From a virus, in the IMG/VR virus record IMGVR_UViG_3300047160_009070, positions 31,320 through 95,319 of that record: a stretch of DNA of 64,000 bases; one strand, written 5' to 3'. How positions within the stretch are numbered: the first letter of the stretch is position 1; the number at the start of each line of letters is the position of its first letter. This document shows positions 1 to 64,000 of this stretch, one piece after another. Made by a program: the position numbers and the translations under genes. The notes beneath the pieces are model-generated. The model saw only the letters and a program-made list of their open reading frames with translations. It had not been told where the DNA came from and searched no databases.

Positions 1-2
1 GG

Positions 3-446
3 ACCGACGAGCGCCCGCATGTGTTCGGCGACTGGGGTATCGAGGACGGGCCCGCCTACCAGGACCCGGACATCTGGCGCGAGTCCCGCGGGTTCATCAA
101 CCCGCAGGTGGGTGAGCAGCAGCATTTCGCTTCGGGCGACGAGCTGTCGATCGTGGACCGGGCGATGCTGATGGAGTTCGGCGCTCCCGGCCATTACATC
201 CCCGCCCGCGCCGGCCGTGCAGAGAGGGCAGCACCGATCGCTGCGCGCCCGTTCATCTACCCGGCGTGGGACGCGAGCAAGCGTCTGCTACCGGCGGCGA
301 TCGCCGCCGCGTTGCGCGGCGAGTCGATCGGCGAGGCGCTGTCCAGGGAGGCGAGGATCAGTTCGGCGAACATCGCGTTCGGGAAGGTCGGCCGTGCCGC
401 CGGCCGGTTCGTCAGCCTCGGCGGCCTGGGCAGGCGCGGCAGATGA
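3..446 (+). CDS. Partial (5'-truncated) HK97-gp10-like neck/tail-completion protein
   Basis: Frame open from the window start; 'LMEFG...ARPFIYPAWD' resembles the gp10-family E-[FY]-G...RPF-x-PA signature; ATGA overlap with the next gene; position in tail module. Confidence 0.55.
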   Translation, partial: TDERPHVFGDWGIEDGPAYQDPDIWRESRGFINPQVGEQQHFASGDELSIVDRAMLMEFGAPGHYIPARAGRAERAAPIAARPFIYPAWDASKRLLPAAIAAALRGESIGEALSREARISSANIAFGKVGRAAGRFVSLGGLGRRGR

Positions 447-871
447 GTGCGGTCAGACCGAACCCGGTCTTGGCGGTCGCGGCGCTGCTGGAGGCCGACA
501 CGCTGGTGCAGGGGCTGTGCGGCGCCAACGTGTTCGACCATGAGCTCCCGGTCGCCGAGGACGTGCTGATGCCGACGAAGGCGATCGTGGTGATCCCGCA
601 CGGAGGCCCGGCGGGGTTCGCGACCCTGACGGTGTACGAGGCGAGGCTGGCGTTGTGGTGCTACGGCGAAACCCAGAACCTCGCCTACCAGGTGTTCGAT
701 GCGGCGTACATGGCGTTGAAGAACAGCGCCCCGTCCGTCTGGGCTGCGACATACATTTACAACGTGATGCTGGCCGGCGGTCCGACACCGAGCCGCGATC
801 CTGTGCTCCAGTGGCCGTACAACATCTCGACGTTTCTGATAAAGACCTCGGATGTGGAGGGAGCGGTGTAG
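443..871 (+). CDS. Putative tail terminator protein
   Basis: ATG at 443 overlaps the upstream stop (MSAVRPNPVLAV...); ~142 aa; synteny upstream of the major tail protein. Confidence 0.6.
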   Translation: MSAVRPNPVLAVAALLEADTLVQGLCGANVFDHELPVAEDVLMPTKAIVVIPHGGPAGFATLTVYEARLALWCYGETQNLAYQVFDAAYMALKNSAPSVWAATYIYNVMLAGGPTPSRDPVLQWPYNISTFLIKTSDVEGAV

Positions 872-1123
872 ATGGCCGTGAAGCACTATCGCTTTGAGGC
901 GGACAACCGCCGGCTTGAGATCGCGGGGGTGACGCTTGAGCCGGGTGACGAGATCGATCTCGAGGAAACGCTCGCGGCGCAGTTCCCCGGGCTCGTCGAA
1001 ACAGCCGGTCTCAGCGCTGAGACCACCGTGATCACCCCCGACCAGCCGGCGGGCTGGCCACCACAGCCGCAGACAGGCACAGCGCCCGTCCAGAATGTCG
1101 GGTACGGCGGAGCCTCCGAATGA
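872..1123 (+). CDS. Hypothetical protein (83 aa)
   Basis: Tightly coupled ORF (TAG-ATG upstream, ATGA downstream) with phage-like codon usage. Confidence 0.6.
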   Translation: MAVKHYRFEADNRRLEIAGVTLEPGDEIDLEETLAAQFPGLVETAGLSAETTVITPDQPAGWPPQPQTGTAPVQNVGYGGASE

Positions 1124-1929
1124 TCCGCGAGGGGTTGCGCCAGGACACCCTGCTCGGGTTCGCGGAGAACGGCGCCGTCGCCACCTGTTTCATGCAGTCG
1201 GTGTTCGAGGCCGCGACCGAGGACTCGCTGCGCGGCGAGAAGCGACGGTGGGGCGACTGGTTCTTCGGGAACGGCCCGTACATCGTCGATAACCGCGCAC
1301 GGATCGCCCGCTACTTCCTTGAGTGCACCGACAAGCAGTGGCTGTGGATGCTCGACAACGACATCAAGTTCCCCGCCGACTCGCTGTACCGGCTGCTGGA
1401 CGCCGCCGAGGAGTTCGACTACAAGGTGATCGGCGCCGCCTACTGGAACCAGTATCCCGGCACCCACTGCTATCTGTCGTGGCTGGTGTTCACGACCGAC
1501 AAGCTGCACGCCGTTCCCGAGCTCCCGGAGGACCGCTCGGTGCCGTGCGAGGTGTCGTCGGTCGGGATGGGATGCACGCTGATTCACCGTGATGTGCTGC
1601 AGGACGTGGCGAACCGCCACCCGAACGATCCGTGGGACACGTTCGGCCAGGACATCCTGGTGCAGTTCGCTGACGGGGAGCAGCCGGCGTTCGTGATGGC
1701 ACGCAGCCCCGAGGACTTCGACGAGGACATGCTGCTGAAACGGCCGATCGCCCGTATCGACCGGTGCGGCGAGGACGTCACGTTCTGTTTGCGCGCCCGC
1801 CGGGAGGGACACCAGATCTGGGGTTTGCCGTCGCTTGAGGTCGAGCATTTCAAGCCGCACTTCATGAACCACGGCGACGGCGCGCCGTCGATCCGGGTGG
1901 TTGAGCCTGATCTGGCGGAGGCGGTGTAA
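1120..1929 (+). CDS. GT-A/GT2-like glycosyltransferase within the tail module
   Basis: DxD motif (WMLDNDI), GMGCTLIHRDVL, GEDVTFCLRAR...VEH. Confidence 0.8.
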   Translation: MIREGLRQDTLLGFAENGAVATCFMQSVFEAATEDSLRGEKRRWGDWFFGNGPYIVDNRARIARYFLECTDKQWLWMLDNDIKFPADSLYRLLDAAEEFDYKVIGAAYWNQYPGTHCYLSWLVFTTDKLHAVPELPEDRSVPCEVSSVGMGCTLIHRDVLQDVANRHPNDPWDTFGQDILVQFADGEQPAFVMARSPEDFDEDMLLKRPIARIDRCGEDVTFCLRARREGHQIWGLPSLEVEHFKPHFMNHGDGAPSIRVVEPDLAEAV

Positions 1930-1974
1930 ACACTGCCGCTGGACTGGCCATTAGACTGTGCGAAGTTTGGCGTG

Positions 1975-2026
1975 GGCATCGCTGATGCCGGAGCCCCATT
2001 TCTGAACGTCAGGAGGCTCCTAGCCC
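1975..2026 (+). promoter_or_regulatory. Structured leader; hairpin sequesters the AGGAGG RBS of the major tail gene
   Basis: GGCATC/GATGCC hairpin (1975-1989); GGAGCC(1990-95)/GGCTCC(2015-20) stem with inner TCTGA/TCAGG covering AGGAGG 2011-2016. Confidence 0.45.
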
Positions 2027-2635
2027 ATGCAACCGTATGAAGTGATCTGCTTCCCATACGTGGCGTACGTCGCTCCGGTTGGGAGCTCTTTCCCTCCAGT
2101 CAGCGCAAGCTTCGGCTCCGGTGGGTTCTCCGGCCCGCAGAACACTCCGCCGGCGCCTTGGACGACGCTTGGTTCGTCCGGCAACAAGTCCTACATCGAC
2201 ACGGGCGTGACGGTGTCGCATCCGCAGACGATCGGCACGTTCGTCCCGGGCGGCTCGACCGCTATCCGCAAGGCGTGGCGCCAGACGGAGGAGCTGACGT
2301 GCGCGTTCTCGCTCGCCGATCTGTCCCCGGCGCAGTATGCGTTCACGTTGAACAACGCGACGGTCACGACCGTCGCGCAGTCGACGTCGTCCGGCGACGA
2401 GCATTTCGAGGTGTACCGCGGTGTGCTGGTCAACTCGTTCGCGCTGCTGGTCCGTGGCGTCAGTCCGTTCCAGGAGGCGTACGCAGCCCAGTACGAGATC
2501 CCGGCCGCCTACAACGCCGGCAACGCCGCCCCCGTGTTCTCCAAGCAGGGTCCGGCGGTACTCGCCGTCGAGTGGCATGCGTACGAGTTGACGATCGGCC
2601 AGCTCGCGACGTTCAGGGCGCAGCAGACTCCGTAG
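2027..2635 (+). CDS. Major tail (tube) protein
   Basis: Strong RBS; 202 aa, beta-rich (WTTLG...GVTVSH...AFSLAD); upstream of chaperone and tape measure genes. Confidence 0.75.
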   Translation: MQPYEVICFPYVAYVAPVGSSFPPVSASFGSGGFSGPQNTPPAPWTTLGSSGNKSYIDTGVTVSHPQTIGTFVPGGSTAIRKAWRQTEELTCAFSLADLSPAQYAFTLNNATVTTVAQSTSSGDEHFEVYRGVLVNSFALLVRGVSPFQEAYAAQYEIPAAYNAGNAAPVFSKQGPAVLAVEWHAYELTIGQLATFRAQQTP

Positions 2636-2638
2636 CGG

Positions 2639-2980
2639 ATGGCGGTTGACGTCGTTCAGGAGGAGTGGCATCCGAGCCACATCACGGCCAGGACGGCGCA
2701 GGCGATTTCTGACGACATTCGCCGCCAGGTAGACGCCGATCCTGAGCTTGCCGCGCTTGAGGCGCAGCGCTGCTACCGCGAGTTCAGGGAGCAGCGGTAT
2801 GAGGCCCGGCGGCACCAGCGCCGGGCTCGTCGTGCGATATTCCGCGCCAAAACGTTCCAGCGCGACCTTGAGGCGCTCGGGATCACCGTGATCTTCGAGC
2901 TGGGCCCCCGGGAGCGCGCCCGTCAACTCAACGCCACAGAAGGAGGCGACAGTGACAACCAGGCAGCGCAAGCCACCTAG
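2639..2980 (+). CDS. Hypothetical protein
   Basis: ORF filling the gap between the tail tube and chaperone genes. Confidence 0.5.
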   Translation: MAVDVVQEEWHPSHITARTAQAISDDIRRQVDADPELAALEAQRCYREFREQRYEARRHQRRARRAIFRAKTFQRDLEALGITVIFELGPRERARQLNATEGGDSDNQAAQAT

Positions 2981-3509
2981 CGAACAGACGCCGGCTGCGA
3001 ACGGCGCGGTGCCGGAGGAGGACTCCAGCAAGGTTCTCGATCTGATCAGCCTCACCCCGAGCCGCAAGCTCGTGAGGCTGCCGACGAAGGACCATCCGGA
3101 GGGGGAGACGTTCGAGTTGCGGCTCGTCGACGATTTCGGGATCGAGATGCAGCAGAAGCTGCTCGCATGGAGCCGGCAGTTCACCAATCTCATGTCGTCG
3201 GAGGAGGAGCTTGACGACGACCAGGCGGCACGGATGCGGTTTCTTCTGGAGAGCCTGTTCGAGCAGGTGCTCGGCCCGTCGCCGGACATGACGAAAACCG
3301 AGTTCGCGGACGCGAGGCGGGGTATGGACGACGCGGTTCGCCACCGGGTGGTTCAGGCTTTTTCGTGGGCGCCGGTGCTGGCGCGAAACGAGTTGCAGAC
3401 CGAGTTGATCAAGCGGCTGGTGGACAGGAAGTATCTGAAGCAGGAGCAGGTGGACGAGGTGATGGACGAGCTCAGGCTGGAGTTGACGAGGTCGACTTCG
3501 GGGAGTTGA
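2952..3509 (+). CDS. Tail assembly chaperone (G-like)
   Basis: RBS AAGGAGG with GTG start; acidic helical protein between the tail tube and TMP genes. Confidence 0.7.
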   Translation: MTTRQRKPPSEQTPAANGAVPEEDSSKVLDLISLTPSRKLVRLPTKDHPEGETFELRLVDDFGIEMQQKLLAWSRQFTNLMSSEEELDDDQAARMRFLLESLFEQVLGPSPDMTKTEFADARRGMDDAVRHRVVQAFSWAPVLARNELQTELIKRLVDRKYLKQEQVDEVMDELRLELTRSTSGS

Positions 3510-3868
3510 TCCCCAGGCTGCATGAGCTCTACGGGCCGGCTGATCCTGTGTACGGGTCTTGGTGGGATGTGCCCGCCAAGAAGTTCTGGGCGTACGTGCG
3601 GATGATGCCGGTGCTGCGCGCCCGCGCGTCGATCTCGAGGATCAACGAGATGTCGTTGGCGTTCGGGTCGATGCAGAAGGAGACCGCCAACTCGTTCATG
3701 CTGCAGCTGAGGACGGCGGCGACTTTGGACAGCGGCGACAGCGGCCCGAGGGTGTACCGGCCGCGGTCGCCTGCCGAGATGGCCGGTCTGGCTGGTGCGG
3801 GTACGGCGGTGGTGATGGAACAGGGCCCGAGGACACGCTCCTCCGCAACCCCGGTCGGTACGCCGTGA
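3506..3868 (+). CDS. Tail assembly chaperone T-like segment (-1 frame relative to 2952..3509)
   Basis: Overlapping -1 frame reading ...EVDFGELIPRLHELYG...WWDVPAKKFWAYVRMMP; classic G/GT arrangement, or TTG start at 3506. Confidence 0.6.
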   Translation: MIPRLHELYGPADPVYGSWWDVPAKKFWAYVRMMPVLRARASISRINEMSLAFGSMQKETANSFMLQLRTAATLDSGDSGPRVYRPRSPAEMAGLAGAGTAVVMEQGPRTRSSATPVGTP

Positions 3869-4010
3869 GACGCCGTGTAACGCGTTCTGAGCGGCCGGAC
3901 CGTGTACCGGCCCTTGGCCATGCACACACCCCGCGGGGCGTGACAGGCGCCTGCAGGCGCTGCGAGACGCAGCAAATTGACAGGTCGAGGAAAGGAGGTC
4001 CGGTACTCTC

Positions 4011-7000
4011 ATGACAGAGTACCTTTGACCTCGGCGATGCCGTCCTCGAGTTCGACGGGGACATCGAGCCGCTCGCGAGGAAGGTCCAGGAAGCCCACCA
4101 GATGGTCAAGACCGGCCTGGACGGAATGGGCCGTGAGATCCAGGGCTTCACCGCACTGGCGATCCGTTCGGGGCAGGAGCTCGAGCTTGCGTACATCCAG
4201 CCGCTGAAGCGAGGCTTCGACGAGCTTTCGCTCGCCGTGTTCGCCTACCACGAGCGTCTGACCGGGGTGATAGGCGTCACGCACGAGGCTGCGGGCGCGA
4301 TGCTGCAGCTGGGTGCCGCGTCGTCGCAGATGGCGGAGCAGACCGTCCGTGCGCTCGCCGACGTGCGGGGTGCTGTGGAGAGCACGGCGCTGCTGATCAT
4401 CGCGGCTGCCCGCAGCGAGGTTGACGCGATCAACGAGGTGACGGCCGCGTATCTGCGCCAGGCGGCGGCTGCTCGTCTCGCGGGGGGCAGTGCCGGGGTG
4501 ACGCTCGCGGCGGGTGCGCTTCCGCTTCCGTCGTTGCGGGCGGGGGTTGCGCCGGCTGCTCTCGGCCCCGCCCCGGGGCAGCCGCTCGCCGGCAACTACC
4601 GGATTTGGGGTTCGCGTGGTGACGCCGCCCCCGGCTCGATGGTGAACCCGGTTGTGGTCGCGATCGAGTCCGGCCAGTACGCCGGTCTCGGCGCACGCGC
4701 CGCGGCGCTCGGGTTCACGGCGGGCGCCCAGCCGTCCGGGTCGATCCTCGATCCGGTCACCGCCCAGGCTTTGCGTGACATCGCGCAACGCCAGATCGCT
4801 GCGGCGCCGGCGTTGACGCCGGGGGAGATCATCACTGCCGCCAGGGCGCTGCCGCAGGAGGACCTGCGCCGGCTGGTGGGAATCCTGGACCGCCCGATCG
4901 CCGGCGGCGCCGGTCCACCGATCGACTGGCGGCCGGACCCGACGTTCCGGCGTGCCGTCCAGTCGGTTTTGGCGGGCGGTCCGTTCGCCGAGCCGAACGT
5001 GTCGGTGTCGGGTTTGCAGCGGTCGCTGCAACTGCAGTACACGCAGGCGCTCCAACTCCAGAGACAGCTTCAGCAGGTGGGTCTGATCGAGTTGCGGTCC
5101 GGCGGCGGGTTCCGGGTTGTTCAGCCGAAGGTGCAGGAGTACCAGCGCCTGATGTTCGGCGCGACCGGTCCTGCGTTCCCGGGCGCCAGCTATGGCCGTG
5201 CGCCGACGGGCGAGATGGCCGGGATACCGCAGCCGGCCGAGCGACTCGACATTTTCGGGGCGCTCGCCGAGCAGCAGGCTGCACAGGAGGCGCAGATCGC
5301 ACAGCAGCAGGCTGATCTCGCGAGACAGGAGGCGCAACTCGGCCGGCAGATGTCGCTGTTCGAGGGGATGGCCCGCCGCGGCGGGATCTGGCCCGGTGTC
5401 GTGGCCGCGATGGGTCCCGAGCCGCTCGGGCCGTACGGGCCCGTAGGCCGGTTCGCGTACCGGCCTTTGGGGGTTCCGGGTGAAGCCGAGACCGGGTATG
5501 AGGCTCTGAGGGCGGGTGCGACCGGTGCGACTGCCCGCCCGACGTGGATGGGCGGGACGGTCCTGCCGCCTGAGCCGACGGTCAAGATCGACGCTGCGCA
5601 ACTCGCGGCGCTTGAGGCTGCTCTGAAGGAGGGCCGGATCAGCCAGACGCAGTTCGATGCGCTGTCCTCCGCGCTCGCGCTCGGCGGCACCCCCGGTGCC
5701 CCCGGCGGGGGAGGCGGAGGCGGAGGGGTTCCCCCGGTGGCTGTCGGTCCACCCGGTGGCGGAGGCGGCGGAGGCGGCCGTGCCTTGTGGCCTTTGGCGC
5801 TGGCTGCTCTGTGGGGACGCCCGACTCTCGGCGCACGAATCCCGTTCACTCCGTTCTCGCTGCCGATGGCCGGGTTCGGAAGCCTCGGCTCGCTCGCCGG
5901 TCTCGGCCCGGAGCATTGGCTGATGACCGCTTTGGGGATCGGCGGGTTCGCTGCCGCCGGCGCCGCCGGCGCGGGTGCGATAGCGCTCGGTTCGGCTGGC
6001 ACGCTCGCGGCCGGTGCCGGCTCGAACGCGGCTGTGATGTCGTCGACGATCAAGGACACCCAGACGCTGTCGCAGGCGATGACTGCGGTGCAGACGGCGC
6101 AGCAGAACGTGGCGCAGTCCCAGGCCGCGTATGCGGCGGCGGTTCACCAGTTCGGGCGCAACTCGACGCAGGCGACAGCCGCCGCGAGCCAGCTGACGGG
6201 CGCCACCAACACGCTGACGACCGCCCAGCAGAACTACAACAGCACCGTCAGCCAACTCGGAGGCCCGCGCGCCCCGGGTGTGCAGGCGGAGATCCAGTTG
6301 GCGAAACAGACACAGGCGCTCAACAAGTTCTGGGACCAGCAGACGCAGATGGCCCGGGTCGCCGCGGTGCACGTGCTCGAGCAGGTGGTGCAGCTGGGTC
6401 ACGACTACGTGCCGCTGGTGGCGCAGGCGGCGCAGCAGAACCTGACGATCATCAACCAGGACATCAAACCGTTGTTCTCATGGCTCGAGGGTCCGCAGGG
6501 AAGAGGCATCTTCCTGCAACTCGAGGACCAGTTCAAAAGGACTCTGCCGACCGCGATCGACGCGTTCTCCAAGGCGATCGAGGTTGTGCTGCGGGTCACG
6601 CAGGTCGCGTCCCAGTACAGCGGCACGTTCGTCTCCTGGCTCGACAAGTTGGTGAACCGCTTCAACAGCATGTCGAACGTCCAGTTCGCGAACACGATCC
6701 GGCGGCTCGTCGGCGACTTCCGGGACTGGGAGAGGTTCGCGAAGGCGATCGCCACCGACCTGTATCTGCTGTTCAGCCAGGACGTCGGCACCGGCAAGTC
6801 GATCATCACCACGCTCACCACCATGCTCGAGCATCTCGGCAAGTGGGAGAGCTCAGTGAAGGGGCGCGAGGAGATCCGCACGATCTTCGACGTGCATCTG
6901 CACGAGGTGCAGGCGCTGCTCGGGATCATGCCGAAGCTGTTCGGCGTGTTCGGCCAGCTCTACATGACGTTGGCGCCGCCGCTCACCCAACTGATGACGC

Positions 7001-10000
7001 TGATCTTGGATGTGGTGAAGGCGCTCGAGCAGATACCCGGTGGTGCGTGGGTGCTCGGTTTGGGGTTGCTGTTCAGCAGGCTCGGTATTCTCGGCGGTGT
7101 CCTCAGAGGTCTCGGACGGGCGCTCGGGATCCTCGGTGCCGGTGAGGCCGTCGCAGCAGCCGGTGGTGTGGCAGCCGGGGGGGCGGGTGTTGCGGGTGTC
7201 GGTGCTGCTGGCGTTGCCGGTGCTGCCGCAGGCGGTGGCCTGCTGGCGAGGATGGCACCGACCGCGATCGCGACACGGTTGCTGGGAGGGCTGTCCAGGC
7301 GTCTCGGGATGGGTGAGGCAAGCGCGCTGCTCGGCTCCGCTGTTCCGGCGCTCGCCGGCACGATCGCGGCGGGTGGTGGTCTGCTTGCTGGTGACTTCGT
7401 CCAGCACCTGTTCGGTCTGCGCGGCGGGACTGGGACGACGGTCGCCGGCGGTGTGGTGGGAGGTTTGCTCGGTGGACTGGCCTTCGGCCCGTGGGGAGCG
7501 GCGATCGGCGCCGGTATCACCTCGGCGCTCCTTCCGACACTCACGCACCTGTTCGATCCTAGCCGTCCGACTCCTCGCCTTCCGAGGGGCACGGTGGAAC
7601 GTCCGGTTCTGCCCGGCATGGACACACGGTTCGCTGCGGTGCTGCAGCGGGGACCGGGTGCTCTGAGGGAGTTCATCACGCAGCCGCGTGAGGTTGTTGG
7701 ACCGGGAGGCAGAGCGACAATGCTGCCCGGCCAGAGCCTCGCCGATGTTGCTGCGACCAAGGAGGCGGGGGCGGCGCTGGACCAGTGGGTGAAGTCCGCC
7801 ACTAATTCGGCGAACGTTGCCCAGATGAACGTCGGCCAGTTGAAGGCGATGCGCCGCGAGGGGCAGGCGCTACGGGAGATCTTCCCTGACGCTGCCCCGA
7901 TCATCAACAAGGCGCTCGGGGATATTCACAGCGGCATCATCGGCGCGATGGTGCCGATGCAGAAGCTCTGGGGCACCGTCATCAACCGCTGGCAGGACGA
8001 CACCTCCAAGGGTCTCGGTTCGATGGTCGACATCTTCAACAGCAACATGCGGCTGATCGACACCAGCGCCGGCCAGGGGTCGACGCACGCACGCCAGGTA
8101 ATGCGCGCGAACCTGCAGAAGATGGTGGACGACGTCACCGCCGGGATGGCCGCCGGAACGATCTCGACGAAGGCCGGGATGGACGCGATCAACAAGGCGA
8201 TCGCCGAGGGCTCCAAGGCCGGCGCGATCGGGTGGGAGATGGCGACCCACGACCAGTTCACGACGCTGATGGCGTTGCACGACGCCCACAAGATCAAGGT
8301 GTCGACATACATGCGGGACCTTGGCGGCATATACCGGACCGGGTTCTCGAACATCAAGCAGGACACCGAGAACCAGTCGAAGGCGATGCACGACTATCTC
8401 GACGCGCAGGAGCACAAGGGGCTGCTCACCCACCACGCGGCGATGCAGGCTTGGCACACCTACCAGCTGCAGGCCAACCAGCAGGAACAGGCCGACATGT
8501 CGCACTTCTCCGGCAACATCATCAATGCGCTCGCGAAGGCCGGTGCCGCGTCCGGCGGTGCCGTCGAAGCGATCCTGAAACCCCTGCTGCAGGCGCTGAA
8601 GGCGCTGGGGGTGTCGTCGTCGAGCGTCAGCCAGGTCGAGGCGGCGATCAAGGACGCCCCCAAGTTCGCCGGCACCTTCCTGAACGAGGTGACGCAGGGA
8701 CTGCCGATCGGGATCGGCCCGCAGGCAGCCGGTTCCACACCCGGCGGCGCGATCGGCACCACCACCGGTCACGGCCAGCACGGTCTGATGATCCAGTTCG
8801 GGCAGCCCGGCCAGCGTGGCCAGGACACCATCCACGCGAACTTCGGCGGCCAGCCGGTGATGGTCGCTCCCGGCGAGGTGGGGATGGTGCTCACCGGCCA
8901 GCAGCAGAACTTCCTGAACACCCGTCTCGCCGACGTCGGTGGCCTCCCCGGCATGTTCTCCACCGTCAATCAGCCGCACGCGCAGGGTTGGGGCTGGGGT
9001 GAGGGATACCAGCGCGGAGGGATGATGCTGTCCTACAGCCAACTCGAGGGGCTGTGGATCAGAGCCGGCGGTCCGCCTGCGCTCGCGTCGACGATGGCGT
9101 CGATAGCGATGGCCGAGTCGGGTGGCCGCACCAACGCGTACAACCCGTCCGGCGCGTCCGGTCTGTGGCAGATCTTGGGGTTGCCGTTCCCCGGCAACCC
9201 GTTCGACCCGATGACGAACGCCAGGATGGCTGTCACAAAGTTCCGCACCCAGGGGCTCGGCGCCTGGGTGACGTACACGTCCGGCGCCTACAGGAGCTAT
9301 CTGCACGGCGGGGTGCCTCCGTCGATGACCGCGTTCCCGCACATCCCGGTTCCCCACATCACCGGCACCGGGGCGCTCGCCGACATCGTCCGCGGCGGCG
9401 CGACGATGCTCACCCACGACGCGAACGCGTTCCTTGCACGCCAGGTCGGCCGGATGGCCGGTCGCGCTGGCGCGGGTGTCCCGTTCACCCACGGGATGCT
9501 GACGTTCCCGCTGCCGGCTGGGACGTGGCGCGGCGAGAGCCTCGACATGGGGTGGGACATCGCCGCCGCAGGCCACACACCCCTGTACGCGGTGGGTGCC
9601 GGCACGATCGTCGGCCACGGGATCCCCGGGTTCGGCCCGTGGGCGCCGATCCTCCAACTCGCATCCGGCGCCCGCGTCTACTACGGCCACGCCGGTCCCG
9701 GCCACGAGCTCCCGGTCGGCACCCATGTCAGAGCCGGCCAGATCCTGGGTGAGGTGGGAGCCGGGATCGTGGGTGTGTCCACCGGACCGCATCTCGAGAT
9801 CGGCTGGTATCCGCCGGGGAGTGCGTCGGGTGCGTCGATGAAGTCGGCGCTCGGGTTCCAGCATGGCGGCATGGTGTTCGCCCAGCGGGGCCACTTCCCC
9901 GGTCAGCATGCACCGGTTGGCCAGACGTTCGCCGGCCAGACAGTCACCGGCCACACCCGGTCGGGGACCGCCGTCTCCGGTTCGGGCGCGAGCCGCCTGT

Positions 10001-11712
10001 ACTACTACCAGGGGACCGGCTGGATCACCGGAGCCCAGCTGCAGAACATCTACAACCGCCGTTACGGCCACCATCCCGCTCCCGGCTCCCCCGGCGCTGT
10101 GCATACTGCACCTGTCGTTCATCATCGCCCCGATCCGCTGCTGACGGACATCGTGGATTTCTACGACCAGGCGGGCTTGATGGGGCAGGACAGCCCGCGG
10201 GGTGTGGGTGTGACGGTCCCCCCGGAGATCAACCTGCTCGGGAGGATCACCGAGCGGATCACCGGCCTTCGCGCCCAGGGCCTCCCGTTGGGAGGTCCGG
10301 TCAGCCTGCTGACGGGTTTGGGGAGGGTGTCGGGCGGAGGGTTCGACGCGATCCAGGCTGCGCTGAACCGGGCGATGTCAAGAATGACCGCAAGCCAGGC
10401 GTACGACCTCGCGCTGGACTACGGCCGTGCGCTGGGACGCCACCCCGCCGCACCCCGGCTGGCTGCGGAGCGCGAGCTCCGTCTTGACGAGCGTTCGCTG
10501 AGCCGTCTGACCGGCGAGATGCACAGGATCAGCGCGGAGCGCAGAAGCGAGCGTGCTCTGATGATGAAGGAGCACGGCAACCAGCGAGCTCGTACCGGCC
10601 AGCATCTGCGCAAGCTGCGGGACGAGGCGCACAGGGACCATGTGGACGCACAGAAGATCCGTACCGACATCGCCCACGACATGCACACCGTCGCCGCCGG
10701 GCGTCCCGCCGAGGTTCTCACCACCATCCTCACCCATGCGCTGACCGGCATCTCGAACGTGTTCACCCACCAGCAGGACCAGGCGAGCACGCTCAGCTCG
10801 TTCACCAGCGCGATCGGGAGCGTGCTGCCGAGAACGCCGCTCGCTCAACTCGGCCTGTACGGAACGCCGGGGCGCCGGGCGCTGGCACGAATGGGCCTCA
10901 CCCCGCGTGACGCTCGCCTGCTCGAGGGCGGCACCGCGTACGGCGCCCAGATGGTGCAGTACGACATCTTCAGCGACCAACTCGCCCAATACCAGCATGA
11001 CCGGGCGCGTCTCGGCGAGCTGTACCGGCAGGCTTTGAAGACCCACAACAAGAAGCTGCAGAACTCGATCCTCGACGAGATCAACACGGTCGACACCGCG
11101 ATCGCCTCCACCGAAGGGGACCGCCAGACCGCCCTGTTCAACGCGATCCAGGCGAAGGCCGGCCAGATCGGCCTGCCCGCCCAAAGGATCGCCGACCAAA
11201 TCACGGGGCTGCAGGCGATCCAGGGACTCGCGCCGGGAGCGAACATCGCCGGTCTGCTCGGCGGCGCGAACATCGTCCAAACCCTCGGGCTGGGCGGCGC
11301 GCAGCCCGGCACCGGCCTGTCGTATTTCCAGAACCTCGCGTCCGCGCAGGGCGGGACGCTCACCGCCAGCCAGATCGCGGCCGCCACCGCCGGCGTGAAC
11401 TCGATGAACGACATCCTCCGCAGCGAGATGGCGCCGCTCCAGAAAGAACTCCAGTATTACGAGCACGAGCTTCCTTCCCTGTCCGGCACACAGCGCGACA
11501 CGGTGATCAGCGCGATGAACGGTTTGGCGCAGCAGATCTTCGGGTTGCAGGGCTCGATCGACACGAACACCACGTCGCTGAACCAACTCACGGGCGCCAC
11601 GAACGCGAACACCAGCGCCACCGGCCAGATGACCGGCACCGTCGCCTACGCCTACCAGGGCCAGAACTGGCTGGCGTCGGTGACCGGTCCGAACGTCACA
11701 CAGGGAATCTGA
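4011..11712 (+). CDS. Tape measure protein with lytic transglycosylase (~9020-9310) and M23 peptidase (~9500-9820) domains; N-terminus needs recoding at 4023-4032
   Basis: 2536-aa ORF from 4102, Ala/Gly-rich; AMAESGG...ASGLWQI (SLT-like); GWDIAA...YYGH...STGPHLE (M23); RBS AAAGGAGG 3991-3998 precedes ATG 4011, which hits TGA after 5 codons, while LGDAVLEFDGD continues in the TMP frame. Confidence 0.9.
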
Positions 11713-11717
11713 AGTGA

Positions 11718-14700
11718 ATGACCGTCATCGTCTCGCCGACACCCCTCGGTCCCCCAGCCCCGCCCAGTGGCTGGAACGTCGTGTTCGCGGACGGGTTCGA
11801 CCAGGCGTCCGGGCTGTGGACCGGACCGTCCGGCGGGTGGGGCCCGAGCCGCAACAACAACGCCGGCAACGGGATCTACCAGGCTCCGTTCAACACCAAC
11901 GAGGTGGAGGCGTGGACACAGGACTCGGTGACCGTCGGTCCCGGCGGCCTGATCCTGACAGCCACCTACATCGGTTCGACGACAGCCACGATCGACGGCA
12001 GCAGCCGCACGTTCCGCTACAAGTCCGGGTGTGTCACCACACAGCCGTTGCTGCCGTCCGGTGGCCAGACCGGGTTCAACATCAACGGGTTCACGTTCCA
12101 GGTCCGCCCCGGGTTGACGTGGTGCCACGAAATCGTCTGCACGCTCCCCACCTATTTCGGCGCCGACCCGGCGTTCTGGTCGCAGGGACCCGGCACCGGC
12201 CAGATCGAGAACGACCATCCGGAGTGGACGTTCTACGCCGCCGACCACACCTCCACGGCGCTGGAGCAGGCGCTGATCGACTGGAGCTCGCCCGGTCCGC
12301 CGCAGGTCGGCTACGAGTCGTTCAACGTCGCCCAGATGACCGACGGGGTTCAGCACACATGGACGACGGTGATGGACGGCACCGCCCGGCAAACCAGGCT
12401 GTACATCGACGGGCACCTGTTCTCCACGTTCAACTGGCTGTCGAGCTTCGCCGGTTCGACACCCTCCTACATCGGCTCCAACTATTTCATCTCGCATGCG
12501 CTGCGTGACGCCTACACCGGCCAGTACCCGTCGTTCACCGACACGCGAAACTTCACGGTCCGCTCGGTGGTGTGCTACGCCCCCACGTCGCAGGGCACAA
12601 CAGGCACCGTCGGCGGTGGTGTCGCCCCCGGAACGCTCGTCGGCTCGCCACCCCCTCCGCCCCCACCACCACCCCCGCCTCCTCCCCCGCTGCCGCCGCC
12701 GAGCGGCACCGGCAATCCGTCGCTCTCAGGCCACTTGACCTCAGCCACCCCCGTTCTCCAGATCGGCCGGCTTGCGCTCGGCCCACCGACGATGCCGATC
12801 ACCGAAAGTGTCGGGGATCCCGTCGGCCAGGTCGGCGCGACGATCGTCGGCGCCCCGCGTGTGCCGTTGCAGATCACGCTCGACATCAACACGATCCTGA
12901 GCGGCTCCTCCACCGTCGCGCACGCCCAGATGGTCCGCCGGCAGATGCGCTCGATGCTCGGCAACACCCCACTGAAGCAGCAGTGCTTCCTGTATGTGGT
13001 GTACACCGACGATCCGGAGCAGAACGGCTGGATCATCCCGCAGCCCACTTCGTTCACCAGCCCGGACGGGACGGCATGGAAGGCGGTGGCGCTGTGGGAG
13101 ACACCGTCCGCCACCTGGTATCTCGCCGGCCGCAAACGCTCGATGCTCGAGGCACGGTCGATATGGATGAAGGACCTGCGGACCGGCAACTACGAGCGTG
13201 ACGTGCTCGGCTGGATCGTCTCGCAGGACTTCAACGCGCTCCCGGCGCTGCAGATCGTCGCGATGCCGAACGGCTCCATGTCGATCTCCAACTCGGTCAG
13301 CGACGCACGGCTCCCGTCCACCAACATGCCGGCAGGACGCGACGGCGGCATCGCCCAGCAGGTCCTCGGCGCGGTCGACCTCGACTTCCTGTGCTATGAG
13401 CGTTCGGAGGACACGCTGAACCTGTCCGACGTGGTGGTGTACGACCGGCGTGGCGTGATCTCCGGCTCGTTCTACCGGTCGGTGATCGTGAACGACGCGC
13501 CGAGCCTCTGGTACCGGATGGACGAAACGTCCGGCTCGACGATGGTCGACACGATGGGGAACGCGAACGGCACCTACAACGGTACGTCCACGCCGAACCT
13601 GTGCCCGTACCCGCTGACGCACAACTCGGGGGACGTGTCCGGCTGGTCAAGCGGCGCGGTCGCGGCGGTGATGGTGTCCGGCGCCACCCTGTCGTGGGTC
13701 ACCTCGCCGCTGCCGCAGTTCGGTGCCCCGGCCGACGCGAGCCTCGGCGGCGAGATGCAGATCACCACCACAGCGGCAGCCAGCGAGGGAGCGAGCCTGC
13801 TTCTCGGGGGCACGTTCCTGATCAACGTCCCGTACCGCATCGACGTGTATGTGCGAGGAAACTCGGGTGGCGAGACCGTTCAGGCGGGTGTCGGCGACCC
13901 CGCCGGCGACTACGTGTTCACCAGCGCAGCGACTCTCACGAACACGGGGTGGACGAGGATCGGCATCAACTGGACACCGTCCGCGAACCGAACCAACGTC
14001 CACATCTTCGTGCGGACCACCGCCGCGTCCGCGATGACGTTCTTCCTGAACGCCGTGCAACTCACCCAAACCCCGTCCGGCGTCCAACCCTATTCCGACG
14101 TGCAGAGCTACATGCTCGGGCAGTCAGGAGCCCTTGCGGCATCCGGCGACACCGACGCTGCCGTCCTGTTCGACGGCTACACCGGCAACGCGACGGTGCC
14201 GTTCAATCCGGCGTTCGCGACCCCGCAGTTCAGCTTCGAGTTGTGGATCAACCCGGAGGTCACCACCAGCGCCACCAACCAGTCGGTGGTGTTCACCGAG
14301 GTCACCAGCGGTGGCCGGTCCGGCGGCTACGGGCTCAGCATCCTTCCCGGCGGAACTCTCAGGATCACGATCTTCCATCCGGACGGGACGAGCCTGACGT
14401 TCAGCGGCAGTTCACTGGCGACCGACGTGTGGTCGCATGTTGTCGTCACCTACGACGGGGCGATCGTCTGGATGTACGTGAACGGGGTTCTGGGACCGAG
14501 AGTCTCGTTCACCAACTACGGGCCCCCGTTCGGGACGCTGACGCTCGCGGCGAACGGTCCCGGCGCTGTCGGCCTGTTGAACGCCGACATCGACGAGGTC
14601 GCGTTCTACAACTATGCGCTGACCGCAGCCCAGATCGCCGAGCACTACAACGCGGGCACCGGCATGGACGCCGGCGTGGTTCCCACCTCGATCAGCGGCT

Positions 14701-16031
14701 GGGAGGAGGTGTACGGCGTCGACTATCCGTGGAACTGGCTGACGACCGGGCAACCCACCGACGCTCCTGTTGTCGAGAACGGTCTGGTCAGGGTCCGCTA
14801 CGACCACATCGTCGGTCTCCCCGGCTTCCGCGTCGACGTGTGGAACGGCTCGAGCTATGTGGAGCAGGGCAAGATGTGCGTGTACCGGCTGGGGGACAGC
14901 GGCGGCTACTGCGACACCTGGGTCGGCGCCGAGATGGTGGAGTACACCCCGGACCGTGCCGTGATCCTGTGCGTGGTCCAGAACAGCGGCGATGACTACA
15001 GCCGCGAACGGATCTATGTGACGGTGCAGCGCGGAGAGTTCGGCGCCACGTTCGAAGCCTACGCGGCGCTGCTGTCCAGCCAGCTACCCGCCGACGTGAT
15101 CCTCGTGTGGCAGTCAGCCCCCGCCCCCGGGCCGGCTGCGGACGTGAACGACAGCGTCATCAAGATCGACGGCCAGGGGTCCGGTAGCTGGACTCCCAGC
15201 CCGCCGGCGGCGAACCAGGTGTCCCCGTTCCCGACCGTGATCGCGTCGACCGCCGGCACCGGCGCCGGCGCCGGCAACTCGGGTGTGTTCGGCGGTCTGG
15301 TGGCGCTCGGGAACCTGCACTTCATCACCTCCGAGAACTGGGTGACGCTGCTGCGCTACTCGGCGAACTACCATCTCCTCACCCCGTACCAACTCACGTT
15401 CGTGGTGCTGTCCGAACCGAACGTGTTCTTCCAGTACCAGGGCAGCCGCAGCGACGCGTACGGCGTGTCCTCCAACGAGTACATGGTCCGTTCGATCAAC
15501 GGCGCCGGCTATGTGCAGGCCCAAACATGGTTCGGCCCGACGACCCCGTCCCAAACATTGGAGGGCGAATCGATGAACCTCGGGTCCGGTGTCACGACCA
15601 CCTCGTCGGAGTCGACCGCGAGCGGAGGCAGCTCGGCGCAGAGCTCCAGCACCACCCCCAACCATCTGATGCTCACCGCCGCGAACTGGCCGGACAGCTT
15701 CCTCGGCACCTACCGGATACTCGCCCGCGTCAGAACGTCGGCGTCCACCCTGAACATCCGTGCGCTGACGGGAGCGACGACAGGCTCGATCGTCCAGTGC
15801 ACCCAGACCGGGTACACGTGGATTGATCTCGGCGAGATCGAAGCGAACAACACCACCCTGCAGATCGAGGCGTGGGCGACCGCCGCCGCCACGTTCCATG
15901 TAGACCGTCTCGAGGCGGTGCTGGTGGAGGACCGCCTCCGTTCCGGCGCGATCTACCAAGGAGCTCGTGACAGCGCCCAAGCGGCGCTGATGGACTCGAG
16001 GACCGTTGGCGCTCTGGCAATGAGGGGTTAG
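11718..16031 (+). CDS. Large minor tail protein: N-terminal GH16/ConA-like domain, poly-Pro linker, LamG and CBM-like domains
   Basis: WNVVFADGF...YKSGCVTT; PPPPPPPPPPPPPLPPP; YRMDETSGSTMVD...FSFELWI...WSHVVVTYDG...IDEVAFYNYALT (LamG); directly follows TMP. Confidence 0.8.
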   Translation: MTVIVSPTPLGPPAPPSGWNVVFADGFDQASGLWTGPSGGWGPSRNNNAGNGIYQAPFNTNEVEAWTQDSVTVGPGGLILTATYIGSTTATIDGSSRTFRYKSGCVTTQPLLPSGGQTGFNINGFTFQVRPGLTWCHEIVCTLPTYFGADPAFWSQGPGTGQIENDHPEWTFYAADHTSTALEQALIDWSSPGPPQVGYESFNVAQMTDGVQHTWTTVMDGTARQTRLYIDGHLFSTFNWLSSFAGSTPSYIGSNYFISHALRDAYTGQYPSFTDTRNFTVRSVVCYAPTSQGTTGTVGGGVAPGTLVGSPPPPPPPPPPPPPPLPPPSGTGNPSLSGHLTSATPVLQIGRLALGPPTMPITESVGDPVGQVGATIVGAPRVPLQITLDINTILSGSSTVAHAQMVRRQMRSMLGNTPLKQQCFLYVVYTDDPEQNGWIIPQPTSFTSPDGTAWKAVALWETPSATWYLAGRKRSMLEARSIWMKDLRTGNYERDVLGWIVSQDFNALPALQIVAMPNGSMSISNSVSDARLPSTNMPAGRDGGIAQQVLGAVDLDFLCYERSEDTLNLSDVVVYDRRGVISGSFYRSVIVNDAPSLWYRMDETSGSTMVDTMGNANGTYNGTSTPNLCPYPLTHNSGDVSGWSSGAVAAVMVSGATLSWVTSPLPQFGAPADASLGGEMQITTTAAASEGASLLLGGTFLINVPYRIDVYVRGNSGGETVQAGVGDPAGDYVFTSAATLTNTGWTRIGINWTPSANRTNVHIFVRTTAASAMTFFLNAVQLTQTPSGVQPYSDVQSYMLGQSGALAASGDTDAAVLFDGYTGNATVPFNPAFATPQFSFELWINPEVTTSATNQSVVFTEVTSGGRSGGYGLSILPGGTLRITIFHPDGTSLTFSGSSLATDVWSHVVVTYDGAIVWMYVNGVLGPRVSFTNYGPPFGTLTLAANGPGAVGLLNADIDEVAFYNYALTAAQIAEHYNAGTGMDAGVVPTSISGWEEVYGVDYPWNWLTTGQPTDAPVVENGLVRVRYDHIVGLPGFRVDVWNGSSYVEQGKMCVYRLGDSGGYCDTWVGAEMVEYTPDRAVILCVVQNSGDDYSRERIYVTVQRGEFGATFEAYAALLSSQLPADVILVWQSAPAPGPAADVNDSVIKIDGQGSGSWTPSPPAANQVSPFPTVIASTAGTGAGAGNSGVFGGLVALGNLHFITSENWVTLLRYSANYHLLTPYQLTFVVLSEPNVFFQYQGSRSDAYGVSSNEYMVRSINGAGYVQAQTWFGPTTPSQTLEGESMNLGSGVTTTSSESTASGGSSAQSSSTTPNHLMLTAANWPDSFLGTYRILARVRTSASTLNIRALTGATTGSIVQCTQTGYTWIDLGEIEANNTTLQIEAWATAAATFHVDRLEAVLVEDRLRSGAIYQGARDSAQAALMDSRTVGALAMRG

Positions 16032-16043
16032 GTGCGCGGCTAG

Positions 16044-19000
16044 ATGCCGATCGCCCATCCGATAGTCGCCGGCGGCACCCGCGGCTACCGGCTCCGCCAT
16101 GTGGGACCGAAGCTGCAGGTATGGCCGGCGCCCGCCGCCGCGGTTCCGACGTACGCGGTGCTGAACCAGCCGGACATGATCTCGCGCCCGCTGCCGTCGG
16201 CGCTCGCCCCCGGCGCCCCCGACTACCAGCAGGGACAGTGGTCAGGGCGCCTGCAGGACTCGGGCGACGGCCAGGTGACGTTCCCGAACTCGGTGTCGTC
16301 GGACGGCGTTCCGTGGCGCGACCGGTTCGACACGTTCGGGCACAACCAGTGGTTCGAGATCTACAACGACGCCGAGTTGGAGCAGGTGTTCTGCCTGATC
16401 AACCCGACGAAGTCCCAGAGCCAGATCATGATCTCGGGGGGCGACGGGTTCCTGCTGCTGAAGAAGGCGTTCGAACGGGATCTTGTGGTGGTGCAGGCAC
16501 CCAGGGACGTGATCGAGCGCGCCACACAGGTGTGGCAGACGCTGATCTCCGACAACTTCATTCCCGGCCTGCCTATCTCGACAGGGTTGTGGTCGGTCAG
16601 CGCCACCGGGGCGGGGAGCGTGGACCAGAACGGTCCGCTGACGCTCCACAACGGCCTGTCCGTCGGTTCGGCGACCGTCCAGTCGAAGGTGCTTTACCCA
16701 ACGCCGACGTCCGCCTGGCGCGCGGTCGCGAACGCGTCCACGATCGACATGGCGCCGACGACCGGCAGCCCCGGCACTTCTGTCGTGTCGGGAGCTGCGA
16801 GCACCGGTGTCGACAACCCGACGTACGGCACCGACCCGTGGACGAACCCGGGGGGCATCACCGGCGGATCGCCTGCCACTTGGAATTCAGCGAGCAGCGG
16901 CGACACCAGCCACTATCTGGCGTGCAGCAACTTCCACTTCGCTCTGCCGACCGGGTCGACCGTCGTCGGGATCGTCGCCTCGTTCCGGCGTGACGGCCAG
17001 ACCGTCCGTGGGTTCGGGGTGCAGGACTCGTCGATCAAGCTGATCGTCGGCGGGTTCATCGTCGGCATCGACCATGCCCAGACCTCCGTCACATGGGACC
17101 CTCTCGGGTTTCCGACGTTCGCGACCTACGGCTCCCCGACCGACACTTGGGGGCAGTCGCTCACCGAAACGGACGTGAACGCCTCGAACTTCGGGCTGGC
17201 GATCGCCGCGTTCGACAACGGCGGCGATTTTGCCGAGGTGTACGGCCCGGTGGAGATCACCCTCTACTACACCACCGCGTCGACGGTCAGCACCGTGTTC
17301 ACGCTCAGCCAGACGGAAAGCACCGGCGACGCCTATTCGGTTGCGGTCCAACAGTTCGCGACCTCGGCGGTCGCGGTGTTCAACGCCGGTAGCAACGTGT
17401 CGCTTAAGAAACCGATCCCGACCGCCGCCGCCTATGCGCTGCTGCTCGAGTCCGACGGCGAATGGGTCAGCGCCTACGTCAACGGGCAGTTCATCGACGG
17501 GTGCCGCCGGATCAACCCGTACACCACAGCCCTGCTGATGGCCGTGTCGCTGAACTCGGCTGCCGTCAGCGTCGTCAGCGACATCGTGATCACCGGCATG
17601 TTCTGCGACGCGCTGCAGCCGTTCCTGATGCGCGGCGCCGACAAAGGCGACTTTGTGCTGCCGGGCTCGGCGTTGACATACCCGACCGGCGGTCTGCACG
17701 CCCGCTACTTCCGCAACGCCGACCTGTCGAACTATTCGGGCAACCCAGCTTTGGGGCTGCTGCTGAACCATCCGTCCAGGACACAGGCGCTCGGGGCGTC
17801 CGGGCTCGGCGAATACCAGAACCAGCAGGACGCGAACATCGATCACGCGAACACGTCGATGGTGAACTGGGCCCCCGCCGGCGCCCCTGTCGACTCGAGC
17901 GGCTACCAGGTGTGGTTCTCGGTGGTGTGGTTCGGGGCGATCTGGCTGCCGCTGGCGTCACAGTCCGGGACGTTCACGTTCACGTTCACAGCCGACGACG
18001 GCGTTCGTGTGTGGATCGGAGCGACCCGGTTCGGCGATCAGATCATCGACTCGTGGGTGGAGCAGGCCGTGACCCCCTACACCGCGTCGATCGACTGCGG
18101 CACCGGGAACATCACCCGAGGGTTCACGCCTCCTGCTGGTGCAGCAACGTCGCTGGCAGGCGGCGACGGGGCAGCCCGCGACGGTTGGTATCCGATCAAG
18201 ATCGAGTACTTCCAGGGCGCTAGCTCTGCGGCGGCTCAGTTCCATTTCACGCCGCCGACCGCATACAAAGACCCGGGCGGCACCAACTTCACCGCAGGCG
18301 CCGACACCGCCGTCCCGAAGACGTCGCTGTCGCCGCTCGGTTGTGTGGACCAGCGCTACCAGGGACAGTCGCACTACGACCTCGCGAAGAACACCGCCGA
18401 CCAGTTCGGCTACCAGATCGCGCTGGAACCCAAACGCCTCGAGTCCGGCCTGTTCCCGGGTGTGCTCGCACCCCGCATCCATGTGGGGCACGACACCGAC
18501 ATCATCCTCGTGCCGGACGACGCGTGGCGCAACGACCCGATGCTGAACTACTCGAGCCAGGAGGACGCGTCTGATCTCGCAGCGAGCCTGTTCGGGAACG
18601 GCGCGAGCTTTCAGAACACCGCGTCAGGCCAGCTGCAGGCTTTGGTGTTCGACCCGCCCACCCAGATGACATCCCTGTTCGACGTGCAGGGCTGGCAGGA
18701 CGCATCTGATGTGAGCTTCGCGTCGCTGCTGAACGCTCTGCTGAACAGCATGCTCGGTCTGCGGATCACTCCGTGGCAGGTGGTGTCCGCCGACCCGGTA
18801 GGGCGTCCCAGAGAGTCGTTCACATGGCCGTTGCCGAGCCTGCTGTCGGCGATGCGCTGGCGCCCTGGTGACGGGGTGCGTCTGCGAGCTCGCGACATCA
18901 GTGTGTGGGACACCAGCCCACGCCAGGCGCTGGTGGTGCAGCGCAACTTCACTCCGCAGGGAGTGACCGGCACCACCGTCGGCTGGGCGAACCGCCCGCG

Positions 19001-19409
19001 AGGCCATCTCCACGCGCAGCGCCAGATGTTCTACAGCCTCAGCCGGCTGGGACGCGCCTACCAGCGCCAGCGCGTGTCGCTGTCCGGCACCCACGTCACC
19101 GTCGCCGGCCTCTCCGGCCCCGACATCCTGAACCGCTCGGCGTTGGCGCTGCTGCCCGGCGACCAGATCATCGGTGTATGGCTGCGGGTGACCGACAACA
19201 GCGCGTTCAGCTTGTTCCATGTGTATGTGAACGGGAGCGACAGGACAACCCAGCTGGGAGGCCCGTGGACCAGCGTTCCGCTGGTGCTCGATCTCACCGG
19301 CATCGCGGCGCTCGAGATCGGCGGTGCGAACACGATGTACGTTCAACTCAACAACACCGGCAGCGCCAGCGACTTCAAGTACCAGCTGATCGCCGACGTG
19401 CAGAGGTAG
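16044..19409 (+). CDS. Minor tail protein with PA14 carbohydrate-binding domain
   Basis: GLHARYF...FSVVWFGAI...FTFTADDGVRVWI...WYPIKIEYFQG (PA14 signature); position in tail module. Confidence 0.75.
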   Translation: MPIAHPIVAGGTRGYRLRHVGPKLQVWPAPAAAVPTYAVLNQPDMISRPLPSALAPGAPDYQQGQWSGRLQDSGDGQVTFPNSVSSDGVPWRDRFDTFGHNQWFEIYNDAELEQVFCLINPTKSQSQIMISGGDGFLLLKKAFERDLVVVQAPRDVIERATQVWQTLISDNFIPGLPISTGLWSVSATGAGSVDQNGPLTLHNGLSVGSATVQSKVLYPTPTSAWRAVANASTIDMAPTTGSPGTSVVSGAASTGVDNPTYGTDPWTNPGGITGGSPATWNSASSGDTSHYLACSNFHFALPTGSTVVGIVASFRRDGQTVRGFGVQDSSIKLIVGGFIVGIDHAQTSVTWDPLGFPTFATYGSPTDTWGQSLTETDVNASNFGLAIAAFDNGGDFAEVYGPVEITLYYTTASTVSTVFTLSQTESTGDAYSVAVQQFATSAVAVFNAGSNVSLKKPIPTAAAYALLLESDGEWVSAYVNGQFIDGCRRINPYTTALLMAVSLNSAAVSVVSDIVITGMFCDALQPFLMRGADKGDFVLPGSALTYPTGGLHARYFRNADLSNYSGNPALGLLLNHPSRTQALGASGLGEYQNQQDANIDHANTSMVNWAPAGAPVDSSGYQVWFSVVWFGAIWLPLASQSGTFTFTFTADDGVRVWIGATRFGDQIIDSWVEQAVTPYTASIDCGTGNITRGFTPPAGAATSLAGGDGAARDGWYPIKIEYFQGASSAAAQFHFTPPTAYKDPGGTNFTAGADTAVPKTSLSPLGCVDQRYQGQSHYDLAKNTADQFGYQIALEPKRLESGLFPGVLAPRIHVGHDTDIILVPDDAWRNDPMLNYSSQEDASDLAASLFGNGASFQNTASGQLQALVFDPPTQMTSLFDVQGWQDASDVSFASLLNALLNSMLGLRITPWQVVSADPVGRPRESFTWPLPSLLSAMRWRPGDGVRLRARDISVWDTSPRQALVVQRNFTPQGVTGTTVGWANRPRGHLHAQRQMFYSLSRLGRAYQRQRVSLSGTHVTVAGLSGPDILNRSALALLPGDQIIGVWLRVTDNSAFSLFHVYVNGSDRTTQLGGPWTSVPLVLDLTGIAALEIGGANTMYVQLNNTGSASDFKYQLIADVQR

Positions 19410-19412
19410 CCG

Positions 19413-20639
19413 ATGTCGTGGACATGCCAATGGTTGACGTGCCCCCGCTACGAGATCGCGCAGGCGATCGCCAATAACCAGCCGCTGGCGCCGCTGATCG
19501 TGATGCGCCACGGCACTGCCTACTGCAGCGAGTGCGGGGCGGTCGTCACGATCCCGCACTCCAGCGCACAGTCCGTCACGCCGGTCCGGAACACCACGAT
19601 CACCAACGACGGGCGCTGGAACGCGTACGGGGGGATCTGTGTGGGCACCGGCGGCAAGCTGATCGCGGTGTGCCGCGACGGGTTCGACTATGCCTCCAAC
19701 GACGGGCACATCGCGGTGATGACCTCGGCCGACGGGGGTGTCACATGGAGCGGCAAGACGTTGCTCGCGCCTCCCGGCGGCGGAGCTCAGGGCTGGTATC
19801 ACTACTGCTCGGTGATGCAAACCCGGACCGGGCGGCTGGTGATCACCTGCTCACCCCGGTTCTCCGGCGGCGCGATCAACGGGATCAACGTCATCACGTC
19901 CGACGACAACGGCGTCACTTGGTCGGGGCCGAACCTGATCTTCCCGTTCGGCGGCTCGCCGCCGGGGTCCGGGACCGTCAGCATCAACAACAGCGCCTGT
20001 GTGCAGCGCGACAACGGCGACCTGCTGATGCCGATCTACGGTCTCGGCGGCAGCGATGTGAGCCAGCGTCCGGGGGTGATCATCTCCCCCGACGACGGCA
20101 ACAGCTGGAGCACCCCCTCCTACATGGGTGCCGCGAACAGCGGCTACGCCTGCTACTCGATCGTGGAGACAGCCAGCGGGGGTCTGCTGGCGTTCATCGA
20201 CGACGGCGCCGGCCACATCCGGATGTCCACCTCCGACGACGGTCTCACTTGGACCAACCCGGGCAGCGCGATCCCGTCCGGCGCCCCGATCTCGATCGAC
20301 TCGACGTACCGGTTCAACGTCGGCTACGTCGAGGACCTCGACGGTCTGGTGCTGGTGTACAGCAACGCGTCGGCGCTCACCAGCTACCGGCTCTCCGCCG
20401 ACGACGGCGCCACATGGTCAAACGAGGTGGTGCTCGCGACCGGCTACATCGCCAACCAGTTCTCGGCCGCCTGCCAGTACGGGGTGAGCCAAGTGCTCGT
20501 CGCCGACTCCCGCCAGTCAGGCAGCCAGCCGGTCGACTTCCACTTCACGCTGATGCAGGTCGTCGGGTCGCCGGGTGTCGCCGCCGATCTGCTGCCCCTC
20601 GCAACGCTCGACAACCGGCCTACCCCAGGCCCACCATAA
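19413..20639 (+). CDS. BNR/Asp-box beta-propeller (sialidase-like) tail-associated protein
   Basis: Five Asp-boxes: SADGGVTW, SDDNGVTW, SPDDGNSW, SDDGLTW, SADDGATW. Confidence 0.8.
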   Translation: MSWTCQWLTCPRYEIAQAIANNQPLAPLIVMRHGTAYCSECGAVVTIPHSSAQSVTPVRNTTITNDGRWNAYGGICVGTGGKLIAVCRDGFDYASNDGHIAVMTSADGGVTWSGKTLLAPPGGGAQGWYHYCSVMQTRTGRLVITCSPRFSGGAINGINVITSDDNGVTWSGPNLIFPFGGSPPGSGTVSINNSACVQRDNGDLLMPIYGLGGSDVSQRPGVIISPDDGNSWSTPSYMGAANSGYACYSIVETASGGLLAFIDDGAGHIRMSTSDDGLTWTNPGSAIPSGAPISIDSTYRFNVGYVEDLDGLVLVYSNASALTSYRLSADDGATWSNEVVLATGYIANQFSAACQYGVSQVLVADSRQSGSQPVDFHFTLMQVVGSPGVAADLLPLATLDNRPTPGPP

Positions 20640-20647
20640 GGAGAACG

Positions 20648-21574
20648 ATGGCACTCAAGCACGGCAAGAAACCGGCGACATACGACCGGCGTGACATCCA
20701 GTACAGCGATGCTCGCCCCGACAGCTTGACGATCACCGTCCCACCGAGCTTCGGCCGCGGCCGGGACTTCGCCGACGGTCCCGCGCCCGCCGGCTGGGGA
20801 ATGAACGGCAACGGCCCGACCGACGACAACTCGATGCCGGCCGAGTGGACGGCGGCGTTGCAGGGCGCCGGGTGCTGCACGATCGCCGACCCGTCGCATG
20901 TGGAGCGGATGAACGCCAAGGACTCGGGGCGTCCTGCCGTGTCGGTGTCCGGCAAGACGACGATAGACCAGTACATAGCGCTGAGCGCTCAGGACGGCGC
21001 GGCCTATGACCCGGTGTCAGGCAACAACGACAACGGGCTCGAGATCCGCCATGTCCTGAACTACCGCCAGAACCCGGGGTTCGCGGACGACGCCGGCAAC
21101 CTCTACAAGATCGGCACCTACATGGGGATCGAGATCGCCAACTCGCAGCATCTCCGCGAGGCGGTGTGGCTGTTCCCGGGCGTGTCGATAGGGATCACCG
21201 TCACCCAGTCGATGATGGACCAGATCGACTCCGGCAAGATGTGGTCGGTCGTCCCGGGGATGATGGACAGCCAGCTCGGCGGCCATGACGTGCCGCTGGT
21301 CGGGCATCCGTGGGGCGGTCTGTGGACGGTGATCACCTGGGGGCAGCGCCAGGTGATGAGCTACAACCTGCTGTCGAAGGTGTGCGACGAGGCGTGGGCG
21401 TACATCGACCCGGAGCGCTACAGCACCGTGACCGGCGAGACATACAACGGCTGGAGGGACGCGGACCTCGAGAAGTTCATTGTGATGGCCGCCCAGCAGA
21501 AAGCCGCAGCGCCAGCCGGAGGCGGCGGCAAGATCACGGGGGCGCGCAAGCGCGTGACGCAAGTTGGGTACTAG
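20648..21574 (+). CDS. Papain-fold cysteine peptidase, candidate endolysin
   Basis: RBS TAAGGAG with ATG 20648 (MALKHGKKPA); GMNGN...GCCTIA (catalytic Cys), GGHDVPLVG (His), VITWG; adjacent to a holin-like gene. Confidence 0.6.
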   Translation: MALKHGKKPATYDRRDIQYSDARPDSLTITVPPSFGRGRDFADGPAPAGWGMNGNGPTDDNSMPAEWTAALQGAGCCTIADPSHVERMNAKDSGRPAVSVSGKTTIDQYIALSAQDGAAYDPVSGNNDNGLEIRHVLNYRQNPGFADDAGNLYKIGTYMGIEIANSQHLREAVWLFPGVSIGITVTQSMMDQIDSGKMWSVVPGMMDSQLGGHDVPLVGHPWGGLWTVITWGQRQVMSYNLLSKVCDEAWAYIDPERYSTVTGETYNGWRDADLEKFIVMAAQQKAAAPAGGGGKITGARKRVTQVGY

Positions 21575-21944
21575 CATCAGCATCCCGGCGCCGGCGGTCG
21601 TGGTACTCGGGGTCCTCGCCGGCGCGCTGCAGTACCTGAACCAGGCGACGTTCACGTTCGGCCCGCCGTGGAGGGACGTGATCACGTTCGGCCTGTACGT
21701 GGTCGCGATCATCGGTGTGTCGCCGCTGTCGCACCAAACGTTCCGCAACGCGCTGCATCTCCCGCCGGGCCTCGCGACGCTGGTGACGGTGATCGCGACG
21801 GTGCTGGCCGCAGCGATCCTCACGTTCCACGGCCTGTCGCCGCAGGCGAAGGGTGGCCTCGAGGGGGTGCTCGCGTTCCTGGCGTTCATCGGCTTCGGTG
21901 CCGCCCCCGTCCCAGCGCCCGCCGCGGCCGTGCTGACCAAGTAA
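21564..21944 (+). CDS. Holin-like membrane protein (~4 TM helices)
   Basis: Four hydrophobic segments; last gene before the terminator hairpin. Confidence 0.65.
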   Translation: MGTSISIPAPAVVVLGVLAGALQYLNQATFTFGPPWRDVITFGLYVVAIIGVSPLSHQTFRNALHLPPGLATLVTVIATVLAAAILTFHGLSPQAKGGLEGVLAFLAFIGFGAAPVPAPAAAVLTK

Positions 21945-21977
21945 AACTGCATATCCGAGTATTGGGGTAGCCTTTAG

Positions 21978-22051
21978 GGCGAATCCGTCAGATTCGCCAC
22001 CAGCGGAAGCTCGCCATCGTCTCTCACCCGGACCGGCGAGCTTCCGTCTTT
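21978..22051 (+). ncRNA. Two-hairpin element: terminator and candidate antisense sRNA
   Basis: GGCGAATC/GATTCGCC (21978-21998); 12-bp CGGAAGCTCGCC/GGCGAGCTTCCG (22004-22046) with a 19-nt loop, followed by TCTTT. Confidence 0.55.
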
Positions 22052-22065
22052 CCGGGGTGCCACAG

Positions 22066-22094
22066 TTGCAACCCGACCGGCTTTCTGTCATACT
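22066..22094 (+). promoter_or_regulatory. Sigma70-type promoter TTGCAA-N17-CATACT with conserved spacer
   Basis: Spacer cccgaccggctttctgt resembles the spacers at 49615, 58453 and 60425. Confidence 0.7.
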
Positions 22095-22142
22095 CCCGGT
22101 ATGGACTTAGGAGTCAGCTAGCTCTCGAAAGGAGGGTGATCT

Positions 22143-23363
22143 ATGGCAGGATTGGACGAGCCTGTCAGAGCTTCGAGCGTCGAGATCAAACCGGTCATCT
22201 GGCTGTGGCGCGAAAGGGTGCCGCGCAAGATGATCACGATCTTCGGCGGACGGCGCGACCAAGGGAAGGGTTTGGGTTGCGTCCACATCGCCGCCGAGGT
22301 GTCGAACAGCACCTATGTCGGCAAGGACGGCAAGGAACGCCCCGGCTATGTGATCTACTCGGCTGCCGAGGACGCGCACGAGGAGATGACCGCGCCGCGC
22401 CTGAAAGCGGCGGGGGCGAACCTGGACAACATCGACCTGTGGCGCTTCCGGCTCCCGAAGGACCATGAGAAGCTCGCGAAGCTGCTGCTGCAGATCGACC
22501 AGCCGCGAGAGGTAGACCTGGTGGTCATGGACCCGATCGCCAGCCACCTGTCCGGCAACATTTCGCGTCATTCCGACAACATCCGGACGGTGACGGAACC
22601 GTTGACGCGGCTGCTGGAAGCGACCGGGACGGCGTGCATCGTCGTCGAGCATGTGCTGAAGAAGGTGCCTTCGTCCGGCCACCCGATCGACGCGATCGGC
22701 GGGGGAAGCTCCGGTCTGATCGCCGCCGCGAGGATGGCGTTCCTGCTCGGCATCGACCCGAAGGACGACGAGCGCAGGTTTTTGTGCTGCGTGAAGCACA
22801 ACGTCCGCGACAAGCCGATGGAGATCGCGTTCGAGATGGACCTGGTTGACGTTCCCCCGGCGGGCGACATGCCCGCGTTGATGTTCGACGAGGAGTGCAC
22901 GTTCAACCCGATGAAGTTCCTTGTGATCACGCACGGCAACCGTGTCGGGCGTCCCCCGGACAAGCGCGCAGCCGCCTGCGAGTGGCTGGCGAACTATCTG
23001 TGGGAGGCGTACTACAAGGGTCTGCCCGCGCTCGCGAACGAACCGGCGATCCCGCCCGGTCCGGTGCTCGCCGCACGCGCGTACGAGGACGGCAAGCAAC
23101 TCCAGATCTCCACCAAGACGCTGAAGCGCGCGTCGCAGGACATGGAGATCGTGAAGGACCCGCCGACCGGCGCGGGAACGAAGTGGTCGCTGCCGGACGA
23201 ACTGAAGCAGCTGCTGGACGAGGCGAACGGAATCGTGAAGGGCGAGCCGATCTCGGAGCAGAACGCTCCGGGTGACGCGACCAAGAGCCTCGAGGACGAG
23301 TTGGCGGCGATGATCGACGAGAAGAAGAAAGCGAAGAAGAAAGGCAAGAGCGATGGATCTTGA
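22143..23363 (+). CDS. RecA-fold AAA_25/RepA-like helicase
   Basis: IWLWRERVP...GRRDQGKG (variant Walker A), SAAED, LVVMDP (Walker B), HVLKK...GSSGLIAAAR...VKHN; strong RBS. Confidence 0.75.
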   Translation: MAGLDEPVRASSVEIKPVIWLWRERVPRKMITIFGGRRDQGKGLGCVHIAAEVSNSTYVGKDGKERPGYVIYSAAEDAHEEMTAPRLKAAGANLDNIDLWRFRLPKDHEKLAKLLLQIDQPREVDLVVMDPIASHLSGNISRHSDNIRTVTEPLTRLLEATGTACIVVEHVLKKVPSSGHPIDAIGGGSSGLIAAARMAFLLGIDPKDDERRFLCCVKHNVRDKPMEIAFEMDLVDVPPAGDMPALMFDEECTFNPMKFLVITHGNRVGRPPDKRAAACEWLANYLWEAYYKGLPALANEPAIPPGPVLAARAYEDGKQLQISTKTLKRASQDMEIVKDPPTGAGTKWSLPDELKQLLDEANGIVKGEPISEQNAPGDATKSLEDELAAMIDEKKKAKKKGKSDGS

Positions 23364-23955
23364 GAACCTGCCGTTCAAGCCGATCGCGGCGCCTGACGAC
23401 ACGTTCCGTGTCCCCGACCTCGCCGAGGTGGTGAAGGGCTGGCGGTGCTGGTCGCTGGAGAGCAAGACGCTGCGCTACGGCCTGAAGCCGAAGCTGTACT
23501 CGGTCGCCGGGACATCCGGATATTTCTGGGTCCCCCGGCGCGAGTCGGTCGCCGAATGCAACCGTGTCGACAAGCAGCATCCGTCGAGCGACGTTCCGCA
23601 CGACGAGGCCAGCCACCTCTGCGGGTTCTATTCGGCCAAGACGTACAAGCATTTGAAGACAATGCCGTACTGGAAGTACAACGAGGAGGTGGACGGCTAC
23701 TTCAAGATCGTGGGTGTCGTCGCGAACTGGGGCAAGGTGATCGAATGCAGCCTCGGATGGCGCGCCCAGAAGGCGTACCCGAACACGCTGTTCATCCCGT
23801 ACGAAGCGTGGCGGCTCGCAAGACCGCTCGCGGAGACGTACGGGGTGCCGGTGTATCTGAAGAACTTCCTGCAGGCGTACGGAAAGGAACGCCTGGGGGA
23901 GACGGACGACGACGTCGCCGTGGTGGCGGCGGGCAACACGAAAGGAGCCTCATGA
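23353..23955 (+). CDS. Phage hypothetical protein
   Basis: GWRCW...CGFYSAK...WGKVIE..GWRAQKA; coupled ORF. Confidence 0.6.
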   Translation: MDLENLPFKPIAAPDDTFRVPDLAEVVKGWRCWSLESKTLRYGLKPKLYSVAGTSGYFWVPRRESVAECNRVDKQHPSSDVPHDEASHLCGFYSAKTYKHLKTMPYWKYNEEVDGYFKIVGVVANWGKVIECSLGWRAQKAYPNTLFIPYEAWRLARPLAETYGVPVYLKNFLQAYGKERLGETDDDVAVVAAGNTKGAS

Positions 23956-24461
23956 CGGACCAAGAAGTGAAGAAGGTGCTTGCGAACATGCTGATCAACT
24001 TCAAGGCGATCGGCTGGACGCAGGGAACGTTCCAGAACAGCGACGGCGAGGTGTGCCTCGTCGAGAGCTTCAACACCACACAGCGGAACGCCGGCGTTGA
24101 CGCACGCGGATTCGCGGGTGAGGGCGCGATGCAGATCGCGAACGTGCTCGGGTTTCCGTCGCCGTCGGCGGCAGCGGCGTGGAACGACACGCCGGGCCGG
24201 ACCGAGGACGAGATCAAGGACCTTATCCGCGCCGCGATCCGCGGGGAGATCACTCCCGTCGAGCCCGCCGACGATGTTGACGTCTATGACGGCGAGCCGT
24301 ACGACATGGAGATCGGCAAGAAGCAGCGGACGATCATCGTCGAGCCGACCACGATCCCGGTGCCGCAGCCTGAGCGTGCACCCGCACCCGCCCGCGAGCC
24401 GGTCAGACGCCGGGAGCAGGCACCGGAGCGCGAGCCGGAGAGGGTGCCGGAGCACGCATGA
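23952..24461 (+). CDS. Hypothetical protein with Pro/Glu-rich tail
   Basis: RBS AAAGGAG with ATG 23952; GWTQG...CL...WNDTPGRT pattern. Confidence 0.6.
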   Translation: MTDQEVKKVLANMLINFKAIGWTQGTFQNSDGEVCLVESFNTTQRNAGVDARGFAGEGAMQIANVLGFPSPSAAAAWNDTPGRTEDEIKDLIRAAIRGEITPVEPADDVDVYDGEPYDMEIGKKQRTIIVEPTTIPVPQPERAPAPAREPVRRREQAPEREPERVPEHA

Positions 24462-24820
24462 CCGAGGACGTTCTCCAGCAGGAGCAGCCGGACGACCAGC
24501 CCGCCAAGGCGGAGGTCGATGGCTCTATCTGGACTCGTGACAGGGCGGCCGACATTCTTGCTCGGCCGCTCCATCCGAGCACGCTCGTAGGGTCTTGGTG
24601 CAGTGTCTGGGCGGACGGCCAGATCCTCGAGCTTGGCTTGGTGGTCGGCGAACCCGATCCGGGGCGCCGGTATCTCGTCCAGTTCTACGACGGCGGCTCG
24701 GTTGAGCAGATGACCCCGACCCACCAAGAGCATTTCAGGGTCGACGACATGGACGACTGGCATTTCTACGACACGCAGGAGGAGATGGTGGCGGCGTGGT
24801 TCAAGCACGGGCTGCAGTGA
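24458..24820 (+). CDS. Hypothetical protein
   Basis: ATGA-coupled acidic ORF. Confidence 0.55.
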   Translation: MTEDVLQQEQPDDQPAKAEVDGSIWTRDRAADILARPLHPSTLVGSWCSVWADGQILELGLVVGEPDPGRRYLVQFYDGGSVEQMTPTHQEHFRVDDMDDWHFYDTQEEMVAAWFKHGLQ

Positions 24821-24960
24821 CGCGCAGGCTGCGCGGCATGGTTGAGCGGTTCGCGCTGTGGCTTCTCGAGAACGAGTTGGAGAACCGTTTCGGTTCGCCG
24901 GAGCAGCGCCGCGAGGCGGCCGAGACGTTCGCCAGGGCCTACCCGAACTGGCCGTCATGA
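24817..24960 (+). CDS. Small hypothetical protein (47 aa, MTRRLRGMVERFALW...), not in the ORF track
   Basis: GTGA and ATGA overlaps at both ends. Confidence 0.5.
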   Translation: MTRRLRGMVERFALWLLENELENRFGSPEQRREAAETFARAYPNWPS

Positions 24961-25178
24961 CGGAACGCACCGGCGTGATCGTGCATTGCCTGACCCGTGA
25001 GGCGTGGATCGCGATCGCGGAGGGGGCGATCGTCAACGATCTGCCGCTCAAGCCGGCGGAGGTGGAGAGAATGAAAGCGGCGCTGGGAGGGTTGACGGCG
25101 GAGGAGCGAGCTCGTCTTGAGGAGGCGAGACGGGAGCGCGCCAAGACGCGCAACGGTAACGGGAGGAGGGCGGCATGA
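24957..25178 (+). CDS. Hypothetical protein
   Basis: ATG 24957 (MTERTGVIVH...), coupled at both ends. Confidence 0.5.
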   Translation: MTERTGVIVHCLTREAWIAIAEGAIVNDLPLKPAEVERMKAALGGLTAEERARLEEARRERAKTRNGNGRRAA

Positions 25179-26458
25179 GCGTGACCGGTCTGACGTTGAC
25201 GCCGAAGGTGAACGAGCTGCTTGCCGGCTTCACGGTGCAGGGGTTCGGGCAGGTGACGGTGCAATGGAAGGAGCAGTCGGATCCGTCGCCTTGGGCGAAC
25301 GTCCCGGTTGTGATGTTGCCCGGTGGCCAAGGCGCGAGGACGTACGCGATCACCGGCCTGAACGGCGGGGTGCCGTACACGGTGCATGTCGACTCGCCGC
25401 CGCACGGCCGCTACTCAAGGACAGCGACCGGCGTCCCGCTCGCCGCACCCCCACCGCCGCCTCCGCCTCCCCCCCCGTCGGTGTTCACCGTCCCGGCGCA
25501 ACCGGGTGGTGTCACCCCGGCCGCCGGGCTGAGGGTGGTCTGCGCCGACGCGTTCAACCCCGCCTACCCGCTGTGCCCGCAGCTGTGGCTCCCGAACCGC
25601 GCGCCGTATCTGGGCGCCTACCCGGCGGGCAACGCCAGCGGGTTCAATCTGAACGAGGTGGAGGTGCTGCACCCGTCCAGGGTTGCGGTCAACCCGGCGG
25701 GCGGCGTGGACCTCGAGGCGGTGTACAACTCCGCCGGCTGGAGCTCGCCGCTGTACAACAAGACGGTGAACTGGCAGGCGGGCTGTCTCGTCACCCGCCC
25801 GCGGTCCTACCCGTCCGGGACTTCGCCGGCGTTCTCCGGCGCCCCGCCCGGCTACACCGGGTTCGGGTTCAGGTTCCCGACCGGCGCCAGGGACATGCTG
25901 GTGCTGCGCCTGGTGTGCACGCTGCCGCCGTACCCCGGCGAGGACTGCGGCTACTGGACGTGGGAGCAGGACACGGTCGGCGAGTGCGAACAGGACTTCT
26001 GCGAGTGGTGGAACCATGGTTCCAACAACGGCCAGGGCGTCAACTGCTGGTTCGGTGACGACAAGGGCGCCAACCGGTTCTCGAACCCGGACTGCTACCA
26101 CTACGTCACTGCGACCGGCGGACCGCAGCACGACGCGACCGAGCACGAGTGGACCCATGTATTCGACGGCTCGAGGTGCTGGTGTTTGCTGGACCAGCAG
26201 CCGTTCATGGTCAGCGACTCGTCCGGCACCCAGCACACTACGTCTGTTCCCTACCCGCCGCCGGGACCGAACGGCACCCCCACCAGGCTGTGGCAGTCGA
26301 TCATCCTGTCCCACGCCCTGCGGAACGTCGGCTCGGGTGCGGTGCCCGACCCGGCGAACAGCCCGTCCGTCTGGCACATCAAGTCGTTCGCCGCGTACGC
26401 GACACCGGGTGTGCAGACAGCCGGCGGTGTGGTCGCCCCCGGAACGGCGGTGGTGTGA
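25175..26458 (+). CDS. FN3-like + poly-Pro + GH16/ConA-like protein, paralogous to the N-terminus of 11718..16031
   Basis: VTVQWK...YAITGLNGGVPYTVHV (FN3); shared motifs NEVE, CTLPxYxGxD, SHALR and GGV-APGT-V. Confidence 0.65.
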   Translation: MSVTGLTLTPKVNELLAGFTVQGFGQVTVQWKEQSDPSPWANVPVVMLPGGQGARTYAITGLNGGVPYTVHVDSPPHGRYSRTATGVPLAAPPPPPPPPPPSVFTVPAQPGGVTPAAGLRVVCADAFNPAYPLCPQLWLPNRAPYLGAYPAGNASGFNLNEVEVLHPSRVAVNPAGGVDLEAVYNSAGWSSPLYNKTVNWQAGCLVTRPRSYPSGTSPAFSGAPPGYTGFGFRFPTGARDMLVLRLVCTLPPYPGEDCGYWTWEQDTVGECEQDFCEWWNHGSNNGQGVNCWFGDDKGANRFSNPDCYHYVTATGGPQHDATEHEWTHVFDGSRCWCLLDQQPFMVSDSSGTQHTTSVPYPPPGPNGTPTRLWQSIILSHALRNVGSGAVPDPANSPSVWHIKSFAAYATPGVQTAGGVVAPGTAVV

Positions 26459-26769
26459 TGGGACATCACCAGCCGGTGTTCGACGGGCCGGTGCCGCTCG
26501 CGGTGATCGCACCCGCCACACGCCGCGAGTTGGACAGCCGCGCCAAACAGCGGTTCGGCCTGACGCTCGAGGGGATGTACGCCACCTGGGCGTACTGGTG
26601 CCGGCGCGCCGGGACGTTCAGGGCGCTGCCGTGGTGGCAGCGCCGGAGGGTGCGCACGGCGATCAGGGAAGCGGACCGCAAAGCCGAACTGAACCTTGAG
26701 CGCATACGCGCCCTATGGAATCCGTCGGTCGATGTGGTAGAAGTTGCCGACCGAACAGGAGATCCATGA
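26458..26769 (+). CDS. Hypothetical protein
   Basis: TGATG-coupled ORF (MGHHQPVFDG...). Confidence 0.5.
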   Translation: MGHHQPVFDGPVPLAVIAPATRRELDSRAKQRFGLTLEGMYATWAYWCRRAGTFRALPWWQRRRVRTAIREADRKAELNLERIRALWNPSVDVVEVADRTGDP

Positions 26770-27005
26770 CCGAGACGATTCCGATCAACGCCCCACGCCG
26801 CCGGCGCCGCGGCCCCGAGTTGATGGGCGCCAGGGAGGTAGCGGACTGCCTCGGCGTGAAGGTGTCCAACCTGCAGTTCATCAAGGACCTGCCGCAGCCG
26901 TTGCAGGAGCTCACGTGCGGGCGTGTCTGGCTCGCCGCCGAGATCCGCAAGTTCGCGGAGGTTTACGAGGCGAGGCGCGAAGCCCGCCAGACGAAGGCTG
27001 CGTAA
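26766..27005 (+). CDS. AlpA/excisionase-like HTH DNA-binding protein
   Basis: ELMGAREVADCLGV...LPQP...GRVWLAAEI. Confidence 0.7.
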   Translation: MTETIPINAPRRRRRGPELMGAREVADCLGVKVSNLQFIKDLPQPLQELTCGRVWLAAEIRKFAEVYEARREARQTKAA

Positions 27006-27133
27006 AGCAGCCGGTTCCTCGACCAAGGAGGTAGCACCACACGACCATTAGCGGCGCGGCCGAAGTAAGCGAGTAGGCCAACGTGCGAGCGCCGAGCTGG
27101 GCAGTGACCTAATACCGTTCAGGAGGTTCCTTC

Positions 27134-27715
27134 ATGAAGTACCTCGTCCGGCCAGCCGTTGTGCTGGCCGTTGCTGTTCCCGGGCTGGCGGGGAGCGCGC
27201 ACGCCCGGGTGTTCCCGGTCGCGCACGCGTCGTCCCGGCTGCTGGCGTCGGCGCCTGCCTGCGACAGGCTGTACAGCGTCGCGATGGCGAAACGCGCGAT
27301 CGACGTCACCTACCGCCGGGGGGAGCGCCGCCACGACGTTGACCATTTGCGCCGGTTCATCCGCTGCCAGCGCAACCCCGGCCATTCGCAGTCCTATTTG
27401 AGGGGAGAGTGGGCGCGGCAACGCGCCAGATGGAGGGAGAGAACAGCACCGCCGCCGGCTCAGGTTGCGAGCTCGACGCCGGCGAGCGGGCTGGCTGTCT
27501 GCATCATCCACGCCGAGTCGGGCGGGAATTCGCAGGCCGTCAATGGACAATACGAGGGAATCGCCCAGTGGTCACCCAGTAGCTGGGCTGGCGGCGGCGG
27601 GTTGCGGTTCGCCTCGACGCCGCTGGGGGCCAGTTACAGCGAGCAGGTGATCGTCCTGAACGAGATGCTCGCCAACGGGCAGGCGTCCCAGTGGACGTGC
27701 TGCGATCCGTGCTAG
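27134..27715 (+). CDS. Secreted Rpf-like (resuscitation-promoting factor) transglycosylase
   Basis: Signal peptide ending AHA; CIIHAESGGN...NGQYEGIAQW...W...GG...ASYSEQ...QW; RBS AGGAGG. Confidence 0.75.
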   Translation: MKYLVRPAVVLAVAVPGLAGSAHARVFPVAHASSRLLASAPACDRLYSVAMAKRAIDVTYRRGERRHDVDHLRRFIRCQRNPGHSQSYLRGEWARQRARWRERTAPPPAQVASSTPASGLAVCIIHAESGGNSQAVNGQYEGIAQWSPSSWAGGGGLRFASTPLGASYSEQVIVLNEMLANGQASQWTCCDPC

Positions 27716-27731
27716 AAGCTAGAAGCTAGAA
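27711..27731 (+). repeat. Tandem repeat (GCTAGAA)x3
   Basis: gctagaa gctagaa gctagaa, overlapping the rpf-like stop codon. Confidence 0.8.
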
Positions 27732-27736
27732 CTTAG

Positions 27737-27772
27737 ACGGCCGGGTGGTCATGCGATCGCCCGGCCGTTTTT
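27737..27772 (+). terminator. Rho-independent terminator
   Basis: ACGGCCGGGTGGTC-atgc-GATCGCCCGGCCGT followed by TTTT. Confidence 0.85.
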
Positions 27773-27794
27773 GTCGCTAGCTGCGGCAAAACCC

Positions 27795-27823
27795 TCGACG
27801 GCTGGCCGTCATAGCGTCACAAT
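27795..27823 (+). promoter_or_regulatory. Candidate promoter TCGACG-N17-CACAAT containing the palindrome GACGGC-tg-GCCGTC
   Basis: Lies after a terminator and before the recombination operon. Confidence 0.4.
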
Positions 27824-27868
27824 GCGCCGATCGTTACAGTGGGCGTCCGGTGAGCGTGGTAGCTTCGT

Positions 27869-29065
27869 ATGGGTGAGAGACGAGCAGGCCGATCACGGCT
27901 GTGGGCTGGACGTCCCGGGTGCGGCGTGACCAGGCAGCTGTCGTTCACCGAGATCCAGACCGCTTTGACGTGCGAGGGACGCCACGCGTTCCAGTACACC
28001 GGCCGTCTGACCGGCGGCGAGACTCTGAAGCGTAAGCAGATCGCCGTGGAGCTTTCCAACGGCCGCGCCTGGGGTGCTGCTGTGGCTGCGTGGCACGGCT
28101 TCCCTGCCGACACGAGCCTGCTGGACGCCTACCGGCCCGTACTCGCCAAGCAAGCCGCCCACGAGGCGCTGCTGGCGTCCTACAGGCATGATGTGGAGGA
28201 GCAGCTCGCCGCCGGCGTGTGGGTTCCGGTGGAGGCACAGGTGGACCGCCAGACTTGGCTGGCGGAGATCCTCGACCATTACATGGCGACCGGCGTCCCG
28301 CTCGAGAATCTCACCAGGATCGAGGGTGGGTTCGATATGCCGCTGCCGTCCCGGACAGGCAAACGTGTGTCGACGGTGTACCGGTTCACCGGGTTTCTTG
28401 ACGGCTGGACGGTCCCGGCCGGCGGTGGGCATGCGCTGGTGGAGTTCAAGTTTCGCTCCCGTCTCACCCCGCCGGACCAGGTGCAGCTGTCCCGGCAGGT
28501 CCGCTGGTATGCGCTGGCGTTGCAGCGCGAGACGGGTGTGCCGGTGATCGGCGCGGTCCTGGATGAGCGTTTGGCGGAGCCGCCGAAGCCTCCGCGTGTG
28601 GTGCAGGCGAAACGCAAGGGGGAGGGTGTGGACGGCTGGACGGTCAGTCACGCCAAGGACCAGCTCACCACCCCCGAGCTTTATCTCGAGGCGTGCGGGT
28701 TGTTCGACGCCGAGCCGGAGCCCGACACACTCGATGCTCTGCGGACTCGTTTGTGGCAGCAGCGCCACCCGATTCTGTTCCGCCCGTCCGAGTTGGCTGA
28801 GGCGGAGCGCGAGTTGGTGTCGGCGGCGAAACTGATCCGCGATCTCGATTCGGGCGCCCGCTACCCGGTGCGTAACGCCCAGACGCAGCTGTGCCGCCGC
28901 TGCCGCTATCTCGAGGCATGTCCGAACCCGGACGACCAGTTTTATCTCGACACGCTCTACGAGCGCACTGTGCCGAAGAGGCTGCGTGCTCGAGAGGAGG
29001 AGAGCACCGGCGGGGGAACTCTGGCCCCTGGACCCCCCGCCGGCCTCTTCGCGGAGGCAGCATGA
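27869..29065 (+). CDS. Cas4/RecB-like PD-(D/E)xK exonuclease (start 27869 ATG or 27926 GTG)
   Basis: LSFTEI..ALTC, FTGFLDGW...LVEFK, QVRWYALAL, C-terminal CRRCRYLEAC Cys cluster. Confidence 0.8.
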   Translation: MGERRAGRSRLWAGRPGCGVTRQLSFTEIQTALTCEGRHAFQYTGRLTGGETLKRKQIAVELSNGRAWGAAVAAWHGFPADTSLLDAYRPVLAKQAAHEALLASYRHDVEEQLAAGVWVPVEAQVDRQTWLAEILDHYMATGVPLENLTRIEGGFDMPLPSRTGKRVSTVYRFTGFLDGWTVPAGGGHALVEFKFRSRLTPPDQVQLSRQVRWYALALQRETGVPVIGAVLDERLAEPPKPPRVVQAKRKGEGVDGWTVSHAKDQLTTPELYLEACGLFDAEPEPDTLDALRTRLWQQRHPILFRPSELAEAERELVSAAKLIRDLDSGARYPVRNAQTQLCRRCRYLEACPNPDDQFYLDTLYERTVPKRLRAREEESTGGGTLAPGPPAGLFAEAA

Positions 29066-29493
29066 TGGCCTACAACGACGTGAACTTCACTTGCTGTGTG
29101 TGCGGGATCGCGATCACGATGCCGGAGGGCCTGTATCAGCAGCGGGTGACGGATCACGGCGAGTTCTATTGCGTGAACGGCCACCGGCAGCGTTTCACCC
29201 AGAAGGACAAGAAGGAGCAGGAGATCGCCCGTTTGCGCGAAGAGGTGCGAGCCAGGGACTCGCTGATCGAGACTTTCCGTAGCGAGGCGAACGAATTGTG
29301 GGATGAGCGCGAGGGTTTGATCGCTTTGCTGCGCGAATGCCCGCTCTGTGATTGGCGCTCCAGCAAGCGCATCCCCCGGGGTGGTGTTCGTGCCGGCGTT
29401 GAGCGTGTCCACCAGCAGTTGGTCGACCATTTGGCGCACGACCACGGGCTGCCGGTGCCGCAGGAGCAGCGTCTTCTGGAGGCGGGGGCGTGA
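29062..29493 (+). CDS. Zn-finger/coiled-coil hypothetical protein
   Basis: CCVCG...FYCVNGH...CPLC; RBS GGAGG. Confidence 0.6.
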   Translation: MMAYNDVNFTCCVCGIAITMPEGLYQQRVTDHGEFYCVNGHRQRFTQKDKKEQEIARLREEVRARDSLIETFRSEANELWDEREGLIALLRECPLCDWRSSKRIPRGGVRAGVERVHQQLVDHLAHDHGLPVPQEQRLLEAGA

Positions 29494-29957
29494 GCTCCAC
29501 CCGCCATGGCGTGTCCGGCAAGTGGGACGGCCTCATCGAGGAGCGCGACCGGCTGAAGGACCAGGTGCAGGGCCTGAGCGATCATGTCGAGCGTCTGGTG
29601 GAGGAGTGCGACAGGCTGCTGGACGCCAAGGAGCTTCAGCTGCACGAGCTACGCGACCTGCTTCGGGACCAGCCGAACGAGGCTTGGGCGACTGTTTCGG
29701 GGACGGTGGAGGTCGCTCAGCGTCGTGTGGAGGAGGCCGAGGCCCGCGCCGACATCCGGCCTGACAGCGACGAGCAGGAGGCGCTCGACGCTTTGCAGAG
29801 CTACATGGCGGTGGTGGTGCACCGCTGGAAGCTCCGCGCCAACCAGGGCGAGTTGCTCGCCGCTGTTCACACTCTGCAGGGCGCTGTCCAGCAGCACCTG
29901 CTTCACCGGATCGCCCCGAACAATTGGGCTAGCTGGTGGCAGGAAAGTTCACCATGA
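29490..29957 (+). CDS. Coiled-coil hypothetical protein
   Basis: GTGA-coupled; heptad-rich. Confidence 0.55.
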   Translation: MSSTRHGVSGKWDGLIEERDRLKDQVQGLSDHVERLVEECDRLLDAKELQLHELRDLLRDQPNEAWATVSGTVEVAQRRVEEAEARADIRPDSDEQEALDALQSYMAVVVHRWKLRANQGELLAAVHTLQGAVQQHLLHRIAPNNWASWWQESSP

Positions 29958-29991
29958 GCGATCCGTTGAGGCGGAGAAGGGACGGAATCTG

Positions 29992-30793
29992 ATGCGATTC
30001 GTGGACCGACCGGGGCCTGCTAGACCGAACATTCTGATCTACGGGCCCCCGTAAGGAACCAAAGGTGGGTAAGACGGCGGGTGCGTGCTCGTCGGGTTTG
30101 GGAACGATCCTGTTCAACCTCGATCTCCCGAACGCGACCCGTTATGCCCGTTCCAAGAAACGCGATCCGGACGGCAGGGTGATGGAGGTCGAGTTGCCGC
30201 CGTTCGAGGAACGCAAACTCCCGGTCTTCGATCTGATGGGCGAGATCTCCCGGTCGGTCGCCGATCCGCGCCAGGAGGTGGCGGAGGTGGTGGTCACCGA
30301 CCCGATGGGCGAGCTTTACCGGCGTCTGCTGGAGGAGGTGTCGAACCGGTCGATCCATCCGACGTTCGATCACCGGCTGTGGGTGACCACCCAGATCGAG
30401 CGTTACTGCCGGTTCCTGTGCGAGCTGCCGACCATTTCGGCGATCTTCGTGTGCCACGAGCTTCCGGTGAAGGACGAGTCGACCGAGTCGTTCGAGCGGT
30501 TGCCGTTCACCGGCACCACCAACATCAATCTCGGCGCCAAGTTGATGTCGATGGTGGATGTGATCGCCTACGCCGGCGTGTCGGTGCAGGAGAACGGCGC
30601 GAAGGAGTACGGTGCCCAGTTGATCATCGACCAAGGGCGCCGCGGCGGGGACCGGTTCGATTGTCTGGGGGACTATCGCCCGCTGGATTTGAAGGACTGG
30701 TTCGCGGCGATCGCTGGGGCGGAGGTTGCCGATCTCAGCGCTGAGACCAGTAGCGAGGAGCCTGCCGGGAAGCCGGTGGCGGAGGCGGCGTGA
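29992..30793 (+). CDS. AAA_24/Sak4-like ATPase interrupted by a 10-nt stop-containing gap (30052-30061) inside Walker A
   Basis: MRFVDRPGPARPNILIYGPP* then, in the +1 frame, KVGKTAGACS...VVVTDP...IFVCHE...MVDVIAY; joining gives GPPKVGKT. Confidence 0.8.
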
Positions 30794-31101
30794 CGACCAC
30801 CGAGACATACAGCACCATCCACCGGGCGTTGACGGACACCGCGCTGCTGCACGGCCTGACGCGAACGGAGATGCGGGTGGTGGTCGCGCTCGCGGACCGT
30901 GGCGGCAGGTCCCGTACCGACGAGATCACCGCCGACTTGTGTTTGGGCAGCGGGTCCGCTGTCCGGCGTGCGATCGCCGAGCTCCGCAGACGCGGCCAGG
31001 TCGCGCCCGCCCGCACCGAGCTGAAGCTGTCCGCCGCCGGCCGGACGGCTCACCGGGCGTTCGTCCGGTCGTTGAAGGGAGCGCGTCATGGCGTTGTCTG
31101 A
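30790..31101 (+). CDS. Winged-helix DNA-binding protein
   Basis: LTRTEMRVVVAL...SAVRRAIAELRRRGQV...LSAAG. Confidence 0.6.
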   Translation: MTTTETYSTIHRALTDTALLHGLTRTEMRVVVALADRGGRSRTDEITADLCLGSGSAVRRAIAELRRRGQVAPARTELKLSAAGRTAHRAFVRSLKGARHGVV

Positions 31102-31239
31102 GAGCGGTCTGCGTGCCGGCGGCGTGATCGTCGGCCACATCTACACCGACCGTGGCCGCAAGTTCACGGTTAAGCCCAAGACGGTGAGGGCGTACCGCGC
31201 CTCGAGCCGCCGCTGGAGCCCGCCGAAGGGACGCAGACG

Positions 31240-31446
31240 GTGAGTGTGCTGATCGGCATCCAGATCGATGTGAGCGACACGATGATCGGCCAGGCGCTGG
31301 TGCGTGTCTCGAACCAGGAGACGGTGCAGCAGATCGGCCCTCTGGTCGATCCCGGCCTGGTGACGAGCGCGATCGAGCGGCTTGTCGAGGACGTCAGGTC
31401 TCGCGCCACGGAGCAGGCGGAGCAGTGCTTCCGGCGCATCCCATAA
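31240..31446 (+). CDS. Hypothetical protein
   Basis: GTGA-coupled to a 51-aa basic ORF at 31088..31243. Confidence 0.5.
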   Translation: MSVLIGIQIDVSDTMIGQALVRVSNQETVQQIGPLVDPGLVTSAIERLVEDVRSRATEQAEQCFRRIP

Positions 31447-31469
31447 CTATCTAGGAAAGGAACTGTCTG

Positions 31470-31970
31470 ATGTCAGCGTTTGATTACGGGACCGCCGAGT
31501 CCTGGGATACGTCCACCGAGACTCTGTTGCCGGTCGGCAACTTTGTGGCGGAGATCGTGATGGCCGAGCCCGGTCACACGAAGGGCAGCATGGGCCGTGA
31601 AGCGAAGCCGCAACTCGAGATCAAGGTCCAGAACGACCGGGGTTCCCGGAAGGACTGGATTGTGATCACCCCGAACACGCAGGGCAAGGTGGTGCAGGTG
31701 TTCGATGCGTCCGGGACGGAGCGTCCGAAGCAGGGCGAGTTCGATCCGTCGACGGGCGAGTTGACGGAGGAGGCGTGCGCCCGGTTGCGCGGCAAGAAGG
31801 TGGGTGTGGTGATCCGCGACGAGCAGTCGTTGAAGGATCCGACGCGCATGGAGCCTCGCATCCAGGGCTATGTGCAGCCTGACCGGATCACGGAGGACGT
31901 GCCGATCGACACCGCCGGACTGCCTCCCGCGAACGGGCCGCAGTCCGCCGATTCGAAGATTCCCTTCTAG
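31470..31970 (+). CDS. DUF669-like single-stranded DNA-binding protein
   Basis: LLPVGNFVAEIV.AE..., C-terminal DSKIPF tail; adjacent to the Sak4-like gene. Confidence 0.7.
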   Translation: MSAFDYGTAESWDTSTETLLPVGNFVAEIVMAEPGHTKGSMGREAKPQLEIKVQNDRGSRKDWIVITPNTQGKVVQVFDASGTERPKQGEFDPSTGELTEEACARLRGKKVGVVIRDEQSLKDPTRMEPRIQGYVQPDRITEDVPIDTAGLPPANGPQSADSKIPF

Positions 31971-31972
31971 CG

Positions 31973-32749
31973 ATGGCGGTCGTGTCGCAGGCCCGCGAGC
32001 TCTCCCCCGAGGAGCAGCAGGAACGAGCGGCGTACTGCTTTGCCCTGAACGAGCAGATCAAGCAGGCGCTGTTCCTCGGCCGTCAGGCGCTGTGGGAGCT
32101 TGCTAAGGGGTTGTACGAGTTCCATCGCCAGAACGGCTGGTCGGCGCTGGATTACGAGTCGATGAACGAGTGGCTCGCGGACCCGGAGATCAGCATTTCC
32201 CGCGCCCAGTTCACCCGGATCGTCCGGCGCTACGAGAGCTTTGTGGTGCGCAAGGCGCTGCCGGTTTCCCGCGATGAGCTTCCGGAGGAGAAGGCGAACG
32301 ATCCTGGGACGGTGGTGCTGTCCGAACTCGATCCTTCCAAGCTCGATGTGGTGGTGGGCGCGATCGATTCGGGGAGGGTGACGACGGAGGACGCGCTGGG
32401 TGATGTGCAGGCGCTCGGCTGGCGCGATCTCCGCGAGAAGTACTGGGGGTCGAAGGAGGAGAAGCCGCCGGTTGAGCCGGAGCCCGAGCCTGTCCTGGCT
32501 GCGGGAGGGAAGGAGATGGCGGTGGCTGCTGCGATGGTGGATTCGTGGCTGTCGCTGGGCGGCGATCGCCGTAAGGCGCAGCGCCATTTCGCGAAGCTCG
32601 TTCGTTTGCACCCGTTCTTCACCGCGTTGGCGGAGGTGCAGGCTTGTCTTGCGGGCGAGGAGGGCGCTCCGGTCCGGGCGGAGGTCGGCGCGAATTGGCA
32701 GCTGGTTGTGGCCACGCTCGGCCTTGAGTTCGCTGATGCCGAGGACTAA
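31973..32749 (+). CDS. Hypothetical protein
   Basis: 258-aa ORF, W..L.YESMNEWL pattern. Confidence 0.6.
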   Translation: MAVVSQARELSPEEQQERAAYCFALNEQIKQALFLGRQALWELAKGLYEFHRQNGWSALDYESMNEWLADPEISISRAQFTRIVRRYESFVVRKALPVSRDELPEEKANDPGTVVLSELDPSKLDVVVGAIDSGRVTTEDALGDVQALGWRDLREKYWGSKEEKPPVEPEPEPVLAAGGKEMAVAAAMVDSWLSLGGDRRKAQRHFAKLVRLHPFFTALAEVQACLAGEEGAPVRAEVGANWQLVVATLGLEFADAED

Positions 32750-32788
32750 CCGGACCACTTTCCCTCTGAGTGGGTTTTTGGTCCGGTT
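32748..32788 (+). promoter_or_regulatory. Intergenic stem-loop
   Basis: AACCGGACCA/TGGTCCGGTT 10-bp stem with a 21-nt loop. Confidence 0.5.
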
Positions 32789-32823
32789 CGGTTTCGGTGC
32801 ACCGATTGTTGAGAGGGGTCGTG

Positions 32824-33216
32824 ATGTCTGAGAGGGATTCCCACAAGTTCCAGTTCACCGCCAGCCAGATTGCTTTCGCCGCTCGCCGCGAGGCCGAATA
32901 TCACGGCGAGCGTTTGAAGCATTGGCTGGACCGCGAGTCGGCTGCGCTTGAGAAAACGCGGGGTGGGCTGAGCGCCAGGATCGTCGAGCAGCAGATCACC
33001 GGCGGCGTCACGTACACCACCGTCGTCGATTTCGGCGACCCGGAGGCATGGAAGGAGCTTCAACTTGCCTGCCAGAAGGTGCAGGCGCACCGTCGCGACA
33101 TGGACCGTTTCACGAGCGACGCGACGTTGTACGGGACGCAGGCCGACCGGGTGTACATGCTGGATACCGATGACGTGTACCACTACCGTCTCGCCGGCCA
33201 GGGCCGAGAGGACTGA
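32824..33216 (+). CDS. Hypothetical protein
   Basis: RBS GAGGGG; MSERDSHKFQF... Confidence 0.55.
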   Translation: MSERDSHKFQFTASQIAFAARREAEYHGERLKHWLDRESAALEKTRGGLSARIVEQQITGGVTYTTVVDFGDPEAWKELQLACQKVQAHRRDMDRFTSDATLYGTQADRVYMLDTDDVYHYRLAGQGRED

Positions 33217-34595
33217 TGGCCGGTCTCGCGAACGAGTCTTGGCTGGATGCGCTGGTGAGAGCCGGGGTGACGAGCCCGGAGGGTGAGCCGCTCGTCGCCG
33301 GCGCGGTGTGGGAGTTCATCCAGAGCCAGCACCGGCTGCTTGAGGAGCAACGGTTCGAGAACGAGACTTTGAAGGACGAGGGCGCGAAGAAGGCTGTCGC
33401 GATCCGGCGGTTGAAGAAGGAGGCGGACGCCCAGCTGCGCCACAGCGTCCACTATCCGGCTGCTCTCCGGGTCCTCGAGTTCTGGCGCGACCATTGCCAC
33501 CCAGGCGCGGTCGAGTTGGGCGGCGAACGGTTGAAGAAGGTGATCGCCCGTCTCACACCAACCCCCGAGTCGAAGGGCTATTCGGTGGAGCAGCTCGAGC
33601 GGTGCGTCGCCGGCTATGAGGCGTTCCCGTATGTGGTGGACGGACGCCGGTTGCCGCAGGGGACACCGGCTCGCCGGTTCATCGACGCCGAGCTGGTGTT
33701 CCGCGACCCGAAGCATGTGGACGCCGGGATTGCTTTGGCGGACGAGGCGGACCGTCGCCGCGAGGTGATGCCGGTGGTGCCGACACCGGACGATGGTGTG
33801 CGCCTGTCCGAGTTGGGGGAGGCGGCGCTGAAGTACGCGAATTTCGGCTGGTGGGTGTTCCCGGTCGCTGTCCGTGCGAAGACGCCCGTCACCCCGCATG
33901 GGCTGCATGACGCGAGCCGTGAGACCGACAAGATCATCCGGTTCTGGCGCGAGCACCCGGACCACAATGTGGCGGTGCAGTGCGGCGTGAACTCCGACAT
34001 GTTCGTGCTGGATGTCGACGGCGACGCCGGCTATGAGAGCCTGCTGGATTTGGAGAAGGCGAACGGCGAGCTCCCGAAAACATTGAGTGTGAAAACGCCG
34101 TCGGGTGGGTGCCACTACTACTTCCGCCATCCGGGCGGTCAGATCCACAACACCGCCGGCTTCCCGGGGTGCGGCCTGGATATTCGCGGGGACGGCGGGT
34201 ATGTGCTGGTGCCCCCGTCGATCGGCCCGGACGGGAACCGCTACGAGGTGGATGAGCGTGTCGAGATCGATTTGCCGCCGGCGTGGCTGGTGGACAAGCT
34301 GCAGAGGCATCAGACGACGATGGCGTCGATGAGCACGGCGGAGTGGGTGGACACGATCATGCGCGACGTGCCGGAGGGGGGCCGTAATGATGCGTTGGCG
34401 TCGATCACCGGCAAGTTTTTGTCGTTGGGGAACCCGCCGGACTATGTGTATTCGATGGTGTGGGCGCAGAATCTTGCGCATTGCCGCCCGGCGCTGGTCG
34501 CCAGGGAGGTCAAGACGATCGTCGACAGCATCATTCGCCGTGACCAGCGGGGGCGTAAGCGCCAGCAGAAGTTGACGTTGGAGGGGGCTGCGTGA
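33216..34595 (+). CDS. Bifunctional primase-polymerase (Prim-Pol) with PriCT-like C-terminus and N-terminal extension
   Basis: GWWVFPV...KTP...HGLHDAS, FVLDVD, KTPSGGCHYYF, LDIRGDGGYVLVPPS, EGGRNDAL. Confidence 0.85.
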   Translation: MAGLANESWLDALVRAGVTSPEGEPLVAGAVWEFIQSQHRLLEEQRFENETLKDEGAKKAVAIRRLKKEADAQLRHSVHYPAALRVLEFWRDHCHPGAVELGGERLKKVIARLTPTPESKGYSVEQLERCVAGYEAFPYVVDGRRLPQGTPARRFIDAELVFRDPKHVDAGIALADEADRRREVMPVVPTPDDGVRLSELGEAALKYANFGWWVFPVAVRAKTPVTPHGLHDASRETDKIIRFWREHPDHNVAVQCGVNSDMFVLDVDGDAGYESLLDLEKANGELPKTLSVKTPSGGCHYYFRHPGGQIHNTAGFPGCGLDIRGDGGYVLVPPSIGPDGNRYEVDERVEIDLPPAWLVDKLQRHQTTMASMSTAEWVDTIMRDVPEGGRNDALASITGKFLSLGNPPDYVYSMVWAQNLAHCRPALVAREVKTIVDSIIRRDQRGRKRQQKLTLEGAA

Positions 34596-36250
34596 GCTCG
34601 CAGGTTTTGCAGGGCGACGCGCTTGAGGTGCTGCGCACCCTGCCGGCAGGCTCGGTTCAGTGCTGCGCGACGAGCCCTCCTTACTACGGCCTTCGGGATT
34701 ATGGGACGGGCGAGTGGTCGGGCGGCGATCCCGCCTGCGATCATGTCGTCCCTCGCGGCAACTCTCCTTTGAACAAGGATTTCAACGCCCGCTGGGGGTT
34801 CGGCGGCGGGGAGCGCAAGCAGGAGAACGCCAGGGAGCAGCGCTACCGCGGCCGGTGCGAGCGTTGCGGCGCTGTCCGCACCGACCGCCAGCTGGGGCTC
34901 GAGGACACGCCGGAGGAGTATGTCGAGCGTCTGGTGGAGATCTTCGGCGAGGTGCGCCGGGTGTTGCGGGACGACGGCACGCTCTGGTTGAACTTGGGCG
35001 ACAGCTACGCTGCGTCACCGCGCGGCAATGTGGCGGGCGATTTCTCTACGTCGTCGCTGACGAACGCTAAGCGTCAGGACGAGATGCAACGAGCGGGCAT
35101 CGACAAATCGCGCCTGCGGGGCGTTAAGCCGAAAGACCTGCTGATGATCCCGGCGTCTGTCGCTCTGGCGCTGCGTCAGCCGTACTACATGGGCACGATC
35201 CGAGACGAGCGCGATCGGATCTGGCTCGCGGCGATGATTGATGCCGAGGGCTGCATGTTCATCCACAAACGCGGCGTCGGGCAGCACAACGGCCAGGGCT
35301 ACTACCGCAAGAACGCAACCTATGGCGCGGGCATTGAAATCAGCAGCACCGACGTTTCGATCGTTGAGAACGTCGCGCGCATTACCGGACGTGGCTCCAT
35401 TTGCTCACAGTCGCCAGAGCAGAACGAGCGGCGCAAACAAACGATTTATCGCTGGAACCTGCGGACCAACGAGTGTCGCGAAGTTATCCGCGAGGTCTAC
35501 CCGTACCTCGTTGCCAAACAGCACGAAGCGCGGCTGGTGCTCGGTTGTCCGTCGTCAGGCGTGGAGGCGGCACGCGCCCACGAATCTCTGAAAGCCATCC
35601 ATCAGGGCGGAACGCCCGACATTGATTTCGCTGCGCCGGAACCGATGTTCCAAAGGGGGTGGTACCTACGCTCCGATGTTATCTGGAGCAAAAAAGCGAA
35701 CCCGATGCCGGAGTCGGTGAGCGACCGGCCGACGTCGGCGCATGAGCATGTGTTCCTGCTCGCGAAGAACGCCCGGTATTTCTATGACGCTGAGGCGATT
35801 CGAGAATCCGCGACCGACGTCGGGCGAGAAAACGGGCGCGATGGACGCGTCGAAAATGAGGGCGCGAGGCCTCCGGGTAGCAATCCTCGAACGTTGGCGC
35901 GGCTGGATTACAGCGCACTCGGCCGCAACAAGCGCAACGTGTGGGAGATCGCGACCCAGGCGTACCCGGACGCCCATTTCGCGACGTTCCCGACCAGGCT
36001 GGTGGAGCCGATGGTGCTGGCCAGCAGCTCGCCGGGGGATGTGGTGCTCGATCCGTTCGCGGGCTCGGGGACGGTCGGCGTTGTCTGCGAATGGCTGGGC
36101 CGCGACTTCGTGGGTGTCGAGTTGAACCCCGAGTATTGCGAGATGGCGCGCCGGCGGATCGAGGTTGAGGGAAGGCTGGGGCGCGCTCCGTATCGTCCTG
36201 TCCAGATGGACGGTCAACTCGAGATGTTCGGAGGGAGACGGCATGACTGA
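34592..36250 (+). CDS. Beta-class N4-C/N6-A DNA methyltransferase with an in-frame LAGLIDADG insertion
   Basis: TSPPY (motif IV) N-terminal, DPFAGSGT (motif I) C-terminal, GWYLRSDVIW, HFATFP. Confidence 0.9.
   Translation: MSSQVLQGDALEVLRTLPAGSVQCCATSPPYYGLRDYGTGEWSGGDPACDHVVPRGNSPLNKDFNARWGFGGGERKQENAREQRYRGRCERCGAVRTDRQLGLEDTPEEYVERLVEIFGEVRRVLRDDGTLWLNLGDSYAASPRGNVAGDFSTSSLTNAKRQDEMQRAGIDKSRLRGVKPKDLLMIPASVALALRQPYYMGTIRDERDRIWLAAMIDAEGCMFIHKRGVGQHNGQGYYRKNATYGAGIEISSTDVSIVENVARITGRGSICSQSPEQNERRKQTIYRWNLRTNECREVIREVYPYLVAKQHEARLVLGCPSSGVEAARAHESLKAIHQGGTPDIDFAAPEPMFQRGWYLRSDVIWSKKANPMPESVSDRPTSAHEHVFLLAKNARYFYDAEAIRESATDVGRENGRDGRVENEGARPPGSNPRTLARLDYSALGRNKRNVWEIATQAYPDAHFATFPTRLVEPMVLASSSPGDVVLDPFAGSGTVGVVCEWLGRDFVGVELNPEYCEMARRRIEVEGRLGRAPYRPVQMDGQLEMFGGRRHD
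35180..35653 (+). mobile_element. LAGLIDADG homing-endonuclease-like insertion lacking intein motifs
   Basis: WLAAMIDAEGC...YRWNL...EVYPYLVAK interrupts the MTase segment ALALRQ/GWYLRSD; visibly more A-rich codons. Confidence 0.7.
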
Positions 36251-36674
36251 TCTGGCGAGCCTTGACGCGTACGAGTTGCGGTTCAAGGAGAACTGCAGGG
36301 TGACCGGCTACCAAGAGGACTCGGTGGTGCATTTCCCGTGCCCGTTCTGCGCCGCCCGCGACTGGTGGGTGACGCCGGCGGTGGAGATCGGCCTGCACCG
36401 GATGGAGCCGCATTATTGTGTGGGGTGCGACCGGGCGTCGTATCTCGTGTTCCCGGACGAGGATGGCCGGCGTACAGCGGTGCTGGTGCAGTCCTCGGGC
36501 CCTGCGCCCCCGGAGTGGATGCCGGTCATTCCCCCGTCGGATGCTGCGGCGGCTGTGATGGCGGTGTCAGCCGGCCGTCTCGAGATGCCCGGCAAAAAAC
36601 GCCCACGGCTTCGTACCCCGCCGAAGACGGTGACACCGAAGAAGAACAAGCTTGCGAAGAGGAGACCTGCATGA
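36243..36674 (+). CDS. Zn-ribbon hypothetical protein
   Basis: CPFC...CVGC; basic C-terminus. Confidence 0.5.
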   Translation: MTDLASLDAYELRFKENCRVTGYQEDSVVHFPCPFCAARDWWVTPAVEIGLHRMEPHYCVGCDRASYLVFPDEDGRRTAVLVQSSGPAPPEWMPVIPPSDAAAAVMAVSAGRLEMPGKKRPRLRTPPKTVTPKKNKLAKRRPA

Positions 36675-37618
36675 GCCGTATCCTGATCACCGGCGGCGCG
36701 GGCTTCCTGGGGTCCGCGCTCGCCCGCCATCTGGTTGAGACAGGCGGCCATGAGGTGGGGGTGTTCGACGACTTTTCACGCGGGCGGCGCCACCGGCTTC
36801 CCGGCAGCTGCAACATTTTCGAGGGGGACATCCGGGACCGCGAGGCCGTGATGTGCGCGGTGTTCGACCATGACGTGATCCTGCATCTGGCGTATGTGCA
36901 GGGCACCCAGACGTTCTATGAGGATCCGCGCTACGTGATCGATGTGGCGTTGAACGGGATCGTGAACGTGCTGCATGGGTGCGAGATGGCGCTGTCCCGC
37001 AAGGAGTTGTTTTTGGTGTCGTCGAGCGAGGTGTACCAGGTGCCTCCGGAGGGGATGGTCCCGACCGGCGAGACGGTGCCTTTGTCGGTGCCGGATGTCA
37101 CGAACCCGCGGTACAGCTACGGCGCCGGCAAGATCGCCTCCGAGGTCGCTGCGTTGGCGTACAGCAACGTGCTCGCCAGGACGGTGATCGTCCGTCCGCA
37201 CAACCTGTACGGCCCGGACGCCGGCCATGAGCATGTGATTCCGCAGCTGGCGGTGAAGGCGCAGCAGCCCGACGACGAGTTGTTGATTCAGGGCAGCGGG
37301 TTCGAGACCCGCAGTTTCTGCCATGTCGACGATTGCGCCACGGCGTTCGGGGTGTTGCTGGAGTCCGGCGAGGATCGTGGTGTGTATCACGTCGGCAATC
37401 CGGAGGAGGTGACGATCCACCAGTTGGCGACGATGATCCTGGAGTATTACGGGCGCCGGATGCGGATCGTCCCGTCCGAGCTCCCGAAGGGGTCCCCGGC
37501 GCGCCGTTGCCCTGACATCTCCCGGATGCTGGAGTTGGGCTGGAGGCCGTGTGTGTCTTTGGCGGACGGGTTGCCGGACACGCTGGCTTGGTATGACCGT
37601 AACCGGGTGCCGGCATGA
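36671..37618 (+). CDS. NAD-dependent nucleotide-sugar epimerase/dehydratase (extended SDR)
   Basis: ILITGGAGFLG, SSSEVY, YGAGK (YxxxK), RPHNLYGP, ETRSFCHVDD. Confidence 0.9.
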   Translation: MSRILITGGAGFLGSALARHLVETGGHEVGVFDDFSRGRRHRLPGSCNIFEGDIRDREAVMCAVFDHDVILHLAYVQGTQTFYEDPRYVIDVALNGIVNVLHGCEMALSRKELFLVSSSEVYQVPPEGMVPTGETVPLSVPDVTNPRYSYGAGKIASEVAALAYSNVLARTVIVRPHNLYGPDAGHEHVIPQLAVKAQQPDDELLIQGSGFETRSFCHVDDCATAFGVLLESGEDRGVYHVGNPEEVTIHQLATMILEYYGRRMRIVPSELPKGSPARRCPDISRMLELGWRPCVSLADGLPDTLAWYDRNRVPA

Positions 37619-37752
37619 CGAGCGATTCGAGCAGGCGCGTGTGCTACGGGTTGTGTGTGGTGCTGGTGGCGTGGTCGCTGGCGTGGGGGCGCTGGTGGGG
37701 TGTGCTGGTGGCCGGCTGGCTGGCTTTCATGGTTTGGAGGCTCGCTCGATGA
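37615..37752 (+). CDS. Small Trp-rich membrane peptide (45 aa)
   Basis: MTSDSSRRVCYGLCVVLVAWSLAWGRWWGVLVAGWLAFMVWRLAR; ATGA overlaps at both ends. Confidence 0.5.
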   Translation: MTSDSSRRVCYGLCVVLVAWSLAWGRWWGVLVAGWLAFMVWRLAR

Positions 37753-38972
37753 TCGACCTGGTGGAGAGGTGTGTGTGCTGCGGCGACTGGCCGCTTGAGA
37801 TGGTGCTGGATCTCGGTTTCAGCCCGCCGTCCTGTTCGATGCAGAGGATCGACTGCATCCCGGGCGAGGAGATGTTCTACCCGCTGGTGTTGCTGCGCTG
37901 CGGCGAGTGTTCGCTGGTGCAGCTGTCTTGTGCTGTCGATCCGCACCGGGTGTTTCATGTCGACTACCCGTATTCGTCGGGCAACAGCCCGCAGCTCCGC
38001 GATCATTTCGGCGAGTTGGCGCGCACCATCACCGAGGGTGCGAATCCTCCCGGCGCCGACGATGTGGTGGTGGACATCGGCGCGAACGACGGCACCCTGA
38101 TCAACAATTTCAAGGACTGCCGGACGGTGGCGGTCGAGCCGACCAACCAGATTCTGCGTTGCGAGGCGGACCGCAACATCCAAGCGTTCTTCAACGAGGA
38201 GATCGCACGTTCGATCGTGGCGCAGGACGGCCGGGTGAGCTTGGTGCTTGCCTGCAACGTGCTGGCGCACGTCAAGGACATTCACGGGGTACTGGACGGC
38301 ATCCGGGTGCTGCTAGGCGACTCGGGTGTGCTGGTCGCCGAGAACCATGATCTGTCGAGCATCGTGGACGGCGGCCAGTGGGACACCGTGTATCACGAGC
38401 ATTTGCGCTACTACGACCCGTTCTCGTTCGCCGAGCTCCTCGCCCCGCATGGCCTGTTCGTGTGGCGCTGCCATCCGGTCGACACGCACGGCGGTTCGTT
38501 CCGTGCGTACGTGTCCACGTCCGAGTCGGGTTCGAGGAGCATGCCGCAGCGCGACTATGACTGGCAGGGTTTGCGTGCGAGAGCTTCGCACGCCCGGGCT
38601 CATCTCCGTTCGGCTGTCTCGAGCCGGCGCGCCGGCGGCGAGCGGGTGGTGGGTGTAGGCGCGACCGCCAGGGCGTCCACGATCATCGGGTATTGCGGCC
38701 TGTCGCGCGAGGACTTGGACTGTGTGTACGAGGTGCCGGGCTCGGGCAAGATCGAGCATTACATGCCGGGCACGCTGATTCCGGTGTGGAACGAGAACAA
38801 CCTGTTTTTCGAGCCGCATCAGCCTGACGCAGCGCTGCTGTTCTCGTGGCATCTGAAGGACCGGATCGTCCCGAAGCTCCGCGAGCGTGGCTATGCCGGC
38901 GACATCATCGTGCCGTTGCCGGAACTCGAGAACCTCCGGCTTCCGTTGTCTGACGTGAGGAGGGTTTCATGA
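37749..38972 (+). CDS. NDP-hexose C3-methyltransferase (Zn-binding, class I SAM)
   Basis: CVCCG...LDLG...CGECSLVQL, DIGANDGTL, NVLAHV, DTVYHEHLRYY, HGGSFR, GATAR. Confidence 0.85.
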   Translation: MIDLVERCVCCGDWPLEMVLDLGFSPPSCSMQRIDCIPGEEMFYPLVLLRCGECSLVQLSCAVDPHRVFHVDYPYSSGNSPQLRDHFGELARTITEGANPPGADDVVVDIGANDGTLINNFKDCRTVAVEPTNQILRCEADRNIQAFFNEEIARSIVAQDGRVSLVLACNVLAHVKDIHGVLDGIRVLLGDSGVLVAENHDLSSIVDGGQWDTVYHEHLRYYDPFSFAELLAPHGLFVWRCHPVDTHGGSFRAYVSTSESGSRSMPQRDYDWQGLRARASHARAHLRSAVSSRRAGGERVVGVGATARASTIIGYCGLSREDLDCVYEVPGSGKIEHYMPGTLIPVWNENNLFFEPHQPDAALLFSWHLKDRIVPKLRERGYAGDIIVPLPELENLRLPLSDVRRVS

Positions 38973-39403
38973 CCATCGAGCTCAAGCGTGGCGGTCTGCA
39001 GGACTTGGGTGATGAGGAGCTGGCGCTGATCGATCTTCGCCGGGTGAAGACGTTCCGTGACGAGCGCGGCACGATCACCGATCTGGTTGCCGTCCCCGGG
39101 TTCGCGGTGACGGAGATCGTGACGGTGAAGGGCGCTGTGCGCGGCAACCATTTTCACAAGAAGACGTGGCAGTCGACGTATCTGATCTCCGGCCGGCTGC
39201 TGGTCGTGACCGATCTCACGCCGCTGGGGAGAGAGCGTGTCCTCGAGCCGGGTGACCGGTATTCCGATCCTCCTGGGCAGCGGCATGCGTGGCAGGCGCT
39301 GGAGGACTCGGTGTGTGTGGTGTGGGCCCATGGGCCTCGTTCCGGCGAGGACTACGAGTCGGACACTTTCAGGCTTGAGGGTGACGAGAGGCTGATCCGG
39401 TGA
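38969..39403 (+). CDS. Cupin nucleotide-sugar epimerase/isomerase (RmlC/FdtA-like)
   Basis: FRDERG...RGNHFHK...YLISG...PPGQRHA. Confidence 0.75.
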   Translation: MTIELKRGGLQDLGDEELALIDLRRVKTFRDERGTITDLVAVPGFAVTEIVTVKGAVRGNHFHKKTWQSTYLISGRLLVVTDLTPLGRERVLEPGDRYSDPPGQRHAWQALEDSVCVVWAHGPRSGEDYESDTFRLEGDERLIR

Positions 39404-40035
39404 GGCTGCCGCGCTTCGGGAACGCCGGCGCCTATTTCCGGGATGAGCAGGAGATCCGCAGCGTGTGGTGGCTGGTGGAGCCTGGGGATGTGGTGATCGA
39501 TGTGGGCGCCGCGCTCGGGAGCTACACGTTCGACGCGATCGCGAAGGGCGCGCGTGTGGTGGTGGCTGTGGAGCCGGACCTCGACGCGCTGTCCCAGCTG
39601 GTTGGGCTGGCGGGCGAGAACGATGTGCTTGACCGGGTGGTGCCGGTGAACGAGGCTTTGTATGACGACGGGCCGTACCCGGCCGAGTTGACCGCGGCGA
39701 TCAAGGACTCGCCGCACGCGCATCTGGCGTTGGCGGACGACACGCGGTTCTCGACGCTGGACGAACTCGCGGTGCTGTACGGGATCGACCGGCTGGATTG
39801 GGTGAAGGTGGATGTGGAGGGAGCCGAGCTTGGTGTGCTGTGCGGCGGCCGCCGGACGCTTGAGAAGCATCCCGGTCTGCTTGTGGAGGACCACACGGCC
39901 GTCTACCCGCATTTGAACGACGGTGTTCAGGCTGCCGAGATGTGGGAGCTTCTGACCGGGTTCGACTACGAGATCGTGAAGGTGCCGTACACCGGCCCGA
40001 CTCGGTCCTACCGCGAGATGTGGGTGTGCCGGTGA
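39400..40035 (+). CDS. FkbM-family O-methyltransferase
   Basis: VIDVGAALG...VAVEP...TLDEL...VKVDVEGAEL.VL. Confidence 0.85.
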   Translation: MRLPRFGNAGAYFRDEQEIRSVWWLVEPGDVVIDVGAALGSYTFDAIAKGARVVVAVEPDLDALSQLVGLAGENDVLDRVVPVNEALYDDGPYPAELTAAIKDSPHAHLALADDTRFSTLDELAVLYGIDRLDWVKVDVEGAELGVLCGGRRTLEKHPGLLVEDHTAVYPHLNDGVQAAEMWELLTGFDYEIVKVPYTGPTRSYREMWVCR

Positions 40036-40667
40036 GCGACATGCGTCTGTGGGACATCTTGATCTGCTCGATCTGGCATCGGCAGGAACAACTCAAGCTT
40101 CTGCTCGACGAGTTGGACAGGCAGATCCAGCCTGATGTGGGGGTGTTGGTGTTTTGCGACAACCTCGAGACCCGGTACGGCCAGAAGTGCCAGACGCTGC
40201 TCGAGTCGTCGAGAGCCCACTACACCTGTTTCCTCGACGACGATGACTGGATCGCCGGCAACTATGTCTCGGCGATCATGCAGGCGCTGGAGCACCGCCC
40301 GGACTATGTGGGGTTCTGGGTGCGCTACACCGAGGACGGTGTGCTGCAACAGCCGGTCATCCATTCCTTGGACTGCCGGCGCTGGGAGACCTACCCGTAC
40401 CGGATCGAGCGTGACCTCGCGCATTTCAATCCGATCCGCCGGGAGCTTGCGCTCATGTCCCGCTGGGAGGGAGGGAACGGCGCGGACATGCGGTGGGCGA
40501 ACCGGTTGCGGCAGACGGGTGCGGTGCGCTCCCAGGTGTTCGTGGACGGCGAGCCGTTGTACCACTACCGGCACACGTCGCTGGACACGTTCACGAGAAG
40601 CTCGACCAGGGCGCCGTTGCGGGATATTCCCCCCCGTCTGGACTACGACTTTGTGGAGTGGCTGTGA
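40032..40667 (+). CDS. GT2-like glycosyltransferase
   Basis: DILICS...YTCFLDDDDW...GADMRW...LYHY. Confidence 0.8.
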   Translation: MSDMRLWDILICSIWHRQEQLKLLLDELDRQIQPDVGVLVFCDNLETRYGQKCQTLLESSRAHYTCFLDDDDWIAGNYVSAIMQALEHRPDYVGFWVRYTEDGVLQQPVIHSLDCRRWETYPYRIERDLAHFNPIRRELALMSRWEGGNGADMRWANRLRQTGAVRSQVFVDGEPLYHYRHTSLDTFTRSSTRAPLRDIPPRLDYDFVEWL

Positions 40668-40678
40668 AAGGAGACGCT

Positions 40679-41215
40679 ATGCGGAACTTGAAGGTGTGGG
40701 CGCTCGTCGCGCTGTTTCTGGCGGCGATCGTGATCGCGAACTTGACGTTGACGAACTTCGGCCCGGGGTGGATTCTCCCGAACGCGTTCTTTCTGATCGG
40801 CCTGGATTTCATCACCAGGGACCGGCTCGCCGATTTTTGGGGGACGACACGGTTCGCGAAGATGGCGGTGCTGATCGCCGCCGGCGGCGCCCTGTCCTAC
40901 TGGTTGAACGATGACGCCGCGAAGATCGCGGTCGCGTCGACGATCTCGTTCTGCGCGGCAGAGTTGGTGGAGGCGGTGAGCTATCACGTGCTGCGTCACC
41001 AGCAGTGGGAGGACCGTGCACCGAAGGCCGCGTTGACCGCGGCGATCGTCGACTCGATCCTGTTCCCGACGCTGGCGTTCGGGACGTTCGTGTTCACGGT
41101 GAGTTTCGGCCAGTTCTGCGCGAAGTTGGCGGGCGCCACGTTCTGGACGTGGGTGGTCGCCAGGGCGATGAGAGCTCCGTCGGTCGCGCCGACGGTGCCG
41201 GCAGAGGCGATGTAA
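40679..41215 (+). CDS. yhhQ: VUT/YhhQ-family queuosine-precursor (preQ0/preQ1) transporter
   Basis: AIVIAN...IGLDFITRD...IAVAS..SF..AELVE...VDSILF..LAFG...GQFCAK; multiple TM segments. Confidence 0.8.
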   Translation: MRNLKVWALVALFLAAIVIANLTLTNFGPGWILPNAFFLIGLDFITRDRLADFWGTTRFAKMAVLIAAGGALSYWLNDDAAKIAVASTISFCAAELVEAVSYHVLRHQQWEDRAPKAALTAAIVDSILFPTLAFGTFVFTVSFGQFCAKLAGATFWTWVVARAMRAPSVAPTVPAEAM

Positions 41216-41225
41216 GGAGGGTTTG

Positions 41226-41714
41226 ATGGCTACTGCAGACCAGCGGCAGCATGGTGTCGCTTTGATGGGCGGGATGTTCGCGCACCGCACCCAGTTCGGC
41301 TATGTGATGATGCGCCCGTTCGCGCTGGTGTACGAGCAGGCGATGTTCGACGCGTTCGCTGCGCACCCCGGCCAGGTCGTGATCGGCGCCTGGGACTGTT
41401 CGGCGTATTGCATCAATCTGGCGCGGATGGTTGGTATGAAGGACCCGTCCGGCAATCGTTACAGCGGGTGGGGCGACTCGGCGGAGATCCGTGCGAACAA
41501 CCCGTCGTTCACCGACCCGTCGAGGGCGCTGCCGATGGCGTTCTGCTCGTGGACGCATGGTGTCGGCCATGTCGCGCCTGTGTTCAGGGCGGACCGGACG
41601 AACCCGACGTTCATGAATCACGGCGGCGCCGGGTTGAACGAGGTGAGCTACGAGGATTTGAATGCTGCGTTCGGCGGCGAGCGGGGCTTGTTCTCGGCGG
41701 TGGCGCACCTTTGA
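41226..41714 (+). CDS. NlpC/P60-like cysteine peptidase
   Basis: WDCSAY...GHVA...H; strong RBS TAAGGAGG. Confidence 0.55.
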   Translation: MATADQRQHGVALMGGMFAHRTQFGYVMMRPFALVYEQAMFDAFAAHPGQVVIGAWDCSAYCINLARMVGMKDPSGNRYSGWGDSAEIRANNPSFTDPSRALPMAFCSWTHGVGHVAPVFRADRTNPTFMNHGGAGLNEVSYEDLNAAFGGERGLFSAVAHL

Positions 41715-42430
41715 TGCATTTCCACGGCACCCCGATCACTCCCCGGTCGAAGCTCCTCGAGTTGGTGGGCCGCAACTTCTGCGTCCCGTTCCCCGATCCG
41801 CGTGATGTGGAGTGCTGCCATGAGATCGGGCAGTCGGTGATGCTGGACAACGGTGCGTACACGTTCTGGCGCAACGGCGGCGGCGACGTCGACATTGACG
41901 CCTACGCCGGGTGGGTGTCGCCGTGGCTGGATTTCCATACGACCTGGTGCGTGATCCCGGACCGGATTGACGGCACCCCGGACGAGAACGACGAGCTGAT
42001 TAAGCTGTGGAGCGAGTTCGGTTTCCCGGCCGCCCAGTGCGCCCCTGTGTGGCATCTCCACGAGCCTCTGGACCGGCTGCACCGGCTGTGCGGGGGTTTC
42101 CCCCGGGTGTGCCTTGGGAGCTCGGGAGCGTTCGCGACGGTGGGCGACAGCCGCTGGCATGAGCGGATGACGACGGTGATGAACGAGTTGTGCGGTAACG
42201 GCCCTCCTCCGGTGTGGCTGCACATGCTCAGGGGCCTTCAGCTGTCCGGCAGCGAGTACCCGTTCGCGTCTGCCGACTCGAGTTCGATCGCCCAGAACCA
42301 TGCGGGCAACAACACGAGGATGACGCCGCGTAAGAGCCCGGTGGTGATGGCTGACGAGTTGGACGGGCGCCAGTGCGCCCCTCGCTGGTTTCAGACGGCT
42401 GAGCAGCTGTCGCTGCTGGAGGCGATGTGA
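41714..42430 (+). CDS. DpdA/TGT-fold deazaguanine transglycosylase-like protein
   Basis: MHFHGTPITP, VMLDNGAYTFW, VIPDRIDG, PVWH, VCLGSS, HML.G, FASADSSS (TGT-like D-x-G-x-[FY] and S-x-D-S motifs); two genes from yhhQ. Confidence 0.7.
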   Translation: MHFHGTPITPRSKLLELVGRNFCVPFPDPRDVECCHEIGQSVMLDNGAYTFWRNGGGDVDIDAYAGWVSPWLDFHTTWCVIPDRIDGTPDENDELIKLWSEFGFPAAQCAPVWHLHEPLDRLHRLCGGFPRVCLGSSGAFATVGDSRWHERMTTVMNELCGNGPPPVWLHMLRGLQLSGSEYPFASADSSSIAQNHAGNNTRMTPRKSPVVMADELDGRQCAPRWFQTAEQLSLLEAM

Positions 42431-43182
42431 GAGATCTCTTGGTCGTGCTTCCTACGCGCGGGCGTCCGGACAGTCTGCAACGCCTGATCACTGCGATGGA
42501 GGACACCTGCCGGGGCGATACCACCCTCCTTGTTGGTGTTGACATGGACGATCCGTGCCGGCAGCAGTACCGCCAGGTGATCGCTGCTGCTAGACCGACG
42601 GACTTCCGGCTTCAGCTGGCTGAGCACGGCGGTCTGCGTTTCGTGGTGGCGTGGATCAACCATCTTGCGGTGCCGCAGATGGACGCCTACCGCGCGATCG
42701 GCCATTTCGGGGACGACAACGTTCCGCGCACCGACGGCTGGGATGTGCGGATCATGGAGTCGCTCGAGCGCAACCATTTTTGTTTCGCGGACGATCTCTA
42801 TCCTGGTCGTGTGACCGGCACTTTGTGCTGCCACATCTTCATGCGGGCGAGCGTGGTGAAGGCGCTCGGCTACATGGGCCCCCCGTCGATCACTCACATG
42901 TATGTCGACCCGGTGTGGATGGCGTGGGGGCAGGCGACGTCGATCGAGTTTCTGCGGGATGTGGTGTTGGAGCACATGCACCATTCGGCGCTCAAGTCCC
43001 GCAACGACGCGACGTACCGTGCGTCGCTGGACCAGACGGGGCCTGATCTGCGGGCGTTCAACATCTACTGCCAGGACCCGAACGGCCTGAACGCCGACGT
43101 CGTCCGTATCCGGAGGGACGGCGTCCCGTTCACCCGCGAGGCTCTGGACGTGTTCCGTACCGACTTGAACATCCCGCACTGA
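42427..43182 (+). CDS. GT2-like glycosyltransferase
   Basis: LVVLPTRGRP...VDMDDP...GDDNVPRT.GWD...HMYVD...EHMH. Confidence 0.8.
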   Translation: MRDLLVVLPTRGRPDSLQRLITAMEDTCRGDTTLLVGVDMDDPCRQQYRQVIAAARPTDFRLQLAEHGGLRFVVAWINHLAVPQMDAYRAIGHFGDDNVPRTDGWDVRIMESLERNHFCFADDLYPGRVTGTLCCHIFMRASVVKALGYMGPPSITHMYVDPVWMAWGQATSIEFLRDVVLEHMHHSALKSRNDATYRASLDQTGPDLRAFNIYCQDPNGLNADVVRIRRDGVPFTREALDVFRTDLNIPH

Positions 43183-43868
43183 TGGCCACCGACCCGCCGA
43201 TCTTCGTCAACTGCCGGGACAGGGTGGATGATCTGCGTCGTCTGGTGGCGTGGCTTGAGCGCGCCGGCCATCAGCGGATCACGCTGATCGACAACGACTC
43301 CAGCTACCAGCCGCTGCTGGACTACTACCGGGACACGCCGCACGAGGTGTTCTATCTCGACACGAACCTCGGCAGCCGTGCTCTGTGGCTGTCCGGCACC
43401 CTGTCCAAGCGCCTGGGCGAGCATTACGTCTACACCGACCCGGATGTGGTGCCGATCGACGAGTGCCCGTATGACGCGATCACCAGGTTGCGCGAGGTGC
43501 TGGATTGCTATTCGCATCGCAAGGCGGGCCTCGGTCTGTATTTGACGGACGTGCCGCCGTTCCAGAGCATGCAGTGGGAGCGGAGTTTGGTGGCGGCGAA
43601 CCGTCTTGCCGGCAAGCTCGGCGATGTGCAGCTGTTCGACAGTCTGGTGGACACGACGCTGGCGTTGTACAAGCCGCTTCGCTACAACGAGCTGCGGAGC
43701 CTCCAGACGGGGGGCTCTGGTCTGCATGCGATCCGGACCGGCTATCCCATGCAGATGCGTCACATGCCGTGGTACAGGCTGGGGAGCCCTACGGCGGAGG
43801 AGCGGTTCTATCTCGCCAGGGCGTCAAGCGGTCCGCAGGCGTCGTCGTGGGCGGAGGGACGCCAGTAG
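43182..43868 (+). CDS. GT2-like glycosyltransferase
   Basis: IFVNCRDR...LIDNDSSY.PLL...NLG...YTDPDVV...DTTLALY. Confidence 0.75.
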   Translation: MATDPPIFVNCRDRVDDLRRLVAWLERAGHQRITLIDNDSSYQPLLDYYRDTPHEVFYLDTNLGSRALWLSGTLSKRLGEHYVYTDPDVVPIDECPYDAITRLREVLDCYSHRKAGLGLYLTDVPPFQSMQWERSLVAANRLAGKLGDVQLFDSLVDTTLALYKPLRYNELRSLQTGGSGLHAIRTGYPMQMRHMPWYRLGSPTAEERFYLARASSGPQASSWAEGRQ

Positions 43869-44270
43869 ATGTCGTATTTCAACGAGTGGGGTTTCAGCAT
43901 CCCGGCGATGGAGCCGGCGGTGAAAGCGGCGTTCTCGCACCGCCGCTACAACCCGGATTGTTGGCTTGCCGCCCACGGCCGGTGGGAGGATGGTGCCATG
44001 CCGAGTTGCAGCGGCCGTTTGGTGAAGGCGCATCTGATTCCGCAGCAGGTGCTGTTGCGGGAGCTCGCGTCGGAGGTGTCGGCACCGTTGGTGTGGGATG
44101 AGCGGGTGTGGGTGTGGGCGTGCGGCGGCGTGACCGGCATCGGCGGCCATCATGGTGCGTTTGACCAGGCGAGGCGTCTGCGGGTGCCGCGCTCAGCGGT
44201 TCCCCGCGAGCTCGAGTCGCTGCTGGAGGAACTCGGTTTGGGTTGGTGGCTGGAGCGCAGCTATGGATGA
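43869..44270 (+). CDS. Hypothetical protein (possible His/Cys nuclease fold)
   Basis: C...C...AHLIP...C...HH..FD. Confidence 0.45.
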   Translation: MSYFNEWGFSIPAMEPAVKAAFSHRRYNPDCWLAAHGRWEDGAMPSCSGRLVKAHLIPQQVLLRELASEVSAPLVWDERVWVWACGGVTGIGGHHGAFDQARRLRVPRSAVPRELESLLEELGLGWWLERSYG

Positions 44271-44414
44271 GCCGGTGCCGCATCCCTGGCCTTTGCCTGT
44301 GTGGCGTTTGTGCACGGTGTGCCAGGAGCCGTTGTACAGCGGCCAGCTGTACGTTCCGGGCGGGGAGCGCGCGCCTTGCCATGTGTGGTGCGCGGAGAAG
44401 CGCTATGTCAGGCG

Positions 44415-45752
44415 TTGACGGTGCTGGTCGGCTCTCTGTTCTCCGGGATCGGGCTTCTCGACTACGGGCTCCATGTCGCCGGGCATGAGCACGCCTGGTT
44501 CTGCGAACGGGACCCTTGGCGACGGTCAATCCTCGAGTGCAGATGGCCGGGCGTCCCCGTCTTCGACGACGTTCGAGCAGTTGGCGCTCATAACCTCCGA
44601 GCCGTCGACTGTGTCGCCGGCGGGTTCCCCTGTAAGGGAGCCAGCTCGGCCGGCAAGCGTGAGGGGTTCGGCCACCCCGAAACCGTTCTGTGGAGAGAGA
44701 TGGCCCGCGTCATTCGCGAGCTACGACCCCGGTTTGCGGTGGTGGAGAACGTCTCAGCCATCCTTCGACTTCATGACGGAGAGGTGTGGGGGGAGGTGGT
44801 CAGGGATCTGGCCGAGATCGGGTTCGATCTCGAGTGGGATTGTTTTCCAGCGGGAGCCTTCGGCGCCCCGCACGTCCGTGACCGGGTTCTCTGTGTTGCT
44901 GCCCACCCCGATGGCACGCGAACGTTCGGGGGCGCCGACGACCAGGGGGACGGGCGGACCGTTGCTGGAGGAGGCTTTGGCGTTGCTGCCGACCCCGTCC
45001 GCCGAGTTCACGAGCCTGCCGGACCGGGACACGTTCCTGGCAAGGAGGGAGCGGGAGCGCCTCAAGCACCAGCAGGACGGGGAGGGTGTGACGCACAACG
45101 GCAACGGGTTCGGCCTGACGCTGCCGATGGCGATCAGGCTTCTCCCTACGCCACTCGGCCGGGAGGGACGCCCGGACGGGAGCGGGTGCGCGAGGGGAGC
45201 AGCGAGCCTCGAGGCGGGCGGCGGGATCATGCTGTCCCAGGCGTTGAGGATGCTGCCGACCCCGACCGAGCAGGACCACAAGAACTACACGGCGCCGCCG
45301 TCCCAGATGGAGCGCAACTCGGACTCTTTGCCGGCGTTGGCGATCCGTCTGCTGCCGACCCCGGTGGAGGGGGATTCGCGCAACAGCCGCAACAGCACGG
45401 CGTACAGCGAGCAGCGGGAGTCGAGGAGGCCGGGGGATACGCTGTCGGACGTGGCGTCCCGGTGGAGTGGGGGGAGTACGAGCCCGCCATCCGAAGATGG
45501 GAGTCCGTCATGGGCGTTGCGCCTGTCCCCTTGGTTTACCGAATGGCTTATGGGAGCGCCTCCCGGCTGGAGCGATCCTACGTGCGTGTTGACCGCCGAA
45601 GACTTTCGGCGCTCGGCGACGGGGTGCTCGTCCAGCTGGGGGTGATGGTCGGCGGTCATCTGAACGAGCTCGCTCAGATGACGTCTCCCGGCACCGGGAC
45701 TTCTGCCGACAGCAGCGTCCGGTCGAGCCCGAGCGGCGGGCCTTGGCTGTAG
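44415..45752 (+). CDS. C5-cytosine DNA methyltransferase, alpha-type subunit (motifs I-VIII and X)
   Basis: TTG start 44415; SLFSGIG, GGFPCK, VENV, PHVRDRV, RLSALGDGV. Confidence 0.8.
   Translation: MTVLVGSLFSGIGLLDYGLHVAGHEHAWFCERDPWRRSILECRWPGVPVFDDVRAVGAHNLRAVDCVAGGFPCKGASSAGKREGFGHPETVLWREMARVIRELRPRFAVVENVSAILRLHDGEVWGEVVRDLAEIGFDLEWDCFPAGAFGAPHVRDRVLCVAAHPDGTRTFGGADDQGDGRTVAGGGFGVAADPVRRVHEPAGPGHVPGKEGAGAPQAPAGRGGCDAQRQRVRPDAADGDQASPYATRPGGTPGRERVREGSSEPRGGRRDHAVPGVEDAADPDRAGPQELHGAAVPDGAQLGLFAGVGDPSAADPGGGGFAQQPQQHGVQRAAGVEEAGGYAVGRGVPVEWGEYEPAIRRWESVMGVAPVPLVYRMAYGSASRLERSYVRVDRRRLSALGDGVLVQLGVMVGGHLNELAQMTSPGTGTSADSSVRSSPSGGPWL
44473..45645 (+). CDS. Nested alternative-frame C5-MTase beta-type subunit with 5 (L/M)LPTP repeats
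   Basis: 390-aa ORF fully inside the alpha ORF; WRTSQ, WPRSG, 5x LPTP, LSPWFTEWLMGAPPGW (motif-IX-like). Confidence 0.7.
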   Translation: MSPGMSTPGSANGTLGDGQSSSADGRASPSSTTFEQLALITSEPSTVSPAGSPVREPARPASVRGSATPKPFCGERWPASFASYDPGLRWWRTSQPSFDFMTERCGGRWSGIWPRSGSISSGIVFQREPSAPRTSVTGFSVLLPTPMARERSGAPTTRGTGGPLLEEALALLPTPSAEFTSLPDRDTFLARRERERLKHQQDGEGVTHNGNGFGLTLPMAIRLLPTPLGREGRPDGSGCARGAASLEAGGGIMLSQALRMLPTPTEQDHKNYTAPPSQMERNSDSLPALAIRLLPTPVEGDSRNSRNSTAYSEQRESRRPGDTLSDVASRWSGGSTSPPSEDGSPSWALRLSPWFTEWLMGAPPGWSDPTCVLTAEDFRRSATGCSSSWG

Positions 45753-45871
45753 CCCGACAGCGACGAGTACAGCTTGTGCAGCCTCGCCTCATATTCGCTG
45801 GGCGGGGTGTCGCCGATGTAGGCGATCGACTGCCAGTGGCTGATCAGGTCAAGGAGCGTGAACTCGCCCAT
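45674..45871 (-). CDS. Hypothetical protein
   Basis: Third gene of a coupled minus-strand cassette. Confidence 0.45.
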   Translation of the reverse strand: MGEFTLLDLISHWQSIAYIGDTPPSEYEARLHKLYSSLSGYSQGPPLGLDRTLLSAEVPVPGDVI

Positions 45872-46290
45872 CAGCCGAGCTGCTCGAGCTTGTCGTGGAG
45901 CGCCTCGAACCGTTCCCCGACCGCGTCTTGGTGGTCCTGCAGCTGTGTGTGCAGATCGGCGATGCTCTGGGCGATCTTCTCCTGGCGTTCCTGCACTTTG
46001 TTGTGGCGGGCGTGGAGCTCGTCGAAGCGCTGGTGCACCGCCTCGAGCTTGCGGTCCGCGAACTGTTCTGTGGCACGCTCAAGCCGCCGGCGGATCGGCG
46101 GGTACACCAGCACCCCGAGTATCAGCACCGATCCCCACACGATCACGCTCGCGACGATGTTCGGTCCGACGGGACTTCGGTCGATCGGCCAGAAGTCGGT
46201 GCCGAGCCGGCTGCGGAACACCACGATCGCCAGGGCGAACCCGGCCAGCACAGCGAGCGCCAACAGCACCCGCCAGCGGTCGGTGCTCAC
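45871..46290 (-). CDS. Membrane protein (2 TM + coiled coil)
   Basis: Two hydrophobic helices followed by heptad repeats. Confidence 0.65.
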   Translation of the reverse strand: MSTDRWRVLLALAVLAGFALAIVVFRSRLGTDFWPIDRSPVGPNIVASVIVWGSVLILGVLVYPPIRRRLERATEQFADRKLEAVHQRFDELHARHNKVQERQEKIAQSIADLHTQLQDHQDAVGERFEALHDKLEQLG

Positions 46291-46721
46291 TCGCCTGTAC
46301 TCTCGCCGCTCTCGGACGGTCCTTCGTCCGGGTCGCCCGGCTCTTTGTGGCTGTGGTGGCGAAGGTTCCGGAGCTCGGCGCGCTGGTTTTTGAACTCGAC
46401 CGGGTCGGACGGGTGCTCCTCGAGATGCTCACCGAGGCGGGCCATGTGGTCCTGCGCCGATTCGATGTGGTGGATGGCGTGGTCGCTGTTGAACCCGATC
46501 GAGTCCTCGTCGGCGTCGTCGTCCACCAGACGCCTGGCGTGCTGCAGCGCATGCGCGATGTGATGCATCCCGGCGTCATGCAGGTGCGCGGGCGTGATTC
46601 GCTGGTCGCGTTCGTTCGCCCGGTCGTCGTTGGCCATGTCCGGGTTGTCCCGGAGCTTGATCAGCGCTTCACCCAGCTGGCGGAGATGTTCGGGCACGCG
46701 GGTAGCGTAGCGCCCGGACAT
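46287..46721 (-). CDS. His-rich helical hypothetical protein
   Basis: HLHDAGMHHIAHALQH...HAIHHIESAQDH; coupled to the next gene. Confidence 0.6.
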   Translation of the reverse strand: MSGRYATRVPEHLRQLGEALIKLRDNPDMANDDRANERDQRITPAHLHDAGMHHIAHALQHARRLVDDDADEDSIGFNSDHAIHHIESAQDHMARLGEHLEEHPSDPVEFKNQRAELRNLRHHSHKEPGDPDEGPSESGESTGE

Positions 46722-46738
46722 GTCGCTACCCTGCGGGT

Positions 46739-47266
46739 GTGTCCTCCCAGCCGGACATCCTCGAGCTGGTCCAGGCGTTCGGGACCGCTGTGGGCCAGGC
46801 GATCGCGGCGGCTGTCACCGACGTTCGTCTGCATGTGGTGTTCGAGCAGCCGCTCGAGGTGCACGTCCGCTATCCGCGTCCCGCGGCCGGCATGTTCATC
46901 GCAATAAAGGAGAAGCAGATGCCCCATACCATCACTGTCGACACGACGAACGAGACGGCTACCGTCGCGTTCACAGACGATCACGGCAACGCGACCAGCC
47001 CGCCTGCAGGGTTCGGGTCGATCGCTTTTGAGAGCTCGGACCCGTCGGTGCTGACGGTCGCAGCGGACCCGACGAACCCGCTGGTCGGGAACCTCACGCC
47101 GACCGGCACCCCCGGCACCGGCGTCACGATCACAGCCCCTGCCGTGGACGCGAGCGGTGTGCAGCTGATGGAGGCGGACGGTGTGACGCCGTTCTCAGCC
47201 ACCAGCGAAGCTCTGGATGTCACGCCAGGCGCTCCTGCAGGCGAGCAGATCACTCTCGCTCCCTGA
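46739..47266 (+). CDS. Ig-like/Thr-rich protein (alternative start ATG 46919 with strong RBS)
   Basis: FESSDPSVLTV (Ig group 2-like); AAAGGAG before 46919. Confidence 0.6.
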   Translation: MSSQPDILELVQAFGTAVGQAIAAAVTDVRLHVVFEQPLEVHVRYPRPAAGMFIAIKEKQMPHTITVDTTNETATVAFTDDHGNATSPPAGFGSIAFESSDPSVLTVAADPTNPLVGNLTPTGTPGTGVTITAPAVDASGVQLMEADGVTPFSATSEALDVTPGAPAGEQITLAP

Positions 47267-47457
47267 CGGGCCGTCCTGTTGCTGCTGCCGCGGCCGTCGC
47301 CTGTTTGGTGGCGGCCGCTTTGGCGTTGGGCTGGGTGCTGGGGCATAACCGGTGGCGTGTCGAGGTGCATGTCCGGACGGCGACGACGACGGTGACTTCG
47401 ACCACCACGGTGACGACTCCGGCGTTGACGGTGCCGCCGGCGAGCACCACCCCCTGA
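47263..47457 (+). CDS. Small TM + Thr-rich protein (64 codons, CTG or TTG start)
   Basis: LTGRPVAAAAAVACLVAAALALGWVLG...TATTTVTSTTTVTTP; CTGA overlap with the upstream stop. Confidence 0.45.
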   Translation: MTGRPVAAAAAVACLVAAALALGWVLGHNRWRVEVHVRTATTTVTSTTTVTTPALTVPPASTTP

Positions 47458-47491
47458 AACGAAAAGGCCGCAAATAGCGTGAACGCCCCGG

Positions 47492-47520
47492 TGGACATGG
47501 CCCGCCGAGGCGTCTACGCT
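47492..47520 (+). promoter_or_regulatory. Promoter TGGACA-N17-TACGCT
   Basis: Near-consensus hexamers with a 17-nt spacer. Confidence 0.65.
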
Positions 47521-47526
47521 GCTTCT

Positions 47527-47850
47527 GTGCAAAGGAAGTTGAGTCAATATTAGCTGACGCCCCCGACAACACAACCCGGGCGCAGGATCGTCGAGGAGGG
47601 TCGCACCAAGGGACCACTCGACCCGACTTGGGCCGCTGACCAGGGAAGGAAGCGGTGACTCCAGCGAAGACGGCGAGCGACAGAGGCGGTCATGACGACG
47701 CAGCCGGCCAAACCGTCCAGCACCGAAAGGGGAGTCTGCGGTAGGAGGGCGACGAGGCCGTGCAGAACCGTACAGCCCCAGCACACACAGACTTACGACG
47801 TACAGGGTACGGCCGAGGAGGGTTAACCTCCAGGAACACGCTGCCCTTAT
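47527..47850 (+). ncRNA. Candidate ~320-nt structured non-coding RNA or long leader
   Basis: No convincing ORF; A/purine-rich; nested stems AGGGCG/TGCCCT, GGCCGTGC/GTACGGCC, GGAGG-gttaa-CCTCC. Confidence 0.45.
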
Positions 47851-47879
47851 ACGCTATGCCCTTGAGCGCCACCGACACA

Positions 47880-48110
47880 ATGGCTTGCTGCCTCTACTGC
47901 GGCGGCATGTGGGGTAACTGTTCGTGCTACCGCGCTGACCGGGAAGGCCGGCAGCGCTCAATCGAACGCTACCGACGGATGCTGTCGCGTCGTGTGCAGC
48001 CCACCGGCCCGCTCGGCAAGCGACGCCGCGAGCGGCTTCGTGACGGCACGGTTCGCATAGCACCGCGCTTGAACGCAGCTATGTCGATGCGCCACTACGC
48101 AGGTGCCTGA
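47880..48110 (+). CDS. Small Cys/Arg-rich hypothetical protein
   Basis: MACCLYCGGMWGNCSCY...; ends 2 nt before the RNase H gene. Confidence 0.4.
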   Translation: MACCLYCGGMWGNCSCYRADREGRQRSIERYRRMLSRRVQPTGPLGKRRRERLRDGTVRIAPRLNAAMSMRHYAGA

Positions 48111-48112
48111 CG

Positions 48113-48541
48113 ATGCGAGTTGAGGCTTGGATAGATGGGGCGTGCGGGCCCACGAACCCGGGACCGTACGGCGCCTGGGGGGCGGTGCTGGTAGCGGGCG
48201 ATGTTGAGAAGCGTTCGTCCGGCAAGGTGGACGAGGACCGTGGGTGGACCACCAACCAGCGGGCTGAGATCGCGGCTGCGATCGAGGCTCTGGTCCGTGT
48301 CAACCGGCCGTGCGAAGTGGTGGTGTTCTCCGACTCCCAGTATCTGGTGAACACAATGACCAGGGGCTGGGCTCGCCGGGTGAACACCGATCTGTGGGAC
48401 AGGCTGGACCGCGAGATCAAGAAGCACAACTCGGTCAGGTTCAAGTGGGTCCGCGGGCATCACGGCTACCCGCGGAACGAGATCGCCCACTTGCTTGCCG
48501 ACGAGGTGCTAGGCGCGTACGCGTTTCAGCGGCCGGCGTAG
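48113..48541 (+). CDS. rnhA: Ribonuclease HI
   Basis: IDGAC..NPG, TTNQRAE, SDSQY, NTDLW, WVRGH.G..NE. Confidence 0.92.
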   Translation: MRVEAWIDGACGPTNPGPYGAWGAVLVAGDVEKRSSGKVDEDRGWTTNQRAEIAAAIEALVRVNRPCEVVVFSDSQYLVNTMTRGWARRVNTDLWDRLDREIKKHNSVRFKWVRGHHGYPRNEIAHLLADEVLGAYAFQRPA

Positions 48542-48602
48542 ACGCGGCTCTCGTATCCTGGCGGTGCTGCTTCTGCGGTGACTGCTGCGATCATCATTGA
48601 CC

Positions 48603-48809
48603 ATGGATAACGCTGGTCTGATCTCGGCTTGCGGTACGCTGCTTACCGGGGTTGGAGGTGTGGTCATGGCGATCGTCGCGATCAGGCTGAACACCAGGCG
48701 CGAGCAGGAGCAGTGCCAGCAGCGTCTTGAGGACAGACTCGATGAGACGCGAACCCGCCTGGCGATCTGCGAGCAGGAGCGCGCCGAGCTGCTGCGGTGG
48801 GTCAAATGA
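48603..48809 (+). CDS. TM + coiled-coil protein (lysis-accessory-like)
   Basis: N-terminal TM segment, charged heptad C-terminus. Confidence 0.55.
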   Translation: MDNAGLISACGTLLTGVGGVVMAIVAIRLNTRREQEQCQQRLEDRLDETRTRLAICEQERAELLRWVK

Positions 48810-49363
48810 CCTCGGCGGCGGCAATGACGATCTCCGGGTTGCTGTTCGTCGGCAGTGGGGCGCTGGGGGGGTTTGCGCTCGGCATCGGTACGCAGGCGAA
48901 GACCAAAATAGAGTACGTCAGGCAGATCGGTCTGCGTGGCCTGCGCGGGCCAGCTGGTCAGCAGGGCTCAATCGGTCCTCGAGGTTTCGCTGGTGCGATC
49001 GGGCTTCGTGGTGTCCCTGGCACGCGCGGCCCGGCGGGGGCCAGGGGGCTGCGCGGCGTTATGGGAGCGCGCGGTGCTACCGGCGCGGTAGGGACTCGGG
49101 GTGCTACTGGTGCGCGGGGTGCTACTGGTCCTCGGGGCGTGGCGGGTCAGAGGGGAGCGGTTGGCGCGGTCGGGCCTGCTGGGCCTAGAGGAGTCCCTGG
49201 TGCGACCGGGGCCGCAGGAACAGTCGGTGCAACAGGGCCTGCTGGACCTCAAGGGTCGCCGGGTTCGGCTGGCGGCACAAACTGTCCGGCGGGATATACC
49301 TTCAGTTCGCTGACGCTCAATGCACCCGGTGGACAGCTGCATCTATTCGTCTGTCACACCTAG
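48806..49363 (+). CDS. Membrane-anchored collagen-like protein
   Basis: N-terminal TM, ~38 uninterrupted Gly-X-Y triplets, C-terminal CPAGY...C. Confidence 0.85.
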   Translation: MTSAAAMTISGLLFVGSGALGGFALGIGTQAKTKIEYVRQIGLRGLRGPAGQQGSIGPRGFAGAIGLRGVPGTRGPAGARGLRGVMGARGATGAVGTRGATGARGATGPRGVAGQRGAVGAVGPAGPRGVPGATGAAGTVGATGPAGPQGSPGSAGGTNCPAGYTFSSLTLNAPGGQLHLFVCHT

Positions 49364-49614
49364 CAGGCGCTACGTTCTGACTCTTGTCCGCTTGTTGTGG
49401 TGTAGGTGCGGGCCTCGGACTCTGGCGGTCTTGCGGTGCGGCTTCTTGCGGTGTTTGGGGATGGGCGGGATCTCGAGCCCGAGCCAGCCGGCGACCACGT
49501 TGTAGACGGGGTTTGTGTGGGCTTTGATCGTCATGGCATCAGCTTGTACAGCATGTCGCCCCGGAAGTTAGTGGCCTTCACGCAACCGTAACCCGGCGGG
49601 GTTCGGCCCAGAAG

Positions 49615-49643
49615 TTGTTTCCGACCGGGCTTTGAGCCATACT
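49615..49643 (+). promoter_or_regulatory. Promoter TTGTTT-N17-CATACT (conserved-spacer family)
   Basis: Spacer ccgaccgggctttgagc. Confidence 0.6.
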
Positions 49644-49693
49644 TGTGCTATTGGTTTTGGTGCTGTGTGGGCTCCGGAAAGGACGGTGGGAGA

Positions 49694-52109
49694 ATGGCCG
49701 AGAAGCAGTTTGTGGTGACGTTCCATGGCGACGAGGACGATCTGCCGACGTTCGGCGGGGTCGTGTCGATGCTTGAGTTGGCTCGCGACGACGTGCTCGG
49801 CTGCGAGTACACGGTGGAGGAGCGGATCCCGCTACCCGCCGATGGCTATGTGGAGGACGTGGCGAAGGCGAAGGAAGAGGGGTACGAGTGGTCATGAGCA
49901 ACCCTACTGACGGACATTCGGACAAGGAGTTCGGCCTCGAGCTTGACGATAAGCAGGCGTTGTGGTTTGACGCCCAGTCGATCCGCGACCACTTCGACGG
50001 CACCGAGAGTGCTGCGGCTGACTGGGTTGCTTCGGCGACCGACGAGCAGCTGGACGCGGTCGGCGAGGAGGCGCTCGGCAGCGACTGGCTGTATAGCGCT
50101 TTTCATGAGACGCTGATCGACGCTGTGGGTGTCGTCAGAAAGATGAACCCATGACCGACTTCGAGCGCAAGTTGAACGATCTGGTTCAGGAGGCGCTGGC
50201 GGTGAACCGCGAAGCATCCTCGGGTGCTACCCGGCTGCTTGCCGGCGAGACCGTCAAGTCGGTGGTGCTGGAGGTGTGGTCGAACGGCGGCGAGACGGCG
50301 TTCACGATCGAGTTGTCGGACGGCTCCATACTGGAGTGCGGCGGTGTCGGCCGGTTCACCGGCCCGGTTGCTGATCTGGTCAGGATGGCTGGCGGCAACC
50401 CGGAGGCTGAGTGATGATGAACATGCGCGAGAACGCTTTGGCGCTGATCGGGGCGCTTGATGAGCTTCATATCGACGACGAGTTCGACGAGTTCGATGCG
50501 CTGGACGAGTTGACCGACGTTCAGAAGGTTGACCGGCTGGCGCGTGATCTGGTTGCGGGCGCGCTTAGGCTGTCGTTCATGCTGTCCGAACCGGATTGGG
50601 GGGTCGGCATGCTGGAGGACATCGCCGAGATCGTCGGCAAGATGCCGAACCCGGCTGGCGAGCCGAGATGGGACCGGCATTGATGACTCGCGAAGAGCTG
50701 GCTCAACTGCTTGAGGCGGAGGCCCACAACGAGATCGCCGAGCACATTCGTGCGGGCGTCGATCCTCAGCGCGAGTTCGGTGACGACAGTCACCCGTCCG
50801 GTGTTCGCAAGGCGCTGCGCAGAAGCCGCTACGGCGACCAGTACGCCCGTGACGCTTTGGCGCTGTTCGCGGATGTCGCCGCCGGCCGGGTGGTGATCAC
50901 CGATGGCTGAGCGTGTGAAGTACCCGGCGGGATTCGTGCCGGTGAACAAGCGCAACAACGACGAGGCGAGACGCCATTTGAAGAACCTCGAGCGCCGGCT
51001 GGACTTTCTGGACGAACGGATCTTGACGTACGTCCAGAGGAAGGGGCAGCCGGCGGAGCCGAACTGGGATTTGGCTGAGCGCGGCTCGATCGCTTGGGCG
51101 ATCGGCATTGTCCGCCGGTGGATGTCGGAGGACCCTCTGTTCGACTGCGACTACACCGGCGTGCTGGCTGACACGGCGACGCCGGAGGAGCTGGCGGACA
51201 TGTTGGGGACCGAGGCCCGCTTTCAGGGCAAGTCGGTGGAGATCATGGGCGCCCGCGCGTTTGAGCGTAAGGGGCGCCGGACTATCCGGTTCACGTTGCG
51301 CCGACGTTCGGATGCGGAGGTGCGCGGCGAGGACCGCTCGAGGCCGTTGCGGAAGGTCGGGCCGGAGCGGTCGATGGGTTCGGGTTCTGCCAGGTGGCTG
51401 GAATGAGCGAGTCGCCCACCGACCATGGCTGGAGGCGTGACGCCGACTGGAAGCGTGAGATCAAGCGCACCGTCGGCGACGCCGGACCGCAGGGAGACTT
51501 CGAGTGTTGGCGGCGCGGCAAGCTGCAGGCGATCGTCAGCCGCGACGACATCGCGGAGCGCAACAACGTGTTGTTCGGCGGGCTGATACCCGACCCGCGC
51601 TGGCACATCAGCTTGGCGCACGCCGACCGTGTGCCGAGTTGGGAGGAGCTCTCCCGCGCGGGCCACGAGTTGCGGCCGGGCGTCACGTTCGTGGTCGGCG
51701 TCCCGCCGCGCTCTTGGTGGATCAACGTGCACCCCAACGTTCTGCATCTCTACGAACTCAAAGACCAGAACCTTGAGGACCAGTGGCGCTTCGAGCGCCG
51801 CGGGGACGCTCGGACGTGAGGTTCCCGAACCCGGTGATGTTGCAGTGCGGCAATTGCGGCAGCCGCTTTCACCGCCGTTCGCATGGCTGCTGGTATGTGT
51901 GCGAACTGGTTGTGTGGTCGGCGCTCGGCTATCTGGTGGTGTGGCGCCACGACCCGTCGCTGCCGCTGGGTTTGGTGATCGTCGCGGCGCTGGTGGTGCC
52001 GTTCAACGCCGCGTTCGAGCGTTTGCGGAGCGCGGTGTGGCTGTGGCGCCATCCTCTGCGATGCAAAACCCGCCGCGGCCGTACGGTGCCGGCGGGTGAC
52101 GCCGGCTGA
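49694..52109 (+). other. Operon of small coupled hypothetical CDS (49694-49897, 49894-50154, 50151-50414, 50411-50683, 50683-50910, 50903-51406, 51403-51819, 51816-52109)
   Basis: Chain of ATGA/TGATG overlaps with phage-like codon usage; no recognisable domains apart from a WHIS...PSWEE...INVHP..LHL motif in 51403-51819. Confidence 0.65.
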
Positions 52110-52200
52110 TATGTTGTGCGAGCCACAGGTTCCTGCCTTGCTGGCTCCTTTCCTACAGCGCCGCCCCGGATTCGTCCACCCGAAGGCGGCGCTGTTCTTC
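52107..52200 (+). ncRNA. Candidate ~80-nt two-hairpin sRNA with extended -10 (TGA-TATGTT)
   Basis: GAGCCA/TGGCTC stem, CTTTCCT linker, 11-bp ACAGCGCCGCC/GGCGGCGCTGT stem (52155-52195) with a 19-nt loop, then TCTT. Confidence 0.45.
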
Positions 52201-52353
52201 CCACGAAAGGATGATGTTCATGAAAGGTCCGATTGAGCGCTGCGATGTTTGCTCGGCGCCTCTGCTGCCCGGCTCCCGGCATGTGTGCCACCGCCGCCGG
52301 CAGCCCCGACGCTGGCGGCTGTTCCCGGCTCTCCGGGTGGCGGTCAAGAAGCG

Positions 52354-52961
52354 ATGAGCGATATACGGACGGTCAACCTTGATGAGAAGCCCGAGGCTGA
52401 CGTCGAGCTCCGGGTGGTCCGGGACGGTTGCAAGGTGTCGCTGTGGCTGCCGGCTGACGCCACGGCGTTCGCCGAGGCGTTGATGGCGCTCGCGGGGATC
52501 GGGTTCGAGTTCGACAGGAGCCCGCAATGACGTGGATCGCTGTGTTCGAAGACGGGCCCGCTGTCGGCGACCAGCGCCATTTCATGGCGGGTTCGCCGTA
52601 CGACGATCTGTGGTTGATGCCGCACCCCGAGCGCGGTTGGGAGGCCTCGATCTGCGTCGGCTACGGCCACCGCCCCGAGATGGACTGGCCCGGCCAGATG
52701 CACTACCGGCGGGTCGACTCGAGCCGCAACGAGGATGACGAGTTGACGGTGACGTTCGGTCTCGCCGAGCTTGACCGCTACCGGCACATGTTCCCGGAGA
52801 TCAAGTGGGGCGAGCCGGTGGAGGTGACGGTCCCGGACGTGGCGCACGGCTACGCATGCCGGGTGTGTATCGCCAAGAACGGTTTGAAGGGACGCCAGGT
52901 GAAGGGGCTTCCGCGGGACAGGGACACCGTCGTCCGGCACATCCTGCAAGCTCACGCATAG
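52354..52961 (+). other. Two hypothetical CDS (52354-52530, 52527-52961)
   Basis: Coupled ORFs; the second ends in a CxxC...H...H Zn-finger-like motif. Confidence 0.55.
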
Positions 52962-52963
52962 AC

Positions 52964-54082
52964 ATGAGGGTCGGCATCGTCCAGTCGATGGTCCCATCGT
53001 GCGATTTGTACAGAGCGTCTGGTCCTGCGCAGGTGCTCGCGGACGCCGGCGACATCGAGCTTGTGCAGCTGCCCGGCGAACTCCGGGTGAAGTACACGGT
53101 CCGCCGGCACGGCCCGTCGCAGCCGTCCGGGATCGGCAACCTGCCGGACGGCCTTGACGTGGTGGTGTTCATCCGCGGGGTGCTTCCAGGCCGGATCGTT
53201 GAGCTCATCCCGGTGCTGCAACGCCAGGGGATCGCGGTGGCGGTCGATGTCGACGACGACTACGAGAACCTGCCGTCGAGCCTGATGTCGCTGTACAAGA
53301 TCAACCCGACGTTGAACCCCGGCTACAACTGGCGTAACGTGAAGCAGGCATGCCGTCTAGCCGATCTGGTGACGGTGTCGACGCCGGCGCTCAGGCGCTA
53401 CGGCGGCCGCCGGGGGGCGGTGGTGCTCCGCAACCGCATCCCGGACCGCTACATCCGGATCGGCGAGCGCGCCGAACCAGCCAGGGACGGTCTGACGGTC
53501 GGGTGGGGAGGGACCGTGTACGGGCACCCAGGCGATCTGTTGATTCCCCGCGCCGGCGTCGCGGAGGCTTTGCGTGAGATGAACGGGCATTTCGTGAACG
53601 TCGGCGACGGCGTCGACGTCAAAAAGGATCTCAGCCTTGACCGGGTGCCGTGTGCGACCGGCATCATCCCGCTGGAGCAGTACCCGCGCGAGCTCGCCAC
53701 GTTGGATGTGGCGATCGCCCCGTTGGTGCTGGACCAGTACCGGCGTGCCGCGAAGAGTTGGCTGAAACCGCTTGAGTCTCTGTCTCTGGGTTCGCAGGTG
53801 GTGGCGTCGGAGAGCATCGAGTACCGCGAGCTGGTCGGTGAGCTTGAGTCCTGGTGCGCGGCGAACGGCTGCGAGGTGCCGGCGGCGCTCGTGCCGTCCA
53901 GGGGGCGCGAGTGGCGCCGCGAACTGGTGAAAGCCCTGAAGCGTGCCGGCGCCGATGTGAACGACGCTGCCCGCCGGTTCGTGGCCGAGAACCATCTGAT
54001 GTCGGATCACGCTCACAAGTGGGGCGAGGCGTGGGAGCAGGCCGTCAAGCTTCGCCGCAAGGAGCGTGTGTCCGTTGCCTGA
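52964..54082 (+). CDS. GT-B (GT4-like) glycosyltransferase
   Basis: VDVDDDY, ADLVTVSTPAL, VLRNRIP, VGWGGT..H..DL, DVAIAPL...AKSWLK.LE. Confidence 0.8.
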   Translation: MRVGIVQSMVPSCDLYRASGPAQVLADAGDIELVQLPGELRVKYTVRRHGPSQPSGIGNLPDGLDVVVFIRGVLPGRIVELIPVLQRQGIAVAVDVDDDYENLPSSLMSLYKINPTLNPGYNWRNVKQACRLADLVTVSTPALRRYGGRRGAVVLRNRIPDRYIRIGERAEPARDGLTVGWGGTVYGHPGDLLIPRAGVAEALREMNGHFVNVGDGVDVKKDLSLDRVPCATGIIPLEQYPRELATLDVAIAPLVLDQYRRAAKSWLKPLESLSLGSQVVASESIEYRELVGELESWCAANGCEVPAALVPSRGREWRRELVKALKRAGADVNDAARRFVAENHLMSDHAHKWGEAWEQAVKLRRKERVSVA

Positions 54083-54275
54083 CGGCGAGTATGAGGTGAA
54101 GAACCGCCACGGCGATGTGGTGCAGCGCGGCGAGATCGAGATCGCCCGGGTCCACGAGTCCGACAGCGGCGTGGCGCTCGAGCTCCGGTTCGTCGATCCG
54201 GTCCATCTCCGGCGCGGCGGCAAGAACCGCGACGAGATGCACGGCTACGTCGATCTGGGTGGTCTGGAGCGCTGA
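54066..54275 (+). CDS. Hypothetical protein
   Basis: Coupled ORF. Confidence 0.45.
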   Translation: MCPLPDGEYEVKNRHGDVVQRGEIEIARVHESDSGVALELRFVDPVHLRRGGKNRDEMHGYVDLGGLER

Positions 54276-54583
54276 TGTTCAAGATGTGCCAGCGGTGCCG
54301 CCGGCCGGTTCCCACGTCGGAGTGGGAGCGCCACCAGCAGCAGCACCGCAACCACGGCAAGCCTTCCTCGACCGCCAGGGGCTACGACTCGAGGCACGAA
54401 CGCCTCCGCGCCGAGTGGGGTCAGCTGATCGCCACCGGCTTCGTTCACTGCGTCCGTTGTGGCCTGCCGATCGGCCGGGACGAACCGTGGGATTTGGGGC
54501 ACGACGACTTCGACCGTTCCCGCCATACCGGGCCTGAACACGAGGCTTGTAACGCGGCGACAGCCAGCCACCACCGGATTTGA
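54275..54583 (+). CDS. HNH endonuclease (packaging-associated type)
   Basis: RGYDSRH..LR, CVRCG, WDLGH, GPEH.ACN. Confidence 0.8.
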   Translation: MFKMCQRCRRPVPTSEWERHQQQHRNHGKPSSTARGYDSRHERLRAEWGQLIATGFVHCVRCGLPIGRDEPWDLGHDDFDRSRHTGPEHEACNAATASHHRI

Positions 54584-54641
54584 CTTTCGTCCGGCGGGGT
54601 GCCACCGCGCGTGTAACAGAAGCGCTTCCCCGGTCCCGGAC

Positions 54642-54670
54642 TTGCGTTCTCCCCGGCCGTCTGGGACAAT
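54642..54670 (+). promoter_or_regulatory. Promoter TTGCGT-N17-GACAAT upstream of ku
   Basis: 17-nt spacer containing ccggccgtc, followed by an AT-rich initiator. Confidence 0.55.
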
Positions 54671-54731
54671 ATTTCTAATATGGTCGGAGTGTGCTCCGGC
54701 GGGAAGCGAAGGGAAAGGACGGCAGGAACAG

Positions 54732-55583
54732 ATGGCAGCACGGTCCATTTGGAGCGGGTCGGTTAGCTTCGGTTTGGTGAACGTGCCCGTCAAGCTGTAT
54801 TCGGCGACGAATTCGCGTGGCGTGGCGTTCAAGCAGATCAACAGCAAGACCGGCAATCTCGTCAAGCAGCCGAAGGTTGACGCTGTGACCGGCGAGAAGG
54901 TGGAGTTCGCGGACATCGTGAAGGGCTACGAGGTGTCGCCGAGCAGTTTCGTGACGATCACGCCGGAGGAGCTCGAGGCGGTCGCCCCGAAGCAGACGAA
55001 GATGATCTCGATCGAGGAGTTCGTCCCGGCCGGGCAGATCAACCCGCTCAGCTACGACAAGAGCTACTACATCGGGCCGGCGGACTCGACCGCCGGGACC
55101 GACCAGGCGTACCGGCTGCTGACCGCGTCGATGCGGTCCACCGACGCGGTCGGGATCGGGCGGATCATTCTCCGCAGCAAACAGCAGATGTGCGCGTTGC
55201 GTGTGGATGACAGCGGCGTGCTGGTGTGCTCCACCCTGATGTGGGGTGACGAGGTGCTCGACTCGACCGGGCAGGTGGAGTTGGGCGACGCGCAGGTCGA
55301 ACCGAACGAGACGTATGTGGCGATGGCGACGCAGCTGATCGAGTCGCTCACCCACGACTGGGATCCGGCGCAGTACCGCGACGACTACCGCGACCAGGTG
55401 CTGGCGATGATTCAGCGCAAGGCGGACGGCGAGTTGATCGAGATGGTGTCGGACGACACGCCAGCCGGTCCTGCGCCTGATCTGATGGCGGCGCTCGCAG
55501 CGAGCCTCGAGACCGTCGAGGCTGCGTCGGAAAAGAAGCCCGCTAAGAAACGGGCGAGCAAGAAGAGCGAGGTGACGTCATGA
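54732..55583 (+). CDS. ku: Ku DNA end-binding protein
   Basis: RSIWSGSVSFGLVNVPVKLYSAT, DIVKGYE, IEEFV, YYIGP, YRDDYR, DLMAALAASL, basic tail. Confidence 0.95.
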   Translation: MAARSIWSGSVSFGLVNVPVKLYSATNSRGVAFKQINSKTGNLVKQPKVDAVTGEKVEFADIVKGYEVSPSSFVTITPEELEAVAPKQTKMISIEEFVPAGQINPLSYDKSYYIGPADSTAGTDQAYRLLTASMRSTDAVGIGRIILRSKQQMCALRVDDSGVLVCSTLMWGDEVLDSTGQVELGDAQVEPNETYVAMATQLIESLTHDWDPAQYRDDYRDQVLAMIQRKADGELIEMVSDDTPAGPAPDLMAALAASLETVEAASEKKPAKKRASKKSEVTS

Positions 55584-57942
55584 CGATGGACTACATGGCG
55601 ACCGACCCGGAGTCGCTGCTCATCCCCAAGTACCGGCTGTCCGACGACGACATGCATAAGGCGTGGGCGGTCGGGTTCATCGAGCGGATGCAGGGCGGCG
55701 ACGGCTATGACGTGATGAGCAAGGTCGAGCATGCGTCCGCCGAGCAGCGGTGGGTGTCGATCGGCGGCTGGGGTGCCGACGGATGGAATCTCGGCGACTG
55801 GCCGTATGTGGTGATCTACTGTCGCAACGATCCTGTCAGCGGCATGTACCAGGTCGCCTACTACGTCGAGGGTGACGTGACCATCTACCGCTACGCGACG
55901 GCCCGTGAGCGCAACCGCGCGATCGACGGTCTGGCGTTCTTTCATTGGAGGGCGCTCAGCGAGTCGTGGGTGGAGGGAATCGAGTCGGCGAAGGACATGC
56001 CGATGAAGCTGTGCGGCCCGTACTCATCGAAGCGTTCGGGCCTTGGGAGGGTGCTGTCATGATGTTCATGAACGAGTACGAGATCGACCGGGCGCGCCAG
56101 CTGTTCGCTGGCCACCCGGTCCTCGGCCCGGCGACCGCCACGCTCTCGAACGTGCGGGACGCCGCCAACAACAATTCGGACGGGTGGCCGTACTGGCCGA
56201 AGCCGGCGCGGGCAGCCAAGCGGCTGATGGAGATGGTCCATCGCGGCGAGCTGGCGTATCTGCGTGATCTGCCGGACGGTGCGACAGCGGAGGAGCTCAA
56301 GGCGGCGTACCGTCCGTTGAAGGCGTTCCGTACCCGGAGCGGCATCGATTTCCTGATCGTGGAGCCGTCATGACCGACATTGATTTCGACGCCCGGTACA
56401 CGGTGGACGGCTGGCGCGGGATCGCGTTCTACCTGACCGGCTATGTGCAGGAGCCGGACGAGGACACTTGGTGGTCCGGCGTCACCAACGAGGACCGCTC
56501 CCGGGTGGTGGCTGTGATGGTCGGCGACGACCGGGAGCACATCGTCGACGTCGACGATCTCACCAAGCTTGAGGACGGCGCGTGGTGCGTGGAGTGCGGC
56601 CAGGTCGGCTGCGGGTGGCATACGACAGGGGAGGCGGCATGAACGCGGTCGAGGTCGAGTTGCTCCGCATCTACGTCATGGACGACAACACGGTTCGTGT
56701 GTTCGGCCGCTCGCGACCGGTCGCGAGCTCCTCAGCCCGCTGGGGCGCTCACGACGAGGCGATGCCCCTGTCGGAACTGGTGCCGTGGCTGCGCGAGCAT
56801 CTCGGTCTGCCGACCGAGTATTCGCTGACGTACGAGTGCCCGGAGTGCCATGCGGAGGTTGACATCCGGGAGGCAGAGGCGCTATGAGCGAATCTCGTTT
56901 GGACCGGTTGGTGGCGCTTCATGAGCGCACCACCCATGTCAACGACGATGTAGCGGAGGCGCTCGGCGGCCGGGTGCCTCGCTACGCGCTGTTGACGGCG
57001 GAGGGCAGCGACCAGTCCACCTACCAGGACAATCCTGATCTGTCGGTGTTCGACACGGCTGATGCGCTGGCTGTGTCGATCGCCGACCAACTCGTCGACG
57101 GCTGGCCTCCGATACGGGTTCTCGATCTCGAGACCGGCGAGGATGTTGGCTTCACAGTAAAGGTCGAGATCGAGGAGGCGGCATGAACGACGTTACAGCC
57201 CGCCATATCGAGGCTGCGTGCCAGAGCATCCGGCGGGCGCAGCAGGTCGCCGAGTTCGAGACGCTGATCAACGCTGGGGGTGCCGACGAGGGCCGTCCGT
57301 GCCATGACCGTCCTCCGACGACTGTGGCGATGTTTCAGCGGGCGCTCAAGCTCCGCGACGAGCTCTGGCCCGAGAGGTCCGATGAGGATGCTGTCAGGGA
57401 GTGGCTGAACAACGCCAGGCGACGGCTTGTCGATGACAACGACGCGATCGCCGACGTCGATCTGCTGTACGGCCTGTACACGGCGCTCACCGGCGAGGAG
57501 ATCCCCCATCCGTACGAGGAGAACCCGGTGGAGGAGTCGGGCTATGACGGTCCGGTCGCCGGGGAGGGCGAGGTGCCGCCGAATCATCCCGCCCATCCCC
57601 AATGGCACAGGAGGGACGATGGCTGAGTGCAAGCATTGCGGCCTCGAGATGCTGTCCAGCGAGAGTTGCACTTGGCCGATGGTGGCGTTCAACGTCAGAA
57701 CCCCGGTCGGTGTCCAGGAGGTCCCGTTCGCCCGTGTCCGCTACGGCGAGGAGGAGGACGACTGGGGTGCCGGCGAGGGCCGTGACTGCCATGACTGTGC
57801 GGTGAAGCCCGGCGGTCTGCATCACGCTGGCTGTGACGTGGAGCGCTGCCCTCGCTGCCATCGGCAGCTGATCACGTGCGACTGTGAGAAGGTTCGCCTG
57901 ATGCGGGCGAAGGCTGTCAGCCAAGTGAACGGCGGCGGGTGA
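55580..57942 (+). other. Run of small hypothetical CDS (55580-56062, 56059-56373, 56370-56642, 56639-56887, 56884-57186, 57183-57626, 57619-57942)
   Basis: ATGA-coupled chain with GGAGG RBSs; the last is Cys-rich (CHDC...H..GCD.ERCP.C..QLITCDC). Confidence 0.65.
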
Positions 57943-58439
57943 TGCCCAACCATATAACGACAGTCATCAACGCGCCCGAGGAGGTCATCGCGGCGCTTGT
58001 CGATCAGGAGGCGGAACGCGTGGTCGACTTCAACCGGCTTGTCCCGCAGCCGGAGAACATCGAGAAGGGCGACTGCTCAGGAAAGCATGCGCCCGGCGTC
58101 GTCTGCTGGTATGAGTGGAACGTCAAGTACTGGGGCACCAAGTGGAACGCCTACGGCGAGGAGGTCCGCTCGCCCACAGAGCTCAAGTTCGAGACGGCAT
58201 GGTCGCATCCGGTCCCGATCATCCAAGCGCTCCACAACCGCTTCCCGTCGGCGACCATCGACGTGAGATTCGCTGACGAGGATCTCGGTCAGAACCTCGG
58301 CCACTACCGCATCGTCGACGGTGAGGTCAGACCGGTCGAGGAGTTCACAGCCGGCAGCGAGAAGGCGCTGGACTTCGCCGCGCAAGTCAGCTACGGCAAG
58401 AGCTATGCCGAAGTCAAGGCCGAGTGGGAGGACGATTAG
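57942..58439 (+). CDS. YubB/DUF1281-like ferredoxin-fold protein
   Basis: MPNH, DFN.LVP.P, WY.WN...WGTKWNA, FETAW..P. Confidence 0.7.
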   Translation: MPNHITTVINAPEEVIAALVDQEAERVVDFNRLVPQPENIEKGDCSGKHAPGVVCWYEWNVKYWGTKWNAYGEEVRSPTELKFETAWSHPVPIIQALHNRFPSATIDVRFADEDLGQNLGHYRIVDGEVRPVEEFTAGSEKALDFAAQVSYGKSYAEVKAEWEDD

Positions 58440-58452
58440 CCCGGCTCAGAAC

Positions 58453-58481
58453 TGGACTTCTGACCGGCCATCCGTCATACT
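58453..58481 (+). promoter_or_regulatory. Promoter TGGACT-N17-CATACT (conserved-spacer family)
   Basis: Spacer tctgaccggccatccgt. Confidence 0.75.
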
Positions 58482-58520
58482 TCCAGTATTGGAGTATTGA
58501 CTTCAAAGGAAAGGAGGCGC

Positions 58521-59645
58521 ATGGATCACACCATGCAGCCGATGCTCTGCGTGCAGGGCGAGCAGGGCATGGTGTTCGACGAGGACACCTGGATTTGCGA
58601 GGGCAAGTGGGACGGCTTCCGAGCGATCGCCCACAGGGACATAGACGGCAGGGTTCATCTGTACACGGGGCGCAACAGCGCCGACTACACCGGCCATCTT
58701 CCCTACCTCGACGAGTCGCTTGAGGGGATTCTGCCGCGCGACACCGTCGTCGACGGCGAGTTGATCTCCCCGAACGGGCGGGCGGCGGTGCAGTCGGTGA
58801 TGTTCACCGGCTGGCCGCACGAACCGTCCAGGGGGCTGCCGGCGTTGACGCTGGTGACGTTCGATGTGCTCAGGGACACCGGCGCCGACGTTCGCCGGTG
58901 CACGTGGGAGCGGCGGCGCAGGATGCTGGAGTTGATCGGACGGGACGGCGAGGTCGTCAGACCGTCGATGCTGCTGCCGGTCGACACCGGCCTGCAGGTG
59001 GCGTTGGACGCCGGCCTTGAGGGTGTGGTGTTCAAGCGCCGCAACTCGGTGTACCACAACAGCCGCAACTCGGCGTGGATTAAGCTGAAGCCGCAAAAGA
59101 CGTGCGAGGCCCGGGTGGTCGGGTTCAAGCCCGGCAAGAAGGGCGGGGCGCTGGACGGGATGGTCGGCGCGTTCGAGGTCATCCTGCTGGACAACGGTGC
59201 CAGGACGACTGTGAAGTGTGGCACCGACGCACGCCACCTCGAGGCGACCGAGCATCCCGAAAGGTGGCTCGGCGCGATCATCGAGATCAAGCATCACGGT
59301 CTACAGGAGAGCGGCGTGCCGTTGCACCCGCAGTATCTGCAGCGCCGTGAGGACCGGGAGCCCGTCAACGATGACCCGGTTCTACGCGAGCACCTCGGCG
59401 TCGGCGCGGCTGCGCTGCGGGCAGTCAGACCACCACAGGAAAGGATGAGCAGGATGACGGCAACAGGACACACCAACTGGATGCGGAACTATGCGGCGAT
59501 GGGGCTCTCGAAGCTCGAGGGTGTCGTCGCCGAGCTCCGTGACGAGAACGGCGACGCGTACGAGCGGGTGTTGGCGCACGGCGCCGACCCGGCTGCGCAT
59601 CTCGAGGTCGCCGAACAGGCGCTCCAGCACAAGAGCGCGGCATGA
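58521..59645 (+). CDS. ATP-dependent DNA ligase (adenylation + OB domains) with C-terminal extension
   Basis: EGKWDGFR (I), VVDGEL (III), TFDVL (IIIa), EGVVFK (IV), WIKLK (V), HPQY..RREDR (VI); RBS AAAGGAGG. Confidence 0.9.
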   Translation: MDHTMQPMLCVQGEQGMVFDEDTWICEGKWDGFRAIAHRDIDGRVHLYTGRNSADYTGHLPYLDESLEGILPRDTVVDGELISPNGRAAVQSVMFTGWPHEPSRGLPALTLVTFDVLRDTGADVRRCTWERRRRMLELIGRDGEVVRPSMLLPVDTGLQVALDAGLEGVVFKRRNSVYHNSRNSAWIKLKPQKTCEARVVGFKPGKKGGALDGMVGAFEVILLDNGARTTVKCGTDARHLEATEHPERWLGAIIEIKHHGLQESGVPLHPQYLQRREDREPVNDDPVLREHLGVGAAALRAVRPPQERMSRMTATGHTNWMRNYAAMGLSKLEGVVAELRDENGDAYERVLAHGADPAAHLEVAEQALQHKSAA

Positions 59646-60112
59646 AGCGTGGTGCTGCTCTGATAGCGCTGCCTCTGGCGATCGCGGCGTGCGGCGGCGG
59701 GTCCACCAACTCGTCGTCGCACACCACCACCCATCACCCGTCGGTTGCGGCGGAGGTGAACCGGGTGAAGGCGCTCGGCCTGTGCCTCGAGGTTCGTGCC
59801 GGCACACAGTCGCTGCTGACCGACTGGAAGCCTGTGCAGTCAGCGATCAACGCCGGCGACATGCAGCCGGACACCACAGCGCTCCAGCACGACGTAACCC
59901 AGCTGGGCAACAACGTGACCGCGCTGCGTGATCTCGCGACGAACGCGACCGACCAGGCGCATCTCGCGGCGGACACCGCCGCGCTCGGGCAGCTCGAGGT
60001 CGGTTTTCAGGACATGGCGTCCGGTGACATGACGGACGCGCTGACGTCCATCCAGGCCGGTTCGGCGGGGATCGCCGGGTTCGGCACCAACACCATCCAC
60101 ATCTGCCGGTGA
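59642..60112 (+). CDS. Lipoprotein
   Basis: Signal peptide II with lipobox IAAC followed by GGGS and a Ser/Thr linker. Confidence 0.75.
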   Translation: MKRGAALIALPLAIAACGGGSTNSSSHTTTHHPSVAAEVNRVKALGLCLEVRAGTQSLLTDWKPVQSAINAGDMQPDTTALQHDVTQLGNNVTALRDLATNATDQAHLAADTAALGQLEVGFQDMASGDMTDALTSIQAGSAGIAGFGTNTIHICR

Positions 60113-60342
60113 GCAAGCTCTGCGAGAACTGTGGCCACCCGCTGCCGAACGCGGCGGGTGGCGGCCTGTACTGCACTCGCTGCGGGGAGCCGGTCGCCAA
60201 GAACATGGCCACGATCCCGGCGGCAGCCGAGGGCATCATCGTGTTGGGGCCGAGTGCGAGTGCAGAAGAGGTTAGTGACCTGGCTGACGATGCAAGCGAA
60301 GTCACCTACGAGGACGACAACCTCGACCTGAGTCATGAGTGA
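60109..60342 (+). CDS. Zn-ribbon hypothetical protein
   Basis: CENCG...YCTRCG. Confidence 0.5.
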   Translation: MSKLCENCGHPLPNAAGGGLYCTRCGEPVAKNMATIPAAAEGIIVLGPSASAEEVSDLADDASEVTYEDDNLDLSHE

Positions 60343-60424
60343 CACCTCGCTGCGCGAGGCTTCCGCCATCGTCGGCGGCGCCGGTCGCAAGCCGAAACCC
60401 AAGCCGAAATAAGCGGCGGGGAAT

Positions 60425-60453
60425 TGGACACCCGACCGGCTGTCCGTCATACT
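60425..60453 (+). promoter_or_regulatory. Promoter TGGACA-N17-CATACT (conserved-spacer family)
   Basis: Spacer cccgaccggctgtccgt. Confidence 0.8.
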
Positions 60454-60511
60454 GTTGCTATACCCGATGCTGTGGTCGCCGCGGCGTTTACCGGCGACGG
60501 AAAGGAGGACC

Positions 60512-62539
60512 ATGACTGCCCGCTATCCCGGCACCTGCGTCCGTTGCAAGAAGCCGATCGTGAAGGGGCAGCTGATCGGTGGCGAGAGCCGCGCCTATTT
60601 TCACGAGAACTGCGACGCCCCGGGTGCGAGGATCGAGAATCCGGGGCTTCCGGCGTCCGCGAAGCAGAAGTCGCTGATCGGCGAACTGCTGGACGAGCGC
60701 GAGTTCACGATGGGCGAGGCGTCGACGCTGATCGACTATCTGATGAAGAAACCGAAGCGCCAGGGTCTGGCAGCTCGGCTGGAGGCGGTCGCATGAACGA
60801 TGTACTCACGACTCATGAGCAGTGGATGGTCGCCAGCAACCTCGAAACGGTCCGCAAGACCGGCGTGACGTTGCAGGAGCAGGCTGCTGTCCTCCGCGCC
60901 AACGGCTATTTCCGGGTAGCGGATGCCGTCGAGGCCGCCGAGCCATCAGCCAACACGATCGGCCAGCGCGTGCGTGTCCTGATCGACGAGCAGCGCACCG
61001 AGTCGTGGCGGCCGGAGTACCGGGCGAACGTCAGCGAGGAGCAGGGACTCGGCGTGCTGATCTCCCGCTACTTCGACTGGAACGGCGACCGCATTCTCAA
61101 GACGGCCGTCGCCGCGCTCGAGGATGCGAACTTCCACCGCGAGGCGGCGGCGGTCCAGAAACTGATCGACGAGGTTGACGAGGAGGATCCTGATGGGTCT
61201 GCGGGTTGACATCTACCGCCGCAATGGCCGCAACGGCTGGCGCGACGATCGCAATGTGTTCTCCGGCGTTGACGAGTTGACGCTGGTGAACGTCTCCGGC
61301 CCGTCCGAGCCCCACCCGGACGCGCCGGCTGCCAAGTTGGTGAAGCGCGAAGGTGGCCGTGGCGGGGTGACGTGGCATGTCGAGCCGGTCGAGCAGCCGG
61401 ACGCGCTCGGCCCGATGATGGGCGGCGACTATGTGGGTTGCGCCGACAGCCGGTTCGCGATAGCGATCGACTGGTACGGCGCGGTGGCTCTGCACGACCA
61501 TTTCGAGACGGCGGAGCAGTACGCGAGCATCACGAGAGGGGACTGATGGCTGAGCACAGGATCACCAGGGCGAAGATCGTCAAGGACCGGAACGCGTTCC
61601 TTGGCGGAAGGGCGTCGGTGAACGTGACGTATGAGGGTGGTGCGACCGAGCCGTTGTTCGGCTTCTACACCGACGAGTTGTCGTTCACCGAGCAGGAGTT
61701 CGTCGGCAAGACACGCGACCAGGCGCTGCGGCTGCATTTCGACCGCGATCTCGCGTATCTGAGGTCGTAGCGATGGGTGCACACGACTTCACGAAGTTCG
61801 TGCCCGGCGAGCAGGACGCGTCGACCGCCTACAAGCAGGCGGTCGACCAAGCGCTCTTTGAGCATCAAGGATACGATCCGTACAACGGCACGATCTCGAC
61901 CACCGAGGGGTTCATGGTGGTCCGTGGCTACAAGCTGTCGATGGACGAGGCGCGAGCTCTGGCCGCGTCCTACTGGGTGTGGGAGGCCGAGGAGATCGAC
62001 TACGAGGCTGGTGACTATGAGCGTGCTCGCCGCGAGCACGAGTCCAGAAACCCGCTCGGCGCCCACCGTGTCTTGGAAAAGTGGGGGGCGTGCGCGGCGG
62101 TGCAGATCGATGGGGGCACGCCAGGATGGCTGTTCTTCGGGATCGCGGCGTCATGAGTTGGCTTGACCCCGAGAACGATCCGCTCGCCGAATGCGATCGG
62201 TGGCCGTCCATCCCGGCGTTCTATGCGGCCGACCGGCGCCGGGAGCGTTCGCCGGAGGTGGACTTCGGCATACAGTGGCGCGTCCACGGCCAGGGATGGC
62301 CTTTGTGGCGCGTCAGCTTCATCAAGGACACCGGGGAGGTGTATGCGGTGGCGCTCGGGCCGGTGAACACGGTGCTGCTGCTCGGCACGTTCCCGGTCAC
62401 CGGCTTCGACGCCGACGTCTACTACCGGGATCTCGACGAGCATCTCGCTGGCTGGCCTACCCATCATGATGTGGAGTGGGTGCAGTACATGCTCACCGAA
62501 CATCCACGCGCGTCTCTGCCGGGCGCTGATGTAGGCTGA
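60512..62539 (+). other. Run of small hypothetical CDS (60512-60796, 60793-61209, 61193-61546, 61546-61770, 61773-62156, 62153-62539)
   Basis: Coupled ORFs with RBSs downstream of the 60425 promoter. Confidence 0.65.
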
Positions 62540-62567
62540 CGCCCGTCAACCCGCCGAAGGAGGCGAC

Positions 62568-62891
62568 ATGCCGATCACTCTTGGAGCAGCAACAGCAAGC
62601 CCGGCCGTCGTCGCCCCAGGCGGCGGCCCTGCCGGCACGTCACAGCTGGCTGTGGCGGTCACCGACCCGGACTCGACGGTGCATGTCACGTTCGCCTCGA
62701 GTGCCGGCAAGTCGAGTGCGACGGTCACGGTGCATCCGGCGGACGTGAACTCTGTGGACCCGAACGATCTGGACCCGGCTACGGGCCTTGCGACTTCGCC
62801 GCACAAGATCGTGTGCACCGTCGACCGCACCGACTTGGCGACCGTGGCTGCTGGTGCGACGGCGGGGCAGTTCACGCTGACGACGGTCTGA
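62568..62891 (+). CDS. Ala/Thr/Val-rich beta-sandwich-like protein
   Basis: RBS AAGGAGG; composition resembles 46919-47266. Confidence 0.6.
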   Translation: MPITLGAATASPAVVAPGGGPAGTSQLAVAVTDPDSTVHVTFASSAGKSSATVTVHPADVNSVDPNDLDPATGLATSPHKIVCTVDRTDLATVAAGATAGQFTLTTV

Positions 62892-63094
62892 TGGCCGACG
62901 AAGCTCCCGCCGACGAGCTGGCTGCGGCACCGCCCCCCGGCTGCATCCAGATCCTGTTCGTCGAACCGAACTCGCATCCAACTCCGGCGCAGATCAACTA
63001 TGCACAGGTGGTGGTGTACATGCACAATCTGCCGACGCTGCATTACAACGTGACGAAGAACACGACCGGCTACCCGATCACGGTCACGCCATGA
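62891..63094 (+). CDS. Hypothetical protein
   Basis: TGATG/ATGA-coupled (MADEAPADEL...). Confidence 0.5.
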   Translation: MADEAPADELAAAPPPGCIQILFVEPNSHPTPAQINYAQVVVYMHNLPTLHYNVTKNTTGYPITVTP

Positions 63095-64000
63095 GCGCGA
63101 TCACCGCCACGTTCGCGTCGGCGACCGAGAAGGTGACGGTCCCCGTCACCGTCCAGAAACCGGCTCCGCCCCCGCCTCCTCCGCCTCCTCCGTCCGGCAA
63201 CCGGCTGATCTTCAACATCACCACGTTCATCGGCTCCTACGCCGGGACGGCGGCACAGTCGGTGCTGCACGACCGCGAGTACGTCATCCAGGGCGACGTC
63301 GGCGGCAAGGCGATGGCCAGAGCTCTGAAGGCGGCGGACCCGAACGTGGTGACATTGCATTACGTCAACCCGCCGTGGGGGTTCAGGCCGTCTGACTGCT
63401 CCGCGATCGGCCGCAGCGTCCCGTTCACCGGCAGCTACCCGGTCGCCGCGGACACCGCCTGGAACAACGGCTGGCAGCTGAAGAACGCAGCCGGACGCCC
63501 GCTGTACGTGAAGGCGGCGCACGGCGCGTTCTACTACGACTTGTCGATTCCTGCTCTGCAGCAGGCGTACGCGCAGGCGTGCATCAACATGCTGAACGCC
63601 GACAACGCTGTGGCGCCGACGTGGAGCGGCCTGATGTTCGACGACCACTCCACGTACGTCACCGGCAGCCCGTCGACCGACTGGTGGAACGGCGTCGACC
63701 AAGCGTCGTACATGTCGCCGATCGGGGACGGGACGCTGGCGCAGACGTCGAACGCCAAGAACCCGGGCGCGAACACCCACCCGTACCTGCCGGCAGGCTG
63801 TGACACCGCCTCCGCGACGGCGTTCACGCTGACCGGCTGGATGCAGGACTTCTTCAGCGAATGGCTGTCAAAGGTCGTGCCCACCATCCATGCGGCTGGC
63901 TACAAGGTGTTCGCGAACGTCGCCGCATGGGCTCCCGCCGGCGGCGTCACCGGATACGACGGGACACCACGCCTCCCGCCGTTCGACGATCTCGCGCGCC
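63091..64000 (+). CDS. Partial poly-Pro + putative TIM-barrel glycoside hydrolase (3'-truncated, absent from the ORF track)
   Basis: ATG 63091; KPAPPPPPPPPPSG; ALKAADPNVVTLHY...WQLKNAAG...YYDLS.P...WSGLMFDD; open to the window end. Confidence 0.6.
   Translation, partial: MSAITATFASATEKVTVPVTVQKPAPPPPPPPPPSGNRLIFNITTFIGSYAGTAAQSVLHDREYVIQGDVGGKAMARALKAADPNVVTLHYVNPPWGFRPSDCSAIGRSVPFTGSYPVAADTAWNNGWQLKNAAGRPLYVKAAHGAFYYDLSIPALQQAYAQACINMLNADNAVAPTWSGLMFDDHSTYVTGSPSTDWWNGVDQASYMSPIGDGTLAQTSNAKNPGANTHPYLPAGCDTASATAFTLTGWMQDFFSEWLSKVVPTIHAAGYKVFANVAAWAPAGGVTGYDGTPRLPPFDDLAR

Follow-up and report, generated by a model that had tools for sequence, protein, structure and literature searches.

Short-gap translational bypassing has been proposed for the large terminase gene of phiHau3 (g6/7/8) and for the terminases of the StrepC.1 and S. 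catenulae prophages, which are regarded as candidates (Smith et al. 2013; Antonov et al. 2023, PMC10732093). The gaps in these Streptomyces phage and prophage terminases are 10 and 7 nt long, and a junction peptide was detected by mass spectrometry in E. coli with UAA replacing UUA (PMC10732093). Phage T4 gene 60 carries a 50-nt bypass gap that is part of a mobA homing-endonuclease element (bioRxiv 10.1101/2022.08.31.505936), and synthetic stop-hops in E. coli go back to Weiss et al. 1987 (cited in PMC5009743). According to a 2016 review by Atkins and colleagues, natural short-distance bypassing is scarce and no natural in-frame stop-hop is known. Documented natural cases of short-distance bypassing are very few, and phiHau3 is still called a candidate.

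We analyzed a 64,000-nt stretch of an IMG/VR contig from an uncultured, high-GC phage (the window), in which a preliminary description had noted a tape measure protein (TMP) gene interrupted at its fifth codon by CTT TGA C and had proposed that ribosomes either shift to the +1 frame or hop 7 nt from one Leu codon to another.

Organization of the 5' end of the tape measure gene

The layout claimed for this locus, a ribosome-binding site followed by ATG, codons for MTEYL, and a stop, was borne out by direct reading of the sequence (Table 1). ATG (4011-4013) leads through ACA GAG TAC CTT (4014-4025) to TGA (4026-4028), a single C (4029), and CTC (4030-4032). We also confirmed that a TGA at 4012-4014 blocks the TMP frame (coordinate mod 3 = 1) and that no start follows until ATG 4102; ATG, GTG, and TTG are all absent from this frame before 4102, and nearby ATG and TTG codons lie only in the wrong frame. 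The TMP frame is coding well before 4102, with a GC3 of ~0.9 from roughly 4027 on and no start codon, and the 29 start-less codons of 4015-4101 have a GC3 of 0.86 and a GC2 of 0.31. Such a coding-like, start-less leader makes TMP the sole plus-strand case among the 102 strongly coding ORFs of the contig. Our analysis supports a requirement of the TMP gene for a recoding event at codon 5. With a stop and a change of frame after codon 5, the protein is most likely made by ribosomes that pass over 7 bases or slip by 1.

The TMP frame comprises 2,560 codons in a ~7.6-kb gene, matching the tape measure family phrog_58 weakly (E 8e-5) and Peptidase_M23 above cutoff, with SLT just below cutoff and SLT_3 below cutoff. 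Homologues range from 1,515 to 2,629 aa. As for other tape measure genes, this is a very long ORF after a putative chaperone pair, with family matches and an LG[DE]AVL N-terminus. The G-like ORF of that pair is named by position only, since it has no family match. Around 3480-3510 the GC3 signal leaves frame 0 and continues in frame 2, and the G-like/T-like overlap showed no canonical X XXY YYZ heptamer.

The Shine-Dalgarno (SD) sequence lies 12 nt before ATG 4011, a fairly long spacing and a correction to the preliminary description. The predicted hairpin has an inner stem (4002-4009 with 4016-4023) whose 6-nt loop contains the ATG, and an outer stem in which 3995-4000 (GAGGTC, the 5' arm) pairs with 4027-4032, that is, with the GA of the stop, the C, and the landing CTC. 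The outer stem therefore pairs the SD with the landing site over 6 bp, using the inserted bases. The fold has an MFE of -22 kcal/mol (z -2.83), and among 200 dinucleotide shuffles one was equally stable. The frequency of perfect 8-bp hairpins is 0.35 per kb, and the one at TMP reaches just into the take-off codon, ending at its first base. Nothing relevant emerged when 3300-4500 was scanned for Rfam families, promoters, and terminators.

Table 1. Features at the TMP locus and at the Sak4-like sister site (coordinates of the window)
Feature	Coordinates	Strand	Basis or remark
Putative tail assembly chaperone ORF (G-like), frame 0	2952..3509	+	Frame-0 GC3 signal; directly upstream of TMP
Putative -1 frame extension (T-like), overlapping the end of the G-like ORF	3483..3868	+	GC3 switch
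Shine-Dalgarno AAAGGAGG of the TMP gene	3991..3998	+	Read directly
Two-tier RNA hairpin	3995..4032	+	Predicted fold
First five TMP codons, MTEYL; take-off CTT (4023-4025) is the last	4011..4025	+	Homologues start MTEVL, VTEVL, or MEVL
Coding gap of 4 nt (TGA + C) between take-off and landing	4026..4029	+	Read directly
Landing codon CTC	4030..4032	+	Read directly; same tRNA-Leu(GAG) as CTT, with full Watson-Crick pairing
TMP body, +1 frame, resume codon GGC at 4033	4033..11712	+	Frame open to 11712
Sak4-like AAA_24 ATPase: CCG, TAAGGAA, CCA; 10-nt displacement inside Walker A	30049..30061	+	Homologue comparison

Homologous N-termini and two sister sites

Relatives of the TMP came only from a full HMMER scan of 1.8 billion representatives. 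Megablast and tblastn searches of the region against 50,697 phage records gave no match, nor did a word-based protein search with the first 400 residues, and pattern-based locus searches of viral, metagenome, and genome contigs with the window protein, P0002, P0003, and P0004 found nothing; one seemingly close motif match, L031, was rejected as a chance match in a 53% GC contig. The N-termini of the homologues, the only relatives found among the 1.8 billion representatives, read MTEVLGEAVLDL, VTEVLGEAVLDL, MEVLGDAVLDL, and MEELGVAILEL, with five homologues beginning MTEV-LGEAVLDL or MEV-LGDAVL, and no homologue N-terminus has a counterpart of bases 4026-4029. In 34 other phage TMP starts from IMG/VR, which follow M-x(2-6)-LG[DE]AVL[DE]L and of which none is interrupted, the LG[DE]AVL motif lies 3 to 7 residues after the start, whereas here it lies in a +1 frame without a start. 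These comparisons strongly support ATG 4011 as the TMP start and MTEYL as its N-terminus.

Homology also bears on how the frame is reached. A leader of 4 residues ahead of LG, as in the product of a 7-nt hop, is the commonest among the 34 starts (19 of them), and the 6-residue leader of a +1 product is found in three. In a MAFFT alignment with 7 homologues from 4 clusters, the 7-nt skip product was gap-free, whereas the +1 product needed a 2-residue insertion. A hop from CTT 4023 to CTC 4030, one of the two routes of the preliminary description, would reach the TMP frame with a product colinear with all 7 homologues; a +1 slip on CTT-TGA-C would reach the same frame. As expected of a bypass site, TMP carries a short insert that disrupts the frame, that homologues lack, and whose flanks are colinear once it is skipped, CTT 4023 and CTC 4030 can be read by one tRNA-Leu(GAG), and TGA plus C directly 3' of CTT provides a slow-to-decode A-site codon. 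CTT accounts for only 7.3% of Leu codons in the genome. CTTTGAC occurs 3 times in the window against 4.1 expected and is thus not enriched, so any significance of the heptamer comes only from its position.

Two further genes in the contig share the anatomy, in which a stop and a short gap separate two synonymous codons. In the DUF5131 gene, near contig positions 14440-14460, the take-off ACT and the landing ACC are displaced by 5 nt; because the take-off Thr is position 25 of the Pfam profile and the resume His is position 26, the two are adjacent in the profile and the 5-nt skip is exact. For the Sak4-like ATPase, more than 40 homologues read YGPPK[ST]GKT, and a 10-nt skip yields YGPPKVGKT, whereas a +1 slip would insert KEP. 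The conserved motif is regained only by a hop in both genes, and no +1 or -1 re-pairing codon was found at either the DUF5131 or the Sak4 site. The preliminary description had already likened the TMP hop to the Sak4 site. Rare codons recur at these sites: the take-offs CTT (7.3%) and ACT (4.8%) and the landing CCA (4.6%) are minor members of their families. If the same wobbling tRNA decodes the take-off, the landing codon is its Watson-Crick partner at all three sites, which at Sak4 assumes that tRNA-Pro(UGG) reads CCG. An alignment-based search of IMG/VR recovered Sak4 relatives at 3 loci, all uninterrupted, and a pattern search of viral contigs for the Sak4 piece found nothing. The Sak4 gene calls P0037, P0039, and P0054 are truncated at the N-terminus.

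Upstream-window folding energy was at the 7.5th percentile at the Sak4 site and showed nothing at DUF5131. The 5' stem-loop with a flanking SD, a putative stimulator of bypassing, is present and statistically unusual at TMP, and weak or absent at the sister sites; that the hairpin is clearly unusual at only one of three sites is a point against the hop.

A candidate hop and its alternatives

We tentatively favor, at somewhat less than an even chance, production of the TMP by a 7-nt Leu-to-Leu hop from CTT 4023 to CTC 4030, a candidate short bypass proposed from sequence comparison. It is strongly supported that, once the five codons have been read, peptidyl-tRNA-Leu sits on the rare wobble codon CUU with UGA-C in the A site. 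In the proposed mechanism, termination at UGA would be slow, and in a fraction of ribosomes the peptidyl-tRNA would release CUU, the mRNA would slide forward, and the tRNA would re-pair 7 nt farther on with CUC, its full cognate. Decoding would restart at GGC 4033 to give MTEYL-GDAVLEF and the remaining ~2,550 residues, with an N-terminus reading MTEYLGDAVLEF... without DL and a junction peptide MTEYLGDAVLEFDGDIEPLAR. The process would be a short programmed translational bypass, or stop-hop, as proposed for the phiHau3 terminase, triggered by a stop instead of a rare UUA. Terminating ribosomes would release only a pentapeptide, so the site would act as an early gate, which, for all the strength of the SD, would restrict how much is made from this low-copy virion gene of 7.6 kb. 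The hairpin that joins the SD to the landing site probably limits initiation and may aid forward movement. A peptidyl-tRNA of 5 residues is prone to drop-off, which tells against the hop.

The other route to the same frame, which may run alongside the hop, is an RF2-type +1 frameshift, in which peptidyl-tRNA-Leu(GAG) slips at UGA from CUU to the overlapping UUU and GAC is read next, giving MTEYL-DLGDAVLEF. The N-terminal peptide would be MTEYLDLGDAVLEF..., and efficiency would depend on RF2 as in prfB; output might then follow host RF2 availability, as the preliminary description proposed. We consider this route rather unlikely as the main one, yet several features speak for it and in part against the hop. 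The gap lies on the exact prfB heptamer CUU UGA C (4023-4029) behind a Tyr codon, as in E. coli prfB; the path is free of stops; and the LGDAVLEF motif stays intact behind a leader whose 6 residues fall inside the natural range of 3 to 7. Moreover, as the tRNA slides forward, UUU would be the first triplet on its way, and the +1 route may therefore dominate. The prfB analogy holds for the shift site. The stimulator of prfB, a strong SD 3 nt before CUU, is absent, with just GAG there and AAAGGAGG ending 24 nt upstream, and the gene encodes a tape measure, not a release factor, and therefore has no autoregulatory logic. The two extra residues of the +1 product are not in the nearest homologues, TMP differs from its relatives by 7 bases and not 1, a cognate landing codon stands exactly where a hop needs one, and a 1-nt slip cannot serve the two sister sites in the same genome. 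Thus, of the two routes named in the preliminary description, the 7-nt hop fits the nearest homologues and the sister sites better, with the slip retained as the lesser candidate.

We judge it improbable that the interruption is not decoded at all and reflects an assembly or sequencing artefact, or a defective variant with dead TMP, DUF5131, and Sak4 genes. The contig is a metagenome assembly, linear in IMG/VR and with a CheckV completeness of 82%, and the 34 related TMP starts without interruption are compatible with a defect here. Yet the lesions relative to homologues are 5, 7, and 10 nt, not 1-nt homopolymer errors, and all three sites have an in-frame stop right after a codon whose synonymous codon stands at the exact colinear position, a pattern with a roughly estimated chance of well below 1e-4 under random insertion. 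The 6 bp that the inserted bases form with the SD and the uniqueness of the coding, start-less leader among the 102 ORFs likewise argue against damage. About 12 kb of adjoining ORFs are unbroken, and the contig is otherwise intact, including ORFs of 2,560 and 1,437 codons. In an independent 1,923-nt JGI contig, also from this phage, the TMP gene call is truncated in the same way and begins at the same internal Met. Far less probable still is a TMP that begins at ATG 4102, or re-initiates there after a 5-codon mini-ORF, with MTEYL as an unrelated leader peptide. ATG 4102 is the first start in frame, was picked by the gene callers in both assemblies, and is preceded 8 nt upstream by a weak SD-like AGGAAG, so that the earlier statement of no clear ribosome-binding site was slightly overstated. 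We reject this start because homologues and the 34 phage TMPs carry the N-terminal LG motif uninterrupted; it would lose LG[DE]AVL[DE][LF], the best-conserved N-terminal motif in the family, would leave the match of MTEYL to the MTEVL of homologues unexplained, and would ignore the coding composition of a leader with no start codon in the TMP frame.

Several other candidates were tried and set aside. TGA as a sense codon does not account for a change of frame at the site, and TGA ends 41 of 63 genes. Transcriptional slippage would have a T run of just 3 bases, a -2 shift has no codon to re-pair with, and the contig encodes only tRNA-Met, tRNA-Arg(TCG), and tRNA-Gln(CTG), providing no suppressor or unusual tRNA. 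The sole candidate for a non-canonical start in the TMP frame, ATC 4063, has no usable SD. A genome-wide scan for a codon, a stop, a gap of <=17 nt, and a synonymous codon returned 88 mostly chance matches, and its filters missed all three real sites, so it had no discriminating power. Stop context is uninformative: with 15 of 63 ordinary TGA genes ending in TGAC, no clear avoidance of TGAC is evident.

It is conceivable, though we put it forward with more reserve than the hop at TMP itself, that stop-codon-triggered short bypassing is a genome-wide expression device, with TMP, the Sak4-like ATPase, and DUF5131 each having a 5- to 10-nt gap. If so, early, middle, and late functions would all be tied to host release-factor activity, and at TMP a single compact switch would be made up of the initiation SD, the hairpin, and the landing site. 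A phage that has three such sites would offer a natural test bed in compact form. At the TMP site, a textbook prfB heptamer, the hop and the +1 slip would be in competition for one peptidyl-tRNA. Such a phage could reveal how the choice between slipping and hopping is made, and whether phages can use release-factor activity to sense the state of the host. Gene callers truncate such genes: in both assemblies the TMP call begins at Met 4102 and thereby loses the family's most conserved motif.

Comparison with described recoding systems

In synthetic E. coli stop-hops, as in the hop proposed here, peptidyl-tRNA-Leu leaves CUU, crosses a stop, and lands a few bases later on a Leu codon synonymous with CUU. 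Those constructs were engineered, and the short hops obtained by Weiss and colleagues in 1987 reportedly had low efficiency, a further point against the hop. The TMP site shares with T4 gene 60 matched take-off and landing codons, a stop directly after take-off, RNA structure at take-off, and two out-of-frame ORFs for one protein. The displacement is 7 nt here versus 50 nt there, a nascent-peptide signal is impossible when only 5 residues have been made, and no homing-endonuclease gene (HNH, GIY-YIG) was found adjoining any of the three sites; the long gap, nascent-peptide signal, and adjoining endonuclease of a gene 60-type cassette are thus all lacking. With prfB, the TMP gene shares an identical CUU UGA C after a Tyr codon, competition with RF2 termination, and a shift to +1. 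It differs in having no strong SD 3 nt upstream of CUU, no feedback loop, as the TMP is not a release factor, and 7 extra bases relative to homologues instead of 1, with a cognate landing codon at +7.

The closest precedent for the TMP gap is the phiHau3 terminase. Both systems have a high-GC, actinophage-like host range and an essential late gene disrupted by 10- or 7-nt inserts that are not in relatives. Both have matched take-off and landing codons (GGC/GGT and TCT/TCC in phiHau3), a slow A-site codon directly after take-off, and more than one site per genome. At TMP as in phiHau3, an SD-flanked stem-loop extends to the take-off codon or close to it; at the phiHau3 g7/8 site, a similar hairpin of 8 to 10 bp ends just ahead of the take-off codon. 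The sites described here differ in affecting three different genes versus one, in including a 5-nt version, and, at TMP, in lying at codon 5, so that the initiation SD coincides with the putative bypass signals in a single element. They also differ in trigger, which is a stop (UGA or UAA) here and a bldA-dependent UUA in phiHau3; the proposed regulator would therefore be release-factor activity and not tRNA-Leu(UAA).

True start and interruption of the tape measure gene

Re-reading of the IMG/VR viral contig (95,319 nt, 66% GC; the window covers its bases 31320-95319) reproduced exactly the sequence of 3991-4060 given in the preliminary description, in which the tape measure protein (TMP) gene is interrupted after codon 5. 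The long TMP frame was likewise confirmed as the +1 frame, which is closed upstream by TGA 4012 and has its first ATG, GTG, or TTG at 4102. GC3 in this frame is about 0.9 from about 4027 on, and the 29 codons without a start ahead of 4102 have a GC3 of 0.86 and a GC2 of 0.31. Of 102 ORFs with a strong coding signal in the contig, TMP is the sole plus-strand case with such a coding-like leader lacking a start. As a word, CTTTGAC is not enriched (3 observed versus 4.1 expected), and its significance comes only from its position.

Features of the interrupted TMP gene and of the two sister sites
Feature	Coordinates	Strand	Remarks
SD AAAGGAGG	window 3991-3998	+	direct reading
TMP start ATG, then ACA GAG TAC CTT	window, from 4011	+	direct reading
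In-frame TGA, C, CTC	window 4026, 4029, 4030	+	direct reading
Inner stem	window 4002-4009 with 4016-4023		perfect 8-bp helix; ATG in 6-nt loop
Outer stem	window 3995-4000 with 4027-4032		6 bp; GAGGUC (SD core) with GACCUC
Sak4-like AAA_24 ATPase split	window 30049-30061		CCG TAAGGAA CCA, inside Walker A
DUF5131 split	contig 14446-14453 (L002 647-654)		ACT TGA CC; outside window

The TMP ORF comprises 2,560 codons, and its homologues measure 1,515-2,629 aa. It matched the tape measure family phrog_58 weakly; in Pfam, Peptidase_M23 passed its cutoff, SLT fell just under its cutoff, and SLT_3 was also under cutoff. Residues 308-369 (window 4936-5121, +1 frame) gave a weak FtsK_gamma-like match under the Pfam cutoff (E 2.7e-4) and a weak PHROG match to an FtsK/SpoIIIE-like protein. 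Upstream lie two overlapping ORFs in which the coding signal passes from frame 0 to frame -1, the usual chaperone arrangement. We did not find a canonical X XXY YYZ slippery heptamer where the G-like ORF overlaps the ORF that extends it in the -1 frame (window 3441-3509); the switch must occur within the final ~8 codons ahead of TGA 3507.

With residues 1-400 of the +1 frame as query, a full HMMER scan covering 1.84 billion representatives yielded five matches, four of which begin MTEVLGEAVLDL, VTEVLGEAVLDL, MEVLGDAVLDL, and MEELGVAILEL. The fifth, P0002, comes from the same phage on an independent 1,923-nt JGI contig (150/153 residues identical); its gene call, too, opens at the internal MVKTG. 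Searching IMG/VR with a degenerate DNA pattern for LG[DE]AVL[DE][LF]xxD returned 42 loci, 34 of them genuine TMP starts with M-x(2-6)-LG[DE]AVL[DE]L after an SD and leaders of 3 (n=9), 4 (n=19), 5 (n=1), 6 (n=3), or 7 (n=2) residues; none of the 34 is interrupted. Given the starts of the HMMER-scan homologues, MTEYL, encoded by codons 1-5 of the ATG frame, corresponds by homology to the family's genuine N-terminus; the true start is at 4011, with homology on either side of the interruption. The signature M-x(2-6)-LG[DE]AVL[DE]L-x2-D (loci L008-L049), common to 34 otherwise diverse phage TMP genes, could anchor the annotation of TMP starts.

A hairpin and possible routes past the stop

A two-tier hairpin is predicted at 3995-4032 (MFE -22 kcal/mol, z -2.83; equalled by 1 of 200 dinucleotide shuffles). 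The 3' arm of its inner stem reaches as far as the C of the take-off CTT, and the downstream arm of its outer stem comprises the last two bases of the TGA, the C after it, and the landing CTC. The background rate of perfect 8-bp hairpins is 0.35 per kb, and we estimate at ~0.002 the chance that such a hairpin would end no more than 2 nt from the take-off codon. In upstream-window folding energy, the Sak4-like site reached only the 7.5th percentile and the DUF5131 site gave nothing, and we regard the hairpin as belonging to the TMP site, not as a general rule.

Our analyses tentatively point to a 7-nt hop from CTT 4023 to CTC 4030 as the main route at the TMP site. Its product, MTEY-LGDAVLEF, aligned without gaps to seven homologues from four clusters in MAFFT, whereas the +1 product, MTEYLD-LGDAVLEF, required a two-residue insertion against the same homologues. 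Since the 6-residue leader of the +1 product is inside the natural range of the 34 TMP starts, this alignment alone favors the hop without settling the matter. An RF2-like +1 slip on CTT-TGA-C is somewhat less likely as the main route: the prfB-type site recognized in the preliminary description held for the heptamer, but not for the SD 3 nt upstream, which is absent. Hop and slip yield the same frame, and the two routes may coexist. A sequence artefact or a defective genome is unlikely; the participation of the inserted bases in a structured element speaks against an artefact. We consider an internal start or re-initiation very improbable. The start at 4102 was rejected because the 34 TMP starts place LG[DE]AVL[DE]L near the N-terminus, and the most conserved motif of the family would be lost. 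If ribosomes recode at the TMP site as we infer, competition with release factor would set TMP yield.

Sister sites in the same genome

Two further genes, encoding a DUF5131 protein and a Sak4-like ATPase, are split in the same genome. At all three sites, the take-off codon is directly followed by a stop, and the colinear position is occupied by a landing codon for the same amino acid. The take-off Thr of DUF5131 is position 25 of Pfam PF07505 and the His following the landing ACC is position 26, so that a 5-nt skip is exactly colinear inside the Cys motif. In the Sak4-like ATPase, a 10-nt skip gives YGPPKVGKT, with YGPPK[ST]GKT found in >40 homologues, and a +1 slip would bring KEP into Walker A. 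Neither site has an overlapping re-pairing codon, and therefore a hop alone works at both.

Rare codons occur at the sites (CTT, 7.3% of Leu; ACT, 4.8% of Thr; CCA, 4.6% of Pro). Were the take-off codon decoded by the same tRNA through wobble, the landing codon would be that tRNA's Watson-Crick partner; for the Sak4-like site, this presupposes tRNA-Pro(UGG) reading CCG. No homing-endonuclease gene was found adjoining any of the three sites. An SD-like AAGGA lies within the Sak4-like gap, directly 5' of the landing codon. The TMP (window 4019-4031) and DUF5131 (contig 14443-14453) sites share GTAC..T TGA CC (GTACCTTTGACC versus GTACTTGACC), which may stem from a signal or an insertion mechanism common to both sites, or may be coincidental. 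Gene calls of the Sak4 homologues P0037, P0039, and P0054 open just past the P-loop region (VLLLN...); these may be cut at contig ends or may be more genes interrupted in Walker A.

Relation to known recoding systems

The feedback logic of prfB is absent from the TMP site. Like T4 gene 60, the present sites combine matched codons with a stop, but the 50-nt gap, nascent-peptide signal, and mobA cassette of gene 60 are all absent here. A 2016 review listed few known uses of short-distance bypassing and knew of no natural in-frame stop-hop.

The terminase of the Streptomyces phage phiHau3 offers the closest precedent, carrying two 10-nt inserts, with 7-nt inserts in two prophages (PMC10732093). 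Bypass of these inserts was proposed in 2013 and supported in 2023 by a full-length product in Streptomyces and by a junction peptide in E. coli with UAA for UUA (PMC10732093). In the phiHau3 record (L003), we located GGC-TTA...GGT and TCT-TTA...TCC, each displaced 10 nt, the second with an 8-10 bp hairpin ending just 5' of the take-off codon. In contrast to phiHau3, the present sites have a stop codon in place of UUA, are spread over three different genes, and include a gap of just 5 nt, and the TMP site lies at codon 5, where initiation and bypass signals coincide.

Follow-up and report, generated by a model that had tools for sequence, protein, structure and literature searches.

Three stop-headed gaps near the starts of unrelated genes in an uncultured high-GC phage: candidate sites of short translational bypassing

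Organisation of the interrupted genes

The source contig is an IMG/VR phage record (IMGVR_UViG_3300047160_009070; 95,319 bp, approximately 82% complete, 66% GC) from an uncultured phage. The window, i.e., the stretch of DNA analysed, comprises the 64,000 nucleotides from position 31,320 to position 95,319 of this record, and coordinates are those of the window unless a locus is named. Three unrelated genes, encoding a tape measure protein, a Sak4-like ATPase and a DUF5131 protein, are interrupted near their starts by 7, 10 and 5 nt, respectively, and all three are currently annotated as truncated ORFs. The features are as follows.

3990–3998, + strand: Shine-Dalgarno sequence for ATG 4011 (by inspection)
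3995–4032, + strand: predicted nested RNA helices at the tape measure site (folding; z -1.7, not significant)
4011–4025, + strand: first piece of the tape measure gene, 5 codons, ending with the take-off codon CTT (4023–4025)
4026–4032, + strand: 7-nt gap composed of the stop TGA (4026–4028), C, and the landing codon CTC (4030–4032; +1 frame)
4033–11712, + strand: tape measure gene body, from GGC 4033 onwards, with M23 peptidase and lysozyme-like domains (Pfam)
29992–30051, + strand: first piece of the Sak4-like gene from ATG 29992, 20 codons, its end coding for the first half of the Walker A motif, with the take-off codon CCG (30049–30051)
30012–30049, + strand: predicted hairpin whose 3' arm ends on the first base of the take-off CCG (z -0.6, not significant)
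30052–30061, + strand: 10-nt gap composed of the stop TAA (30052–30054), GGAA, and the landing codon CCA (30059–30061; +1 frame)
30062–30793, + strand: body of the Sak4-like gene, resuming at AAG 30062 (PF13479 family, phrog_124)
L008:14365–15137, 16.9 kb before the window: DUF5131 gene, with the take-off codon ACT (14446–14448), the stop TGA from 14449, and the landing codon ACC (14451–14453)

The gaps have a common build, in which a sense codon is followed immediately by a stop and then, 5, 7 or 10 nt on, by a synonymous codon of the same box. The pairs of take-off codon and stop are CTT-TGA in the tape measure gene, CCG-TAA in the Sak4-like gene and ACT-TGA in the DUF5131 gene, and the gaps are closed by CTC, CCA and ACC, respectively. 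The codon directly 3' of the take-off codon, which would occupy the ribosomal A site, is thus a stop at all three sites (TGA, TAA and TGA). The sites lie at codons 5, 20 and 28, all within the first 28 codons of their genes. Removal of the gap restores the family sequence exactly in the Sak4-like and DUF5131 genes, and in the tape measure gene it gives a gap-free match to the closest homolog. The initial annotation had described the tape measure break (stop at 4026) and the Sak4-like break (stop at 30052) as sharing one architecture; both are present in the record as described, and they do fall in functionally unrelated early and late genes. The count of two core genes given there was too low, as the DUF5131 gene holds a third site of the same build.

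The tape measure gene

The ATG at 4011 is the true start of the tape measure gene. Its ribosome-binding site is the strongest in the region, whereas the ATG at 4102 is preceded by a weak AGGA only, and residues 1–5 of the first piece align with residues 1–5 of the homolog P0110. The frame of the tape measure body is open from 4015, and the first ATG, GTG or TTG in it does not occur before 4102. GC3 in this frame is already 0.85–0.95 from about 4015–4030, and codon log-odds together with GC3 prefer it from about 4030. The stretch 4030–4101 is aligned by two homologs, P0110 and the tape measure protein of G002, both of which begin with Met only 4–6 residues upstream of the aligned stretch. Because 4030–4101 is homologous and yet lacks an in-frame start, it could be reached from ATG 4011 only by a change of frame. 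An exhaustive HMMER search with the N-terminus returned two matches only, and no match was obtained with this N-terminus in a word-index search or in a metagenome scan. No promoter or terminator consensus was found in 3800–4150.

Two kinds of frame change can be compared at this site. The product of a hop from CTT to CTC aligns with P0110 free of gaps from residue 1 (score 152), whereas the product of a +1 shift requires a 2-residue gap (score 140). At the same time, the sequence CTT TGA C is identical to the heptanucleotide at which prfB, the gene for RF2, undergoes its +1 shift, and a GAG, weak as a Shine-Dalgarno element, sits 3 nt upstream of it. A prfB-like +1 slip on CTT-T would thus be about equally possible as a hop and, for this site taken alone, we put it at or slightly below an even balance. 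A slip of the prfB type would add two residues, and the frame is also open for it. It has been considered that all three genes might employ single-step frameshifting, i.e., the prfB-like +1 shift here, a +1 shift on a run of C in the Sak4-like gene and a -1 shift in the DUF5131 gene. The tape measure site favours this explanation in its RF2 heptanucleotide and upstream GAG, and also in that the homologs differ in the length of the leader (4–6 residues) ahead of the conserved motif, which makes the +1 product acceptable. The evidence from the other two genes is considered below.

The folding predictions place an 8-bp hairpin (4002–4009 with 4016–4023) so that it ends on the first base of the take-off CTT, and an outer 6-bp helix would pair the ribosome-binding region (3995–4000) with the gap and the landing codon (4027–4032).

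The extra bases could also be real but inactivating, with the genes either dead or N-terminally shortened through re-initiation, and the phage either defective or dependent on a helper. Downstream in-frame starts do occur at or near all the sites (ATG 4102, GTG 30065, and a TTG before the DUF5131 landing codon), and gene callers chose such starts. Against re-initiation in the tape measure gene, the 25 codons ahead of ATG 4102 are conserved with the homologs.

The Sak4-like ATPase gene

The Sak4-like gene matches the phrog_124 profile (E value 2.6e-8), and PF13479 was found in nearly all of its 106 homologs. The spacing of the Walker A motif is identical in 93 of the 93 homologs with a canonical motif, and four further one-residue variants keep it. 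This spacing is reproduced only by a skip of 10 nt, and the motif is complete only after the hop. A profile built from the 93 canonical-motif homologs gives 329.5 bits for the hop product, which aligns without insertion, against 322.1 and 320.7 bits for the two +1 products, each with 3 inserted residues, and 300.4 bits for a product begun at GTG 30065. A +1 shift would lengthen the P-loop by these 3 residues, and none of the 97 full-length homologs has that spacing, which argues against frameshifting at this site. A re-initiated protein, in turn, would be missing half of its P-loop as well as the first strand. Neither the tape measure nor the Sak4-like gene had a match, at the DNA or the protein level, in the deposited phage collection, and a scan of the genome collection with the Sak4 alignment gave none. 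An AAGGA resembling a Shine-Dalgarno sequence lies inside the 10-nt gap.

The DUF5131 gene

In the DUF5131 gene the gap is 5 nt long and the landing codon ACC overlaps the stop TGA. The change of frame is +5, equivalent to -1, unlike the +1 at the other two sites. The upstream piece of 28 residues covers positions 2–25 of PF07505 (DUF5131 / Gp37-Gp68), and the downstream piece, taken from the landing codon on, covers positions 26–221, its match beginning at the second residue; the Thr is therefore counted once. After a hop, position 25 would thus be followed by position 26 with no residue gained or lost. The two pieces score 172.3 and 34.8 bits with PF07505, for which the cut-off is 28.9. A DNA alignment at the site shows exactly 5 extra bases in this phage. 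The spacing of the Cys motif is fixed in 106 of the top 120 homologs, and 24 of those have exactly the motif of the hop product. The N-termini of two proteins from other assemblies, P0120 and P0207, hint at the protein level at breaks at the same codon.

The site is without a slippery heptamer, and a -1 shift would add 2 residues between cysteines whose spacing is constant in all 106 homologs with the full motif. Taken with the misfit in the Sak4 P-loop, this leaves single-step frameshifting at all three sites a remote prospect. Re-initiation would deprive the protein of two of the three motif cysteines. The initial annotation had read the breaks as recoding in the +1 frame; the build of codon, stop and synonymous codon stands, while recoding of a generic +1 kind does not, since the families fit a hop between the synonymous codons over 5–10 nt and a +1 shift cannot mend the DUF5131 gene.

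Occurrence of the pattern in the genome

The bare pattern of codon, stop and synonymous codon occurs 791 times in the genome, almost always as an off-frame stop within a gene or at a normal gene junction. A coding-frame filter leaves 21 short frame-changing matches, and the upstream and downstream pieces of one protein family are joined only by the three sites described here. The other 18 were dismissed on inspection as ATGA or TGATG start-stop overlaps, as having an upstream start in the downstream frame, or as having an upstream frame with no start. Among the candidates rejected, a CCG-TAG...CCA before the small terminase gene was found by profile match to be a normal gene start, the gene upstream of a CGC-TGA...CGT pair is a complete member of phrog_16160, the fused protein across a TTT-TAG...TTC was unsupported by family searches, and normal overlapping starts account for the junctions at 443, 36671 and 40679.

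When random insertions of 5, 7 and 10 nt were simulated, 0.24% were hop-compatible, so that three of three would be expected at a rate of about 1e-8. The genes have about 2540, 260 and 256 codons, and with uniform positions all three sites would fall within codons 5–28 with a p of about 2e-5. Several of the codons involved are rare in this genome (CTT 5.1, ACT 3.0 and CCA 3.0 per thousand codons). Frame-transition and mini-ORF scans over all 95 kb flagged only these three genes, and no further broken gene was found on the whole contig, in agreement with the claim of the initial annotation that the rest of the window bears no signs of decay.

These figures bear on two of the alternatives. Inactivation is hard to reconcile with three of three insertions being hop-compatible and lying within the first 28 codons, with no other gene being found with decay, and with the fixation of three lethal or harmful lesions in a metagenome consensus, which is unlikely. 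The second alternative is that the extra bases are artefacts of the assembly or sequencing of a metagenomic contig. The record is indeed an uncultured IMG/VR contig and, at the tape measure site alone, a single extra T in a run of three would suffice. Insertions of 5 and 10 nt outside homopolymers would, however, be an unusual type of error, and errors would not each open with a stop and close with a synonymous codon.

Related loci and other assemblies

The inserts were absent from every related locus whose DNA was readable (0/13 for Sak4 and 0/78 for DUF5131). The intact DUF5131 DNA motif recurs in 106 IMG/VR contigs, whereas a version carrying 7–16 nt at the position of the gap had no match there. 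A viral scan with the large terminase gave no match. The inserts, not being conserved in relatives, may be young and their function untried by evolution. That no relative carries them also speaks for inactivation, which, when the lost motifs and the chance estimates are set against it, we regard as a minor possibility. In two contigs from other assemblies, one in ENA (1111 bp) and one from JGI (1923 bp), the called products begin at the very downstream starts that were called here. This speaks against artefacts, and we hold an artefactual origin to be very unlikely. The ENA and JGI contigs may derive from the same sample.

In toto, short stop-triggered translational bypassing, nearest to the hops in the terminase gene of phage phiHau3, is the account of the three gaps that we find best and, judging from the sequence comparisons, a reasonably probable one.

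Comparison with known systems

To our knowledge, natural bypassing has been described in very few systems, namely in gene 60 of phage T4 and its relatives, in mitochondria of yeast and, with partial testing, in the terminase of phiHau3. In gene 60, a gap of 50 nt is bypassed, and the gap is associated with a cassette encoding the mobA homing endonuclease. As in gene 60, the sites described here have a take-off codon followed by a stop, a matching landing codon, and one protein encoded in two frames. They differ in that the gaps are of 5–10 nt and in that the nascent chain, at codon 5, would be too short to provide a peptide signal. No homing endonuclease gene was found beside any of the sites, and no HNH, HNH_3 or GIY-YIG domain on the whole contig.

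The resemblance to prfB lies in the identical heptanucleotide of the tape measure gene and, at all three sites, in a stop in the A site together with a G-rich triplet 3–4 nt upstream. Unlike in prfB, the upstream element is no more than GAG, AGGG or GGG and none of the genes encodes a release factor; a +1 shift is at odds with the Sak4 P-loop and cannot mend the DUF5131 gene.

The closest parallel is the large terminase gene of the Streptomyces phage phiHau3, which contains two 10-nt inserts, with 7-nt inserts in two related prophages (PMC10732093; Smith et al. 2013, PMC3807479). In E. coli, mass spectrometry demonstrated bypass of the phiHau3 sequence once a UAA stop had replaced the leading UUA (Antonov et al. 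2023, PMC10732093). Both systems share a high-GC actinobacterial-phage host range and inserts of 10 or 7 nt that break the frame within conserved motifs, with flanks collinear with uninterrupted homologs, a slow codon at the head of the insert and matched take-off and landing codons. In both, an SD-like sequence and a nearby hairpin can be proposed as signals. In contrast to phiHau3, where the natural slow codon is UUA, the slow codon here is a stop (TGA, TGA and TAA); there are three sites in three unrelated genes rather than two in one gene; and the gaps are of 5, 7 and 10 nt, one landing codon overlaps the stop, and all lie in the first 28 codons.

Two further cases, as described in the phiHau3 paper, offer partial likenesses. 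Artificial constructs in E. coli gave low-level hops over a stop with an efficiency of about 1% (Weiss et al. 1987, in PMC10732093) and, like the sites proposed here, joined synonymous codons over short distances across a stop. Multiple sites per genome are likewise found for the byp elements in the mitochondria of Magnusiomyces capitatus (Lang et al. 2014, in PMC10732093); these elements differ in being 27–55 nt long, mobile and mitochondrial.

Proposed mechanism and implications

In the proposed mechanism, the stop in the A site would lead to slow termination, and two of the three stops lie in the UGA-C context. In established work on E. coli, UGA-C is the weakest stop context; TGA is read by RF2 only and TAA by both RF1 and RF2, which is a property of the codons themselves. 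The peptidyl-tRNA would leave the take-off codon, the mRNA would slide by 5–10 nt, and the same tRNA would re-pair at the landing codon, so that decoding restarts at the codon after it. A single tRNA could serve each pair, i.e., Leu-GAG, Thr-GGU and Pro-UGG, as derived from standard bacterial wobble rules, pairing by wobble at take-off and by Watson-Crick pairing at landing. No tRNA genes for Leu, Thr or Pro are encoded by the phage. Two points of background stand against a hop in the Sak4-like gene: UAA-G does not count among the weak stop contexts of E. coli, and CCG is read mainly by tRNA-Pro(CGG), which is unable to pair fully with CCA.

The G-rich triplet upstream of each take-off codon, noticed post hoc, may mimic the internal Shine-Dalgarno element of prfB. 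The predicted hairpins reach the take-off codon at two sites, both with non-significant z scores. Presumably only a fraction of ribosomes would yield the full protein, and the partial bypass would hold down the output of three proteins required in small quantities. With the sites at codons 5, 20 and 28, failed attempts would be cheap.

Beyond the decoding event, two suggestions can be made regarding its use. The first, which we consider rather unlikely, is that this phage lineage uses short stop-hops as a throttle for each module (virion assembly, recombination and DUF5131), the yield depending on the host's release-factor activity or on the state of the peptidyl-tRNA, or else that some property of the host ribosomes, or a phage factor, makes hops efficient enough for frame-breaking inserts to be tolerated in essential genes. 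The second, raised in the initial annotation, is a regulatory circuit in which tail assembly and recombination would depend on how active the release factors of the host are, or on its growth state, for example in dormancy or starvation. It draws on an analogy with the UUA sites of phiHau3, for which host-state sensing has been proposed and is unproven (PMC10732093), and on the stop serving as the slow codon at all three sites. The Rpf adduced in its favour is indeed on the phage, as an Rpf-type domain (PF06737, 37 bits) at 27506–27703 of the window. The sites are not conserved, however, and the three genes have no obvious need of joint control, which makes such a circuit unlikely.

Should the hops be real, short hops would be a usable decoding option in high-GC bacteria, and a single phage genome would contain three stop-headed gaps, one of them at codon 5 of an essential structural gene. 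Should the sites be silent, the case would still illustrate how a chance-like pattern may be told from decay. The gaps of 5, 7 and 10 nt would provide three compact cassettes for mechanistic work and, for annotators, genes of such a build are those which get called as truncated ORFs.

Stop-interrupted genes in the phage contig

Three genes of this phage carry a stop codon close to the N-terminus, and three short stop-triggered bypass sites are, in our judgement, the most likely explanation, held with somewhat better than even confidence. In bypassing, the peptidyl-tRNA leaves a take-off codon and re-pairs with a synonymous landing codon, so that a gap, here headed by the stop, is skipped. The breaks that the initial annotation had described in the tape measure and Sak4 genes were both recovered in the sequence (TGA 4026 and TAA 30052), and a DUF5131 gene is added to them here.

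The Sak4-like ATPase gene

The reading frame from ATG 29992 comprises 20 codons and ends within the first half of the Walker A motif at TAA 30052, after which the remainder of the gene lies in the +1 frame. Among 106 homologs (PF13479; identity up to 63%), 97 are full-length, all 97 with identical P-loop spacing, and relative to them the gene in the window contains exactly 10 extra bases. A hop from CCG 30049 to CCA 30059, with decoding resumed at AAG, would restore the canonical P-loop. A profile of 93 homologs scores the hop product at 329.5 bits without any insertion; the two possible +1 products, each with three inserted residues, reach 322.1 and 320.7 bits, and the product of a start at GTG 30065 reaches 300.4 bits. 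The gap is absent from all 13 related DNA loci that could be read.

The tape measure gene

3990-3998, + strand: Shine-Dalgarno sequence of 9 nt, upstream of ATG 4011

From ATG 4011 five codons can be read, the fifth being CTT 4023-4025, before the stop TGA 4026. The tape measure frame (2,566 codons) is open from 4015, and its first ATG, GTG or TTG occurs only at 4102. Upstream of 4102 the GC3 in this frame is 0.85-0.95, codon log-odds assign the frame from 4033, and two homologs align across the stretch, which by these criteria is coding sequence. The closest homolog, P0110 (31% identity; E value 1.5e-11), starts with a Met four residues ahead of the conserved Leu-Gly-Asp/Glu-Ala motif; in the tape measure protein encoded on a related contig this distance is six residues. 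Given a coding stretch that has no start codon before 4102, together with these homolog starts, the predicted start must be ATG 4011, with a change of frame. The product of a hop from CTT to CTC 4030 aligns with P0110 from residue 1 with no gap, whereas a +1 slip product would need a two-residue gap. Because leader length varies among the homologs, and because CTT TGA C is an exact RF2 shift motif, a hop and a +1 shift appear about equally likely at this site.

The same N-terminus, identical over 148 residues (window 4102-4560 compared), is found in P0109 from a 1923-bp JGI contig; after residue 148 P0109 shifts frame within a GC-rich, Ala/Pro-rich stretch, which points to variation in the assembly or in the population at this low-complexity sequence. 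Ahead of the tape measure start, and separated from it by a 140-nt non-coding spacer, are ORF 2952-3509 and a -1 frame extension with coding signal to about 3868, the two frames overlapping around T TCG GGG A (3497-3505). They are a probable tail assembly chaperone pair, for which a search for a family match returned none.

The DUF5131 gene

L008:14365-15137 (contig coordinates, 16.9 kb upstream of the window): DUF5131 (PF07505) gene with the third proposed stop-hop site; take-off ACT 14446 followed by TGA, landing ACC 14451

Position 14365 was flagged by a contig scan for a strong ribosome-binding site followed by a short ORF whose end falls within a long ORF in a different frame. A genome-wide scan for split genes had been proposed in the initial annotation; the third gene found here has a 5-nt gap in place of the +1 arrangement described there. 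The first piece has 28 codons and ends in ACT TGA, and the body begins at an ACC overlapping the stop. Pfam assigns the first piece to DUF5131 positions 2-25 and the body, from its second residue, to positions 26-221; the Thr would thus be encoded once given a 5-nt hop. A Cys motif has one fixed spacing in 106 of the best 120 homologs, 24 of which (among the 106) have exactly the hop-predicted residues, and DNA alignment with seven relatives places the five extra bases in the present phage only. The break is not mendable by a +1 shift, and after a -1 shift the cysteines would be separated by two extra residues.

Two homologs from other assemblies hint that this codon is the site of a frame break in other phages too: the N-terminus of P0120 resembles an out-of-frame reading of the conserved motif upstream, continuing in frame into the His-Cys-Tyr-Ala part, and P0207 begins at the landing position, with a Met directly ahead of Thr-His-Cys-Tyr-Ala. 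About eight more homologs on long contigs were called from an internal Met.

Chance, decay and sequencing error

The bare pattern of a codon, a stop and a nearby synonymous codon has 791 raw matches on the contig, and therefore proves nothing by itself. Requiring coding signal in the correct frames leaves 21 short frame-changing matches. By inspection, the other 18 are ordinary overlaps of start and stop (ATGA, TGATG), have a start for the downstream frame lying further upstream, or lack any start in the upstream frame; three further candidate sites were dismissed by family searches. When random insertions of 5, 7 or 10 nt into the phage's genes were simulated, 964 of 400,000 were hop-compatible. 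The breaks come at codon 5 of about 2540 (tape measure), codon 20 of about 260 (Sak4) and codon 28 of about 256 (DUF5131). Two take-off codons, CTT and ACT, and one landing codon, CCA, are seldom used in this phage (3-5 per thousand).

Frame and ORF scans found no other frame-broken gene on the contig, in keeping with the clean coding noted in the initial annotation. Were the extra bases sequencing or assembly errors, 5-nt and 10-nt insertions away from homopolymers would be atypical; on contigs from other assemblies, too, gene products are called from these downstream starts, though these contigs may derive from the same sample. Absence from all close relatives, which the initial annotation had counted against recoding if the element were also a defective prophage, is what was observed: the inserts are lacking in every relative whose DNA was readable, and in an IMG/VR DNA-motif search 106 contigs match the intact DUF5131 motif and 0 the gapped version. 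Upkeep of the sites by selection thus finds no support in these comparisons.

Proposed mechanism and known systems

The three sites fit translational bypassing. A stop codon in the A site would slow the ribosome, and the peptidyl-tRNA could leave a wobble-read codon and re-pair 5-10 nt downstream with a codon read by Watson-Crick pairing, the tRNA-codon assignment following general wobble rules and not the host's own tRNA set. The stop context is UGA-C at two of the three sites, and GAG, AGGG or GGG occurs 3-4 nt ahead of each take-off codon. At two sites the 3' arm of a predicted hairpin extends as far as the take-off codon's first base, and in the tape measure gene the gap and landing codon are predicted to be able to pair with the ribosome-binding site. 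These candidate signals lack statistical support and are leads only. The take-off and landing codons are read by none of three tRNAs called by ARAGORN:

L008:10483-10555: tRNA-Met(CAT)
L009:4229-4300: tRNA-Arg(TCG)
window 41109-41203: tRNA-Gln(CTG), 95 nt, inside a coding ORF and doubtful

The closest precedent is the terminase gene of phiHau3, in which UUA heads each of two 10-nt inserts; prophages have 7-nt versions. For phiHau3, bypassing was detected by mass spectrometry in E. coli after UUA was changed to UAA (PMC10732093); its case rested on a like collinearity logic. In contrast to phiHau3, natural stops head the present gaps, the shortest of them 5 nt long; all lie near the N-terminus, in three unrelated genes. 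T4 gene 60 has a homing endonuclease nearby, whereas domain searches of the present contig found none near the sites or elsewhere. Bypassing of this kind is known but very rare. The coupling to the host's termination state proposed in the initial annotation has no support beyond analogy.

Source contig and likely host

27506-27703, within ORF 27134-27715: Rpf-type transglycosylase domain (PF06737, 37.2 bits)

The sequence comes from a linear IMG/VR virus record, a single contig of 95,319 bp from a JGI metagenome (CheckV completeness 82%), and the window covers its final 64 kb. The GC content is 66%, and nearly all genes are on the + strand. Codon usage, together with the Rpf-type domain, suggests that the host is an actinobacterium. 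ORF 44754-45284, with high GC3, is probably one of the few - strand genes; across 44271-45750 the coding signal switches between two + frames. At L008:7660-7790, two large same-frame ORFs (802 and 656 codons) of like unusual composition (GC1 0.53, GC3 0.9) are parted only by a TAG with a GTG directly after and no ribosome-binding site, which could reflect readthrough or an ordinary junction.

Follow-up and report, generated by a model that had tools for sequence, protein, structure and literature searches.

The DNA analysed here (the window, 64,000 nt) makes up the final 64 kb of a 95,319-bp IMG/VR virus record, which is linear, has a G+C content of 66% and is estimated to be 82% complete. An ATG at 29992 opens a first ORF, MRFVDRPGPARPNILIYGPP*, which ends with ILIYGPP-UAA at 30054, and a long ORF extends from GTG 30065 to 30793 in the +1 frame relative to it. 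The +1 frame is open from 30038, with GTG 30065 as its first start codon. The sequence from 30040 to 30076 reads TAC GGG CCC CCG TAA GGA ACC AAA GGT GGG TAA GAC G, and a skip of 10 nt from CCG 30049 to CCA 30059 yields GPPKVGKT, an intact Walker A motif (Gx4GK[ST]) that the gene possesses only when the 10 nt are left out. Deletion of a 10-nt block starting at 30049, 30050, 30051 or 30052 gives CCC CCR AAG GTG GGT AAG ACG whichever of the four registers is taken, since there is CC on either side. No stop codon is used less often in the phage genome than TAA, found at 6 of the 86 predicted gene ends. The elements of the locus, observed and proposed, are as follows.

29992..30051, plus strand: first coding segment, 20 codons, MRFVDRPGPARPNILIYGPP, covering beta-1 and the N-terminal half of Walker A
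30012..30049, plus strand: 5' hairpin, GGGGCCUG.CUAGA ... UCUAC.GGGCCCC, with the 3' arm reaching as far as base 1 of the take-off codon
30049-30051, plus strand: proposed take-off codon CCG, the last codon of the first segment
30052..30054, plus strand: in-frame UAA stop, the proposed slow A-site codon and the first three bases of the insert
30052..30058, plus strand: UAAGGAA, seven bases that would never be decoded if the ribosome hops, including the SD-like AAGGA at 30053-30057
30059..30061, plus strand: proposed landing codon CCA, synonymous with CCG, the first downstream CCN and in the frame of the remaining gene
30062..30793, plus strand: second coding segment, resuming with AAG (the K of GPPKVGKT) and closed by TGA at 30791-30793
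30065..30067, plus strand: alternative reinitiation start GTG, 7 nt past AAGGA, which would give MGKT...

The long ORF matched phrog_124 (Sak4-like ssDNA annealing protein) with an E value of 3.4e-8, and 79 homologs were retrieved from a large protein collection, nearly all of them assigned to PF13479 (AAA_24) and the best being 64% identical. Neither piece of the window gene alone matched Pfam at E ≤ 0.01. The first segment (29992..30051) aligned with the N-termini of homologs such as P0003, MKFVDRPTGPPKPNILLYGPPKSGKTAGACS (MKFVDRP...NILLYGPP), and joining 29992-30051 to 30062-30793 produced a 263-residue protein that aligned end to end with the family and kept all 15 invariant columns of the alignment (A1). 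In 68 of 80 family proteins Gx4[GA]K[ST] directly follows beta-1; each of the remaining 12 is either a call truncated at its N-terminus or a protein with one motif position substituted, and a length change was seen in none of the 80. GPPKVGKT itself occurs natively in a homolog (P0055). The claim of the original prediction, that the frame is split after ILIYGPP-UAA, continues in +1 and gives a P-loop again when 10 nt are skipped, was borne out at the sequence level in each of these parts and also matches the family length.

Across the 243 codons after the gap there was no further stop or frameshift, and a search beyond the first break for further lesions, the mark of a pseudogene, found none in the window gene. 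In nearly all loci of the family a Cas4-like exonuclease gene (phrog_1218) lies upstream of the ATPase gene and abuts it. Searches of a phage collection with blastn and tblastn gave no match, a TerL search found no close relatives of the phage in IMG/VR, and a genome-contig search with one homolog (P0007) returned nothing.

The original prediction had held a sequencing error to be unlikely and had called for the insert to be confirmed. Parts of the locus were present in 23 soil-metagenome runs, none of them listed as RNA, and Logan contigs from four runs were aligned to it. Two contigs span the insert, a 446-nt contig covering 29947-30392 (X4 record 19) and a 206-nt contig covering 30033-30238 (X2 record 6), each with 0 mismatches and 0 gaps and each from another run and another sample than the record. 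The insert is thus confirmed exactly in assembled contigs of two other soil samples, which rules out an assembly artefact. No insert-free contig was seen among the Logan contigs of the four runs, at a depth of only ~3x, at which an insert-free minority allele could have escaped detection.

The chance expectation was estimated by simulation, in which random inserts of gene-matched composition were placed in the gap-less gene. A stop arose as the first altered codon in 2.8% of the simulated inserts, and a landing codon matching the first two bases of the take-off codon, together with exact resumption, arose in 5%. Both features were found jointly in 0.2% (~0.002 per random insert), so that the stop-plus-landing pattern is more than chance. 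It had been argued beforehand that a random insertion would hardly give a stop, a synonymous landing codon and an SD together; the simulation bears out the stop and the landing codon, but a role of the SD in landing is not supported (see below).

About 50 homologous loci, ~40 of which include the N-terminus, were compared in all frames with a full-length homolog. All of the ~40 N-terminus-bearing loci were single-frame except two, L041 and L032, and both of these were broken in the P-loop only. L041, on a 1760-bp contig, reads TTG TTG TAT GGG CCT CCG [AGAGTCG] AAG TCT GGC AAG ACG, that is, YGPP | KSGKT around a 7-nt insert. L032, on an 8175-bp contig, reads TGC TTG TAC GGC [AGACC GGC] GCT CCT AAG ACC GGG AAG AGC, that is, LYG | APKTGKS, with a displacement of +8 between identical GGC codons. 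The joined products of both are full-length and colinear with the family, and the remaining gene is intact in each. The first zero-frame codon of both inserts is AGA, which accounts for 8 of 6697 codons in family genes (1.2 per 1000). The landing match is weaker in L041, where UCG forms only two Watson-Crick pairs and one G-U pair with the Pro anticodon. Neither gene has a start codon from which reinitiation would give a P-loop-bearing product: L032 lacks any start codon near the gap, and L041 has only an out-of-frame ATG, which would give MGLRESKSGKT. No SD was found in the gap of either. As with the window phage, no close relatives of L041 or L032 were found in the collections.

The three frame breaks of the family thus all fall within four codons of a ~250-codon gene, and three P-loop breaks that each open with a stop or a very rare codon are not what random decay gives. 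This pattern is weakened by the fact that the "slow codon" class (a stop or a very rare codon) was chosen after the data had been seen. Of the expectation that homologs would carry inserts preserving a Pro-stop-SD-Pro arrangement, the position was met: L041 and L032 have inserts at the same loop, but the gating codon is AGA rather than a stop, there is no SD, and L032 takes off at GGC. As a separate observation, two protein calls begin inside the P-loop, P0054 (starting MRLKSGKTT) and P0095 (starting VSKTGKTT, from 36 contigs); they are possible further cases, known from protein calls only, and searches of IMG/VR and a genome collection with P0095 found nothing. Two other candidates, P0063 (the L003 locus) and P0098, were rejected as interruptions, being intact genes with miscalled starts.

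The whole phage genome was scanned for an SD, a short ORF, a stop and a landing codon within 12 nt. A DUF5131 gene and the tape-measure gene stood out; the ATPase site itself failed the SD filter of the scan, which was too noisy to limit the number of sites to three. In the DUF5131 gene (locus L009) an ORF ends with ...CFKVSQGCT-TGA, the local sequence being ACT TGA CCC ACT GC. Its 28-residue N-terminal piece matches positions 2-25 of Pfam PF07505, and the downstream piece, which begins with ACC, corresponds from residue 2 on to positions 26-221; the profile is therefore colinear only with a 5-nt skip (ACT to ACC). The other site lies at the start of a gene that is essential in any tailed phage.

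4011..4029, plus strand: start of the tape-measure gene, ATG ACA GAG TAC CTT TGA C, with a strong SD in front

Here the long ORF lies in the +1 frame and has no start codon for 25 codons, until about 4102. Of these 25 codons in the +1 frame (4027-4101), 23 end in G or C as read by eye, and the third-position G+C of the +1 frame of this ORF is typical. At all three sites (ATPase, DUF5131 and tape-measure) the first downstream codon cognate to the take-off tRNA is in the frame that restores the protein.

RNA folds were computed for ~63 nt ending just past the take-off codon and compared with 200 shuffles. The window hairpin (30012-30049) had a centroid energy of -19.4 kcal/mol and a z of -1.67, with 12 of 200 shuffles folding equally well, and on its own it is weak and not significant. 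Stronger 5' hairpins were found in L041 (z -5.1, 0/200 shuffles), L032 (z -2.4, 4/200) and Hau3 g7/8 (z -4.1, 0/200), and none comparable was seen at DUF5131 or Hau3 g6/7 in the same ~63-nt view. In the window gene, L041 and L032 alike, the 3' arm of the hairpin ends at the take-off codon. As a control, the equivalent 60 nt of 33 uninterrupted homologs were folded. The mean pairing probability of the last 9 nt ranged from 0.20 to 0.80 in these homologs, and was 0.98, 0.89 and 0.80 in the three interrupted genes, which took ranks 1, 2 and 3-5 of 36; the value of 0.80 for the window's take-off region equals the top of the uninterrupted range. The ranking is suggestive only, because the measure was chosen after the first fold. 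No gene-60-type hairpin was detected 3' of the take-off codon (30040-30100, z -0.45; 30052-30140, z +0.13), an Rfam search gave no match, and the window gene has no SD 5' of the take-off codon, AAGGA lying inside the gap. For T4 gene 60, a preprint proposes that the 5' stem-loop forms as the mRNA is pulled through the paused ribosome (bioRxiv 10.1101/2024.12.09.627546). The 3' arm of the window hairpin would likewise lie inside the paused ribosome, so that formation of the hairpin would require the mRNA to be drawn forward.

A +10 hop of peptidyl-tRNA-Pro over the UAA is the most likely mechanism and the best fit to the tested data; we regard it as supported, not proven, in the absence of protein or RNA evidence. 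The support comes from the colinear product, the reality of the insert, the otherwise intact gene, a geometry like that of Hau3, the two sister sites and the two homolog inserts. A ribosome bearing a 20-residue nascent chain would pause once CCG 30049-30051 occupies the P site and UAA the A site, and termination would then compete with take-off. The peptidyl-tRNA-Pro would then unpair and the mRNA slide by 10 nt, possibly aided by re-folding of the 5' hairpin at 30012-30049, in which the start of the take-off codon is part of the 3' arm. Re-pairing is envisaged at CCA 30059-30061, the first CCN to be met, and decoding would restart at AAG to give ...ILIYGPPKVGKT..., with FVDRPGPARPNILIYGPPK as the tryptic junction peptide expected from the hop. 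Ribosomes that terminate would release the 20-residue peptide, and some may reinitiate at GTG 30065. The yield of hopping is probably modest, low or conditional, so the gap would either throttle expression or persist as a scar that is tolerated.

A mini-SD that assists landing, as in gene 60, had been part of the original prediction, and this element is not supported: AAGGA is 1 nt from the landing codon CCA 30059, which is too close, and L041 and L032 have no such SD. The accompanying suggestion that the same AAGGA could serve GTG 30065 is well founded, since the 7-nt spacing places it ideally for reinitiation there, and going by position AAGGA fits reinitiation at this codon better than landing. 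If ribosomes do hop, the gene would encode an AAA_24/Sak4-like recombination ATPase with a 10-nt coding gap inside Walker A, and we consider it reasonably likely, on these terms, that the gene is functional; its annealing or RecA-mediator activity is inferred, with no protein or RNA data behind it.

The same facts could be read as the remains of a dead gene, in which a 10-nt insertion inactivated a dispensable recombination function, for example in escape from a defence, and the stop and matching codon are coincidental. The sak genes owe their name to mutations by which lactococcal phages evade the AbiK abortive-infection system; loss or alteration of sak function can therefore be selectable, and since Sak4-type genes are generally not essential, a dead copy could persist for a while. 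The frame is indeed broken at codon 21, and without close relatives for comparison there is no evidence for conservation of the gap or for purifying selection after the insertion. A dead gene would nevertheless have to have passed 243 codons without a second lesion and with every invariant residue kept, to have acquired a stop and a landing match expected in ~0.2% of random inserts, and to share the restriction of all three family breaks to four codons of ~250. It would also leave unaccounted for the recurrence of the pattern in the DUF5131 gene of the same phage, the hop-compatible breaks of L032 and L041, and the presence of the same device in the tape-measure gene, which is essential in tailed phages; we consider decay unlikely, without dismissing it. 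Reinitiation would leave the gene alive by another route, with termination at UAA and a restart at GTG 30065 through AAGGA giving the 20-residue peptide and a 242-residue product, MGKT..., which would be the working protein either by itself or jointly with the peptide. The layout, with AAGGA 7 nt and the stop 10 nt before the GTG, is the usual one for translational coupling. The product, however, would lack beta-1 and the GPPK half of Walker A, which stand at fixed spacing in every full-length family protein retrieved, and the GTG simply encodes the Val of KVGKT, a motif shared by the uninterrupted P0004 and P0055. As L032 has no nearby start codon and L041 only an out-of-frame ATG, reinitiation is not a general solution, and we hold it to be improbable as the source of the working protein.

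A +1 frameshift at CCC-C or CCG-U, giving GPRKEPKVGKT or GPPKEPKVGKT, is harder still to reconcile with the family. CCC C is a known shift-prone sequence, and the +1 frame is open from 30038. For Hau3 such a shift could not be excluded from sequence alone, according to Antonov et al. (PMC10732093), yet the mass spectrometry at Hau3 g6/7 indicated bypassing and not a +1 shift. In the window gene the shift would put three extra residues into the P-loop, in a family without any length change between beta-1 and GK[ST]; equivalent shifts would add 2 residues in L041 and 3 in L032. Pairing of the tRNA-Pro with CGU at the stop would be poor, and a shift at CCC C would be needed one codon ahead of the pause; we judge this alternative very improbable. 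Least credible of all is an artefact or a correction at the RNA level, be it assembly error, splicing, editing or transcriptional slippage. The window does come from only one metagenome-assembled record, but two independent run assemblies carry the exact insert. At 10 nt the insert falls far below the size of a group I or group II intron, which was rejected on that ground and had no Rfam match; transcriptional slippage was rejected for want of an A/T run, and an alternative genetic code because the frame changes.

A possible origin of the gap is an insert that destroyed a nuclease target in the conserved DNA of the P-loop, in the manner of the gap of T4 gene 60. In L032, 1.3 kb separates the Cas4-like exonuclease gene from the ATPase gene and holds an intercalated HNH_3 endonuclease gene (PF13392, E 1.7e-10), the end of which overlaps the ATPase start codon, a layout resembling the mobA arrangement of T4. 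In the window the corresponding 0.93 kb contains two lineage-specific ORFs without any nuclease signal, and no HNH_3 or HNH match was found in the 95-kb record; in L041 nothing is intercalated. An origin in nuclease immunity is thus a lead resting on one case of three. More broadly, and only tentatively, short coding gaps might have been selected repeatedly in high-GC soil phages, as a device defined by a slow A-site codon, a 5-10 nt gap, a landing codon that allows re-pairing and a 5' hairpin that absorbs the take-off codon. The device would occur in at least three genes of one phage, and the AAA_24 P-loop would have been hit independently at least three times, probably because homing or defence nucleases target the most conserved DNA of a gene; an insert would be kept only if it can be hopped, and would then throttle or condition expression. 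This generalisation is a possibility that we would not yet call probable.

If the hop is real, it suggests that the ATPase gene is functional rather than dead. Natural short ribosome hops are almost unknown, and the window presents a natural, stop-gated candidate in a different gene family; together with its two sister sites and the two AGA-gated homologs it forms a small comparative series with a shared hairpin. Were the broader proposal true, genes annotated as broken or N-terminally truncated in phage metagenomes would be intact, phage recombination, tail and other genes would be controllable through the speed at which a stop or rare codon is decoded, and the link between nuclease targets and bypassing, so far confined to T4 gene 60, would gain a second and much simpler system.

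Bypassing in T4 gene 60 (bioRxiv 10.1101/2022.08.31.505936; PMC5462505) resembles the window site in lying early in the gene and in combining a take-off codon, directly followed by a stop, with a matched landing codon. It also has a 5' stem-loop, thought to drive forward sliding, to which the weak 5' hairpin of the window site may correspond. The parallel drawn in the original prediction stands for the take-off codon, the adjacent stop and the matched landing codon, and fails for the mini-SD spacing and the 3' hairpin: the SD-like element is 1 nt from the landing codon in the window, whereas the mini-SD of gene 60 is 6 nt upstream of it, and the window has neither a 3' hairpin nor an identified nascent-peptide signal. 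The gap is 10 nt instead of 50. The 50-nt gap of gene 60 is part of the mobA HNH cassette and shields the phage from the nuclease (bioRxiv 10.1101/2022.08.31.505936); no endonuclease gene is adjacent to the window ATPase, and only L032 has an HNH gene directly upstream.

The Byp elements of Magnusiomyces capitatus mitochondria (Lang et al. 2014, as cited in PMC10732093) are described there as mobile, GC-rich inserts of 27-55 nt. As in the window phage, several frame-disrupting inserts share one genome; they are tolerated through translational jumping between matched codons, which for the window phage is a proposal. The inserts of the window phage differ in being 1-10 nt long, unrelated in sequence and read by a bacterial ribosome, the Byp system being mitochondrial. 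The stop-hops engineered in E. coli by Weiss, Dunn, Atkins and Gesteland (1987; reviewed in PMC5009743) covered +5, +6 and +9 at low efficiency. They share with the hop proposed for the window site matched codons flanking a stop, triggering by a slow A-site codon and re-pairing a few nucleotides downstream; the window site differs in lying in a natural gene, with a +10 displacement and a possible stimulatory hairpin. The inefficiency of known short stop-hops counts against the hop reading, and no natural in-frame stop-hop was known to the same review (PMC5009743). The closest likeness is to a terminase gene, treated last.

To our knowledge, the terminase gene of Hau3 (phiHau3) is the only published 10-nt bypass candidate. 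It has two 10-nt inserts starting with UUA, whereas in each of the related prophages there is a single insert, 10 or 7 nt long (Antonov et al. 2023, PMC10732093). The gaps in the large terminase gene of phiHau3 and those of the Strep C.1 and S. catenulae prophages are credited in that paper to Smith et al. 2013, and the earlier statement that short bypassed inserts have been proposed in Streptomyces phages is accordingly correct (PMC10732093). The full-length Hau3 product was observed in Streptomyces, and after a UUA to UAA change (g6/7) a junction peptide identified by mass spectrometry proved bypassing in E. coli, with only a faint band (PMC10732093). In JX182369 the two sites read GGC [UUACUCC] GGU AAG and UCU [UUAACGG] UCC ACG, both +10. 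The window site, CCG [TAAGGAA] CCA AAG, has the same geometry, with a slow first triplet, a synonymous landing codon as the last triplet and a displacement of +10, and its resumption at AAG is shared with the GGC to GGU site. Both are high-GC soil phages of actinobacterial type with a 10-nt frame-breaking insert whose flanks are colinear with uninterrupted homologs, and a 5' stem-loop lies near the take-off codon in both, strong at Hau3 g7/8 but weak in the window. In contrast to the bldA-dependent UUA of Hau3, the A-site codon of the window is a natural UAA, and the proposed link to the Streptomyces life cycle is therefore inapplicable. The window gene is AAA_24/Sak4-like and not a terminase, and its take-off tRNA is that of Pro, as opposed to Gly or Ser in Hau3. 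Beyond what is known of phiHau3, the window phage has two further sites with other hop lengths, and distant homologs of its ATPase have hop-compatible, AGA-gated gaps in the same loop.

Stop codon usage across the whole 95,319-bp virus record is skewed, with TGA used 56 times, TAG 24 times and TAA only 6 times (87 crude gene calls). Its tRNA genes are listed below (L010 and L011 are loci of this phage); no genes for tRNA-Pro, tRNA-Thr or tRNA-Leu were present in the record.

Window 41109-41203, tRNA-Gln(CTG)
L010:10483-10555, tRNA-Met(CAT)
L011:5229-5300, tRNA-Arg(TCG)

Two further reading frames of the same phage are interrupted, one in a DUF5131 gene (locus L009, ahead of the window start) and one at the start of the tape-measure gene.

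L009:947-954 (genome 14446-14453), split DUF5131 gene, 5 nt, ACT TGA CC
Window 4011-4029, tape-measure gene start, 5-codon ORF ending in CTT TGA C

The DUF5131 interruption falls within a Cx6Cx2C motif, and colinearity with the Pfam profile is obtained only when ACT-to-ACC is taken as a +5 hop. The long tape-measure ORF lies in the +1 frame, its first start codon occurring only at about 4102, and the frame can be restored either by a +1 slip (CUU to UUU) or by a +7 hop (CUU to CUC).

In most relatives the exonuclease and ATPase genes adjoin each other. The two ORFs that separate them here are unique to this phage among the loci compared.

Window 29062-29957, two ORFs between the exonuclease and ATPase genes

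One encodes a Zn-ribbon protein (phrog_33336), while the other had no PHROG family match and only sub-threshold Pfam matches (Sec2p, TetR_C_13).

Among other AAA_24 family proteins, the calls for P0054 (MRLKSGKTT) and P0095 (VSKTGKTT, present on 36 JGI contigs) begin within the P-loop and, judged from the protein calls alone, may represent additional interrupted genes. The second Walker A glycine is substituted in P0029, P0047, P0066, P0078 and P0041 (GPPKTRKT, GPPKTKKT, GPPKTWKT, GPPKTAKT); judged from these substitutions alone, ATP binding may be changed or absent in some family members.

Frame-breaking inserts also interrupt the P-loop in two distant homologs of the ATPase gene.

L041:781-1555 (contig Ga0187786_10020168), distant AAA_24 homolog, 7-nt insert AGAGTCG
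L032:1014-2217 (contig Ga0183260_10008115), AAA_24 homolog, 8-nt insert, GGC AGACC GGC

The L041 insert occupies the PP|K junction, as in the window ATPase. In this homolog the LLYGPP codons make up the 3' arm of a hairpin that is very strong (z -5). The L032 insert sits one codon earlier in the P-loop. Immediately upstream, an HNH_3 endonuclease gene overlaps the start codon of the interrupted homolog, an arrangement resembling that of T4 mobA and gene 60.
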